A DNA stretch of 64,000 nucleotides from Glaucostegus cemiculus (lineage: Eukaryota), in assembly GCA_976551045.1 (NCBI GenBank), contig CDPCPM010000744.1:12462001-12526000 (forward strand), given 5' to 3'. The first letter of the stretch is position 1. Each line of letters begins with the position of its first letter. Below are positions 1-64,000 of the stretch, piece after piece. The notes below the pieces were generated by a model. It was given only the letters and a program-made list of their open reading frames with translations, did not search any database and was not told where the DNA came from. The position numbers and the translations under genes are program-made.

Positions 1-3000
1 GAATGGGAGATGGCGAGAGCACATTAGCTCCTGTCAATTCACAAATGAAGAAAGATATTCCCGATTCCAGACACAAATTGTATCACCTCTGATAATGTAT
101 TCATCCTCTTGACATGTTTATTTCTATGGTTCTTTAATTATCAGCCTAATCTACATCATTCCAATATCCCTTTTATCGTACAGATGTTCACCAATTTGTC
201 CAGTTATCATCCACAAACATTGAAGTTTTACGCTGCGTTACATCGACCACCTTTGTGCAAGGGTGCAAAGGTCGGAGCAGAAATATTCTGGGGTCATTAT
301 CTTCTCCTCATTTTAAGGTTGCCAATATTCTTTCATAAATAAGAAACTGGTTTTCTCGTAGCTCAGGTCTGCATTGCATTGCATGGAGAGATTTGTCCCA
401 GAAGTTCCTGCTGCGCCTATTGCTTCATGGTTATTTGAAATCTGAGGTTGACGGTGACCTGACCACAGCCTGCAATACACAGGCCGCTGTCTGCCAGCTG
501 ACACCGGGATATTCAGCTGCCTGGAGTCGCTTAGCTCAAGACTGGTTCAGAATACGACCTGTTCAGATGGGTGCCCAGGTTCGAAAAGAACTAAACAGGA
601 CGTCAGATGATCCATTCTAACATGAGACGTTCAGTGCAAGACGGGACACATGTCAAAAGTGTACTCGGGTATCAAAGAGCATCGGTCCTAAGACCACACC
701 TAGTCTGGAAAATAAAAATAATATTCCTTTAAATGTCCACATGTAAGCTTTGTTCTCTATCTCAATCTTTGTGATCGGATTGAAATGCAGACTCACAGGG
801 GTGCCCGCCTAACAATTCAATCCTCCAGTATGAGATTATGTCGGAATGAAAGCAATGGGGTTTCCTTGCCCATTCATTACCACGTGGTTTATTAACCGCC
901 GCAATGTGAATCATCGACCACCAAACAAAAATGGGTAAATTATAGCAACAAACACAGAGTATTTCGCTTGCTGAGTCTCTCTCGCTTTCTCTGCATTCAC
1001 TCTGTTGCTTTTGCTCAACAACCATTTTGCATGTTTTGTAAAGTGACGCTACAGTATGTGAACTCCAGGGAGTTATAATCCCATGATTACTCACTACTTC
1101 CCTTTCTAAATTTTTAGTTAACATCAGCTACTCTGCAACCTTTTGGAACTGTTCCATAGTCTGTGGAACATTGGGTAAAGAAGAGAAATGCATCTATTCT
1201 ACAGTTGTGACACTTTACTCTGTATTCTGTTGTAGTTTTTCTCTGTACTCTCTCAACGCACTGTGTAATTAATCGATCACTCCGAACAGTATGTGCGACA
1301 ACTGTTCGGTTGTGCGCGACAACTGATTGGGATTGGTTTATTATTCTCACTTCGACCTCGGTACAAGTGAGAATAATAAACCAATACCAATCAAGCCACT
1401 ACCTAAATGTTCTGAGGTGTAGCTTACCGGGCTCTGCCGATTTAACGGACTTTGATCTCATTAATTTCCTTCACACTTGTTCCTTACTGATTCCATTTAG
1501 TTCCTGCAAAATGGTTTCTCCAAGGTTTACAAAAATGCGAGAGGCGTAGATAGGTCAGATGGAGTCCTTTTTCGAGAGAAGAGTAGCCTAGAACTGGAGG
1601 CGCAGGTTTAAACTGCGCAGAAAGCAATTTAAGAGCGATCTGAGAAGCAAGTTAATGTCACAGAGAATGGTGGTTATATGGAAGTAGGTGCCAGGGCAGG
1701 AATTAAAAGCAGGTGCAATTGCAACGTTTAAAAGGCGTTGGGAAGGGTATTTGGACAGGAACGGCAGGGCCTAATGCGGGCAGATGGGAATAGTGTTGAT
1801 TGACGTCACGGTTGGTATGGGTGTGATGGTGTACTAATTCAATGTATTTCCACTGTGTAATGAATTGACCTGTGCGATCGGTATGCAAGACAAGTTTTTC
1901 ACTGTACCTCAGAACGTGACAATGATAAACCAATACCAATACCAACGTCAAACTAATCTCACTGTGGCAAACATGGATTATTGTAAAATGCCGTCCTGGT
2001 TATTCTCTTGGTTCAGGGACAGAAAGCTGTTTCATGAAACTGTCTGGATATTTGTGAGTCCAGCCCCAGCTCTTACCTGACTGCTTGGTCTGGGGTGCAA
2101 ACGGAGATGGGCAACAGTTGCCGCCAATACCTGATGCATCCACAAGGTGTGAATGAAGAAACAAACTGATGGGTTAGAAATTCATTAGGAGCGCTGGTGC
2201 AGAGTGGGGGAAAGGATGCATTTCTCCATGTCATGCACGATCCCTGAACCTCCCAGGGCCAATGTAATACACTTGAAGGGAGCTCATCTTGTAATGTGGG
2301 GAGCTTTGACTCACTGCGGGCTCCCAGACACAGCAAGCTGTATGGTGCAGTGCACTGTAGAGTGGGTGAACATTGGCAAGTTGTGGGAAATAGTGAAGTG
2401 TAAATGTGAGAAATAGAGATTACAAGGATACACGGCAAATGGGAGAATCGGAGAAATAAATGACGGGGTGGGGAGTTATAAACACACTGGCAATGCTTGG
2501 TATTTGAGATACTTGAATATGATGTCACTTGTTGCATGTTATGGAAAATTTGACTCGAGATCCCGATGCATCCCCGTGTCAGCCACAATTTGAAGCACAC
2601 CTTGATAACTGAATCCTGGGTCACCAGATTGAGGGGCAGTTTGGCACTGAATTATTCCTCATTGCAGTTATCAAAACAAGTCAAGGTGTAAGCAAGATTT
2701 CTGACCGGATCACAAGTACTTCAAACAAGAGATTACAAATATTGGGGAACACCGATCCAAGCAAATTGTTACGTTCGGCGAAACAGATGTGCAAACCTCT
2801 TAGAAGCAAGCAAGACAAACTTTTCTGGCTGAAAACAGTTTTTCAAAGCAAAATTATGTTGGGACCTAGGTCCATAGAATTTCACTTCCGGTTGAATTCA
2901 GAAAAGTATTTCAGTCTTCAATGAGGCAGCTGCGTCTTCAAATCCACCAACTTCCGTTCGGTGAAACGGTCTTTCCCGAATCGTATCTCCTATTGACACT

Positions 3001-3289
3001 CTGGACAGAGTTCAATCCTCCAAGAATGGTTTCATTTTAAGCATTCGATTAAAACCCCTTTCGGTGGATTTCTGTATGAATTGAATCTGTTGGTCCTTAC
3101 TTCTGGGCTTGGAGATGGGGAGAGGGGAACAGAGTATAAAGTACTCAGAGAACAGCCATAAGTAATTAAGAAATAGAGGTGTGTTGGTGCAGTGTCTGTT
3201 GATCACCATATGAGGACAACTGCGACCGAACGACGATTTTAAAATTGGAGAACGTGAACACTGAGTGAAGCGGAGCAGTGAAGCTAATT

Positions 3290-4260
3290 GACACCCCATA
3301 CAATCCCGACTGCCTGGTCAGATTTTGCTCTAACTCCATCTACAAGCTTGTAGATGACACCACCGTGGCGGGCCGAACCTCAAGTAGCTATGAGTCAGAA
3401 TACAGGAAGGAGATAGAGAGCTCAGTGACATGGCGTCATGACAACAATCTTTCCGTCAATGTCAGCAACGGAAGTGCTGGTCATTGAATTCAGGAGTCGG
3501 CAGTGCACACGTACCTGTCTACATCAAGGCTGTTGAGATTGAGATGGTTGAGAGCTTTATGTGCATTGGAGGGAACATCACCAGTAACCTATCCTGGTAC
3601 ATCCACGCTGTCGCCCCGGACAAGAAAGCTCACCAGCGCCACTATTTCCTTAGGAGGCAAAAATAAAATCGGTATGTCCCCTTTGACCGTCACTAACCTT
3701 TTACAGATGCGCAATGGAGATCATCCTGCCAAAACACATCAAGGATTGGTATGGCAACTGCTCTGCACAAGATCGCAAGAAACGGCAGAGCTTTTTTTTA
3801 ATTTTAAATTTTATTTACAGCGTAGTAACAGGCCATTTCGGCCCAACGAGTCCGCGCCGCCCATTTTAAACCCCCGAATTAACCTACCCGTACATCTTTT
3901 CGAATGTGGAAGGAAAGCGGAGCACCCGGAGGAAACCCACGCAGACACGGGAGAACGTACAAACTCCTTACAGTCAGCGACGGGAATCGAACCCCGATCG
4001 CTGACGCTGTAGCAGCATCGCGCTAACCGCTACGCTATCGTGCCACATTTTAGCACTTCACGGAAACTAGCCTCCCATCAATGACTCTGTCTGCACATCT
4101 AGTTGCCTCGGCAAAGCAGCCAAAATAATCAAGGACCCCCATACCCCGGATATTCTCACTTCTCCCCTTCCCATCGGACAGAAGATACAAACCCGAAGGC
4201 ATGCACCTTGGGGCTCAAATATAGCTTCAATCCCGCTGCAATAAGTCTTATCAACGGTCT
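3290..4260 (+). mobile_element. Rex/Babar-type LINE RT 3' fragment (degenerate)
   Basis: Translation SNSIYKLVDDTTVAGRTSSSYESEYRKEIESSVTWRHDNNLSVNVS ... KKAHQRHYFLRR resembles the FADDTTVVG/KAQQRLYFLR region of Rex/Babar RT. Confidence 0.8.
3793..4045 (-). mobile_element. tRNA-derived V-SINE (HE1-like) inserted in the Rex fragment
   Basis: Minus strand: box A TAGCGTAGCGG, box B GGTTCGATTCC, V-domain GGAGTTTGTACGTTCTCCCGTGTCTGCGTGGGTTTCCTCCGGGTGCTCCG, A-rich tail. Absent from duplicate copy B. Confidence 0.88.
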
Positions 4261-4429
4261 ATAATTCTCTAAACGTTTGAAGCAATTCTACCCAATTTTC
4301 ATTGAATTTAGCTGCTGACAAGATACAACTGATCTCCATGCTGTGAAGAACGTGAGGAGCCGATTTTCGTGCATGAACTAGGAATTCTTCATGGAAAAAA
4401 ACAGATTATAAATGGCTACTCACTGATAA

Positions 4430-4710
4430 GATAAGATCTTTATTAGTCACATGTATATAGAAACACACAGTGAAGTACATCTTTTGCGTAGTGATTTTGG
4501 GAGGAAGCCCGCAAGTGTCGCCACGCTTCCGGCGCCAACAGAACACGCCCACATCTTCCTAACCCGTACATCTTTGGAAAGTGGAAGGAAACCGGAGCAC
4601 CCGGAGGAAACCCACACAGATACGGGGAGAACGTACAAACTCCTTACAGACAGTGGCCGGATTTGAACCTAGGTCGCTGACACTGTAAAGCGTTTTGCTA
4701 CCTTGCCGTC
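4430..4710 (-). mobile_element. V-SINE
   Basis: V-domain GGAAACCGGAGCACCCGGAGGAAACCCACACAGA on + strand, box B-like GGTTCAAATCC on minus, GATAA-repeat tail. Confidence 0.82.
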
Positions 4711-4819
4711 CCACTGTGGTCGTACATTGACAATGGTCACTTTGTTTCAATCAGTCAGCTTTCGGTACAATTCCTTTCACCTAACCTGCGATGCGCACAA
4801 GGAGAACAGCTTCATGCCC

Positions 4820-5050
4820 ACAATCATTCTGGAAAATTGGCTCAAAACTCGAGGGCACAGGTTTCAAGTGAGGGGGAAAGATTTTAAAAAGGGATATGAT
4901 TGGCAAATTCCTCACACAGAAGGTGGTGCGTAAATGGAACTAGATGCCAGAGGAAGTGGTAGGAGCTGGACAATTACAACATCTAAAAGACATTTGCACA
5001 GGCACCTGGAAAGAAAAGATTTAAAGGGGTACGGGCCAGCAACGACAAAA
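4820..5050 (+). mobile_element. CR1 LINE 3' fragment
   Basis: KTRGHRFQVRG motif and downstream CACACAGAAGGTGGTG...TGGAAC typical of the CR1 ORF2 end. Confidence 0.7.
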
Positions 5051-5066
5051 ATGCAGTAGGTGGACA

Positions 5067-5720
5067 CTAACCCATCCTGACGGCCGTCATCTCGGTTGCC
5101 GTCCGCGTCAGGGCATCTTCGGTATGGTGCAGTGCCACTGCTCTTTCGTTGGCCAGCGTCTCGAGCATGCTGGTCATGCGGATGACCACACGGGACAATC
5201 GGGCCGTGCCAGACATGGGAAAGGCAATCATCGGGTTGGTCCCGTTCAAAGTACAGTGAGCCCCGAGCTTGACGGTGCCTTCAGCAGTCGTCACTGAGGC
5301 ACCTGGACACCTGTTTTACTTGCAGTTGCTGTGGCCAACTAAAAGGGTGCAAACGTGCTCTTTAGGACCTTGCACCAGCATTCTTTAGGCTTGCTCAAGG
5401 GCTGTGGAATGACGCTGAGTGTCGGGACTCGGGTGGAGGTCAAATTGTACAACGAGAAAGAGCAGTTCCTGAAACATTCACTCCAGCGGGGATCGCTGGA
5501 AGGAATGTTATACACTGGTGAGTGGAGTGGTGGGGAACTGCCACACGCTCCTTTCGCCCATATAGATATACCAAACTCAACAGGTTCAAGAAGTCTAGCA
5601 GATAGTTCATTTGGAAGTCATCCAGCGGAATCGGTGTAAGTGGCAGAGCTTCACTGGCGTGTGCTGGGGTTCGAACGCAAATCCAGTCGTCTGCTTTAAT
5701 TAGTGGTGTTGGCATATTCA
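5067..5720 (-). pseudogene. env: ERV env remnant (SU fragment plus start of TM)
   Basis: AFPMSGTARLSRVVIRMTSMLETLANERAVALHHTEDALTRTATEMTAVRMG reads as a fusion-peptide/heptad-repeat segment; lies downstream of pol. Confidence 0.6.
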
Positions 5721-5974
5721 TACGCGACTCTGCACCCTTGGATATTCTACCACAGACTCTCTTCGGCGACCGTCTCACTGGCCTAGACCTGCAATTCAAA
5801 AGGGACACCCACCTGGCGGGTAGCAAGTGGCAGTACTTGTTCCACAGCTTACTTTGCTGTTTCGACTGCAGTCTGTTCTTCGGGTCCATAAGAATATGTC
5901 TTCCTTACGGGAGATTAATCCGTGGCAGATTGTGGGGTTATGAAATTCTGAATCCACCCCTGCATGCCAAGGCT

Positions 5975-6600
5975 CGTCCGGGCTCTTCCACTTGGGTGAC
6001 TATTTTGGGCACGGCGGCAGCGAGGGTGAGGGGGGACTCATTGAGGTGTCTGCAGTCCATCGTCATGCACCACATCCCATTCTTTTTTCGGACGGGCCAA
6101 ACGGGACTGTTGAAGGAAGAGACTGTGGGTCTAATGATGCCCTCTTACAGTAGGGCTTGGACGGTCTCAGTGATATCTCCGTGCCCACCCCCCGGCACTC
6201 TGTAATGTAGGAAAAAGACGGCCTTGGAGGGAAGGTTACAAGAACGGGCTCCTCTTTGGCTGCCCCAACCACGACTGTAGGCCGCGCGACCCCGAACGTA
6301 AACTTGCCCTGGTTAGTATGAAGGGACTGACTCTGTAAGACATTGATCGTTAGGATACACTCAGGCGAGACTGCTATTAAAACCGTTACAGGTCGAAGAG
6401 GTTGGTTCCCGATGGCCAAGCGGACTGTGACCTCCTTAGCTGCAAAAGGGAACCCCCAACCCCTCTATCTACGTCTGTGCTGCCATCCACGCGGCGGTGT
6501 TACCCTGGATGATGGTGAGTTGGACACCCGTGTCGATGAGTGTCATTCACCTCTGTATGTCCCCCCTTTCACAATATACAGCGACGGGCATATGTGGCCT
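5975..6600 (-). pseudogene. pol: ERV protease and N-terminal reverse transcriptase (rest of pol deleted)
   Basis: DTG aspartic protease motif, SPECIL, and FNSPVWPVRK RT motif; stops and frameshifts present. Confidence 0.85.
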
Positions 6601-8270
6601 CAGGTCTCCGGGGAAGGAGAAAGCTGTGGAACAAATGCGCCGGGATTCCTGGCTTTCATCCTGTGAGGGAGGGGGTTCTGCCACCCCGCGGGTGAAGGTT
6701 CCTTCTGGCGGAGATGGGCTATTTCCTCTCAACAGGTCCCGACGCTCAGCCTTGAGGGCAGGAGAGACTGTCCCGAGTTAGGGAGTGACAAAGGCAGTGT
6801 CAGCGGGAGCAGACCGCGTGGTCAGAAGGTTGGGAGCGCCCCCTGTATTGGGCTTGATGCCATGGTAGTTGTGGGTTTTCCCCTGGCCAGCTGTCCCCCC
6901 GAACAGCTATCTCCAGAGCGCATAAATGGTGGAGGTTGGGATCCCATCTATGCCGGCGCAGTTCATCCTTGCGCGCAGCAGGTCCAGGAATAGCCGTTTG
7001 CGTGGTAAACGAGGGTTTGTGTCTCCAGCCCTCGTCTTTGCCCTACGGACCTGGGTAGACTTCCCCCGCTGCAAGAAATCTAGCCCTTCCAGGAGAATGA
7101 TGGCATAACCCACAGTCTTCCCATTAGCCGGTCCCATGAGGTGCATCACCATTGGCCTCAAATCGGGGTGAACAGTGGTGACCGGGTATCTCTTTCCAGC
7201 GCTGGTCATCCTGGTGTTTTCTAACACCTCGCGATCGCCGGGCCTCTCAGAGATGTCAGTCACCAGCGCCCATTCCCTGACGACCCTGGTGCCCTCAGTG
7301 AACGTGATCCACTGGGGTCGCCCGTAGAAGTCACATTCGAGGAGAGTAGGGTACCAGAACCTCAGTACGCTCACTACCCAATCCCACAGGGTAGTGTCGT
7401 TCCCAATCCCTCCGGTGGCATCCGCATTGTTAGTGCTCTGTTGGTCAGACTAGCTCCCTCGTGCGCGCTCTTCCTTGTGAGAGAGGCTAACGTTTGCCAT
7501 GTCGGAACAGCCATGTGGCCAGTTGTTCGTCCGACAGCTTGTGGTGCTGCTTCGCCAGCTGGATTAGATCCTTGACTAAGAAATCCCGGGTCTCCGTTGT
7601 CTCGGAGGGACCACGGATACTTCTCCCTGCGGAGGCCTCATCCTGACTCCTATCCCCTCCGTTGCGGACCTGTGACAGCATGGTTACAGGTCGACCATGC
7701 AGTTTCGGGAACGTAGGGATGAGGGCGGGAGTGATGGGGCCCAGGCTTTTTGGGCACACCCTCTTCGCCAGTAGCCATCCATATATCGCCACCCCCAGTC
7801 ATACGTCTATATTGTCGTCAAACCAGACCAGGGCTCGGATTTTTTAATAGGTCTGGCTGCCAGCCAGACAGGCCGGCTGCCTGTGCCTGCTATAGCTGAA
7901 TCAGCCTGCAGGTGACCACTGTGCCTCTGGCCTAGAGGTCATGAGCTTGGGTCTAGACAGCCTGGACTGCCTCTGTAGCTTGCGGTACCGCAGCTGGAGC
8001 TCCATCTTATCTTTCTGGAGACATGCATTCTCTGCCTGGCTAGTAATTCTGAGCTGGCGTCTCAGGAGGGACACGAACAGCCAAAAGGCACCCCTTTTGA
8101 CTCCTTTTGGCGCTACGGAACTCCGATTTCTGGAGGAGGTCAACCACGTTGTGCCCCAGTTTCTTTCCACGGTGGTCTAACTGCTCAGCCCAGTCCACTG
8201 ATTTACGTAGTCTGCCAGAATACTGGCCAGGCTCCCAAATCCCGTAATCTCATTTCACCAGGGGATCCTA
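6600..8270 (-). pseudogene. gag: ERV gag (ERV-L/Fv1-related type), frameshifted
   Basis: ORF pieces 7901-8170, 7487-7792 and 6907-7374 carry motifs resembling class III gag (LAxWLxR; IDGxPT). Confidence 0.75.
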
Positions 8271-8353
8271 TCCTCATTGCCTGCACTGGCTTTCTTTCCC
8301 TGTTCCAAAACATCTTTCTCTGCGTCTGTGTCCAGCCAAGACTTTCAAGACAT

Positions 8354-8367
8354 TGCTCACAGCGCCA
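8354..8367 (-). promoter_or_regulatory. Retroviral primer-binding site, tRNA-Ser(CGA)-type
   Basis: + strand TGCTCACAGCGCCA matches the 3' end (…TGCTCACAGCG-CCA) of vertebrate tRNA-Ser(CGA) as recalled; lies 5 nt from the LTR terminal CA (8374-8373). Confidence 0.8.
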
Positions 8368-8372
8368 AATAT

Positions 8373-8496
8373 TGTAAGACAAGTTCGTAAGGTCATAAAA
8401 GGCATGGACTCAGAACACAACCTTTGGAGTTACATGAATTATTTATAAAAGACAAATGCGGCACAGGATAACGGGGGCAATGCACACACCCTCACC

Positions 8497-8564
<68 letters not shown>

Positions 8565-8880
8565 AACAGACTGGGTGCAAACATATCAAGGAAGAAACAA
8601 TACGACACCTGCCATCCTCCTTTACTCAGTGCAATCATCGGCTCGATGTTAGAGGGTAAAGCTAACAAACTACTCTTAAGCAGTACACAACTGACTTCAG
8701 CGCCCGTGTGAGAAAACAGAGAGGGGGAACCATGCACTTGCGGCACTCTTCAAAGTGCTGCAGGGCTGGGGGTTTCAAAAGGGCCAGGGCCCGGTGCCAG
8801 CAAGGGCACAGATGCCTTAAACGACCAATGGTTCAAGTGTGCGATTGATGGGTGGGATGGAGCCAAACTTCGATTAAAAG
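8373..8880 (-). mobile_element. ERV 5' LTR (U3 end apparently truncated), containing a (CA)n tract
   Basis: Ends …TCTTACA just before the PBS; the far end abuts GPCR exon-1 homology with no TGTAA terminus. Confidence 0.65.
8505..8560. repeat. (CA)n microsatellite
   Basis: Direct reading. Confidence 0.98.
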
Positions 8881-9410
8881 TGGGGTTTGAGCAGGAAACT
8901 CAGGGACAGCTTTAGTTTTTCGGTAAAAGTCGATGATGTGATATTGGGTCAGGTAAAGAGAGACAATTTTCTTACCGACAAATAGGGAGAATTCACTTCA
9001 TTTATCGCCAAGAAAATGCAATCACCCAGAAAATGGAGTCGCATGGTAACAGGATTAATTATGATCACTGAACAAACAGATCAGGACCAGCCTTCTATAT
9101 ATAACCACAGAATGGTGGGATATTCATTCAGATCATTATTTTCGCAACATAACGTATCTCCAACTCATTTGGATAGCATCGAGGCTTTTAATCCAGAGAA
9201 TTTCTACAGTTTCTGTACAACCAGTGTGTTTCCAGCAGATCTTTTTTTTTTTTCAGATTTGCATCAGCTCAGCATTTTCCGTTTGCCTCCCAGTTTTACC
9301 AACCAGTGTGTGACTATTTAATTTCGATTATTTCATTCTAATTGAAGACACTAATTCGACGTCGATTTTGATTTCTGACGTCGTTCCGAGTTCATGGAGA
9401 AGATATTGAA
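8880..9410 (-). pseudogene. Orphan promoter and 5' half of exon 1 of a GPR139-like GPCR paralog
   Basis: Collinear with 25775-26295 (e.g. TTGAGCAGGAAACTCAGGGACAGCTTT vs TTGAGTAGGAAACTCAGAGCCAACTTT; TTTCAGATTTGCATCAGCTCAGCATTTTC vs TTTCAGATTTGCATCTGCTCAGCATTTTC). Encodes LSLSFLLK vs LALSFLLK, then breaks into the ERV LTR. Confidence 0.85.
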
Positions 9411-11519
9411 GAGGGCAAGAAGTTGTAAGCTTGGCTGGTTAATTAACCATTGCTTAAGATATTGGGATCTCTACGGTGTTACACTGCAATTAGGCTGATT
9501 TGTTTGATACACCAGATCTCACATTCAATAAGACACATCAGATTGTTACTGCGATTAAAACAACTAAAAATATGAGGGAATTAAGTTCTTTTCATTTGTG
9601 CATCTGGTATCATGGTTCAAGCCGCTTGGATCAGGTGGTAAGAAAATATGGTGACACGGTGATCATTGTCAGACCAACCATTCAGTACGGGAGATTGCTT
9701 CAATATAACAAATTGAAACACAGAGCGAGAGTCTGAAAAGTCCCACGAAACACAAAGGAGTCATGAGTTGCATTGCTTATCAATAGCTGCAGGCTTGAAT
9801 TTGGATCATGCTGTAGGTTCCAGCCCGTCTCAACGCACTTCAGCAAGTGGACAGTCTCGACGCATGCAGCTATCTGCATTCACACAACAGCTTTGACAAG
9901 TGATGAGAATCAGGTTCACGCTGCATTACCTGACAGTGTGATGTGGGCACTGGGAAACATCCCGCATTCATCAGCTCCTGTCAAAAAGAATAAAATATAT
10001 AGCTAACATTACAAACATGTTTAATAATTTATTTTACATAGTTTAAAGAATGATCTTGCACTACAAGTAAATTCTAACCATTGAAGTAACTTCAATAAAC
10101 CAGACAAACACTTACGTTTCCCCCACTCCTGAGACGCGGAGCCATCCCAGCTCCTGATAATTGTTTTTTGTTATATGTAATTGATGTGGAACCAATGTGC
10201 AAAGACGAAGTTGTCAAACAAGGGCTTAAAATGAGTGGGAATTGTCGATTAGGGAAAGGATGACGGACACGAGAAGCCCACAGACCCGAAACATCAGATC
10301 GTTCCAATCTTCCCGAGCAACAACACAATGGTTTTCTGGGAACCTTCCGGACGACGCAATTTGAACAGCTACCTATTGGTTACTGAGAAAGAATGTCCCC
10401 TAGTTCTGGGGTGAAATGCAGAGAGCTAATGATCATCGTACGAAGGCCCGAAGCAAATCACTTATTGCCATCGTGAACTCAAAAGCACTGAACCTTTCCT
10501 TTGGAGTCTCTAATTGTGATATTGGATTTGTTTGCTCTCATGTTGTCCGGGTCATGGGTAACCTACAGTATTTGCTGCTCACTTGTTGACATCAAAAACA
10601 AAAAGAACTACACACAGGAAACACAGAAACTAAAGATGCTGGAATCTGGCACAAAATCACCAAGTGCTGGAGGAAGGCGTGCCAGGCGGTATGTGTGGAG
10701 AGAAATAGACATTCTATGTTTGGGTCCAGGTTCTTCACCTGAACTGAAATATAGAGCGGGGAGAGCAAGGGTCATGTGGTGATGTGAAGGGCCGGGTCAG
10801 AAACTGGAAGTGGAAAGGTGGACCCCGGTAATTAGGAGCTGGAGGAGGGAAGCCTGGAAATAACAACAAAGGCTGGGAACTGACAGATGGAGACAACGAA
10901 GTCTGCAGATAATAGAATCTGATGGGAAGGGAAGACGAAACATTGTACCAAATAAGGGAGGTGGGGAGGCCAGATGAGAACGGGGTGGATCGAATTGACC
11001 AGTGGGAGGAGTGTGTGGCTGATGGACAGATGGAGTGAGTGGAGGAGGGGAAAGCATGTAAGTGATCATAGCTGGGAGCAGTGTGTAGGAGGAACTGCGA
11101 AGAAGGAAGTAATCTCTTCCACATAACATCATCCAGACCACAACGATTTGTCGAGATTCTCCCTCATTATTGAACCTCAAACTGAACATCACACTTCAGA
11201 ACAAAACGACCCGAGATGTGCACCCTCGTGCTCGCATATAAACTGCTCAGAGTGAATTCAGAAGGTGAAATCTTCATACGACAAATTGTTGACAAATTGT
11301 CCCAGTAAAGATGAAGGAGTAATGTGCTTGCTGCTCGATAATATGCTTCCATATTATCGAGCAGCAAGCACATTCATTTACATGAATGTAAATATTACAT
11401 ATTATGAATGTAATATTTACTTTCATAAAATGTAAAAATAAATTTTATGTGTGTATTCAAACTGGTTGGTCCATCTATGAAGCCCAGGTCACAAGGAATA
11501 TCCTCAGTGGCTCTATTAG

Positions 11520-11875
11520 GCTGGTGCGGTGGCGCAGCTGGTGCAACCGCTGCAACATAGCGCCCGAGACCCGGGTTCAACCCTGACCTCCGGTGCTATC
11601 TGTGTGGAGTTTGCATTTTCTACCTGAGACTGAGTGTGTTTCCTTCCAGTGCTCCGGTTTCCTTCCACATCCCAATGCCATGCGGGTCGGTTGTTAAAAT
11701 GACCTCAGTGAATGATGAGTGCGAAGATCTGAAGGGATGTTTTGAGAATGTTTGGGAGGGGGGAGAAGAGATGGGATAGAGATGTAGGATCCGTGTAAAT
11801 GGGTGGATGGTGTCGGCAAAGACTTGGTGGGATGAAGGGCCTGTTTCCCTACTGCAAGACTCTCTGATTCTATCA
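11520..11875 (+). mobile_element. V-SINE (HE1-like)
   Basis: Box A GGTGGCGCAGCTGG, box B GGTTCAACCC, V-domain TGTGTGGAGTTTGCATTTTCT…GCTCCGGTTTCCTTCCACA, CR1-like tail. Confidence 0.85.
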
Positions 11876-11944
11876 GCAAGAGAAATCGTCACCTGCAAAT
11901 GAAGTGTGGGGCCTGGGTGATTATTCACTCTGCTGTCCCATTCT

Positions 11945-13080
11945 AGAGCAAATTCTGGAGGACCTCGGCGAGTCAGGCAGCATTAGTGGAGACGGAGGTA
12001 TATTTATGTTTCGGGCCTAGGTTCTGTATCAGGATTGCGATTGAAAATGAGAAACCGTCAGTGTAAAAAGGCGAGAGTGTGCGGTGCAACAGGGGCCGGT
12101 GAGTGATAGGTGGAACGAGGCGGTGCTTGGAGGGAGATAATGGGTAGATGGAGGCAGATGGGGAGGGGAAATATATTTTGTAACGGGGAGAGTGGAGCTG
12201 GGTGGAAAAGAGAGTGTGAAAAGGGTGAATCAAAAAATGAGGGAGGGGAACAACGGGGACACGGGTTACCGAAACCGGAAACTGCAATGTTCATAAAATT
12301 GGTTGTAGACTGCCCAGGCGCAATATGAGGCACTGCTATTCTAGTTTCCGTTTGGCCTCACCCTGCCAGAGGAGATGGCCGAGGACAGACTTGACGGCGT
12401 GTTAATAGAAAGGTTTGTTGAAATAATATGACACCGTGAGCTCCAGGTGACTGTTGCGGACAGAGTGAAGGTGTTCTGCAAAGCAGTCTCTGTGTCTACT
12501 CCTGGTCACGCTCATGTAGAGCAGGCGACATCGCGAGCACCGAATTCAGTACACAAGGTTTGAGACGGTGCTTGTGAGTGCCTTTCTCATCTAGATAGAC
12601 TGTTTAGGTCCGTGGATGGTTATGCGGGAGGTGGTGTCCGGACAGATGTTGCACCTCCTACCGTTGCAGCTGAAAGTTCCTGAGGTGGAGGAGGGGCGTG
12701 GGTGGGGGGATGAGCGAATAAGGGAGTCACGCAGAGAGTGATCTCTGCCAAGGCATAAAGTGGTGAGGAGGGGACGATGCAGCTTGGAGTGGGATCACGT
12801 AGCAAATGGCGGAACGGACGAAGAGTGATGTACCGGATGGGGAGGCTGGTGGGGTGAGTGGTGAGGACAGAGGTAACTGATCTCTGCGCTGCTTGGGAAT
12901 GGGAGACGTAAGAGCAGAAGTGCGCAATATGGAGGAGATGCGGGCGAGGGCTCCATCAATCACAAGATAGGGAAAGCCATGTTTCGTCAAAAGGGAGGAC
13001 ATTTCAGATCTCCAGGAGCAGAACTCCTCGTCTCAGGAACAGATGCGGCGGAATTGTAGAAACAGAGGGATGGCGCCCTC
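11945..13080 (-). mobile_element. Penelope-like element 3' fragment (RT C-terminus plus GIY-YIG endonuclease)
   Basis: Minus translation MSSLLTKHGFPYLVIDGALARISS and NLVY*IRCSRCRLLYMSVTRSRHRDCFAEHL (~12470-12560); degenerate hammerhead-like terminus near 12008-12033. Confidence 0.85.
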
Positions 13081-14649
13081 ATGAAAGAACGTCGAAGAGT
13101 GGGGAACATGAAATCATTTCCCCAGTCCATTCAATAATACTGTTGGCGTTGTGAAGTATCATCTTTCGATCGAAATCTTATTAAATGTTTCATCTGTTTG
13201 GCATCGACTTAATGCCGACGTATTATGTTCAGCCATGTGAAACACCCACTGTATCATGTCTGTTCAAGCATGGTCCACCCTTCAGCTTACTTCCACTCTC
13301 AGTTTCTGGTGGTCTGAGCCATCGCGGCTCCCCACCCTTCTCGTCAGTGCAGGTCCCTGTTTACCAGCGCAATGCGTTGAACAAACGCAGCGGCAAAATA
13401 GGGGTCTAACACACGTGACTCTTCATCCAAGTGGCTCCTGCAGACAGATCCTGGAAATTTCCACAGAGCTGATGCAACCCAATGGACATTGTCAGACTGG
13501 ATTTAAAGAGGTAGCATCCTGAGTGCCAGAAATGCCACCTCACAACTGGCACTCCGTGTACTCCAACAGGCAATCTCATAGTGAAAATGTTCCAATCAGT
13601 TCATAGAGTCACAAAGCAAGGAAACCTCGGCCAACCGAGTGCCCTCCCCTCCACAAGCACCTGTCCACTGTAAGAATTTTTTAATAATTATTATCCTCAT
13701 GCTTTGGAGTCATGCAGCCAGACAGATATACAGCACAACGAGACAAAGCCGAACAGGAGGCACACAATTCCACACTAATCCTTCCCTAACCTATTTTATT
13801 CTCCACACATTCCCATCACGTTCCCTCAGACCGTCGAGCTCACACCAAGATAATAAGGGCAATTTACATCGACCATTTCATTCACTAAGCCACACATTTC
13901 TGGCTTTGGGATGTAAACAGAGAACACGGGGGGAAACTGCGAGCTCACAGCGCGTCCTGAAAACTCCACGCTGGTATCACCTGAGGGCAGGATCGAACCC
14001 GCGGCGCAGAGCCTGTGAGGCATCGTCTCCCCTGGCCCGATCATGGAGCTCGCATTCTCCTTTTTCCTCTGCTCTCCGTTGGTTTATGTTAGGTATGGTC
14101 AGAAAAGCAATGCAGGGGTCGTTCATTTTCCTGGCGAACTGTCCCACTGACATTGTAAAGTTCAACGACCTACACCATTTTCTCACTGCTTTGAATTTTC
14201 TTACTCGTGTCTGCATTGGCTTCATATTTTCAAGATCCTCCACGGACGGGGAGTTGAGACAAACACACCAGTTGGTAAATGCAACTTGTTTGTTCAGCTT
14301 TGTTCTTCCCTTAGGGTATTAATCACAGAGGTCGCTCGCACGATGAACACATGCTGATTGCAATTTCAACGTTGAACTCCCGATGCAAAAATACTATCCT
14401 TGGCCAAGTATCTGCTCAAACTTCATCCCCAGAAATCCTTATTCCGTGCCCAGTGGCATAAATGGTATGAGAATGTAATGCAGCCGAGTCCAGTGAAGAA
14501 GATGCCAGACCAAAATAGCCACAGTACACACAACAGTGACGTTAAAGTCCTTTTAATTTCGGACTGGTTAATTTATAAATGAATGACAACTTACACGAAT
14601 TCTAAGGGGCTGAAAATTTGTAAAACATGTCATAAATCGTTCCGTCGTC

Positions 14650-15545
14650 TCACTGAAATGATTTAATGGCCAAAGTCAGGGGATATTTCAGTCCGTTCTT
14701 CAGTTCCTCTCTGAACTTGCTCTGGGTCACTGCACAAATGAAAGTGTTGGTGCAGCAGCCCAGCAGCTGCAACATTAGTCCGATTTCTGGAACAAACGTG
14801 GGCAAGGGAACGGGGTAGCCCAGATAATCCAGTCGCCGCAATATCGAGCAAACCACGAACACCACCCATAAGATGATGAAATTGCCCGATATTACGAAGA
14901 GTAGCACCATAGACGTTCTTCGATTTTCCATTTCTTGGTCACAGGAAGCCGCCCCTGTGTTGCCCCTCTGCAATCTAATGCGGGCTCTGCTGGCCACAAG
15001 AATGTGCCTGACCGTCAATGCATTGAGCAAGAGGATCAGGCAAAAGGGGACAAATGGGGTGAGAATGTAATGCGCTAATTCAACCAGGGTCCAGGCCAGC
15101 GAACGGGATACAGCAAATGACACGCGACAAAACCAGGGATTGTTCAATAACCAATACTGACCAGTATACAGGAAATACAGGAAGATATTCTTCAGACAGC
15201 TCACCAGTGTCACTGTTCCCAGAACAACATCTGCCGTTCTTACGGTGCAATACTTTAATTTCAGTTTCTGACAACAGATGACCACAAATCGATCGAAGGT
15301 GAAAGTGACTGTGAACCAGACCGAACAGTCTGTGGCTGCATAAAGCAGGATGGCGTGGATATTGCAGATAGGAATCAGTCTAACAACATTAAACTGGGTG
15401 CGATAAACAATGGGAATCTGTCTTAATATCAGATCTATAATCACGACCAGTAGGTCCGCTGCTGCGATAGCGACCAGTTAACGAGTGACACACTTGGAAA
15501 GTCCACATCTTCCCCGACACAGGATCACAATCGTCACCACATTGT
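14650..15545 (-). pseudogene. GPR139/GPR142-like GPCR pseudogene, exon 2 (end of TM1 to TM7); one premature TAA at 15480-15478
   Basis: Acceptor ttcccctgttctttgttctgctgagaacAG, phase 1. Reads NVVTIVILCRGRCGLSKCVTR*LVAIAAADLL…DCSVWFTVTFTFDRFVVICCQKLK…LLGCCTNTFICAVTQSKFREEL; the frame is otherwise open. Confidence 0.92.
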
Positions 15546-15609
15546 CTGTTCTCAGCAGAACAAAGAACAGGGGAAAATGATCAAACAATGGTCACAAAAA
15601 TACCAGATT

Positions 15610-18400
15610 CTACCAAGACAATATGCGTAAGAGAACTGCACCTTAATGCCCGTAGTGTTCAAAAGAATGTCGGTGAACTCCTGGTGCAAATCAGTACAGA
15701 TAGGTATGATTTAATGGCCATTACAGAAACTTTGTTGCAGGGTGGAGATGAGTGGGAATTAAATATCCAAGGGTATCAGGGAAAACGGAAGAATAGACAC
15801 GAAGGTAAGGGCGGTGCATGCGATCAGGACGATAGTGAGAGATGATATGAGAAGCGGAGTTTTTGGTCCATCTGGTAGACATTAGCAATAGTAAAGGGAA
15901 AACAATCACTGGTTGTTGTTACCCACAAATCGCCGAATAATAACATTAGTGGCACAGGCAATAAACTAAGAAATATTTGATGCAAATATTTGAATGGGAG
16001 AATCAAATCGGTCGAGGCACTCTTGTGGAGTAATTCATGGTATGCATCCCTGATAGCTTTCTAGAACAGCATGTTAGTCAACCTGCAAGGGAAAACGTTG
16101 TCTTCGATCTGGTGCTCTGCAATGAAGCAGGTAAAGTTAACGATCTCCTCTTTAGGGATCCTTTTGTATAGTGATCCAAGTATGGTTGAATTTCTCATAC
16201 AAAAGGAGGGTGCAATAGTTAGATCCAAATCCAGTGCTGTGCCGAAACAAGGGAGACTACAACGGGATGAGAGAGGAGTTGGCGATGGTAGACTGGAAAC
16301 ATGGACTACATTGTGTGACAGTGGAGGTCTTTCAAATAAATTTTCCACAGTGCCCAATAAAAGTATATTCCAGTTAAAAGCAAGAACAGTAATGGTGGGG
16401 AGAACAGGCCTTGCAAAGCTAAGGAACTAAAAGAATGTTAGAAGCTAAAAGCTCATGCACATAAAGTCGCCAAATGTAGTGGAAATTGGAAGATTGTGAA
16501 AACTTTAAAAAGCAACAAAGAATCACCAAGCAAGCAATAAGGAAAGGGAAGATCGATTATGAAAGCAAACTCGGAGAAACTCTGAAAACGGATAGTGAAT
16601 GTTTTTATTATATTACAGAGCGAAAAGTTTGACTAACGTGAACGTAGTTCACTTGAAAGATAAGAAAGGGGCATTAATATTGAATAATGTGGAAATGGTC
16701 AAGGCCTTGCACGAATATTTTGTCAGTCTTCACGGTGGAGGACACATCTAACATGGTAAGGAGAAATGTTATGGACGCGATGGGGGGTGAGGACCTCGAT
16801 ACATTCTGTCACTAACGAGGTAGTGATGAGCAGTCTAATCGGTCTAAAAATAGACAAGTTCCCTGGTCCCGATGTGATGTATTCCAGGGTACTGAAAGAA
16901 ATGCGGAAGTTGCAGTAGAGGCGTTTATCATAGTTTACCAGAGTCTCTGGATTCTGGACAGCTCCCGGCAGATTGGAAGACAGCGATTGTCAGGCCATTG
17001 TTTCGAAAAGGATGTTGACTAAAGGCAGCAACTGTAGACCAGTCAGCTTAATGTCTGTAGTCAGGAAAATCATTAAATATATTATAAAGGAAGAAATAAA
17101 GGGAAATATGGATATAATTGGGTTCGTTGAGCAGATGCAGCATGAATTCTGGAAAAGCAGGTCCTGTTTGAGAAACTTACTGGAGTTCTTTGAAGATATA
17201 ATCAGTGTAATGGATAAGGGGGTGGAACAGGTGGATTTTGTATACTTACCTTTCCAGAAGGAATTCAGTAAGGTGCAGCATAGAAGACTTGTCAATAAGA
17301 TAAGGATACATGGAGTTGGGTTTAATATGGACGGAGGATTGGTTAACCAATGAAAGGTAGAGTTGCGATAAACGTGTGTTTCTCCAGTTGGCAATCAGAG
17401 GTGAGCCGAGGGCAATATGGTCGGGGCTGGGCCCGCAATACACAATATACATTAAAAGTTTTGAAAAAGGGACCGAGTGTTGTCTGCCAAATTTTCTGAT
17501 GAAACTAAATTGAGTTGAATAGCAAATAGTGCAGAGGATGCGGAGAGTCCACAGAGAGGTATAGTTAGCTTAAGTGACAGGGCAAGGGTCTGCCAGATGG
17601 AGGACAATGTTGGTTAATGCGAGGTCATCCACTTTGGAAGGTAAAATAGAGGATTACATCATTTAAATGATGAAAGATTGCAGCATGCTATTGTGCAGAT
17701 GGACTTGGGAGTGCTTGTACATGAATCGCAAAAGGTTTGTTTGCAGGTGAAACAAGTTTTCAAGAAAGCAAATTGAGTGTTGATCTTCATTGCTAGAGGG
17801 ATTTAATTTAAGAGCAGTAAGGTTATCCCGCAACTGTACAGGGTGCAAGGGGGGCTGCACCTGAATACCGCATGCTGTTCTGTTCTCCGTATTTGAGGAA
17901 AGATATACTGGCTTTGGAGGTGTTGCTGAGCAGATTCATCAAGTTGATTCTGGAGATAAGGGGTTTGTCCTATGAGGAATGATTGAGCTGCCTCGTATTA
18001 TACTCGCTGGAATTCGGAAGAATGAGAAGGATTCCTACAGAAACGTATAAAATAAAGAAAGGGAGAGATAAGAGAGTCGGGAGGGTGGTTTCCAATGGTA
18101 GGTGAGACAAGAACTCGGAAACATAGCCTCAAGATTCGGGGAAATATATTTAGGACGGAACTGAGGAGAACCTGCTTTTCACAGATGGTGAATCTGTGGA
18201 ATTCTCCATCCAGCCAAGCAGTAGAGTCCATGCTATTAAATGTATTTAATTTAGATAGGTTTCTGCATTGCCGGGGAATTAAGGGTTATGAGAGAAAGAC
18301 AAGTCGGTGGATCAGAGTCCACAGACAGATCAGCCATGATGTTGATTAGCAGAGCAGGTTCGACGGGCCAGCTGGGCTCATTCTCTTATTTCTTGTGCTC
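15610..18400 (+). mobile_element. Degraded CR1 LINE ORF2 (endonuclease plus RT) in the GPCR intron
   Basis: LNARS…DLMAITET, RPVSLMSVVRKI, RSCLRNLLEFFE, TRTRKHSLKIRG; many stops and frameshifts. Confidence 0.92.
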
Positions 18401-20974
18401 TTGGACAACACAATTCGGCCCTTCTACCCAGCATGTACGTCAAGTACCCATCTCTACGCAGCGCATTTACCAGCACTTAGTCCGTGGTATTCTATATCTT
18501 GGCGATTCTATTACTCACCCAGATGCCTCTTGAAAGTTGTGAGAATCTCTGTATCCACATCCCGTCAAGCACTGTGTTCATATTCAAAGCACCATCTCAG
18601 TGAAAAAATATCCTTCCGATCTCCTCTAAAGCTCTTACTCCTCACCTAAAACCCATGTCCGCCAGACTTGGAAGGCCACAGGCTGGGGAAAGATTTCTTT
18701 CTGTCTCAACCGTCTGTGCCTGCCATAATGTCACACATTATCGTCAGGTTCCTTCAGTCTCACCTGAGATTCTGTAGGACTCCCTCTCATTCTTCAGAAT
18801 GAGAGTTAGTTCCCTCATTCTGGTAAACAAACCCAGACTACATGTGATTCTGGAATCTGCCATCTTAATCTCCAATTCTGATGAAGGAACTCGGTCCAAA
18901 ACCTCGACTGTTCATTTCCCTCCATAGATGCTGCCTGACCTGCTGAGTTCCTCCAAAATATTGTGTGCGTTGTCCAGACTGTCCAGTCTCCCTTCATAAC
19001 TGAAACGCCCGTCCCCTGCCCCCGGCGACATCCTGCTGAATCTCTTCTGCGCCTTTTCTAATGCAATCACCTTCTTGCTATCGTGTGGCGACCAGACATC
19101 CACACAGTTTTCCAACTCTCTCCAAACCTATGCTTATAACAGGCGAACATGACCTTCTGCATTTATGTTCTCTGCCCTGGCTAATGAAGGCAAGCATTCA
19201 GAACGCAGGTTCTCCCCTCTATAGACATGTCTTTATCATGTAAATTCTTTGCAATAGACAACAGAATGGCTTCTGAACTCCATGTAATTCCTTGCTGGAT
19301 TACGTTTTCATGAAATAATCATTCTCAGGTTATACGTTTGGTGAAGGTAATGTTTGCACGTTACATTTCAAAGTTCGCAAATTAGGCTCTTTGTTTGCAA
19401 AACGACAGCAATAAGAATTACTTTAAAAATGGAAGGATGTTAATGTTCCCAAAGTAAAATAGAATTGTAAATAACATGGCCGTGGACTGCTTGACTGTTA
19501 TCGCGTGATCCTGATTTGCGAATTTTGGGTGACCACGGAGTTTCTGTCAAAGGACGAAAGAAAGCGTGTGACTGCCAGCAAAGAGGCACCAACATCTATG
19601 CCGACGGTCAAAATGTCAAGTAACTTTCCGTTCAAGGACGAATTCCAAACTTAATGAAAAACAATGAATGGGTGGCAATATTTTAAACTGTATTAAGAAC
19701 TTTAAGTGATTTAAGCAGTAAAAACTCAAGTAATTCAAAATAATAAAGCAAACTCAAGTGACTAAAATAATATTTTCCCTATTTTCCCTTACAACTACCT
19801 TTCACCATTCATGAGTATGAGTTTGTTTTCAAATATTCGGAAAATGTTAACTGCTGGTACGTTTTAGTGCCACGGAATACAGCGGGACTACAGATGCATC
19901 TTTGGGGCGTTAGACGTCAAAGTCCAGCTGCGGACCACTGTCGGATAGGTTTCAGATTTTGGAATTGTGCAGTCCCCCCACACCAGAGACCATGAGATAT
20001 AGGAACAGAAACAGGCCATTCTGTCCATAGTCTGCTCCACCATTCAATCATGGTTGATTTTGTTAGCCCATTCCCCCGCTGTCTTCCTGCAACCCTTAAC
20101 CCCATTGCCAATGAAGAACCTCTCTCTCTGCCTTAAGTAAATCCAATAACCTGGCCTCCACAGCCCTCTGTGGCAACGAATTATGCCGATTCATCAATCT
20201 CTGGTTGACGAAATTCCTGCTCATCTCTGGTGCAATGGGACGTCCCTATATTCTGCGTCTGTGCCCTCTGATCCTAGATCTTAAAGGAACCAATTCAGGT
20301 TCCTTGCGTTTTCATGCTTCCAGCTCCGTCATAATTTAATCGTATTCCAGTGGCACCAGTTCAATATTTGCAATTCATATAATGGATCAAACACAACTTT
20401 GTGTGTGCATATCGCCTCAATCTTATAAGCTTACAATGTATCACCATCAGAATCCATGTAGAGAAGTCCAGTTCTCAGACACGGGTCGACGTGATCAATT
20501 CAAATAATTGCCGGAAATAACCAGATGAAAATAAGGCGCCACGCGGGCAGCTTAAAACGCAGAGAGAAGCCTTCGGACGCCATTACTCTGACCTCGGAGG
20601 ACTTCGGAGGACTTCAGAAACTGCTAAGTATTTTTCTCTATTTTTTTATTAAAGTGTAAGTGTAGAGTAAGATTTTTAACAAGGGTGTAAGATACTAGTG
20701 TTAGATAGTATTTAGGAGTTATTTTTAGTAGGGTTATATACGCTTTAAGGGGTTGAGTGAGGGCTGGACTGCGCAGGCGCCACGCGGGCAGCTTAAAAAG
20801 CAACCAGCTTCTCGAGCGGGCAGCGGAGTGAAGGGGGAGCAGAGTGTTCGGGCTTTGGCACAAGGGACTTTGGCTTGAATGGGCGAGGCAGGGGAGTTAC
20901 TGGTAAGTAAAGGTAAGGCTTACCTGTTTAAGTTACTTAGTTGGACAAACCAGGTTTAAGGGGAACTAGTTAAG

Positions 20975-21936
20975 ATGGAGGGCATGGTGCCGTGCTGCAG
21001 CTGCTTGATGTGGGAGAACGTGGACCCCGTTGAGGTTCACGTTGACCACTTCTGCAGTAAGTGTGTGAGGCTGGAGGAACTTCGGCTCAAAATTGATGAG
21101 CTAGAGTCACAGCTTCAAACATTGCAGAGCATCAGGGAGGGAGAGAGTTATGTAGATGCGGCACATCAGGAGACGGTTACCCCACTTAGAGCAGATACTT
21201 CAGGAGGCCAGGTAGTAGATAGCTGGGTGACTGTCAGGGGAGGGAAAAGGAAGGGGGAAACAAATAGGCAGACAGTGCAGAGAACCCCGGAGGCTGTTCC
21301 CCTCAAAAGCAGGTTTTCAACTTTGGAAACTGTGGAGGGGGACAGCCTGCAGGGACCAAGCACTAGTACCTAGGTCACTGGCACTAGGACCAGTACTACT
21401 GCTCAGATGGGGAAGAAGGCAAAGAGAAATGCAGTGGTGATAGGGCACTCGATAGTCAGGGAAACAGATAGGAGATTCTGTGGAAGTGAACATGAATCCC
21501 GGATGGTATGTTGCCTCCCAGGTGCCAGGGTCCAGGATATTACTGATCGGGTTCACAGGATTCTCGAGCGGGAGGGAGAGCAGCCAGAAGTCATGGTTCA
21601 TGTTGGTACCAATGACATAGGTAGAAAGAGGGATGAGGTCCTGCAAAGGGAGTTTATGGAGCTCGGCAGAAAGCTGAAGACCAGGACCTCAAGGGTAGTA
21701 ATCTCAGGATTACTACCGGTGCCACGTGATAGGAAAGGTAGGAACAAGGCGAGGTGGCAATTAAATACGTGGCTGAGAAAGTGGTGCAGGGTAGAAGGTT
21801 TTAGATTTTTGGATAACTGGGACCTCTTCTGGGGAAGGTGGGACCTGTACAGAGAGGACGAGTTACACTCCAACCAGAGGGTGCAGATATCCTTGCAGCA
21901 CGGTATGCTTGGTTGGTTCATGAGAATTTAAACTAG
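20975..21936 (+). pseudogene. CR1 ORF1 (Cys-rich zinc finger/leucine zipper plus SGNH esterase), one nonsense codon and a late frameshift
   Basis: CCSCLMW…CSKCVRLEELRLKIDELE; TAG 21371-21373 then same frame VVIGHSIVR, VHVGTND, DELH. Confidence 0.9.
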
Positions 21937-22012
21937 TTGGTGAGGGGGATGGGAACCAGGAGGGCAGGTCAGAGGATTAGGGGTTACAGAAAAGGCAGAC
22001 CTAACAGACAGA

Positions 22013-25000
22013 GTGTCTCTGAGGAAGGAGAAGCAGAGTACAGGCCATAATAGTAAAAAGGTGTATAAATTAATCAGGCAAGACGAGGGAAACCAGCTTA
22101 GATTAAAGGAGGAGGTATGCGGGAACAAGTCGACGTGCAGTGAAGATGGTAAGAAGGACAGGCGGGTGGAAGGTAAGGATAATTTAGAGATCAATAGAAG
22201 TTCATCAATATCTGTAGTTGATGCTGTTCTAAAAGTACTGTATTTTAATGCACGTAGCATTAGGAATAAGGTCGATGACACAGTGGCACAGCTACAAGCT
22301 AAAAAACATGATATCGTGGCAATCACCGAATCATGGCTTACTGACGGATGTGATTGGGAACTGAACATCCAAGGGTATACGGTGTGTAAGAAGGATAGGA
22401 GGGTAGGCAGAGGGTGTGGTGTAGCCCTGATGGTCAGTAATAATATAAAATCGATAGAAAGGAAGGACATAGGGGTGGAAGAAGTGGAATCCTTATGGGT
22501 GGAGTTAAGAAACAGCAAGGGTAAAAGGATGCTAATTGCAGTTATATATAGACCCCCTAACAGCAGCCGGGAGGAGGACTATAGGATACAGTTAGAAATA
22601 GAAAAGGCGTGTCAAAAGGGCAATGTGAAGATAATTATGGGGGACTTCAACCTGAAGGTAGATTGGGAAAATCAGCGAGGAGGTGGATCGCAAGAAACTG
22701 AGTTTGTAGAATGTCTACAGGATGGCTTTTTGGAGCAACTTGTAGATGAACCCACCAGGGTTCAGCCATTTTGGATTGGGTACTGTGCAATGAACCAGAG
22801 CTGATTATGGAGCTAAAAGTAATGGAACCATTAGGAACCAGTGATCACAATATGATTGAGTTTGGAGTCAAAGTTGAAAAGGAGAGACTCATAACTTGTG
22901 CACATATATGGCAATGGAACAAGGGAAACTACAGCAGTATGAGAGAGGAACTGTCTCAAATCGATTGGAAGATTAAGCTAGCAGGTGGGACGGTGGAGCA
23001 GAAATGGATAGAGTTTTTACAAGAAATAAGGAAGGTGCAGGATTGGTATGTTCCAAGAAAAAAGAAAGCTCTGAATGGAAAAAAGGCACATATATGGGTA
23101 ACGAGAGAGGTTAAGGCTAAGATAAGAGCAAAAGGGATGGCCTACAAGGTAGCAAAAATAAGTGGGGAAACTGAGGATTGGGAAACATTTAAAAACCTGC
23201 AGAAAGAAGCTAAGAAGGTCATTAGGAAAGAAAAGATGAATTACGAAAGGAAATTGGCAGATAACATTCAAACAGATACTAAAAGTTTTTTTAAAAATAT
23301 ATGAGGTGTAAAAGAGAGACACGGGTTGATATAGGACCAATTGAAAATGGTGTGGGAGAGATTATAATAGAAGATACAGAGATGGCAGAGGAACTAAATA
23401 AGTATTTTGCATTGGTCTTCACTGTGGAAGATACCAGCAATATACCAGATAGACAGGGGTTCCAGGGGATTGAACTGAGTACAGTTGAGATTACTAGGGA
23501 GAAGGTGCTAAGGAAGCTAAGTGGATTAAAGACAGATAAGTCACCCGGACCGGATGAGGTGCACCCTCGGTTTCTGAAGGAGGTGGCTTCAGAGATTGTA
23601 GAGGCATTAGTGATTATTTTCCAGGAGTCAGTGGACTCCGGCATGGTTCCGCAGGACTGGAGAGTAGCGAATGTAGTTCCACTGTATAAGAAAGGTGGGA
23701 GGCAGCATAAAGGTAATTACAGACCAATTAGTTTGACGTCAGTAGTGGGAAAGATACTGGAATCGATCCTCAGGGATGAGGTTACGGAATACCTGGTGTT
23801 TCAAGACAGGATAGGTCCAAGCCAGCATGGTTTCATAAAGGGAAGATCTTGCCTGACCAACCTATTGGAGTTTTTTGAGGAAATCTCAGGTAGGGTGGAT
23901 AAGGGAGAGGCAGTGGATGTTGTGTATTTAGACTTTCAAAAGGCCTTCGACAAGGTGCCGCATCAGAGGTTGATTAATAAGATGAGTACGCATGGAAATA
24001 CAGGAAGGATATTAAAATGGGTCGAGCATTGGCTGGTAGGCTGAAAGCAACGGGTAGGAATAAAAGGATCCTGTTCTGGATGGCGACCGGTTACTAGTGG
24101 TGTCCCGCAAGGGTCGGTGTTGGGCCCGCTACTTTTCACTTTATATATTAATGATTTGGATGATGGAGTAAATGGTTTTGTAGCTAAGTTTGTGGATGAC
24201 ACCAAGATTGGCGGTGGATCAGGGAGTATAGAAGAGGCAGGAAGGCTGCAGAGAGACTTGGATAGGTTAGGTGAATGGGCAAAGAAATGGCAGATGAAAT
24301 TCAATGTTGACAAATGTGCTGTAGTGCACTTTGGCAAAAGAAATGAACGGGCAGATTATTATCTAGATGGGGAGAAAATTGGAAGTACGGAAGTACAAAG
24401 GGACTTGGGGGTACTCGTGCAGGACACCCTAAAAGTCAACCACCAGGTCGGATCGGCGATAAAGAAAGCGAATGCTATGTTGGCGTTCATTTCGCGAGGT
24501 ATAGTGTATAGAAGTAGGGAAGTGATGATGAGGCTCTATGGAGCACTGGTACGTCCTCATTTGGAATACTGTGTGCTGTTTTGGGCCCCACGCCTTAGAA
24601 GGGATGTGCTGATGTTGGAGAGGGTTCAGAGGAGGTTTACAAGGATGATTCCCGGTATGAAAGGGCTTACCTATGATGAGCGTTTATCGGCTCTTGGACT
24701 GTGCTCATTGGAGTACAGAAGAATGAGGGGGGACCTCATAGAACTGTTTAGGATGTTGAAAGGAATGGATAGAGTAGACTTGGATAGGCTGTTTCCCTTG
24801 GTTGGTGAGTCCAAGACTAGAGGGCACAGACTTAGAATCAGAGGGAATCAGTTTAAAACAGAGATGAGGAGAAATTACTTTAGTCAGAGGGTGGTGGAAT
24901 TGTGGAATTCTCTGCCACATACAACTGTAGAGGCTCAGTCAGTGGGGGCATTTAAAGGGGAGTTGGATAGGTACCTAATTAATCAAGGTATCAAGGGATA

Positions 25001-25028
25001 TGGGGATAAGGCTGGAAATTGGAGATAG
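22013..25028 (+). pseudogene. CR1 ORF2 (APE endonuclease plus reverse transcriptase), two frameshifts and one stop
   Basis: YFNARS, AITESWL, GDFN, SDH; NYRPISLTS, LDFQKAFDKV, GVPQGSVLGP, FVDD. Frameshifts near 22760 and 23300; TGA at 24042-24044. Confidence 0.95.
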
Positions 25029-25703
25029 ATATGTTATTTTTTCTCTTCTCATGGAGCAGACTCGAAGGGCTGAATGGCCTACTTCTGCTCCCTTGTCTTG
25101 TGATCTTGTGAACATGAAAACAACAAGCGGCAGCTGAAACGCCTATTTATGACATTAACCAATGCCCTCTGGAACAAAGGAGATACCAAGCGAGTTATTT
25201 GACAAAGATTCACATCGTCACATTGGTCTGACGAAACGTCTGCGACCTGAAACATAACTGTCGCTCTGTCTACTGATGCCATGACCTATTGAGTGTTTTC
25301 ATGATTTTCTTTTTTACATCTGCCTTTTAGTCTCAAAATATTCAATGTCCTGAACAAATATCATGCAATCAGTATTTAGAGCAGAGGGAACCCGATAAAC
25401 GATAAGATCCCGTAACAGTTACACTAACACTGGAGACAGGAGGGAGATGAGGAGGTAGATGGAAACGGTAAATGATATCTGGAGTGGGATGCGGAGAAGG
25501 AGAGAACGAGGAGATGAGGGAAATGATAGGGGGAGAGGAACAGAGGACGGAGTGCGAAAAAGAGGGAAAAAGCTTCATATTTTCTTGTAAATATAATGCA
25601 TATGACATTGCAAAACACATATTCTTGAGGTATATTCACAGTTTCAGAATCACTTTCCGTTAACGTCAAAGAACTGAGGTGCCAGCTGGAGAGAGTGACT
25701 TAC

Positions 25704-25800
25704 CTGAGACGCCAACTGCAGCCAAGATGGGGTAATAAAATGTTTGTATATCATACAGCACAAGTAAAATCTTGAGCTTGAGTAGGAAACTCAGAGCCAA
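25704..25800 (-). pseudogene. GPR139/GPR142-like GPCR pseudogene, exon 1 (TTG at the initiator position)
   Basis: LALSFLLKLKILLVLYDIQTFYYPILAAVGVS-G|gtaagt. Phase 1 matches exon 2 at 15545. Its 97 nt equal the distance from the second ATG to the donor in the intact paralog. Confidence 0.88.
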
Positions 25801-25888
25801 CTTTTGTTTTCTTGTAACGATCGATGGTGTGATACTGCTTCACGTACCGGGGCAATTCTCTGACTGACACGAAGGGAAACTTCCCTTT

Positions 25889-25948
25889 ATTTATAGCCAA
25901 GAAAATCCAGTCAAGCAGTGAATGGAGTCCCATGGGAGCTGGATTAAC
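25889..25948 (-). promoter_or_regulatory. GPCR core promoter: TATAAAT, EBF/Olf-1 palindrome TCCCATGGGA, homeodomain core TAATCC
   Basis: TATAAAT 25895-25889; TCCCATGGGA 25928-25937; GGATTA 25941-25946. Confidence 0.6.
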
Positions 25949-28426
25949 TACGATCATTGAACAAACATTTCACGACCAACCTTGTGTTCTTAATTTTACA
26001 ACGGAGAGATTTCTATTCAGGTAATTCCTTCCAGAATCATTTTCACAATATCACATGGCTCCAACTGAATTGAATGACATCAAGGCTTGTAATTCCGAGA
26101 AATTCCACGGTTTCTGCCCGACCTGTGTGTTTTCAGAACTCTGCTTTTATTTCAGATTTGCATCTGCTCAGCATTTTCTATTTGCTTCACGCTTTTACCA
26201 ACGAATGTAACTATTCAATTTAGATGCATTCATTCCAATTGTCACCAATTTTAAGTCAATTATGATTGCTGACGTTGTTTCGAATTTCTGGAGAAAGGTC
26301 TGAAATCAACCACAGGAGAGAGAAGGTCATGTTTCCTGCAAGGATGCATCTTCAGATGTCCTGGAACAGAAAGCCTCGTCTCAAGGACAGATGCAGCAGA
26401 GATCGTGAAACTGGGCGAAAAGGATGACATCCTTACAAGAGACAGGATGGGAAGAGGTGATACTATTTTCTTAAATCAGGTATACATTCAGAAATAGAAT
26501 TACCTTCCCTGGTGTTTATCTGCACTGGAATTGACAGGATCTCGTCATCTCCTGTAACTGCCCCATTTGACAGTATATCTAATTCTCTCTTCTGCTACCG
26601 TGGCATTCCCTTTTACTGCTCAGCATTTAACAAGCTTAAATTGTTCGCTTCTTAAAACCAACAACAATATTTTGACACTGGGGGAATATGCGCTGAGAAT
26701 TTCCTTGTTGCATTGAAACCAAGAACCAGAAGTAGCTCAAACTGAGGGCTAAAAGTTACCATCTGTCCTCCAGTTCAAAGCAATTACGTTCCCCTATTCT
26801 AGGGAAACGGCACATGAGGTGAGAGTTATGTGGAGCTCCCACTGGATGGAATAGGTCACGAATAAGACTGGCCCTCACAGAAATGGGACTAACGCCGTTC
26901 CTGGTTACCTCCGAGGAGAATGAGGTGGCCGAACAATTACCAACTGCAGATCCAACCTGAAGGAAAACTTGACGGTGGGATCTGCGTAGCAAGGCCACAA
27001 ACAAGATGCAAAATGTCGGCACTGCATCTGCGGGGGACGTTCGTGTATTGAATCAGCAGAAGATAATAAATCTTACCTGCGCCCTTGTGTATTGTGAATA
27101 GCTCTGTACTCCAATAGAGAAAACAAACTCGCAGCACCAAGCCTGGCAATTCTTCTGTATAAATCTTGCAACAAGATTGACTCATTCCAGTGCAGTACCG
27201 TATTCACTCACTCCATCCAGGATTCCACCCTCATCTCAGCAATAGCTCTCCTCTTGGTACTCACAAAAGATGATCCGAGGGCAACTGCTCCTAATGAAAC
27301 AAATTTGAGCACCGGTTTTCTCAGCAGAAATAGATGGGTCTGCCGACGCCAAATGATCTTCACAACCTTGCATCCATTTTGGATATAAGTGACCAGGCAA
27401 GCCTAACAGAAGTCAAAGGTCCAATACTTTCTTGAAAGCAGCAAAGTCTTTAGTGTAAATTGGCCAACCTCTAGTTTAATGACCCACCAGGTCATGTCAG
27501 GCAGAAGCATCTGCTATTTTATTGGTCTTTGAACAGTAATTGAACAGAGGGACGTGTGACTGTGGATGCTGGAATGTGGAGCTACAAACAAAATGCTGCT
27601 TGAACTCAGCGGTTCTTTGTCTTTCTGTCTCTCTGTCTACCAATTTCCGCCAGTAATTTTACACATAGTGTGACTCGCATATGGGTATCACCCTCGGAAC
27701 ATGGAACCAGCTCTGCTGTGCCTTCTGGTTATCACATCCAGTTTCAATGACTCTTTTGAAGATTGATTACTGAGTGGCCAGTCATGTCAATAAGCGCACG
27801 TGAGATCGCTCTTGGACCATTATGAACAGTCTTAATACCCCCGAGTCATCTTTTGCGGATCCCAAGAGCAACTTTGGTCTAGTCCTGCAAGAGTCAGTGT
27901 CTCCTTCCTGTTCTATTCCATCAGGGGAAACCTTCCCAAACCTCCATTTCCACAGGCACATTGAGTAGAGAGGAGAGGGAAACATGGAGAGGAGGTAACA
28001 GGGGATTATGTGAAATGGGGCAGGAACGCGAGATGGCGAGAGCACATCAGCTTCCGTGCATATGCATAGGAGGAAAGAAGTTCCCGACTGGGTACACAAA
28101 TGATATTATCTATAGAAATGCATTCCTCCATTCCTCCCCTTGAGTTGTTAATTTCTATGGTTCGATGATTACCTGAACTACATCATTACAGTATCCCTTT
28201 TATCGTTTTGATGTTCACCACTTCGTCCAGTTATCATCTGCAAACATTGAAGTTTTACATTGTATTAAATCGTACACCCTTGTGGACGGAAGCAATAGTC
28301 CTAGCAGAAATCTTCGGGGGTCATTACCTTCCCCTCGGTCTGAGTTTGCTAATGTTCTTTCAAAAACAGGGAACTGGTATGTTGTTATACGTCTCAAAAC
28401 TTCCACATGTACAGTAAGTTCTGTTC

Positions 28427-29300
28427 ACAAGATCACAAGACAAGGGAACGTAAGTAGGCCACTCGGCCCGTCGAGTCTTCTCCAAAGGGAAGGGGTGTGG
28501 GGGAAAAGGGGGAAAACATTTTAACCTCAAATTCCAGCTTTATCTCCATATCCCTTAATACCTTGACCAGTTAGGCATCTGTCTATCTCCTTCTTGAATA
28601 TCTCCAATGATCTGGCCTCCACTGCTTTCTGTGGCAAAGAATTCCACAAATTCACCACCCAGCGGCTAAAGAAATTTCTCCTCATCTCTGTTTTAAACCT
28701 GCACCCACTAATTCTAAGGTTGTGCCCTCTGGTCCTGGACTCCCCCACAAAGGGAAACAGCTTGGCCATATCCACTCTGTCCAGTCCTCTCAACACTTTG
28801 TAAGTTTCTATCAGGTCCCCTCTCATTCTTCTGTACTCCAGACATTCCAGTCCAAGTGCCACAGAAGCTCATCATACGTAAGCCTTTTCATCCCAGGAAT
28901 CATCCTCGTAAATCTCCTCTGAACCCTCTCCAAAATCAGTATATCCTTTCTTAGAAATGCGTCCCAAAACTGTACACAGTACTCCAAATGAGGCCTCACC
29001 AGTGCCCCGTATAACTTAATCAACACTTCCTTGCTTTTATATACTATACCCCTCGAAATGAATGCCAATTTAGCATTCGCTTTCCTTACCGCCGATCCGA
29101 CCTGGTAGTTATCCTGTACGAGCACCCCCAACTCCCTTTGTACTTCTGTATTACCAATTTTATCTCCTTCTAGATAATAGTCTGCCTGTTTATTTCTGCT
29201 TCCGAGGTGTACAACTGCACATTTCTCCACATTGAATCTCATCTGCCATTTCCTCGCCCATTCTCCTTGACTATCTAAGTCTCTCTGCTGCCTGCTCTCT
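28427..29300 (-). mobile_element. 5'-truncated CR1 of the same family as 20535-25111
   Basis: Same tail (TCCCTTGTCTTGTGATCTTGTGAA on minus); LYGALVRPHLEYCVQFW, GIKGYGDKAG. Absent from copy A. Confidence 0.93.
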
Positions 29301-30126
29301 GGTTCTATATTTGTAATGGGAATCACGACGGTGCCCGCTTTACAATTCACTCTTCCAGTGTGAGATTGCATAGGAGTGAATGCAATGGGCTTCCCTTGTC
29401 CATCACCTACCACGTGGTTTATTAATTCGCCTGCCCCGCAACGTGACACGTCACCCACCAACCGGAAATGTGTAAATTATTACAACGAACAAAGAGAGTT
29501 TCACTTGCTGAGCCTTTATTGCTTTCTCCCCTTCCACCGTGTTAGTTTTGGCCAACAGCCATTTTCCATCTGATGTAAAGTGACGATACAGTCTAGGTAC
29601 TGCAGCAAATCGATCGATAATCCCATGTTTACTCCATACTTCACATCAGCAACTCTCCAAGGTTTGGAACTGTTCAAATAGTCTGTGGAACTTTACAAAA
29701 TGAAGAGCAATGCAATTATTCTGCAACTGTGACTATTTACTCTGTATTCTGTTGTTGGTTTAACCCTGTATTTTCTCAATGCCCTGTGTAATGAATTGAT
29801 CTATACGAACGGTATGCAAGGCAGCTTTTTCACTGTACCTCGGAACAAGTGACAATAATAAACCAATAACAATAAAGCCACTTCCTAATTGCTCTGAGGT
29901 ACAGCTTGTCTGGCTCTGCCGATTTATCGGTCTTTGATCGCATTGATTTCCTTAACACTAGTTCCTCGCTGATTTCATTCAGTTCCTGCAATAGTTCCTC
30001 CAATATTTACAAAATCATGAGGGGCATAGATAGGACAGATGCAGTCTTTTCCCAGGGTAGGGTAGCCTAAAACTAGAGGGCGCAGATTTAAAGTGAGACG
30101 GGAGAAATTTTTATTAAATATTAAAT

Positions 30127-30300
30127 ACATTTTATTTACACCGTGGTAACAGGCCCTTTCGGCCCAACCAGTCCGCGCCGCCCATTTTAAAACCCCCAAA
30201 TTAACCTACCCGTACGTCTTTTTTTTAGAATGTGGGAGGAAACCGGAGCACCCGGAGGACACCCACGCAGACACGGGAGAACGTACAAACTGTTTACAAA
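30127..30300 (-). mobile_element. 5'-truncated V-SINE
   Basis: Closely similar to the 3' half of the SINE at 3793-4045. Confidence 0.85.
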
Positions 30301-31949
30301 TTTAAGGGAGACCGAGTGTGGTGGTTATATGGAAGGAGCTGCCGGAGCGGCTTTAGAGGCAGATGCATTTGCAACGTTTTTAAAAGCACTGGGAAGGCTA
30401 TTTGGACAGGAAACGAACAAAGGGACAGGGCCTAATGTTTGCAGATGAGATTAGCGTTGATTGCCTTCGCGGTTGACATGGTAGTGGATAGAAAGTGTCC
30501 ATTTCTATGCTGGATGGTTATATGATTATATAAATCAAACCTCGACAATAATGATGTCAAAGGGTCTGGTATTGAATTTGTTCAGTTTCTACATTTGCTG
30601 TCAGAGTTCTGATCCTGTACTAGGAATTCCAATTTGACTAGGATCTCATGGGATTCAAAAAAAACTAATCTCACTATGGAAAACTCTGGATTATAATGAA
30701 ACGCTTCCCGGGTTATTATCTTCGTCCAGGGAAATTAAACTGCGTTCATGAACCTGTCTGACCTATTTGAGAATCTAGACCAAGCTCTTAAATGAATACT
30801 CGGTTTGGGTGCAAACTGAGATGGGTAATAAATGCCGCCAATGCCTGATGCATCCACAAGGAGTGAATGAGGAAACAGACTGATGAGTTATAACTTGATT
30901 TGGAGCGTTGGTGATGACTGGGGGAAAGGATGCATTTCTCCATGTCTTGCCTGATCTCAAAACCTCCCAGGGCCAATGAAACACTCTTGAAGAGCGCTCA
31001 TCTTGTAATCTGGGGAGTACAGACTCACTGCAGGCTCCCAGACACTGCAAACTGAACTGGCTGTGGCGCACTGTAGGGTGCACATGGGGAAGGTGTGGAA
31101 AATAGTAAAGTTTAAATGTGAGAAATAGACATTGCAACGATTCACAGCAAATGGGAGAGGAGGAGCAATAAACGGGCGGGGGGCGCTACGATCACATTGA
31201 CAATGCTTGACATTTGAGATACTTGAACCTGTCGTCACTTGTTACATGTTATGGAAAACCATAATCCCTGCACATCCACACGTTGAAGCGCACCCAGTAA
31301 ACGGAATCCTGGGTCACCGCACTTAGGGAACAGCTTGGCACTGAAATCTTTCTCATTGCCGTTATCAACCCAAGTCAAGTGTAATCAAGTTTTCTGACCC
31401 GATCAAAGGTACTTAAAACAAATGATTACAAATATTAGGGAACGCGATCCAAGCAAATTGTTACGTTCGCGGAAACAGGTGTGCAAACCTCTGAGAAGCA
31501 AGCAAGATAGACTTTCCTGGCTGAAAAGTTTTTCAAAGCAAAATTATGTTGAGACCTTTATCTCCAGATTTTCACTTTCGGTTGCATTCAGAAAGACATT
31601 TGAAGATTCAACGAAGCAGCTACGCCTTCAAATGAACCAACTTTCTCCCGTTGAAATATTCTTTCCGAATCGCATCTCCCACTGAAACTTTGGGCAGAGT
31701 TGTAGCATTCGGTTAAACCTCCTTTCGCTGGCTTTCCGTATGAATAAATGTTGTTGCTCCTTACTCCTAGGCTTAGAGATGTGGAGAGGGGAACAGGCTA
31801 TAAAGTACTCAGAGCGGAGGCACAAATAATTAATAAATAGAGGTGTGTTGGTGCAGAGAGTTCTGAGCTCCAGAAGAGGACAAATTCAACCGAACGAAGA
31901 TTTCAAAATTAGGGAGTGTGGGCACTGAGTGAGGCGGAGTAGTGAAACT

Positions 31950-32900
31950 ACTTTACTCCGTGCACATTCCCGAATGCGGGGTCAAATGCTGCTCTAACTA
32001 CACACACAATGTTACAGATAACACCACTATAGAGGGCCGAAGCCAAAATAATTCTTAGTCAGAGTACAGAAAGGAGATAGAGAGCATTGTGACATGGTGT
32101 TCTGAATACATTTCCCTCAATGTCAGCAACAGAGGTGCATGTCATTGAATTCAGCAACGGGGCGGTGCACATGCACCTGTCTGCATCAATGGTGCTGAGG
32201 TTGAGATGGTTGAGCGCTTCATGCACTTAGGGGAGAACAACACCAGTAATCTGTCCGGGTCCGTCCACGAAGAAGGCACGGCCAAGAAAGCGCACCATCG
32301 ATTCTCCTTCCTCAGGGAGATATAAAAAAAAGTTCGATATATCCCCGTTGACATCATTAATTTTTACAGATGCACAATAGAAAACATCCTGTCCGAATGC
32401 ATCGCGGTTTAGTATGGCAGCTGCTCTGCCGGAGACCGCAAGAAACTGTAGAGAGTTGTGGACACAGCTCAGCACATCACGGAAACCAGCCCTCCCTTCC
32501 ATGGTCTCTGACCTCGCTCTGCCTCGGTAAAGCAGCCAACATAATCAAAGACCCCATCCACCGAGGATATTCTCTCTTTTCCCCCCACCCAACGGGCAGA
32601 TGATACAAACGCCAAAAGGCACGTACCACCAGGTTCAAGGACAGTCTCTATCCCGTTGTTATAAGACTATTGAACTGTCCCTTAGTCCGAAAAGATGGAC
32701 TGTTGATCTCACAATCTACTTTGTCATGGCCTTGCACCTACTATCGTCCTGCACTGCACTTTCTCTGTAACACTTTATTCTGCATATAGTTATTAATTTC
32801 CCCTTGTCCTACCTCTGTACTAATGTTATGAAGTGATCTGTATGGATGATATTTTTCACTGTATCGCGGTGCATGTGACAATAATAAACCGATTTACTAA
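31950..32900 (+). mobile_element. Rex/Babar-type LINE 3' fragment with tail
   Basis: Paralog of 3290-4260; ends in an AATAAACC…ACCAATTT tail. Confidence 0.75.
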
Positions 32901-33504
32901 TTGATTTACCAATTTACTGGAGGAGAGATATCTTCTGTAATATTACAAAGATTCGAACTACAAAGAGTTGCACAGAGAGCTGATTGTGAACGGAGTGTAT
33001 TTCGAATTGTGCTAAACTGAGTTACTGGGTCGAAAGTCAGGTAGGGGCTGCTAAAATAAAATCAGATTACATTTGGGAGGTAAAGTAGATGAAACGGGTA
33101 GCTTAAACTGGGAATCTAATAACACAGATTTCTGTAAATAATACACAATTTTTTCGACAATGGAGGGATCAGCTTGGTTACTGTGCCTTGCTATTCCTGA
33201 ACTAAGTAGGAACTTCAGGACACTTCTTGTGCCTTGGCGGCTGAGATGTAAACAGCACGTACAGCTGTATGAACTCCAGGCAGGACACTGGAGCTTGAGT
33301 TGATTGAGTGAATCATCGCGAGGTGTGAGGGAAGTTGAGAGTTTCCCGGATCGCAAGACTCAGGAGGGGCCATGTTCCAGCTTCAGAGATCAGAGGGCAT
33401 TTTTTTTAAAGCAGGAAGAAGCAGAAAGAGTGGAAATCTTCAGTGCGTGTGGCTTTTCTACTCTAGGAACTAGGGATCGGTGCGGCTGGTAACACATTTG
33501 CCCT

Positions 33505-34260
33505 GTCAAAGTCAAAGTCCAGTTTATTGTCATATATACAAATACATGGATGCACGGATGCAATTGGAAACTTGCTAACAGCAACGTCACAGGGCTTGGC
33601 ATCGTATAAACACCATTCACAAGAAAAAAAATAAATTATACGCATTTGTTTTACAAGAAAGAGCACAATTCGATAAAGATGTCCCATATGAGTACAAGAT
33701 GAACAGTGATCACATTTTTACCAAACTGTAACGATTGGGGTTGTGCCCGTTGATTCAAGAAATGATTGGTTGAAGAGAAGAGCTGTTCTTCAACTTTGTG
33801 TGTAGGACTTAGATCTTATATAGCTCTGCACTTGATGGCAGCTGCGAGAAGATGGTATGGCGCGGATGGTGAGGATCTTTGATGTTAGATGTTGCCTTCT
33901 TGAGGTAGCGCCTGCTGTAAATACTACTGATCGTGGTGGATTGGGCTGAGGACACTACTCTGCAACTTCTAACTGGCGTACCAGACCATGAAACAACCAG
34001 TCAGGACACTTTCAACAGGAAAACTGTAGAAGTTTGTTGGCGTGCTCGGACAAGCCGATCTTGGATTCTTAACCTCCTAAGAAAGTAAAGATGCCAATGC
34101 GTCTTACTTATGATTGCATCGATGTGCTGGGTCAAGCATAGGTCATCCGATGTTAACGTCCAAGAATTCAAAGCATTTGCTTCGCTCCGCCGCCAATCAC
34201 TCATTGCAGGCTGGCGCACGTTCGCTCTCCTTTACCTTCCTGAAGTCGTGCTGTCCAGAG
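33505..34260 (-). mobile_element. Rex/Babar-type LINE 3' fragment
   Basis: Minus translation HIDAIISKTHWHLYFLRRLR; (GTCAAA)n tail. Confidence 0.65.
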
Positions 34261-34909
34261 TGTAGCGTTAAGGGACAAAGGACTACATTGAGGGAACAGA
34301 GAAAATTCTCAGTGCTGTAGTCATAATAGATCATAGAATCACGATGATAGGGAGGTATTTCTGTAAATGTCAATATGTGTTGCCTCTCTGGTACCATTTT
34401 CAAAAGATATCACAAAGAGAGAGTAGAGCTTTGCAATAGAAGAAAGGAGACAAGGTCGATATTCCCATTTAAACCAAGGACACAGAAGGCTGAGTGGTCC
34501 TAATAGATTCATGAGCTCTGGAAGAAGTTCAACGTAGGACAGTGAAGGTCGGTCATCGCGCCTGGAGTATTCATCCATTTACAGTCATTTTACTTTCGGA
34601 AGAATATGGAAGTAGGGTGGATGCAGAGAAGATTCCCTACAATGTTTTCATATATGCGGGGTTTTAGCTGGAGAATCGGCGGTGGTGTTCCTGGGAGCAA
34701 TAAAGGTGGGAAGAATTTGATCGGGTGGGGAACCCAAAGGTCAGGGCTGATTTAGAGAGGTTAAGTAGGAAGAAGTTGTTCCCTTTGCACTTCCAGTTCA
34801 ACACATGCTGTTGTTGCCTTTCCCTTTGTACTACCTCAATGTACTCATGTTTTGGAATGATCTGTCTTCCCACAGAGCAGTTCTGCAAGGACTAGAACCG
34901 AAGACCTCT

Positions 34910-35830
34910 CATATATCAATGATTTGATTGAAAATGTAGACGGGTGGATTGGTAAATTTGCAGATGACCACAGGGTTGATGGAATTGTGGAGAGAATACT
35001 GTCAAAGAATACAGCTGGATATCAATCAGTGACAGATATTGGCAGAGAAGTGGTAGATGGTGTTTAATCGGGGCAAGTGTGAAGTGTTGCACTTGGGGAG
35101 GTCAAATGGGATGAGCAGGTGTCCAGTTATGGTAGATCCATTAATAGCATTGAGGTACAGGGGTATCCTGGGATCAATGTCCATAGTTCACTAAAAGGGT
35201 CTATGCAAGTGAATAAGTTGGGGAAGAAGGCATATGGAATGCTTGCCTTGATTGGTAGGGATATGGAGTATTAGAGTAAGGACATCATGCTGCAGATACA
35301 TAAAACATTAAGTCACACCGCACTTTGAGTACTGTATGCAGATCTGATCGCCTCGTAATTGGAAGGAGATTGTGGAATATATGAAGAGGTTTACCAGGGT
35401 TCTTGCTGGATTAGAGGGTGTGAGTTACAAGGATATGTTGGGCAAACTTGAATTGTTCTCCTTAGAGCATCGGAGATTGAAAGGACACCTATTGGAAGTG
35501 TTTAAAATTATGAGAGGCATTAAATAGGATGAGCAGTCATAATCTGTTCACCAGGGGACAGGCTTTTAAGGTTAGAGGGGGAAAGTTTATAGCCGGTGTG
35601 AGAAGTGTGTTTTTTTTTTACGCAGGGAGTGGTAGGTGCCTGGAATGGGTTATCAGGGGTAGTAGTGGAAGCAGGCTGCTTAGTGGAGTTCAAGAGGTTT
35701 TTAGATAGACACATGAATATGAAGGGAATGGAGGGATATGGATGATAAACAGGAGGAGGAAGTTTGATATAAACAGCATCAAGATCGGCATATCATCGTG
35801 GGCCGAGTGGCCTGTCCAGTGCTGGTCTGT
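34910..35830 (+). mobile_element. Degraded CR1 RT 3' fragment
   Basis: GWIGKFADD at ~34942-34968 followed by typical CR1 ORF2 end and 3' UTR. Confidence 0.85.
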
Positions 35831-37559
35831 TTTATGTATATGTCTGGATGGCACGCAAGACCACGGTTCTTCGTCGTATCTCGGGCCATGTGAAAACAAC
35901 AAACCAATAAACCAATAATTTCACTAAGAAAGACACAGCATGATAACAGTTAACTGAAGCTTTAATAGTAAAAATACATTGAGCGCCCAACCTTCCAACT
36001 GTGGAAGTTAAATTCGCTGTCCGTCTTTGAACGTGTAGTACATGCCCCTAGGCCGTATCAGCATTATTATACATGTAGAGCTTCACACTGTAAACACACT
36101 AAGCAGTGACTTTAACTCAGCAGCTCCCAATACAATATGCTATGGTTTATCGTATTATCAAGGCAGTAAGTAATGATCTGGCATCTCTGGAAGATAGATA
36201 TGCCATAGTGTTTATCGATGGAAGTAGCCAAGGGGGAATTTTACAGAATTCAATGCTATGTAGTCAACTATAATGTACATTGCTCGCCATCGGTTAGATT
36301 AAACAGAATAATGTCATGATATTGTATTATTTGCAGGTTGTAAAAGAGTTCTTTGCGAATGGCTTACAAACTATGCGAATCTGTGATAAACCAGTACGGC
36401 GTATCATGGAAAATTTATTTTTCGTTTTTCACAATGGTCCCCTGTTAAGTATATTTGATTCGGGGAGAAGCCTGCAGGAAGGTCACGTGGTTTGCACAAA
36501 GCAGTGGTGAGGAATCTGAACCCAGCCACCCGAGTTCAGACATTGGAGAGACCTCCTTTACCGAAGTGTGGCCTTCCCATTGTTAACGATGAGCTGTTGT
36601 CTGTCATCCACACGGCTCAGTATTTGATCGAATTAGAGCAGATATCTGTGTGTTTCCTCTAATTTATGCCATTCCATCTCTTAGTCCCTATCCCTGCAGA
36701 GTAGACACATTTTGTTCCTTGCCAGGGATCTGTGATTTATGGCTTTTCGGGATGTATAGGTCAGAGGGTGGGTCGGTGGGAGGTGGAGTGTTGGGGGCAA
36801 GGATCAAGCAGCAGACAAGGGATTCTGTTCATGACGCCACCTGTGCCTGAGTGTGCCGTCCCTGTATTTGTGCATCTGTCCACGCATGTGTGAAATCTGA
36901 TCTCTCTGCAACAGACCTCAGTCGCCTAGGAGTTTTCCCAGTGGTTCAAGAACTCGTTCGGTCAGGCCTGCGTGGTAGATGGTGAGCAAGGGCAAAGTCA
37001 CTTGTAAGTATTGACACACATGCATTTTACTACTTAGAATAATAACTGTGGATCTGAAAAGTCAGCAGTCATTGTGAGTGTTCAGTTGGCAATTGGTGCT
37101 GCTGAAGTTAATTTTCCCCTCCTTCACCGGATAATGTGCAGCTCTGTTGTTAGGGGACTCATAAATTACTCTATGTGGCATTGCGCCAACTCTCAAGCAG
37201 AGGGAGAGTTGCTTGTGTCCTTGTGTCATTGGAGGATTAATTTACAGGAGACACCCAAACGTTCTGTGACATCTCTCCATCTCTGTGGTAAAAGTCAAAG
37301 AAGTCCGCCTGGATTCCAGTTGTGTCCAGCGAAACGAGAGACCACATCAGCTCCTGTGAACAGACGCATTGAGCAAGAGAATCAGCTTTAAGGAATGATG
37401 CGAAAGTTAATGGTTTTACATTATTGTTTAAGCTAATGAGGCTGGAGTCTGGGACCCAGAGTGAATATGCAGCAGCTGGGGATGCTGAATCATATGTAGA
37501 GAAAAAAAACAGGAGGTCCAGTGGGAAGAGCAGCTGTCACAAGAGGAGAACCCATGAGT

Positions 37560-38720
37560 GGCTGGGTAGGCTTAACTGTATTTACTTTAATGCACGGGGC
37601 TGCACGGGTAAGGTAGATTAGCTGAGAGTGTGGATCAGTACGGAGGATTATGATCCTGTTGCAATGATGGTAATGTGGTTGGAGGAACAGCACGACTGCA
37701 AACTCACATGCCCGTGGTATAGAGGTTTCAGGCATAACACGGGGTGCAAAAGGGAAGTAATCTGGTACTACTGATAAGGGAGACCATTACAGTACTCGAA
37801 GTGAAGGATATCTTGGAGAGATGGACAAATCGTGCTATGTGGATGGAACTTAAGAATAAGGAAGGGGTGATCACCTTGAGGGGTTGTACTATTCCAATCC
37901 CATCAGTCAGCAGGGGTGAAAAGAACAAAGAGGCCTTGAGGTGCGTCTACAACTCCCTGGTAAAGGTAACACAGTTGTAGTGAAGTCGTGAAGAAAGCAA
38001 TTGTTAAGCTTCAGGAGCAAGACACAAAAAGAGCTGGGGGAATTTAGCAAGTCAGGCAGCATCCATGAAGGGAAATAAACAGTCGACGCTTCAGTCCGAG
38101 ATACTTCATCAGAGCTGGTATGTTAGCCTTGATGGACCGAGGCATTTAATATAACATTTTGGAGGTCATGTTGCAGCTGTACGAAACCGCAACTGAAGCA
38201 TTGTGTACAGTTCTGGTCGTTGGATCTGGGGAAGGATGTGGTAGCAATAGAGAGAGTGCAAATATTCACCAGGATGTTGTGCAGACAGGAGGATTTTAGT
38301 TATGAGAATCGATTACATAGATTTGGTTTTTTCTCACTTGATCGTAAGCGGCTTCAAGATGTCCTTACTGAGCTTCAAAAAACTATGATGGTCATAGATA
38401 GGGCAGATTGTGTCGTTTTCCCAACGCAGGGAAGTCCAGACTAGGGGACGCAGGTTTAAGGTGACATGGAAGAAAAACTTAACCTACCGGGTTAAAGTTT
38501 CACACAGAGGGTGGTGGTTTTCCGGAACGAACTGCCAGACGACGTGGTGGAGGCAGATGCAATTCCAGTGTGTAAAGGGCATTTGGATAGGGCGGGATCA
38601 GAGAGATATGGGCCGATCGAAGGGAAATAGGATGAGCGTAGAGAAGCATCTCGGTCGACATGGTCGAGGTGCATCGCAAGGGTCAGTGCCTAGGCTGTAC
38701 ATTTCTATGATTCTGCATGA
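37560..38720 (+). mobile_element. Degraded CR1 fragments (endonuclease and 3' end)
   Basis: LNCIYFNARG, WMELKNKEG, KDVVAIERVQ, TRGRRFKV. Confidence 0.75.
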
Positions 38721-39544
38721 TTCTGTGATTCTCTATCAGTATGTGTCGCTTCTCTTGCCTCACCCTGAAAGTTAACCTGCCTTGGATCAATTTACACTAG
38801 TCTGCTCGCAGCTTCTCAACATATGCTCGCAGCCTCCCTTCATGTAACACTCTGGTAACACAATCTAGCCTTGTGTAAGGGAACACTGCTCCCAACAGCA
38901 ATCCTAGAGAGTCGGTACACCTCCCCTTCTAATGTTATTAGAATTCCTTCCAAAATAAGTACCTGAGTATGTGGTGAAGGCTGGCTTTGCTTGCCCTGCT
39001 TTGGGCGGGGGTGGAGAGTGTTTGGAAATGGGCGTATTTTTCCCAGATGTTCCTGCTGGAAGCTTCCTCCAAATTGCTTTAGAATTTGTAGTCACTGGTG
39101 AGCTGACCACAACATCTAGGCCACTGTCCGTCAGTTGACTGTGAGTCATTATCAGCCCGGAAACGGTCAGCTCTGCACTGGCCCAAGACACGAACAAAGT
39201 AGATGCGGGCCCAGGTCTGCAAAATTATGCAGGAAGGGGAGCCAAATTTTCTTATTTAACATGAGGCGTTCCAGGCAGCTCGCTCCGTATCGTTGTCTAG
39301 ACTGGCCTGGAACAGCGGACAGGAGCGAGATAAGACAGCTGGTTGAGTAGTGCTGCAACAACAACTTCTCGCTCAACTTCAACATAACTAAAGATCTAAT
39401 CATGGACTTCAGGAAGGGGAAGGAGGTCGAACATACGCATGGGATATTCATAGGGGAAAGTGGTCGCCATTTGCACATCCTCCAGATAGATCAGCAAAGA
39501 TTAACAAGCATTCTGCACCCTCTAGAGAGGTGTCAGTTGGCTTT

Positions 39545-42114
39545 TCCTGGTGTGAGTTCCATGTCCCCTCTGTCAGCTTCTTAGGATATATCATTGAGAG
39601 CGGACAAGTAAATGCAGATCCTGAGAAGATCCAGGCTTTGGCGGAGTGGCCTCGACCCACGACTCGCAATCAACTCCAACAGTTTCTGGGGTTTGCAAAT
39701 TTCTATCGTCGTTTCATGAGGCATTATAGTCGAGTGGCAGCGCCCCTTACTCGACTTACTTCACCTAAGGTCCCTTTTCTGTGGAGTCCTGAATCTGACT
39801 CTGCATTCTCGGACCTGAAGAAACGCTTCACATCCTCGCCCATCCTGGTCCAACCAGACCCCTCCCGCCAATTCATTGTGGAGGTCGACGCCTCTGACTC
39901 TGGGGTAGGAGCGGTCCTCTCTCAAACTTGGATCAAAGACTGCATCTCTGTGCTTTCTTTTCTCGCCGATTGTTCCCCGCGGAACTCAACTATGACGTGG
40001 GGAACCGAGAGTTACTAGCAGTCAAGCTTGCATGAGAGGAGTGGAGGCACTGGCAAGAGGGAATAGAACATCCGTTCATCCTTTGGACAGACAGACCATA
40101 AGAACCTAGAATATATACGGACTGCAAAACGCCTGAATTCCCGTCAAGCACGGTGGGCATTATTCTTTGGCAGGTTTCGGTTTACACTAACATATCGTCC
40201 TGTGTTCAAGAATGGGAAGCCCGATACTCTCTCCCGGCAATATTCTACCGAGGAGGACCATCCTAACTACAAGACTATCCTTCCCCAGACCTGTGTGGTG
40301 GCGGCCCTCACCTGGGAAATTGAGGCTGTAGTGAAGAAAGCCCAACAGACCCAACCGGACCCAGGCAATGGACCGCCCAATCGCCTTTTTGTACCTGAGT
40401 CTGTGCGGTCTCAGGTCCTGCAGTGGGGACATTCTTCTCGATTCGCCTGCCATCCGGGAATTGATAAGACACTTTTTCTCCTAAGGAAACACTTCGAGTG
40501 GCCCTCCATGGACGCTGATACTCAAAGGAACGAGTAGTTTCTGCCTGTACTGTCTGTGCCGGTGGAAAAGCCTCCTCCCAACGACCTGCTGGACTGCTTC
40601 TCCCCTTATCTGTACCTAGCCGTCCGTGGTCGCATACCGCCCTGGATTTTGTCACGGGACTGCCCCATTTTCACGGGAACACTGCTGTCCTCACCATTGT
40701 GGACCGCTTTCCAAGTGCATTTTGTGGCCCTTCCCAAACTCCTTACAGCTCGGTAGACAGCCGACCTGGTCGTCCAACACGTCTTCCGTCTCCATGGGAT
40801 TCCTGAAAACATTGTCTCCGACCGGGGTCCCCAGTTTGTCTCTGCTGTATGGAGTTCTTTTTGTCAAGCCCTTGGAACATCCGTAATCCTATCGTCTGGT
40901 TTCTATCCACAGACAAATGGCCAGACGGAACGGGCAAATCAAGATTTGGAAACTGCACTACGCTGCATAACTGCAAATGACACTTCGACATGGAGCACCC
41001 ACCTCGCTTGGGTGGAGTATGCCCACAACTCTCTGGTCTGCACTGCTGCTGGAAGATCCCCCTTTGAATGCTCACTCGGGTACCAACCTCCTCTCTTCTC
41101 CATCCACGGAGAAGAGATTGCCGTGCCCTCAGTTCAAGACCATCTCCACCGTTGCCACAAGGTCTGGGAGGACACACGTGCAGCCCTGCTCCGTACCGCT
41201 GATCGCAACCGGAGATTTGCTGATCGTCGGCGGGTTCCCGCACCTCTGTACCAGCCTGGGCAGAAGGTTTGGCTCTCGGCTAAGGATATCCCCCTGAAGG
41301 ATGAGCCCAAGAAACTAGCTCCTCGCTTCTTGGGACCTTTCGAAATAGAGCGGATCGTTAATCCCACCACAGTCGGGCTCAAATTGCCCAAGACCCTGAG
41401 GATACATCCCACTTTCCACGTGTATCAGGTGAAGCCAGCGGCTAGCAGTCCATTGTGCCCTCCAGCCAAGCCCCGCCCCCCTCCAGATTGTTGATGACTA
41501 CCCAGCGTACACTGTCCGGTGTTTATTGGATGTACGCCGCTGGGTAGGGACCTGCAGTACTTGCTCGATTTGGAGGGATACGGTCCGGAGGAACTTTCCT
41601 GGCTTCATTTATTTATCCAAATAATTATTTTGGCTCCTCCTTCCATCGGAACCATCCTGACAAGCCCGGCGGGTCGCCGGGAGGTTTCCGTTGAGGGGGG
41701 TGGTACTGTCATGATTCTGAGTACTGGCCCTTGATTTGGTTCCTTAGGTGCCTCATTGTAGAGCACATGGATTCCATGCTGGACTCATTGCATAATGACA
41801 CACACCTGAGCCCCATCAGGTGCCTAGCATAAGTACTTGGGTTTCGGTAGCATTAGTTGCCAGAGTATTGGTCAACCTTCGGATATACTTTGGCTCCTTG
41901 CTGCTTAGAGTGGTCAACTCTCGAGCAGTCCTGCGTTCTCTCATCCTGCTTGAATATTCAGTTTGTGTTGGGATTACTACTCAGATCTCCGAGGCAAGAT
42001 TCCTTCCCGTTGCTGCCTGTGTCTGGTCCTGAGTAAGTATCCTGACTCCAGTCTTGTACCAGTGTTCCGCATTTGGGTTCTCTGTGAGCTTGATCTTCGA
42101 TCAACAGTGTGACA
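39545..42114 (+). mobile_element. 5'-truncated Gypsy/Ty3 chromovirus (sushi/Tf2-like): RT end, RNase H, integrase, chromodomain, PPT, 3' LTR
   Basis: [15 protein letters not shown]…[11 protein letters not shown]; [13 protein letters not shown]; [10 protein letters not shown]; GQTERANQ; [10 protein letters not shown]; LQYLLDLEGYGPEE chromodomain; PPT GAGGGGGGTGGTAC 41693-41706. Confidence 0.95.
41707..42114 (+). mobile_element. Gypsy 3' LTR (408 bp)
   Basis: TGTCA…TGACA termini directly after the PPT. Confidence 0.85.
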
Positions 42115-42887
42115 AATATTGATTCACTACAAAAAAGTGGGAGAAGAAAACTTGGTTAGGCTTGAGGAAAGGGACCCCAAACAAAGATCCGATTATCAGC
42201 CTCCGCTCTGTGAATTTTGATATTGATGGAATGTGAACGTCGGAAACTCCAGAACCCCAATCGGTGAAACCGGCAGCATTCACCCAGAAACATTCAAAAA
42301 TGTGATGGACAGATCATGCATCGCATTTATACACTCGCAGGCAGTTCATGGTAGAAACGACAACGGCTGCAGCAAATGATTGACAGCGATGGCCGACAGA
42401 AGCACTGTTGACCGGGTGGTTGGGGATGCTGTTTCCCTGCTGTGTGACTTTCCTAAAATCACCAAGTATTGTCTACTCGATGTCGCTGTACAGTAAACAC
42501 CTCACACGCAAATACATTGTAATTTAATGCACATGAAAATGAGTCAAATGATCCTGAGAGATCGCATTAAGCCTCTGATGGCTTTATTTGACTGATATAG
42601 AATCACATATCAACCTGGTCTATAGGGGAGACGTGCGATCGTTTATTCAGGCGGATATAGGGAGACCAGTCCAGTAAAACTCTGAGCTGGTCGAACACAC
42701 CCCTGTCGGTTCTTGTTCTTCCAAGCACCCTGCATTTTTGTAGTTCCGCGACACCAACTGAACCATTTATTAATCCTCCCCATTGCAACATTCCCACTTG
42801 GAGCAATCTGAGATTCTAATAAATCCAGTTACAATGCCTATTCTGTTCACCCCATTCATTAACTAACAGGCAATTATTAAATCCACG

Positions 42888-43695
42888 TCAGAGTCTGACG
42901 GTCCAAAGAAGTAATGTGAAGGGAAACTTAATCACAATCCTCAGTTCGTCTGTGACATTTGACAGAGGCAGACCGTAAATAAACATGTTTGTGCAGGAAA
43001 TCAGGATTTCAAGCATGTCCCCGGCTGAAAAGGCCATAGATAGAGGGTAATGCCATCCTGGGTAAGTGTGTGAGTTGGCAAAAGTCGACTACATGAAGAC
43101 CACCACCTCCGTCAGCTCCAGGAGAATAAAACAGCCCGACACACAGAACAGTAAAATGAGAGACTTAATTCCACTGTCCATTTACGGGTCCTCCTATTTC
43201 CAGCTACTGATTGAGCGACGAACTTCCTGCGGAATCTGCTCGCCACCGGGAGAGATCTGACCGTCTCAAGCAATAACAAGGAATGGAAGCAGAGGGGTTA
43301 AAATGTTGTCAAGCTAATCGAATGCAACCATTCCGGGCAGGGAGTAATATTCTACCTTTTCAGTACATCCAACAAACACATAAAATTCATAAGATTCAGA
43401 CTCAGACCAAACACTGTTCCTATCACCATCCTGGCGGTTCTACCCGCGCAGTACCTGGTTTTAAAGTTCTGGCAACCAGACGAAGCAGTCTAAGGACGCA
43501 AACGTCATCACCTTCTGCAGGATGCATGGTTCAGTGTAAGGCATGAACGTGCAAACTCTAGTAAAAATGCTATGTCTCACCACGTTGAAAAAGACGGCCA
43601 GTAGATCTGCTGCGGCCATCGCCACGAGATAGTGAGTAATACACCGGGAGATCCGCACCTTCACTGCCCCAGAACGACTATCGCCACTGAACAAC
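42888..43695 (-). pseudogene. Heavily decayed GPR139/GPR142-like GPCR exon 2
   Basis: Acceptor tttccgcacAG; VAIVVLGQ*RCG/ISRCITHYLVAMAAADLL…SLDCFVW [DRF segment deleted] CQNFKTRYC…LTPLLPF…KSLILLFCVSGCFILL…SCTNMFIY…IKFPF…*; stops, frameshifts and deletions. Confidence 0.9.
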
Positions 43696-43807
43696 CTGTG
43701 CGGAAATGAACATAAATGTTTTCGAATCTGGTCATCAGGTTGGAATTGCTCTCGCTGTTTCTGTAAATGGCGCAGGTGTGTCCCATACATCGGATGGAAT
43801 AGACGTA

Positions 43808-43860
43808 TGTTATATACTAGGTTACAATTGGTGAATGTCCCTTTAAGATAGGGCATAGAG

Positions 43861-43891
<31 letters not shown>

Positions 43892-44446
43892 GGGGGGTGC
43901 TTACGTCAACAGAAGATAAAAAGAGTGTAATAACGTTGTTAGAGAGAGGGGGAGAGAGAGAGAGGAAAAGAGAGGGACAGCAGTCTGCTTGTTTCTATCA
44001 ATGGAATAAAAACAGTAACTGTGTCTATCACGACAATCCACTTATGGATTTCTGGAGTAATCTAGTGCAGGCCACTTTGTCGTTAACCTGTGGAAGGAAA
44101 CAGGTGTTTGTGTGGACGGCTACGACTCGGAAGCTTATCAGAGTAGCAGACGATTTGGAACAAAGTGGTGGAGCTCACTTCGCCGTTGACCTGTAGAAGG
44201 AAACAGGTATTTGAGTGGATGGTCATGATTTGGGAATTTTCGGGGTGAGGAAGTTACTACCGAGTAAACACTGAAGTGTCGTTTGGGTTCTCAACTGGAA
44301 CATTTGGATTTCTTAATTCCTCTCTAAGTTTTCTCTATATATTTGGTCTTCAGTCGACGGTGCTTCTGAAGAAGCCTTCACTCATGTTTCTTCTTACTGA
44401 ACTGAACTTTAAGAACCATTCCTGGACTTGGAGTTTAGGAATCTGC

Positions 44447-44483
<37 letters not shown>

Positions 44484-44643
44484 TTTAGATTTGGGGATAA
44501 TGTTTAAGATTCTAACATTTTCATTTCTAATATTCTAACTTTTTTATCTTTATTTTTCTTATTATCATAAGTAGTTATTAATAAAGTAGTTTTTAACAGT
44601 GAATGATGACTTGGTGAGTTTCTTTTGTTCCTGGTTCGTAACA
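43808..44643 (+). mobile_element. Solo LTR (836 bp)
   Basis: TGTTA…TAACA termini; 4-bp TSD CGTA/CATA (one CpG-type mismatch); AATAAA at ~44580; internal (TG)n and (CA)n tracts. Confidence 0.75.
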
Positions 44644-44699
44644 CATACGCTCCAGAGCTCTCGCTCTTTTGACCAGCTTTGTGTGTAGCTCCATCGAAC

Positions 44700-45248
44700 T
44701 GTGCGAAGCAATAAGTACACAAACACCAAGTGTCACTGCCTGCTGAGGCTACCTGTCCCCGGTGTTTTGAAGGAAGGGTCTGGCCTCAGGACCGTACATT
44801 ATCCCATTCAGTTGGATTTTGCCGAACTACCGGTGGAAAAGTTTCAGCAGAAAAGAATCTTTAGCCACAAGTCCACCGTGTGATGGTCGGCACCGGACAT
44901 CCTGCAGGCCCTGTAGGAGTAATACACGGTGCTTTCTGTGGAGCAGTTCCCCAAGCAAACTATCCAAACTATCTGGCGGGATGCCTCACGGCCAGAACTC
45001 GCCAACAAGCTCCAAAATGTCACTGGGCTGGCAGTGAGAGGGACCCTCCCCGTCAGATTCTTCGAGTACAGCTGCAGTCTCTGCGGGACGGCTGCGAGGG
45101 TGGGGTGAGACGGTCGATCTACTCTTTCATGTCTGTGGATTTGCGGAGAAGGTCTGGAGAAGAATACAAAGGTACTTGTCGAGGTTCATCCCGAACAGTT
45201 GCGTAACAGACGGCTCTCGGATCCCCGGGCTATTCCAAGACACATACA

Positions 45249-45316
<68 letters not shown>

Positions 45317-45675
45317 ACTGCTGCTGGGATTTCAGCCTCTCTGTGAATGGCGCACTTTGGTCTGCCTGTGTAGAAGTCTTCCAGTGTAAGGAGATAACCT
45401 TGAGGGAATGCTGTCGACTGGCACATTCCAGACTGCAGAAATATGTGCTGAGTGACGCACTGAAGCTCCGTGCAACCAATGCAAAGGCTCCGTGCGGAAG
45501 GACAGCCGGCTGAGGTCCTGCGGCCACTGGATACTGAGGGGCCTGTGTAAATGGGTGTATTCTCTCAAATGGGTGCATTGTTAAAGCAGCAAACTGGAGA
45601 AATAACGCTGATGCATGCAGAGAACGCATTTAGTCGTTGTATTTACTGTATAGAGTATGAATAAAGTATATTTAA
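44700..45675 (+). mobile_element. Tx1-clade non-LTR retrotransposon 3' fragment
   Basis: FPKQTIQTIWRDASRPELANKLQNVTGLAVRGTLPVR…ETVDLLFHVCGFAEKVW zinc-knuckle region; ECCRLAHSRLQKYVLSDAL; AATAAA at ~45660. Confidence 0.78.
45251..45313. repeat. (AG)n microsatellite within the Tx1 fragment
   Basis: Direct reading. Confidence 0.98.
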
Positions 45676-46299
45676 GGTAGCAAGAATGAAGAGATGTTTA
45701 TTCAATAGAAGAGTGGGCATCTCTGGACATTCCTAACCCTGAGGCCAGTGGAGGCATTGCCTTTCATTTCATAGAAAGCTGGGAGTGATACGTTTCTGGA
45801 TACTGGAGGAATGAAGGGATGTGTGTGTTGTGGCGGGAGGAATGTCTAAGGAAATTGGATCTGAGGAAGATCAGCCTTCATCTGATTGACCTTAAAGATG
45901 TTCTGCACACACTGTCAACTCTTCCTGCGCCCGTTTTGTACCCAAGTGTTTGCAGACCCTCAAGGATTCCTTGTTTCCATCAGCCGAGATGTTTGGCTGT
46001 AAATCACAAAGTAAATTACCAGACAAAAAGGCATCAAAATATGAATGCATCAGGCTTACACCCACTGACACCTCCCAGCCGGCACGTGCAAGTATCCCTC
46101 AGTCTCCACCCAGCTCATAGGATTCACCTGCCGCTCGTTCCAGACTCATCACCTGCAGCCTATTTAACCCCAGTTCTCCTTCCGTCCTTGTTCATTTATC
46201 GAATCACCCATTCCCAAACAGTTGCTCCCAGCCTTAATCTCACGGCTAGAGGTCACCTTGTTGCATGCGTGTTTAGTTTCTGTTCTCTTCTGTTTTAGA

Positions 46300-47480
46300 G
46301 CCCCTGGTGACTTCAATATTTTGGATATTATTAAAGTCATATTAGAATCCCCTCCATGCCAAGGACATATCTCCTCGGATAACGGGACTAAAATTGTACA
46401 CACAATTTCAACGTGGTCTCACCAAAGGCTTGTACAACTGCAGCAAAATATTCATGCTCCGGTACTCAGTTCCTTTTACAATGAAGGACAACATGCAATT
46501 TGCCTTGTTGCCTTCTTGTTGCCCCTCAATGATTGCTTCCAGCAACCGGTGTACAAGGATCCCTTGGTCTCACTGCATCTTCACTTTTCCCAATCTTTGA
46601 CCATTCTGATAGCATTCCTTTCTGATTTTAGATCTTAACTAGATAACATCACGTTTCTCCATGTTGTGCCACGACTGCCTAATCATCTAACTTGTTTAAA
46701 TCACACCGAAGCATCTCGTCATTCTATTCAAAGCGCTCAACTCCACCCCTCTACACTCTAGGAAAGTTTTATGCCGTATGCAAACTTGGAAACGTTAAAT
46801 TTAATTTTCTCTTCAAACCCCTTGGTTTGCGTCGTGAATGCTGAGCACCCCGCCACTAATCCACGTAACAGACACAATTCAGTAGCTGCAACCCCAAAAA
46901 AATGCCGATTTATTCCGACTGTCTCTTTACTGTCTGTCAACTAATTCGCAATGGACACCATTATGTTAGTCCCAATCATGTTGCTTCAGATGTACACACT
47001 AACTTCTCATAGGGGAAGATATCAAAAGTCCTCCGAAAGTCAAAACTGTCCACATCCACTGAATCTCCCTTATGCATTTTACAATTTCGATCCTCAAGAA
47101 ATACCTCTAGGTACGTATACTAAGCATGATATTCTTTTCATAAACGCAGCCTGAATTTGTCCAGTCCTGTTACTGCTTTTCAAGTGTTTTGTTATTCCAT
47201 CTTTTATAATAGATTCCAGCATCTTGCCATTACTGGCACTCGGCTTACTTGTATGGAAATCGGCGTTAATCGCTTTCCATTCCTTATTTAACAACTGGAA
47301 TTACATGTGCCACCCTCCAATACACAGGAAATTCTCCAACGTGCAAAGTACTTTGGAAGATGACTTCAGTTCATCCATTATTTCTATAACCAATTCCATC
47401 AGTTTTCTGGGATATAGATTATCCATCCTGGGAATATGTGAGCATTTAACCCCGTTAATATCCCTAGCATTATTTATTTA
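46300..47480 (-). mobile_element. Old degraded CR1 RT fragment
   Basis: GKMLESIIKDGITKHL, KFNVSKFAY on the minus strand. Confidence 0.75.
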
Positions 47481-47659
47481 GTGATACGTATCTCCTTCAG
47501 GTTATCCAGCTCCCTAAATATTTGATGCCCTCACATATTTTGTTAACTTATTTGGTTTTACTTTGTGAAAATGCATCCAACGCTTGTGCCATTTATTTTA
47601 CGAAAACGTTTCTCCCCACAGATTTGCACATTTCATTTAGTCTTTTACGATACCATGGA

Positions 47660-50600
47660 AGCATAGAACAATACGGCACAATACAAGCTCATGTTGTGCC
47701 TTGCATCAAACCACAGTATCTAACTTTTCCTCCCACATATCCCTCTATCCCACATTCCTCCATATACCTATCCAGTAACATCCTGAACCTGCCCAACGTA
47801 TCTGCCTTCACCACCACCCCAGGCAGCACATTCCATGCACCAACCACTCTCTGAGTGAAAACCCACCCTCTGACATCCCTCCTGAACTTCCCACCCATAA
47901 CCTTAAAGCCGTGCCCTCTTGTATTGAGCACTGGTGCCCTGGGAAAGAGGCGCTGGCTGTCCACTCTATCTATTCCTCTCAATATTTTACACCTATAGCA
48001 TGTCACTCCTTATCGTCTTCCTCTCCAATGAGTAAAGCCCTATCACCTTAAGCCTCCCCTCATACGCCATACGCTCTAATCCAAGTAGCGTCTGTGGTAA
48101 ATCTCCTCTGCACCATCCCCAACGCCTCCACATCCTTTCTATAACGCGGCAACAAGAACTGAACACAGTACTCTAAGTGTGACAGAACTGGAGTTTTGTC
48201 AAGTTGCATAATCAGTTCGCGGCTCGAACTCAATCCCACGATTTATGAAGGTAACATCCCAGAGGCCTTCTTAACTGCTCTATCCACCCGTGAGGCAACT
48301 TTCAGTGATCTGTGGCTATCAACCCCCAGATGCCTCTGCTCCTCTACACTGCCAAGTACCTTGCCATGTACCTTGTACTCTGCCCTGGAGTTTGTCCTTC
48401 CAACCTGTACCACCTTACACTTATCCGGATTAAACTCCATCCGCCACTTGTCTGCCCAGCTCTGCATCCTATTAATGTCCGTCTGTAATATCCGACAGCC
48501 CTCCACACAATCCACAACACCACCGATCATAGTTTCATCCGCAAACTTACTAACCCAGCCTTCCACCCCCTCATCTAAGTCATCAATAAATACAACAAAA
48601 AGTAGAGGTCCCAGACCCGTTCCCTGTGGGACACCACTAGTCACAGCCCTCTAATCCGCCCTGGATCCCTTGGCCTCTGATGAAGCCTACCATGAGGAAC
48701 CTTATCAAACGCCTTATTCAAATCCATGTAGACCACATCTGCCGCACTGCCCTCATCAATATTCATCGTCATCTCCTCAAAGAACTCTGTCAGGCTTAGT
48801 GAGGCAAGGTCTTCCCCTTCACAGAGCCATGCTGCTTGTCCATAATCAGTCCATGATTCTCCAGGTGTTCATAGATCCTGTCCCTTAGAATCCTTTCTAA
48901 TAGCTTACCCACCACAGACGTGAAACTCACCCGTCTGTAATTCCCTAGGCTATCCCTACTATCTTTTTTTTAAACAAGGGGACAACATTCGCCACCCTCC
49001 AATCCTCCGGTACCATCCCCGTGGACAACGAGAACTCAAAGATCCTTACCAGCGTTTCAACAATCTCCTCCCTCACCTCTCGAAGCAACCTGGGGAATAT
49101 TCCGTCCGGCCCCGGAGACTTATCTGCCTTGATATTATTTAACAACTTCAACTCATCCTCTCTCTTGATATCAACATACTCGAGAACATTACACTTAACA
49201 GCACTCTCTTCAGCGTCATCAAGACCCCTCTCCTTGGTGAATACCGAAGGGAAGTATTTATTGAAAACTTCTTCCACTTCCGCCGCCTCCAGGCACATCC
49301 TCCAACCTGTGTCTTTAATCTGACCTACCTTTATCCTAGCCATCCTTCTGCCCTTCACGTACGTGAAGAAAGCCTTGGGATTTTCCTTAACCCCACTGTC
49401 AAAGCCTTTCCATGTCCTCTTCTTGCTCTCCTCAGCTCTTTCTTAAGTTTCTTCCTTGCTACTCTATATTCCTCATGGATCCTGTCTGAGCCTTGCTGTT
49501 TACATCTTATGCATGCTGCCTTCTTCTTCCTAACCAGATGTTCCACCTCTCTCATCACCCACGGTTCCTTCACCTTGCCATTCCTTCTCTGTCTCACCGG
49601 GACAAAGTTACCCCTAACATCCTACAAAAGATCCCTGAACATCGTCCACATTTCAATAGTGCATTTCCCTTCAAAAAGGAAATCCCAATTTGCACTCGCA
49701 AGTTCTCTCCTTACAGCCTCTTAGTTCGCCCTTCTCTCAATTAAATATCTTCCTGTCCTCTCTGCACTCATCCCAGCCCATGACAATTCTAAAGGTTGCG
49801 GAACTATGGTCACTGTCCCCCAAATGCTCACCCACAAATAGATGCTTCACCTGTCCCGGTTCATTTCCTAAAACTGGATCTCACATGGCATTCCCTCGCA
49901 GTAATCCATCCTGGACACATTTAACAAACTCCGCCACTTCTAATCCTTTGGCACGAAACAGGTTCCAGCCTATATTTGAGAAGTTAAACTCTCCCATTAT
50001 AACAACCCTGTTATTTTTGCTTCTCTCCAAACATAGCCTGCCAATCCGCTCCTCTATATCTCTACTGCTACCAGGGATAAATAGAATACACCTAGTAGAG
50101 CAACTGCTCCTTTCTTGTTCCCTACTTCCACACATATTGACTCAAGAGAGGATCCTTCTGCAATGTCCACCCTTTCCGCAACCGAAACAGTGTCCTTGAC
50201 CAATATTGCCACCCCTCCTCCTCTTCTCCCCCCTTCCCTATCCATTTTAAAACACCGAAAACCAGGAATATTCAATATCCACTCCTGCCCTGACGTCAGC
50301 CATGTCTCAGTAATAGCCACAATATCATCGTCCCCCATATTTATCAAAGCCCTCAGTTCACCTCCGTTATTCCTGACGTTTCTTGCATTTAAGTAAATGC
50401 ACTTTAGTCAATCCACTTTACTCCTTTTATAGCCTGTACTCTTGTTTCTCCGTCCCCAAAGTCCCTCTAACTGTTTGATCTAACTTTTTCCCATCCCCTT
50501 CTTCCTTTGGCCTACTCCTCAGGTTCCCTTCACCCTCGCAAACTAGTTTAAACCCTTTCAAGCCACCCAAGCAAGGATATTGCCCCCCACTTCTGCTTCC

Positions 50601-50760
50601 AGTGTAACTCGTCCTCTCTATGCCGGTCTCACATTCCCGAGAAGAGATCCCAATGATCCAGAAATCCAAAACCCTCCCTCCTGCACCAACTTCTCAGCCA
50701 CGCATTTATCTGCCATTTCCTCCTGTTGCTGCCTTCCCTATCGCGTGGCGCTGGCAGAAA
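47660..50760 (-). mobile_element. CR1 LINE (end of ORF1 plus ORF2, disrupted)
   Basis: DIVAITETWL, KSPGPDGIFPRLL, TSGVPQGTGLGPLLF, SKFADET, NTRGHGFKV. Confidence 0.93.
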
Positions 50761-53700
50761 TCCCGAGATTGTTACCCGATAAGAATAATGTCAATGTCCA
50801 TCTTGATCTTCTGATTCAACCTTGTTGTGTTCCTTTGCTGAATTTTACACTGTTAAAAATTCTCAGGCCTGATACGTTTTCTGCTAATCTATATATCTCC
50901 CCTGTAGATCTAACTCTCTCCCTAATTCTTTCAGAAGACATGCCTGAGCCCATTTCCCTGATCTTTCGTTTCTAAACCGGAATGAATAATTGTTATAACT
51001 CATGTATACTGTCTTTAAATATAATGCATTGTCTAACAAATATCAACACACCAAGTAATATTATACAATCGATCAAGTCCAATTCATTCCTCACACATTT
51101 GTAGTTTCTTTTCATGGATTTAAGAGCCTACTTTCTGATTCTACTGCTACATTCTGCATCTTCGTGAAGAAATTAACCACGTTGTGGTTGCTCGTCTCTC
51201 AATGACCACACAAAACAAGACCATTAATTATTCTTTTTTTTTCATCGGACACTATCCAATCTAGCAAAGCCTGATCTAGAGTTAGTCCCTAAATGAACGG
51301 ATCTAAGAAAAAAATCTTCTTTTTCAAAATTCAGGAACTCCTCCGCCACCATATTATTGCAAACTTGATTTCCCAATCTATATGCAGATTAAAGCCACCC
51401 GTGGTTAGAAATGTGCCCTTCTTCCATTTGGCTCTTATCTCCTGTTTCTTTATATTCTCCACATAAACAAACAAAAATATCAGAAAGAATATTCTTTGTG
51501 ATTCAAACTGTTATGTTGAGAAACGGGAGAACTGTAGAGATTATCTGCGGGGATTCAATAAAACCTTGAAATTCATGTAGGGATTTAGAGAGGAAAGTTG
51601 TAAAATAAGTTGTTTCTGGGACTGGAATCCAGCGACAGGTTTTAACAGTTATTCGCTAAATGAAGCAGAAGTGAACAATAGGTGTCCCACAGTGAGATTT
51701 CATTATCTGAAGTGAAGTAACTCCTCACCACCCAGTGGGTAAAATAAAACAATTTTACTCACCTTCCCTCTTAAACTAGTGCTATCCCCTCAGCTGAGGG
51801 AGTTAGATCCTTCTTCCCCTTCACAACTTCATACACGACAATTATGTTTCCACTCTTGAAAAGGAGAAAATGTTGGCGTACCCATATTTTCTCAAACCCA
51901 CCAGTTTCCAATCATGGTAACATCCATCTAGTTTGCACGTCTCCACTGCGATATCCAGTGTAATGTGGTGACCAAGCTGTGGTCTTACTGGAGTTCTTTA
52001 CATTTCCAGATTAACAAAGGTTCTGTAGATATAACAATCCCTGAACCCTCTATTGCTCTGCACCTCTCAACTTCATGTGATTTGTTATTTATTCGCCAAA
52101 TTCGATGCACCTCCTAAATGCATCATTTCACATTAAGGGTGAAATTGCATTTGACGTTTCTGCTCAATTGGTCAGATTATGAATACCTTCTTGCTTTCTA
52201 AAGCTTTCCCCCTCATTGTCCAGCACCTGGGCAATTTTATATCATCTGCTCCCTCCGTTTAAATTCAGAATTACCATCATTTGACATGATTGTTGGCGGA
52301 GACGCCCTGGACTGAAGGGCCGGTTCTTGCGCTGCATTGTTCCATGCTCTATGTTTATGTTCTGTGATCTGTGTTCTGTGTTCCATGTAAAGACTCAGAA
52401 ATACCGATACCTGTGGAACCCTGTTGGTAACAACCTCCTGTCACAAAAACACCGAGCCATCCTTTCCCACTGCTTCCTACCAGGCTCTGGTCGAATGTTC
52501 CATTCTCCAATCCTATGGGCTTGTTCGTTTGTGTCCAACTGTGCCACTGGAGACGTTGTTAAAAGCCTTGCTGAAGTCTATTTTAGCCTGCAACAGATGT
52601 ACTTTGCTCATTGTCCTTCGTTACCTCCTGAAACATCAATCGTATTAGTCAAAGATCAACTTTCCCTTAACAATTCCATACAGACAGTCTGTGAATAAGC
52701 AGGACCTCACAAACTGAAGATTTAAATTCCTTCAGAATTTATTATCATAACTTGACCTCCTCCAAATTTACACTAGCTGGCCTTAAGTACAGGGCACTTT
52801 ATTTCCTCTTTTATAGACACTAGCACAACGGTACTAATTCCTCGGTCATCTGGCACACTCCTGTAGTCGGAGGAGATTGAAAAGATGTCTTCACAGCCTC
52901 TACAATCTCACTCCTTCTTGCTTTTAATGGCGTGGGATATATTTTACCCGAGGTCTGCCAAATTCTTCTCTCAAGGATTTTACATCCATCTGTGCATCAT
53001 TTTAATCGTAATATTTGCCTCATTTAATATTTTACCCTGACCCTTCCAAACCAACATCGTCCTCAGCTCTCTGGTATACGGAGGATTCAAATCCTCCAGT
53101 CCTTCTGTTTTTAATCTCTTATGGGCTAACACACCTGAAATTTGGAGTAGCTCTGAGCCTTCCACCGTGAGAGAAGATGTCAGCTTCTGTGAGAAGCTCA
53201 TCAGAACTTAAAATGTATTTCATATTAAAGATGTGGGATTGATGGGAATTGCAGGAAGCGGGAAAGAGCCCAAGAGACAATGATTTTACCAAATAGAAAA
53301 TGGGAAATAAAGATTGTCTTCAACAACCTATTGTTTGAACATTGTGCTTGCTGAGGTTTGGTTCAATTCAATACACACCTGCGCATTCTGAATTGGGACT
53401 GTCCAAGTCGTTTGTTCAACCAGCAGTCAATTGAATAAATTTACCTTGTCTGACCTTGCACCTTATTGTCCACCTGCAATGCACTTCACAGCAGCTGTGA
53501 CACTTTGCCATGTAGTCTATTATTCTTTTTACCCTGTACTACCTCAATGCACCGTGTAATGAACTGATCGGTACCAACCTTATGCAAGATAAGTTCTTCG
53601 TTGTTCTTCGGTATAAGTGACAATTATAAACCAATACCAATACCAAAATCAAATATTAGAAAGGAACTATTTAGGTGAATCAGTAAACTTTGGTGGGTGC

Positions 53701-54549
53701 TTACTTCAGTTGGTTTCAGGTCATATACTTTGGATTAAGAAAGAGTAATTCAGATTTTAGAAATGGTGAGAAGTTCAACGAGTAGTAAATCCGGAATATA
53801 AATGTTGAGAGGTCATTATACGACTTTACAAAACGTTGGGTCTGTCGCAATTAGTATATTGTGTCCACTTATGTCACCGTACAAGAGACAGGATATAATT
53901 GCATCTGAGAGTGTGCAGAGAAGGTTCAGTAGCGTGTTGCCTGGGACTGAATGCTCCAGTTATGAGTAGAGACACGATAGGCTGCGTTTGTTTCCTTGGA
54001 AGCAGACGGGACAAAGGAGAGTTTTATTACGCCGTCCCAGACTATGCGAGGCATTGACAAAGTAGATAGCAAAAAAACAACTGTCCAGTGATAGAGATGT
54101 CTAAGACAGGAGGGCATGCTTTCAAGGTAAGAAGCTTCGAGGGGTTATTTGGAGCATGATGGCCAAACGCAGGCAAAGAGGACCAACTCTGGTGGATAAA
54201 TTGGAGTTGAGGTGAAGAGTTCTGTGCTGGATAAGATCATGATTATGTAACTCTTCATATAAACTTGGAACAAGAAAGTACAAATTAGCTTTCAGTAGCA
54301 GAGAAGGTGGGAGAGAGATTGGTAGTACAAAGGGCTGCGAATAAGGTGGTTTTCGGAAGTGCCCAAGAGGTCCAACTATGCAAAGAGAAATAAGAAAAAA
54401 ATGAGGTAAAACGCTGAACACCAGTTCTGATGAAGACCAGGATTAGAAGGGAGTTACCCATGTTGGAGAATTGGGAATTCTCTGAAAAGCAGATATCGAT
54501 CCTATTGTAATATTCGAGAACCCACTTCAATGTCCACTCTACAGAACAG

Positions 54550-55350
54550 ATCAGGTCAGATCAGATTAGTTTATTGTCACACACAGCAGGATGTAATGAA
54601 GTTCCTTGCACCCGTGATGCTCGCAGAGTAAACAATGTGCAGGATAATAATAAATACAACAATAAACACCACGACGATGACAAAACAACAGAATGGCGCA
54701 AAGATTGCAATGCAACCTGAAGCAGTGGAAGAAAGAAATGCGGAAGTGAAAATAACGGAATAACCCAGAGAAGCAGAGTTAAGAGTCCGAGAACGTGGCT
54801 GCACCACCGGGAAGGGAATGTGAAAGAGGTGATTGGCTCAGAGCTTTGATAGCAGTGGGGATGAAACTTCTCTTGTGTCTGGACGTCTGGGCCCTCGAGA
54901 TCCCGTGTCTTCTCCCAGAAGGGAGAAGAGACAAAAGGGAATGGCCAGGATGACAGGCACGCTTGGCGATATTGGCAGCCTTCCTGAAGCAACGCACAAT
55001 GAAGATGTACTGGATGGAAGGAAGTGACGAGCCCGTGACTGGTCAGTGTTTACTACCCTCCGCAGATTCTGTCGGCCCAGAGCAGAGCATTTTCCGTACT
55101 AAGCTGAGATACAAACTGTCAGGATATTCTCGATAACGCACCTGCAAACGTTCCAGACTATTCTCCTGGCCAACTTTCTCGCTTAAAAAAATTAACACAG
55201 TGATGTGCCTTCCTAGTCACCACATCAGTATGGAGGGTCCAGTTGAGTTTACTGGTGATATGGATGCCAAGGAACTTGAAGCGTTAACCATCTTGCCAGA
55301 AGTTCCGTTGCTGATCACAGCGAACATTGCACTTGCAATCCTAGATCTCC
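54550..55350 (-). mobile_element. Rex/Babar-type LINE 3' fragment
   Basis: RCFRKAANIAKRACHPGHSLLSLLPSGRR…KRSFIPTAIKAL; related to 62730-63440. Confidence 0.72.
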
Positions 55351-55389
55351 TCTACCATAACATTCCGCATGGCCGAGCCATTCACTGTA

Positions 55390-57260
55390 AAGGCCCTACA
55401 CGGGTTTGATCACGGAAAATGCAATACCTTATGTTGGTCTGGATTGAAAGCCTTTTGCCAACCCTCAGCTCCTATAGCCTGCTGCACAAATCCACCTTCA
55501 ATTCTTCATAACATGCGACACGGTCTACAATACCACCCGCAAATTTACAAACCATGCTTTATACATTCACATCCAATTTTTGTCTGTAGATTACAAACAT
55601 CGAAGGTCCCAGCACCGACCCCAGTGGAACACCGCTAGATACAGACTTCCAGTCTGGGAAACAATTCCCACCCCTCAGCCAATTATGAATACAATCTCCA
55701 TATCCCTCTGGATTCCATGCGATCTGACCTTCCAAACGAGCTTGCCAAGACGGACTTTGTTAAAGGCCTTGCTAAATTCCATAAAGGCAACATTCCCTGC
55801 CTACCTTCATCTCCCCTCAGGGTTACCTCTTCAAGGACCTCCGAGGTATTTGTCAGACAAAGCGTCCTATCTGAAAAGCCATGTTGACACTCTGGAATCA
55901 GACACTGTCCGTCAGAATCCATTCCAGCCATTTACCCACCACTGATGTCAGATTCACTGGAATGTAGTTCCCGAGCTTGTTTTTAGAACGTGTTTTAAAC
56001 AATAGTACCGCAGAAGGCTTCCTCTTAGAGTCTTAAATGATAATTTTCCAGCCACCAATATTAGGCTACTGACCTGTAGTTACCCGGCCTATCCTTGAAG
56101 CCCTTGCAAAACAAAGCCACAACATTATCCACCCTCTAGTCTTCCAGGACCTGAGCCACGGCTAACGATGATACAGGTATGTCTGCCAATTCCTCAGAAA
56201 TTTCTTCCCTGACATCTCACAATGTCCAAGGATACGCTTGGGGTGGCCTCTGGTATTTATCTAACTTTATCCACTTTAAGGATGCCAGAACTTCCTCTTT
56301 TGGAATGTGAATATGATATTCTCTTCCAGGTTTCCTGAGCTGCCGTGACTTCTTCCACGTTAAATACAGAAGAAACATATTCATTTCAGACCTTTCCCAT
56401 CTGTTGTGACTCCGCACGTCGGTGACCACACTGATCCACAAGGGGATCTATTCACTCCGTTGTGACACTTTTGTTCTTAATTTAATTCAGGAATCACTTG
56501 GGATTCTCATTTACCTTATCTGCCAGAGCTACCTCATGCTCTCTATTTGCCCTCTTAATTTGGCCTTTATCTGTAACCTACATCCTTAATATTCCTCGTA
56601 GGATTTCCTTGATCCCAGTTGCCTCTACATGACAAACGCTTCGAAAACAAGGAGGATCAGAGCCTCAATATCCTCTTCATCAAGCGTTCTCTAAACCTAG
56701 CAGGATTGTCCTTCACTCTCACAGGGATAGGCTAGTCCTGAACTCGCCCTATCTCACTTTTAAAAAATTCCCATTTGCAAGACCTCCCTTTACATGAAAA
56801 CAATCTCTCACAATCAAGCTTTGCAAGCTCCTTTCAAATGCTATATAGCATTGCCCTTATCTTGGACTTTAATTTGTGGACCAGTCCAATGCTTTTCCAT
56901 AACTATTTTAACACTGATAAAATTGTGGTCACTGGCCCCAAAGTGTTCCGCCACCGACACTTCAGCCACTTCCCTGTCTCCTGTCCAAATATTAGGTCAA
57001 GCTTTGACCCTCACGAGTAGGGCTATCAGCATGTTGTTTAAGAAAGCTTTCCTATACACAATGAACCATTTCCAACCCGGCCAAACAAACTGGCGGTGCT
57101 GGGCGATATCAGGAACTTTAAAATCACCTGCAATTACAGCCCTCTTATTCATACACATATCTGTGATTGCCCTACCTAATTGTTCCTCTACGTCCCGCTG
57201 ACCACTGGGGGGGGGGGGAGCAGAGTCTAATTCCATAAAAGTGATATCTCCCTTCTTATT
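55390..57260 (-). mobile_element. Degraded CR1 ORF2 fragments
   Basis: QHGFSDRTLCLTN, RAVIAGDFK, IKLDKYQRP. Confidence 0.75.
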
Positions 57261-57800
57261 TCGAAGAACCCCACTGGACTCCGCTATTCCCTTTCTTCGG
57301 TTAAGGCGGTTCACGTGATTTCACTGGGAGTTGAATGATTTACATGCAGTTTACGTTTCATGAAGTTGAAAGCTTGGCTGCGTGCAACATGTCCATCTTC
57401 TAGTTGGCTAATCACTCTTGCTGTTCGATGCTTTCAGCAGTACCGACAGCATGCTCAGAGAAGTTCCGTGAGGGAACTCGCTTGAACTGAACGACGAGGG
57501 CTATTTCCTTACCACTGAACGTAAAGCGAGTTCACACTAATCAGAGTCTGTCAGGCTAATGCATAGGAGAGCAGGCGCTGGGAATCCATCTCATGGAGTT
57601 TAATTGTCTGCATTAGTTTAACTTTATTTAAAGAGCTTCGAATATAGTCAATGATTTCCCACACAGGAGTTAGAATTTTATTAACTTGTCTTAAACACAA
57701 GCACATTCTGAACATCTCAGCTCGATTTCCGAGCAAGTCTATGCAGAATAAAGCGTGAGACAAGAGGGAGATCTGCAAATGAAATTATCCAATTTTCCAC

Positions 57801-58702
57801 TTATTTCATCATGTGAGTAAGTGTGCTGAAGGGATATTTCACCCCTTTACTCAGCTGCTCCCTGAACTTCGTCTGGGTCGCGGCATAAATGAAAGTGTTG
57901 GTGCAGCAGCTGAGGAGCTGCAGCATAAACCCAAGTTCCGTCACGATGAGTGAAATTTCTCCTTTATCCTCTACGTGCAACAGGACAATTCGGGTGTGCA
58001 GCGTGGACACCAGGAAGGGAGACCACAGGAGGATGAAGTTCCCCGAGATCAAAAAGAGTAGAATGATGGATTTCCTTCTGCTCTTCGCTTCAGGGTCATT
58101 CTGGCTCTCCCCGCCGATTGGCCCTCGAAGTTTCTTGCGGATTCTAATGGTGACCAGAATGTGTCTGACGGTCAGTGCGTTGAGCACCAGAATGAGAATG
58201 AACGGGATACACGGGGTGAAGACATAATGGAGGAATTCAACGGCTGCCCAGACTGGGGAGAACATGACACTGAAGGTAATAACGCAGAACCAGGGCATTC
58301 TCTGAAGTGCGTATTTGTTTGTATACATGAAGTACCAGAACAAATTCTTCCCACTGAAAAAGACACTGACTGTCCAGATAACCACTGCCGCTGTTCTCTC
58401 GCTGCAGTGTTTGGTCTTCAGTTTCTGGCAACAAATGGCCACAAATCGGTCGAAGGTGAAAGCGACGGTGAACCAGACAGAACAGTCGGTGGCGGCGTAG
58501 AGGAGCACGGCGTGGATGTTGCACACAGGAATGTTCTGCACGAATTGAAAGGCTTTATAGAGGACAATAGGAATCTGCTTCAGGATCAGATCGAGGACAA
58601 TGACCAGCAGGTCCGCCGTCGCCATGGCCACCAGGTAACGCGTGACGCCCTTGGAGAGGCCGCATTTTCCTCGAGAAAAGATCAAAATGGTCAGCAGGTT
58701 CA
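57801..58702 (-). CDS. GPR139/GPR142-like class A GPCR, exon 2 (intact; spliced product 341 aa)
   Basis: Acceptor tttctctgctttcttggccctcgtAG, phase 1. VNLLTILIFSRGKCGLSKGVTRYLVAMATADLL; TM3 C…DCSVWFTVAFTFDRF; ECL2 WFC; TM6 FILLWSP; TM7 SCCTNTFIY; helix 8 KFREQL; TAA at 57803-57801. AATAAA on minus at 57682-57677 and 57628-57623. Confidence 0.93.
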
Positions 58703-61357
58703 CTACGAGGGCCAAGAAAGCAGAGAAACATTATACCTCAGTAAGGGAACAAAACTCAGCAATTTACAGCAAACATACCACCAAATGTCTCGGAATCTTT
58801 TCATGTCACTCCCCTTCTTCTCTGCACTGACCATTTCCCCTCTCCACTCTCAATCCTTCTTTCCCACCCGAAACTTCGACAATTCCTTTCCATCCATAGA
58901 TGCTGCTCGACCGGCTGACTTCTTCCAGCGGATTGTTTGCCGCTGCGGATTCCATCATTTACAGTCCTTTCTCTGTCCAATTTACGCTAACTCAACGAAA
59001 TATCAATACGTATTCATAGACAGATGCAGCACAGAAACAGGATATTCATTCACAGTGTCCTTGCTGAATGTCATGAACCAACTTACATTAAATCTTTAAT
59101 CCATTTAAATTCCCCACATTTCCACCAACTCTCCTGTATTAAACATACGGGGAGTAATTTACAATGGTCAAATAACTTTCCAAATGCGCAAGTCTTTTGG
59201 ATGAAACCAGAGCACGCGAGGGAGACGCTCCCTGTCACAGGGAGAGCGTTGAAACTTCAGACACATGAAGACACCGCCCAAGGTTGGTATTGACGTCATG
59301 CCGCTACTATTATCTTTAAGGTATGTCTGATACACGCCCACACCACAACGAGCCAACCCTTCACTGATTCGGCATCAGTACCGTGGATGCTCCTATGCCC
59401 CACATTCCCTCGATAGGAGCGGGTATGTGAGAAGGCTCAGAATAATGTCTTCAACCTGACAATATATAAGCCAACAGTCTCTTTGATTCCTCACTACACA
59501 CACTAAATTTGTGTCTCTCCGACTTCTCCCAAGCTGCTGAGAAAACAGTCCCTTCAAGATTGTCAGGGCGTTCATGGAAGAAATTTTGTTCTGGTTGATG
59601 GCGCCAGAAGGTGTGTTGGTGTCTCTATGACTCTGTGAGCCATCAAAATTCAGATATCTCCGACTCATCCAACTGTTGAAGTGTTGCCTCGTTCTTTATC
59701 AAAATAAATGCCTTGCTCTGTGCTTTATCCCGGAATCGTGACACTATCATTTGCTCTCAGAAAAGTCTTCATGCCTGAGATCTCTCATCGTTCTGAAGCA
59801 TACCACATATGATCTGCCGTTATCTACAGGACGGCCTTCTGTTGGTTACAGCCATGCAATTGTTCGCTGCCACATTACCTCTTCACACCGTTTCCACTGT
59901 AGAATCCGGCAGGTTCCTTCACTTTGCAGCTCTTCAGATCAATTAACAAGGACGGAACTTCAGAAATAAACCCCTTTGTTGAAGGCAGCCACCACCCGGC
60001 TCACAGCAGCTGCTGGTACAACAGTCGATCAAAAATCAATCTACAATCTTCAAGGTCCGCCCACACATTGGATCAGCACAGACCGGCCATTAAATTAACT
60101 GCAGAGGACTACAAAGAACAGTCAGAACTGATATCGAGTGACCTCAAACGTACAGACATACCCGAGTGATTTTCAGTGGACGCAGTTGACCGGTGTGCTG
60201 GTCTTTCAAAGTAGTGAAGAGATAAATTCCTCCGAAATCACAAGGCAGACTGGCGGACGATTCCTGAAATTGAGCGGATGTTGTAAATTGCGACGTGATC
60301 GCCGGTTTAAGGTGATCTTTGTCAGGGCGGTGTTAGTCTGGATTAGTTGCGTTCCGGCAGCAGATTGTTTGATTCTCTAGCTTCTTGCATCTGCGATACC
60401 TTGAGTGCCGGAATTTGTCAGACCTGTCACGTCTGTGAGTGGCAACGTGAAGAAGTGAATGCGTTCGTCCTCTGCATCCACACATTTCCGTCCACCAACA
60501 CCCCCACCACTCCCCACACACACGCCACCACCACCTTAACTGGAATTTAATCTCTTGGAATGATTTCTCACCATGTAATTCCGATCACCCATTTTATCCT
60601 GAAGACATGATGCATCATTCAAGCCGTGTGTTTATTTGTTTTTCCATTCGCGTCCTTTGGAATCGCCACCTCTCCCCTTGAACCAGGGCTAGACAGGCGC
60701 TTTCCTAGACTCTCCCGGTTGTAAACTCAGAGAAGTAGGTCCTGGCTGGGTCTGTAAAGGACTTTCGACCTTTCCCGACGACATTTTCTTGTACTGACAA
60801 CCTCGGTCAAAACTTAATGTCCAAATAGTGAGAGAAAAGCTGAGCTGCAGATTGCAGGTGTGGAACCGTCAGCTGATAGTGTAAGCTGCGCACACTGTGA
60901 TCTCTTCGGTAAAAGAAATAGTCATCGACTTATAACGCACGGAATCAGGCCATTCGGCCCAACCCGTCCGTTCCGACCAAGTTGTTCAACTGATCTCGAT
61001 ATATTTCCTTGCATTTGGCCCGTAGCCCTTTAAATATTTCCTATCCATGTACCTTTCCAAGTGTCTTTTAGACAACGTAATGGACCACCTCTGCAATGCC
61101 CTCCAGCAGCTCGGTCTGCACATTCACCACACTCGGTGTGAAATCCCTCAGGAATCAGTCAGAGCAATGGATTTTCACGAACATCGACAACGGAATATAC
61201 TGGACTCAATGTTCATTAAATGTGGCCATGTCGAAATAACCATAATTGTTATGAATGCAGGACACGATTATCTACGATTAAAAGGCCCCGTGAATACATT
61301 GTAGTTAGGAACATATCAATAAAATACCAGATTTAACAACCAGAGGTAGAGTCTCAC

Positions 61358-61481
61358 CAGTAACGCCAATAACTGCGAGGGTGGGGTAATAAATCTCTTG
61401 CATATCTATAATGATTTGAAGTATCAAATTCTCCACTGAATGTCCTCCATCCATCTTTTCAGATGCCTCGTGTTTTCTCAT
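61358..61481 (-). CDS. GPR139/GPR142-like class A GPCR, exon 1
   Basis: ATG MRKHEASEKMDGGHSVENLILQIIIDMQEIYYPTLAVIGVT-G|gtgaga, 124 nt, phase 1, joins exon 2 in frame across a 2655-bp GT-AG intron. A second ATG at 61454 has strong context AAGATGG. Confidence 0.9.
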
Positions 61482-61523
61482 GGAGACTGCGGGTATCTGC
61501 GAATGAGGCTGATGTGAATGTAC

Positions 61524-61586
61524 TTATATAAGTCTGGAGAAATCTCTGCTGGCATCACTAGTGTATTAGGAGTCTTGCATTAATTG
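61524..61586 (-). promoter_or_regulatory. TATA box (TATATAA) and upstream ATTAATTG homeodomain-like site of the intact GPCR
   Basis: TATATAA 61530-61524, 43 nt upstream of the first ATG; GCATTAATTG 61577-61586. Confidence 0.65.
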
Positions 61587-62159
61587 CAGTGACTGAAGAG
61601 ATATCTTCCGTTCATTCTTTTGCACAACCTGGTGTTGTAATGGCCCAGGTTATTTTTAGCCAGCGATTGCACAATGGAAAGGACTGCTTCCCAAAGCCCA
61701 GGGTAGATGTGGAGTTTGGCGCAATTGCGTGAAATTAAAAACATGCTTATTTTTGGATTCCCATTTTTTGTGTCATGCCTTATGCTTCGAGAACACCAAA
61801 GAATTACTCTGCAATTCACCAAAATTTTGTTCCTGTCTTTACGTTTTTCATAATATTTACAGTAAATACCGTTGGAAACGTCTTTCTCTACGTCCATTGT
61901 GACATCAAATGGATGCCTGCCCTTACAATGCATTAACATCACTCATGTTCCCCTCTTAAACAATGAGAAGCTGTTGCACAGGACCTAGCCCTTTAGTGTC
62001 CAGTGTCAGCAGGACCCGAGACTGTACTCCTTCCCCACAGAGATATGGCGGTGGCTGCTCCGAGCTTCAGTGGGTCCCTCAGCACCTATCCCAATACCCT
62101 GGCATGTGTCAGTCGGCAGCATTCACTCTCGGACATCTCCTGACACTGGAAGACGTCCA

Positions 62160-62720
62160 GTTCTTTGATTCCCCTACTCTATTAAAACGTCTGTGACCAT
62201 TCTCCTTATGCATCATGATTTTATAAACTTCGTTAAGGTCTGCAATCGGCCTCCTGCGCTCTATGAAAACAGCCTCGGCCTGATATGTCAAGCCTGGTAT
62301 CATCTTTGTAAACCACCTCGGCATCCTTTCCAGCTTAATGACATCCCATTTATAGGCTGCTAGCCAGAAATTCACGCAACAGTCCAAGTGTGCTCTCACT
62401 AACGTCTCGTATGGAAGAAACATGGTATCTCAACTCTTGTCCTCAGTGCCCTGACAGATGAAGGCCAGCATGCCAGATGCCTTCTTCAGGGCCATCTTCC
62501 AATTACGACACTTTGACTAGATTAGGTAGGAGTACCCCTTTATGTTCTTCAACACTTACAAGGGTTCTGCCGTATCCTGTGTGAGTCCTGCCGTGATTTA
62601 ACTTAACAAATTGCAAAACATCACACGAGTGAAATTACATCTGCCATTCATTTCCCACCTACTGGTTGCTCTAGAACCTGTCGTAATCTCAGATAACCCG
62701 CTTCAATTTCCACTATATAA
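62160..62720 (-). mobile_element. Degraded CR1 3' fragment
   Basis: YETLVRAHLDCCVNFW…DVIKLERMPRWFTKMIPG. Confidence 0.8.
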
Positions 62721-62729
62721 ATCAAATCA

Positions 62730-63440
62730 TATCATATTGTCGGTGAAATCATATCAGATTTCCGCAAGGTGACAATGAAAATCTTTGTTTGCGTGAATGT
62801 CACAGAGTAAACAACATACATGGTAGTAATTAATACAACAATGAATTCAGCGAAGATCACAAAACAAGAGTGGTGGAAAGACTGTAGTGCAAGATGAAGA
62901 GCTGCAAGAGGAAATGCTGAAGTAATACTAACAGAAGAGGCAGACTTAAAATTCCGAAAACATGGCAATACCACTGGAGGGGGATGTGAAAGAGGTGATT
63001 GGTTCAGTATTCTGACAGCAGTGAGGAAGAAGCTGATCTTGAGACAGTACGTTGGTTGTTTCAAACTCCTGCATCTTCGCCTGGAATGTGGAAACTATAA
63101 AATTGAATGGTCAATATGGCAGTCTCCCTTGACTACACTGTTAGCATTCCTGAAGAAAACCACGTTGAAGACGGACTGGATGGAAGGAGGTGACGTGACG
63201 TGCCTGGGACGGACTGGGCAGTGCTTGCCGCTCTTTGCATGTTCTGCCGCTCCAGAGCAGAGCTGTTAGTGTCCCAGAGTGAGATGGAACCCGTCAGGAT
63301 ATTTCATATATCTGTAGAAGTTCGATAGAATCTTTGTGGACAAACGGGAACTTCTGATCTTGTCAGGTTTCTTCATAACCCCATCAGTGTGTAGGGACCA
63401 GCTGAAGATGCTTGTGATGTGGATGCAAAGGAACCGTTCT
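62730..63440 (-). mobile_element. Rex/Babar-type LINE 3' fragment
   Basis: LKISFFLTAVRILN; similar to 54550-55350. Confidence 0.65.
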
Positions 63441-64000
63441 TTTTCAATCTTTTTATTAATAACAAATCAATACAGGTTAATGTATATAACAACAATGTTT
63501 TCACATGTATTACAGAGATTCAAGTAACAATCATAGCTAATCATAAAAAAGCAATAAAGTATGATATATATAAAAGAAATAGTTCCAACAATCTCTTGGT
63601 TCATAACTATAATGTAAAATATAGGAAAGAAAAATATTTGTTATATAATTAGAAAAAGAGCAAGAAAAAAAACCAAATCAATAAAAATGTCATAACAACG
63701 CAAAGTAAATTGAACCGAAAATTAGTTTTAAAAAAGAGAAAAACAAAACAAGAAAAAAAAACTGGGCTAAAATTTCAATAGAAACAGAGCAATATAATGT
63801 CGTCAGCTCCGTTCCTCTGAATTAATAAAAAGTTATTGAAGGGGAAACTACATCATGTGAAAGTATTGAATAAATGGACTCCAAATATCTTCAAATTTAA
63901 GCGAAGAATCAACAGTACCACTCCTATTTTTTTTCCAAATTAAGACAATGATATGGTTTGAGAGGACCATTGAAAGGTAGTGGGGGGTATTGGATCCCTC
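63441..64000 (-). mobile_element. L1-clade LINE 3' end (ORF2 C-terminus plus 3' UTR), continues beyond the window
   Basis: Minus RDPIPPTTFQW…LNLEK…KFEDIWSPFIQYFHMM* (TAG 63850-63848); T-rich 3' UTR with AATAAA and an A-rich end. Confidence 0.8.

Follow-up and report, generated by a model that had tools for sequence, protein, structure and literature searches.

A cluster of four receptor copies

The window (the whole stretch of 64,000 nucleotides that was analysed) was confirmed to contain a cluster of four receptor copies, A, B, C and D, all on its minus strand, of which A is intact and B, C and D are broken. Their features are listed below.

61525..61530, minus strand: putative TATA-like hexamer upstream of gene A exon 1
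61358..61481, minus strand: gene A exon 1, coding for the N-terminus and the first half of TM1
58703..61357, minus strand: gene A intron, GT-AG, phase 1, at the codon preceding N1.50
57801..58702, minus strand: gene A exon 2, intact, second half of TM1 to the C-terminus; 7tm_1
42888..43700 (start at about 43700), minus strand: copy C, a decayed exon 2 belonging to a distant subfamily
25704..26295, minus strand: gene B promoter region and exon 1 (exon 1 at about 25800-25704, donor after 25704)
15546..25703, minus strand: gene B intron, phase 1, 10.2 kb, with position and phase as in gene A
14650..15545, minus strand: gene B exon 2, with one premature in-frame TAA at 15480-15478
8887..9401, minus strand: copy D, duplicate of the gene B promoter and first codons

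The stop-free reading frame of gene A yields a product of 341 or 332 aa, with the start either at the ATG at 61481 or at a second ATG at 61454, which has the stronger context; family N-termini matched gene A at 61454-61329 in a tblastn search. Two short high-copy repeats are carried in its intron. Gene B shares 58% identity with A across 292 aa. It has a TATAAA at about 25895-25890 and no in-frame ATG, a TTG (25800-25798) being found at the Met position of its shark relatives. A near full-length CR1-type LINE is inserted in its intron on the opposite strand (about 20960-25114). Copy C contains seven internal stops in its main frame, lacks the end of TM3 to TM4 and matches gene A with an E-value of 3e-15 and a skate relative with 4e-41. 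Copy D is 72.7% identical to the promoter and first codons of gene B over 527 columns (E 2e-79), has a CTG at the Met position and ends after about 9 codons. These E-values exclude chance similarity among the copies. Neither exon 1 of copy C nor the 3' half of exon 1 of copy D was found in the window, and the spacers between the copies are filled with LINE and LTR debris.

The preliminary description of four co-oriented copies was thus correct, but its reading of B as a single-stop pseudogene was not; with the TAA and the missing ATG, gene B has two lesions rather than one. The common phase-1 intron in TM1 of A and B, at a matching position, and the DRF in place of DRY in both genes were verified; in copy C, the DRF region is gone. 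NTFIY, NTFIC and NMFIY do stand in place of NPxxY, as had been described, but this is no peculiarity of the family, since human GPR139 also lacks the proline in the alignment.

Receptor class and relation to GPR139

Gene A encodes a class A GPCR, as revealed by a match to PF00001 (7tm_1) of 78.7 bits at a cut-off of 30.5; this was the only match in the Pfam search, with no OR, TAAR, V1R, V2R or T2R family among the results. The structure model of exon 2 (pLDDT 91) showed seven transmembrane helices and helix 8, with a TM-score of about 0.7 to many class A structures, and the anchors N1.50, D2.50, R3.50, P5.50 and W6.48 are conserved in the family alignment. GPR139 was the nearest characterised receptor by phmmer, by profile and by Foldseek (PDB chains only). 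Human GPR139 scored 43.5 bits as a single sequence and 108 bits by profile, where the next family reached 76; in the fold search, 7vug took rank 1, with about 22% identity in the fold alignment. TAAR chains scored 28 and 24 bits against gene A (PDB chains).

Orthology to GPR139 was rejected, the 43.5 bits to the human receptor comparing with 110-122 bits to two other vertebrate clades. Judged by sequence, the family is related to GPR139/GPR142 broadly and is not a GPR139 orthologue. It has in common with GPR139 the lost NPxxY proline, Asn at 5.58 and the aromatic sub-pocket, and with GPR139/GPR142 a two-exon gene with a TM1 intron. Unlike GPR139, it comprises hundreds of copies instead of one, lacks the polar residues E108, R244 and N271, possesses the C3.25-ECL2 cysteine pair (70 and 71 of 74 rows), and has DRF for DRY and Cys-rich ICL1 and ICL2. 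Labels of some members as opsin, capa or vasopressin receptors were dismissed because the labelled proteins nest inside the family tree. Some Atlas clusters of the family have Srw/Srx matches on a minority of their members. Two papers describe the protostome sister receptors of GPR139/142 as peptide receptors, with MIP-type receptors falling in this sister clade (PMC8557429), and GPR139 as binding dynorphin and coupling to Gq/11 (PMC12287315).

Family size, distribution and phylogeny

A search at E<=0.001 identified 2548 family proteins among 3513 candidates (90% clustering). The best 120 of these 2548 matches were all elasmobranch (120/120) and 118 of the 120 were named 'GPR139', the automatic label of the family being 'probable GPR139'. 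These best 120 included 56 clusters from Heptranchias, 32 from Heterodontus and 24 from Pristiophorus; the corresponding member sequences numbered 159, 59 and 105, which may include isoforms or other species. At 50% clustering, 113 representatives were obtained at E<=1e-30. All 20 looked-up members of the family branch (20/20) were chondrichthyan, one of them from Callorhinchus and one judged via a skate cluster member, so that the family spans chimaera to rays. DNA reads of a related organism covered TM2-ICL2 at a depth of about 373, whereas the same read set gave a depth of 1.6-2.4 along the 3' flank and of 2-15 in intron bins free of repeats. This is a very large chondrichthyan receptor family, a large lineage-specific multigene set with pseudogenes.

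Gene A groups with single batoid orthologues (99*), with 1:1 orthologues in sawfish, stingray and electric ray; gene B is 75% identical to a shark gene versus 58% to A, and the best match of copy C is a deep-branching skate gene. Recent tandem duplication within the locus was rejected as the source of A, B and C, each being closer to genes of other species. By this placement, A, B and C are old subfamilies rather than local duplicates, and only B and D form a local duplicate pair. The birth-and-death tandem cluster proposed earlier is therefore borne out as to its pseudogenes but not as a recent local array.

Monophyly of the family was moderately supported, with SH-aLRT values of 89 and 72 in two quick trees, both built without true GPR139 and GPR142 sequences, which were absent among the best 120 of 145 matches and a further 25 matches. 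Together with two single-copy clades, the family formed one branch against the outgroups (99-100*); the order among the three was unresolved in the second quick tree. These clades, amphibian/sturgeon 'probable GPR139' (P0235) and coelacanth-type GPR139-like (P0244), contain the closest non-chondrichthyan proteins (122 and 110 bits). The former has FTFDR, the ICL2 cysteines and the DPE..RR.SI motif in common with the family, and Xenopus carries a gene of this type. Unlike the family, both clades have one cluster per species in the rows listed and near-invariant pockets; they are apparently single-copy, and the coelacanth-type clade possibly corresponds to GPR210A/B of PMC6504862. Since a single-copy P0244-clade gene is also present in sharks, the family expansion represents a separate lineage. 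The earlier view of a lineage expansion that is not made up of GPR139 orthologues was upheld by the 43.5 bits to human GPR139 and the many copies per genome.

Conserved inner face and variable outer face

Across the family, the receptors are conserved in their cytoplasmic half and hypervariable in pocket and loops. The pairwise identity of pocket and inner positions was 0.36 and 0.69 in the family (ratio 0.52; 73 rows), versus 0.96 and 0.78 in the amphibian/sturgeon clade (ratio 1.22; 21 rows) and 0.77 and 0.68 in the coelacanth-type clade (ratio 1.12; 53 rows). The preliminary description had placed the conserved/variable split between TM2/3 and TM6/7; a split exists, but it runs between the inner and outer membrane halves. 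The diversified ligand-facing side it had noted was recovered at the level of the whole family (ratio 0.52), and the pseudogene load in the window (three of four copies broken).

Within the largest subfamily (A/B), the pocket varies fairly little (ratio 0.90; 114 rows), the variation sitting in the loops. Comparison of gene A with its sawfish orthologue revealed differences at 25/112 outer and 4/124 inner positions (Fisher p 6e-6) and at 0/26 pocket sites. This is a lower pocket diversity than would be expected of an odorant-receptor-like family, which counts against the chemosensory reading. Between A and B, dN/dS was about 0.25 overall, 0.14 for the inner part and 0.10 for pocket sites (one codon pair), with dS saturated in the outer part. 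As no ratio above 1 was obtained, the loop variability may reflect relaxed constraint.

Residues were numbered by hand-counting from helix anchors, TM5 from its proline and not from HMMER gapped columns. The aromatic sub-pocket of GPR139 (F109, H187, W241) corresponds to Y, H and W in gene A, and the polar sub-pocket (E108, R244, N271) to L, F and F. In 160 family sequences, an acid at 3.32 was found in 0/160, R/K at 6.51 in 5/160 and N at 7.39 in 2/160; in the amphibian single-copy clade, K6.51 and N7.39 are kept in 21/21. With the polar amino-acid-binding residues of GPR139 lost, sensing of free Trp/Phe, the amino-acid version of the earlier proposal, is not supported.

Expression evidence

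In three RNA runs of a related organism, tissue unknown, TM2-ICL2 was covered at a depth of 3-38, about equally in both orientations. Relative to the intronic repeat, this depth was 0.016-0.057 in RNA versus 0.17 in DNA. No exon 1-exon 2 joint was present among 15 joints (best 15 of 20) in these runs. No GPCR is among the top 50 genes given for the olfactory library in the catshark atlas (PMC11979771), which is weak counter-evidence to the chemosensory reading since V2Rs are missing there too.

Candidate functions

With about evenly balanced confidence, the family is read as a chemosensory repertoire for diverse ligands, probably peptides. Its one ancestral gene, a likely co-orthologue of the one-copy amphibian/sturgeon gene, would have multiplied prior to the chimaera-elasmobranch split. 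Each subfamily would then have fixed its own deep anchoring pocket while vestibule and loops kept changing; in A/B, the putative anchor is an acidic-aromatic set of D2.57, H3.28, D3.37, E5.39, H5.42, W6.48 and E7.36. A fixed anchor below a variable vestibule would suit ligands, either peptides or amine-bearing, that have the anchoring end in common and differ in the rest. Through their invariant face of ICL1, ICL2 and TM6, the receptors are predicted to signal via a single G protein (Gq/11 or Gi/o, as GPR139 would suggest), so that many receptors with different outer faces would feed one common signalling pathway. Expression is predicted in chemosensory cells exposed to the outside, in the nose, taste buds, skin or gill.

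The family resembles OR, TAAR, V1R/ORA, V2R/OlfC and FPR/MRGPR in being a clustered multigene set with a pseudogene load, a short N-terminus, a conserved cytoplasmic face and a variable outer face. It differs from vertebrate chemoreceptor families in having no family-level homology to them and a coding intron. Invertebrate class A expansions likewise turned a peptide-receptor-like gene into a tandem candidate chemosensory repertoire (Lophotrochozoa LSEs; PMC11886862), and similar expansions are the Lymnaea FMRFamide-like receptors and the Aplysia candidate chemoreceptors (PMC11589774, PMC2700072); the chondrichthyan expansion differs in being independent and in having occurred among jawed vertebrates. 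Apart from V2Rs, sharks have small known olfactory repertoires (PMC10116579, PMC6368271). The catshark nose is reportedly made up of microvillous V2R-type neurons (PMC10116579), which was counted against the chemosensory reading. It is a tentative, rather doubtful extension that this GPR139-related peptide receptor, with hundreds of copies exceeding ORs, TAARs, V1Rs and V2Rs together, may be the main chondrichthyan chemosensory repertoire and a new chemoreceptor family.

A role in immune or barrier surveillance, where FPR/MRGPR-like receptors of leukocytes, mast-like cells or skin sensory neurons would detect microbial, parasite or damage peptides, is considered unlikely. Tandem expansion with pseudogenes is typical of FPR/MRGPR clusters, and loop-centred hypervariability over a conserved anchor would fit peptide pattern sensing. 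No immune-gene neighbours were found in the 64,000-nt window, which argues against this role, as do the nearest characterised relatives, which are neural (GPR139; PMC12287315). Cartilaginous fishes are reported to be without MAS1 and its relatives (PMC8455134), which would leave the role vacant.

Copy-number drift, whereby a one-ligand GPR139-like gene would have been amplified with mobile DNA into mostly redundant copies with relaxed loops, is improbable. Three of four copies are dead among LINE/LTR debris, the deep pocket is conserved within A/B, and few RNA reads without a splice joint were obtained for exon 2 (other species, tissue unknown). Against drift speak the 1:1 orthologues of gene A in sawfish, stingray and electric ray, the inner-face dN/dS of about 0.14, the persistence of the family from chimaera to rays, and pockets that differ sharply among subfamilies (0.52) but are near-invariant in the single-copy relatives.

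Very improbable are reproductive receptors of sperm, gonad or oviducal gland that would recognise conspecific peptides in chemotaxis, sperm storage or mating, like invertebrate sex-peptide/MIP receptors. Chondrichthyans in general fertilise internally and store sperm, and fast-changing outer loops would fit species-specific ligands; hundreds of copies would far exceed known reproductive receptor sets. The place of MIP-type receptors in the GPR139/142 sister clade counts in favour (PMC8557429). GPR139-like sensing of free L-Trp/L-Phe in gut or nose is highly improbable: gene A keeps the aromatic sub-pocket and GPR139 is its top solved match by sequence and fold, but the polar sub-pocket is L, F and F in A and nearly absent family-wide (0, 5 and 2 of 160), unlike in the single-copy amphibian clade, where K6.51 and N7.39 are retained (21/21).

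Significance

No description of the family was found in the literature searched, most subscription papers lying outside its scope. It is unmentioned in the main texts of PMC11979771, PMC8455134, PMC10620051 and PMC12294341, and three supplementary files of PMC10115646, one of PMC10529500 and 12 of the 24 of PMC8455134 gave no match. Among the papers covered, none linked gpr139 with skates or chondrichthyans, co-mentions with sharks being unrelated. Sharks and rays are described as GPCR-poor (PMC8455134) and as having few olfactory receptors (PMC10116579). Hundreds of class A receptors masked as 'probable GPR139' overturn the GPCR-poor view, whatever their role. The amphibian/sturgeon single-copy relative offers a tractable ancestor-like gene for a search for the original ligand. 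If immune, the family would represent a counterpart to FPR/MRGPR surveillance that arose independently. If sensory, it would be a new vertebrate chemoreceptor family, and the small-repertoire paradox would be directly testable in catshark and skate tissue atlases; should it prove the main chemosensory repertoire, the keen smell of sharks would be explained despite their tiny known repertoires.

Organisation of the Receptor Copies

All four GPR139-like copies were found on the minus strand, as co-oriented as the preliminary description had stated, with LINE and LTR debris in the spacers between them.

61481 (or 61454)-61358, minus strand, exon 1 of gene A (intact gene)
58702-57801, minus strand, exon 2 of gene A (intact gene; 341 or 332 aa in total)
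~43700-42888, minus strand, copy C, with 7 internal stops and the end of TM3 to TM4 missing
15480-15478, minus strand, premature TAA of gene B
9401-8887, minus strand, copy D, 72.7% identical to the promoter and initial codons of B and having CTG in the Met position
39392-41491 (plus strand), 20960-25114 (plus strand) and 46000-50800 (minus strand), Ty3/Gypsy pol remnants (RNase H, integrase and SH3 in pol) and CR1-type LINEs

The intron of gene A is bounded by GT-AG and lies in phase 1, in the codon preceding the TM1 asparagine; a phase-1 intron in TM1 had been described before, and its position is the same in gene B. Gene B is without an in-frame ATG and carries TTG (25800-25798) at the Met start site of its shark relatives, and the CTG of copy D is located at ~8912. 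Near-cognate codons are thus present at the Met position of both B and D, though the B frame is otherwise nearly intact, reflecting either independent loss or non-AUG initiation in the B/D subfamily. The promoters of B and D are 27% diverged.

A non-coding block of 4.3 kb occurs twice (1-4259 and 28024-32679; 72-86% identity), and a Pfam search of it revealed nothing above the cut-off. Since one copy of this block sits 1.7 kb upstream of the B promoter, the other may likewise precede a fifth paralogue located immediately beyond the left edge of the window. Two 640-bp blocks (54498-55128 and 62674-63303; 68% similar), one of them 1.2 kb upstream of gene A, are either a repeat or a relic of another upstream region. 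A GC-rich (57%), decayed remnant resembling an LTR retroelement or provirus is present at ~5500-8200 on the minus strand; protease-like and reverse-transcriptase-start-like motifs were recognised in it by eye, and a Pfam search was without match. The CR1-type LINE inside the B intron is almost complete and includes an ORF1 of the esterase type.

Receptor Identity and Relatives

The sole Pfam match of gene A exon 2 was 7tm_1, and its predicted fold was that of a class A receptor (pLDDT 91). Human GPR139 was the nearest solved receptor by sequence (43.5 bits), by profile (108 bits versus 76 bits for the neurotensin receptor) and by fold comparison (rank 1, 22% identity). Among the matches listed, gene A was closest to sequences of sawfish (84%), stingray (77%) and electric ray (69%), which makes a batoid source likely. 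As had been proposed from the sequence, gene A is not an orthologue of GPR139, because it matches two further clades of vertebrate receptors far better, at 122 and 110 bits.

The 122-bit clade (P0235) is a gene that was seen once in each species, over 20 rows from amphibians and one from sturgeon. The 110-bit clade (P0244), a coelacanth-type gene, is conserved in sharks, bony fishes, coelacanth, amphibians, turtles and squamates, with no mammal or bird among its named rows (120 of 145 matches listed). Each represents a conserved orphan receptor of GPR139-like type in non-mammalian vertebrates, apparently present in a single copy and masked by the label 'probable GPR139'. They may correspond to GPR210A/B, extra GPR139/142 subtypes reported in coelacanth, gar and fishes (PMC6504862), a source that does not treat sharks (0 occurrences). 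In the amphibian P0235 gene, the pocket is 96% conserved and N replaces D2.50.

In quick trees built without GPR139 and GPR142 and excluding partial and fused matches, the family formed one side of a branch with SH-aLRT values of 89 (68 rows) and 72 (32 rows); the larger tree placed it with the amphibian/sturgeon clade (support 90), and the smaller one did not resolve this order. Gene A clustered with batoid orthologues (99*), gene B was 75% identical to a Heptranchias gene versus 58% to A, and copy C matched a deep-branching skate gene, which shows that the cluster brings together old subfamilies, with only B and D as local duplicates. A recent local tandem origin of A, B and C was rejected.

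Size and Spread of the Family

The family is a real, lineage-specific class A expansion. Of 3513 candidates from a word-index search, 2548 proteins reached E<=0.001; the best 120 of these were all elasmobranch, 118 being labelled GPR139. Heptranchias, Heterodontus and Pristiophorus contributed 56, 32 and 24 clusters with 159, 59 and 105 member sequences, respectively, which are lower bounds for the nearest subfamily only and may include isoforms. In a full scan at the 50% clustering level, 113 representatives reached E<=1e-30, and 20 of 20 looked-up proteins of the family branch were chondrichthyan, Callorhinchus included.

Evidence that does not depend on annotation came from DNA sequencing of a related organism (run X15), in which read depth was ~373 on TM2-ICL2, ~50 over the variable stretch of exon 2 and 1.6-2.4 on the 3' flank. 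Because that flank is more weakly conserved between species, the ratio points only roughly to a very large number of copies and does not serve as a count. At 57968-58301, within the variable part of A exon 2, the ~50-fold cover showed differences that were fixed across almost every read, which suggests that A-like copies multiplied in a recent burst in that organism.

Distribution of Sequence Variation

Across 74 family rows, the motifs of ICL1, inner TM3-ICL2, inner TM6 and inner TM7-helix 8 were nearly fixed, and an entropy of 2.5-3.9 bits was found in outer TM2, TM3, TM5, TM6 and TM7 and in all loops. For 26 pocket positions, assigned generic numbers by counting from the helix anchors, pocket/inner identity was 0.36/0.69 for the family versus 0.96/0.78 and 0.77/0.68 for the single-copy clades, the last being a fair control because its inner identity is the same as that of the family. 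In the nearest subfamily (114 rows, i.e., 120 matches minus 6 partial or fused), the deep pocket is kept (0.77/0.86) and variation resides in ECL2 (0.47), ECL3 (0.37) and positions 6.55, 6.58 and 7.35. The variable ligand side of the preliminary description consequently applies to the family at large but not to the pocket of the nearest subfamily, whose conservation argues against the simplest chemoreceptor picture. Gene A and its sawfish orthologue differed at 0/26 pocket, 4/124 inner and 25/112 outer sites; dN/dS between A and B was ~0.25 (0.10 at pocket sites), a ratio above 1 not being measurable.

Five cytoplasmic cysteines in ICL1/ICL2 (positions 13, 18, 90, 91 and 99 of the gene A exon 2 protein, P0001) are kept in 59-73 of 71-74 rows; lying on the signalling face, they may form a palmitoylation cluster or bind a metal. 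Class A receptors almost always have Trp at position 4.50; gene A conforms, but most members of the family carry Gly there.

Predicted Role and Ligand

The prediction that the family forms a repertoire of chemosensory receptors on externally exposed cells is given about an even chance. The catshark nose is described as V2R-based, which speaks mildly against a nasal role, in studies that, as far as their abstracts show, did not look at this family (PMC10116579; PMC6368271). RNA runs of another organism and unspecified tissue gave no exon 1-exon 2 splice joint among the joints listed. FPR/MRGPR-like immune or barrier sensing, favoured by the absence of MAS-related receptors in sharks as reported in PMC8455134, appears unlikely. 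Drift of redundant copies is considered improbable, and reproductive signalling more improbable still.

GPR139-like sensing of free amino acids, raised in the preliminary description, is highly improbable. GPR139 is reported to hold Trp/Phe between F109, H187 and W241 and the polar N271, R244 and E108 (PMC7318219; PMC12775434); counted from helix anchors in the GPR139 alignment, gene A has Y, H and W at the former and F, F and L at the latter. Such polar contacts are rare among 160 family sequences (acid at 3.32, 0/160; R/K at 6.51, 5/160; N at 7.39, 2/160). D/E occupies 3.37 in 152/160, and K or R is kept at 6.51 in 21/21 and 53/53 sequences of the single-copy clades. As the family expanded, the basic contact of its ancestor was thus lost and an acid deep in the pocket was acquired.

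The protostome sister receptors of GPR139/142 reportedly bind amidated aromatic peptides (PMC8557429), and dynorphin binding via Gq/11 is reported for GPR139 (PMC12287315). On these grounds, the most economical ligand would be cationic or amidated and peptide-like, anchored deep in the pocket, with the loops reading its variable parts.

Genes of the family are already contained in public annotations under the automatic name, and clusters are present in the ESM Atlas. The expansion was undescribed as far as the literature search extended; subscription papers and supplements may cover it. In vertebrates, no earlier expansion is known from this root.
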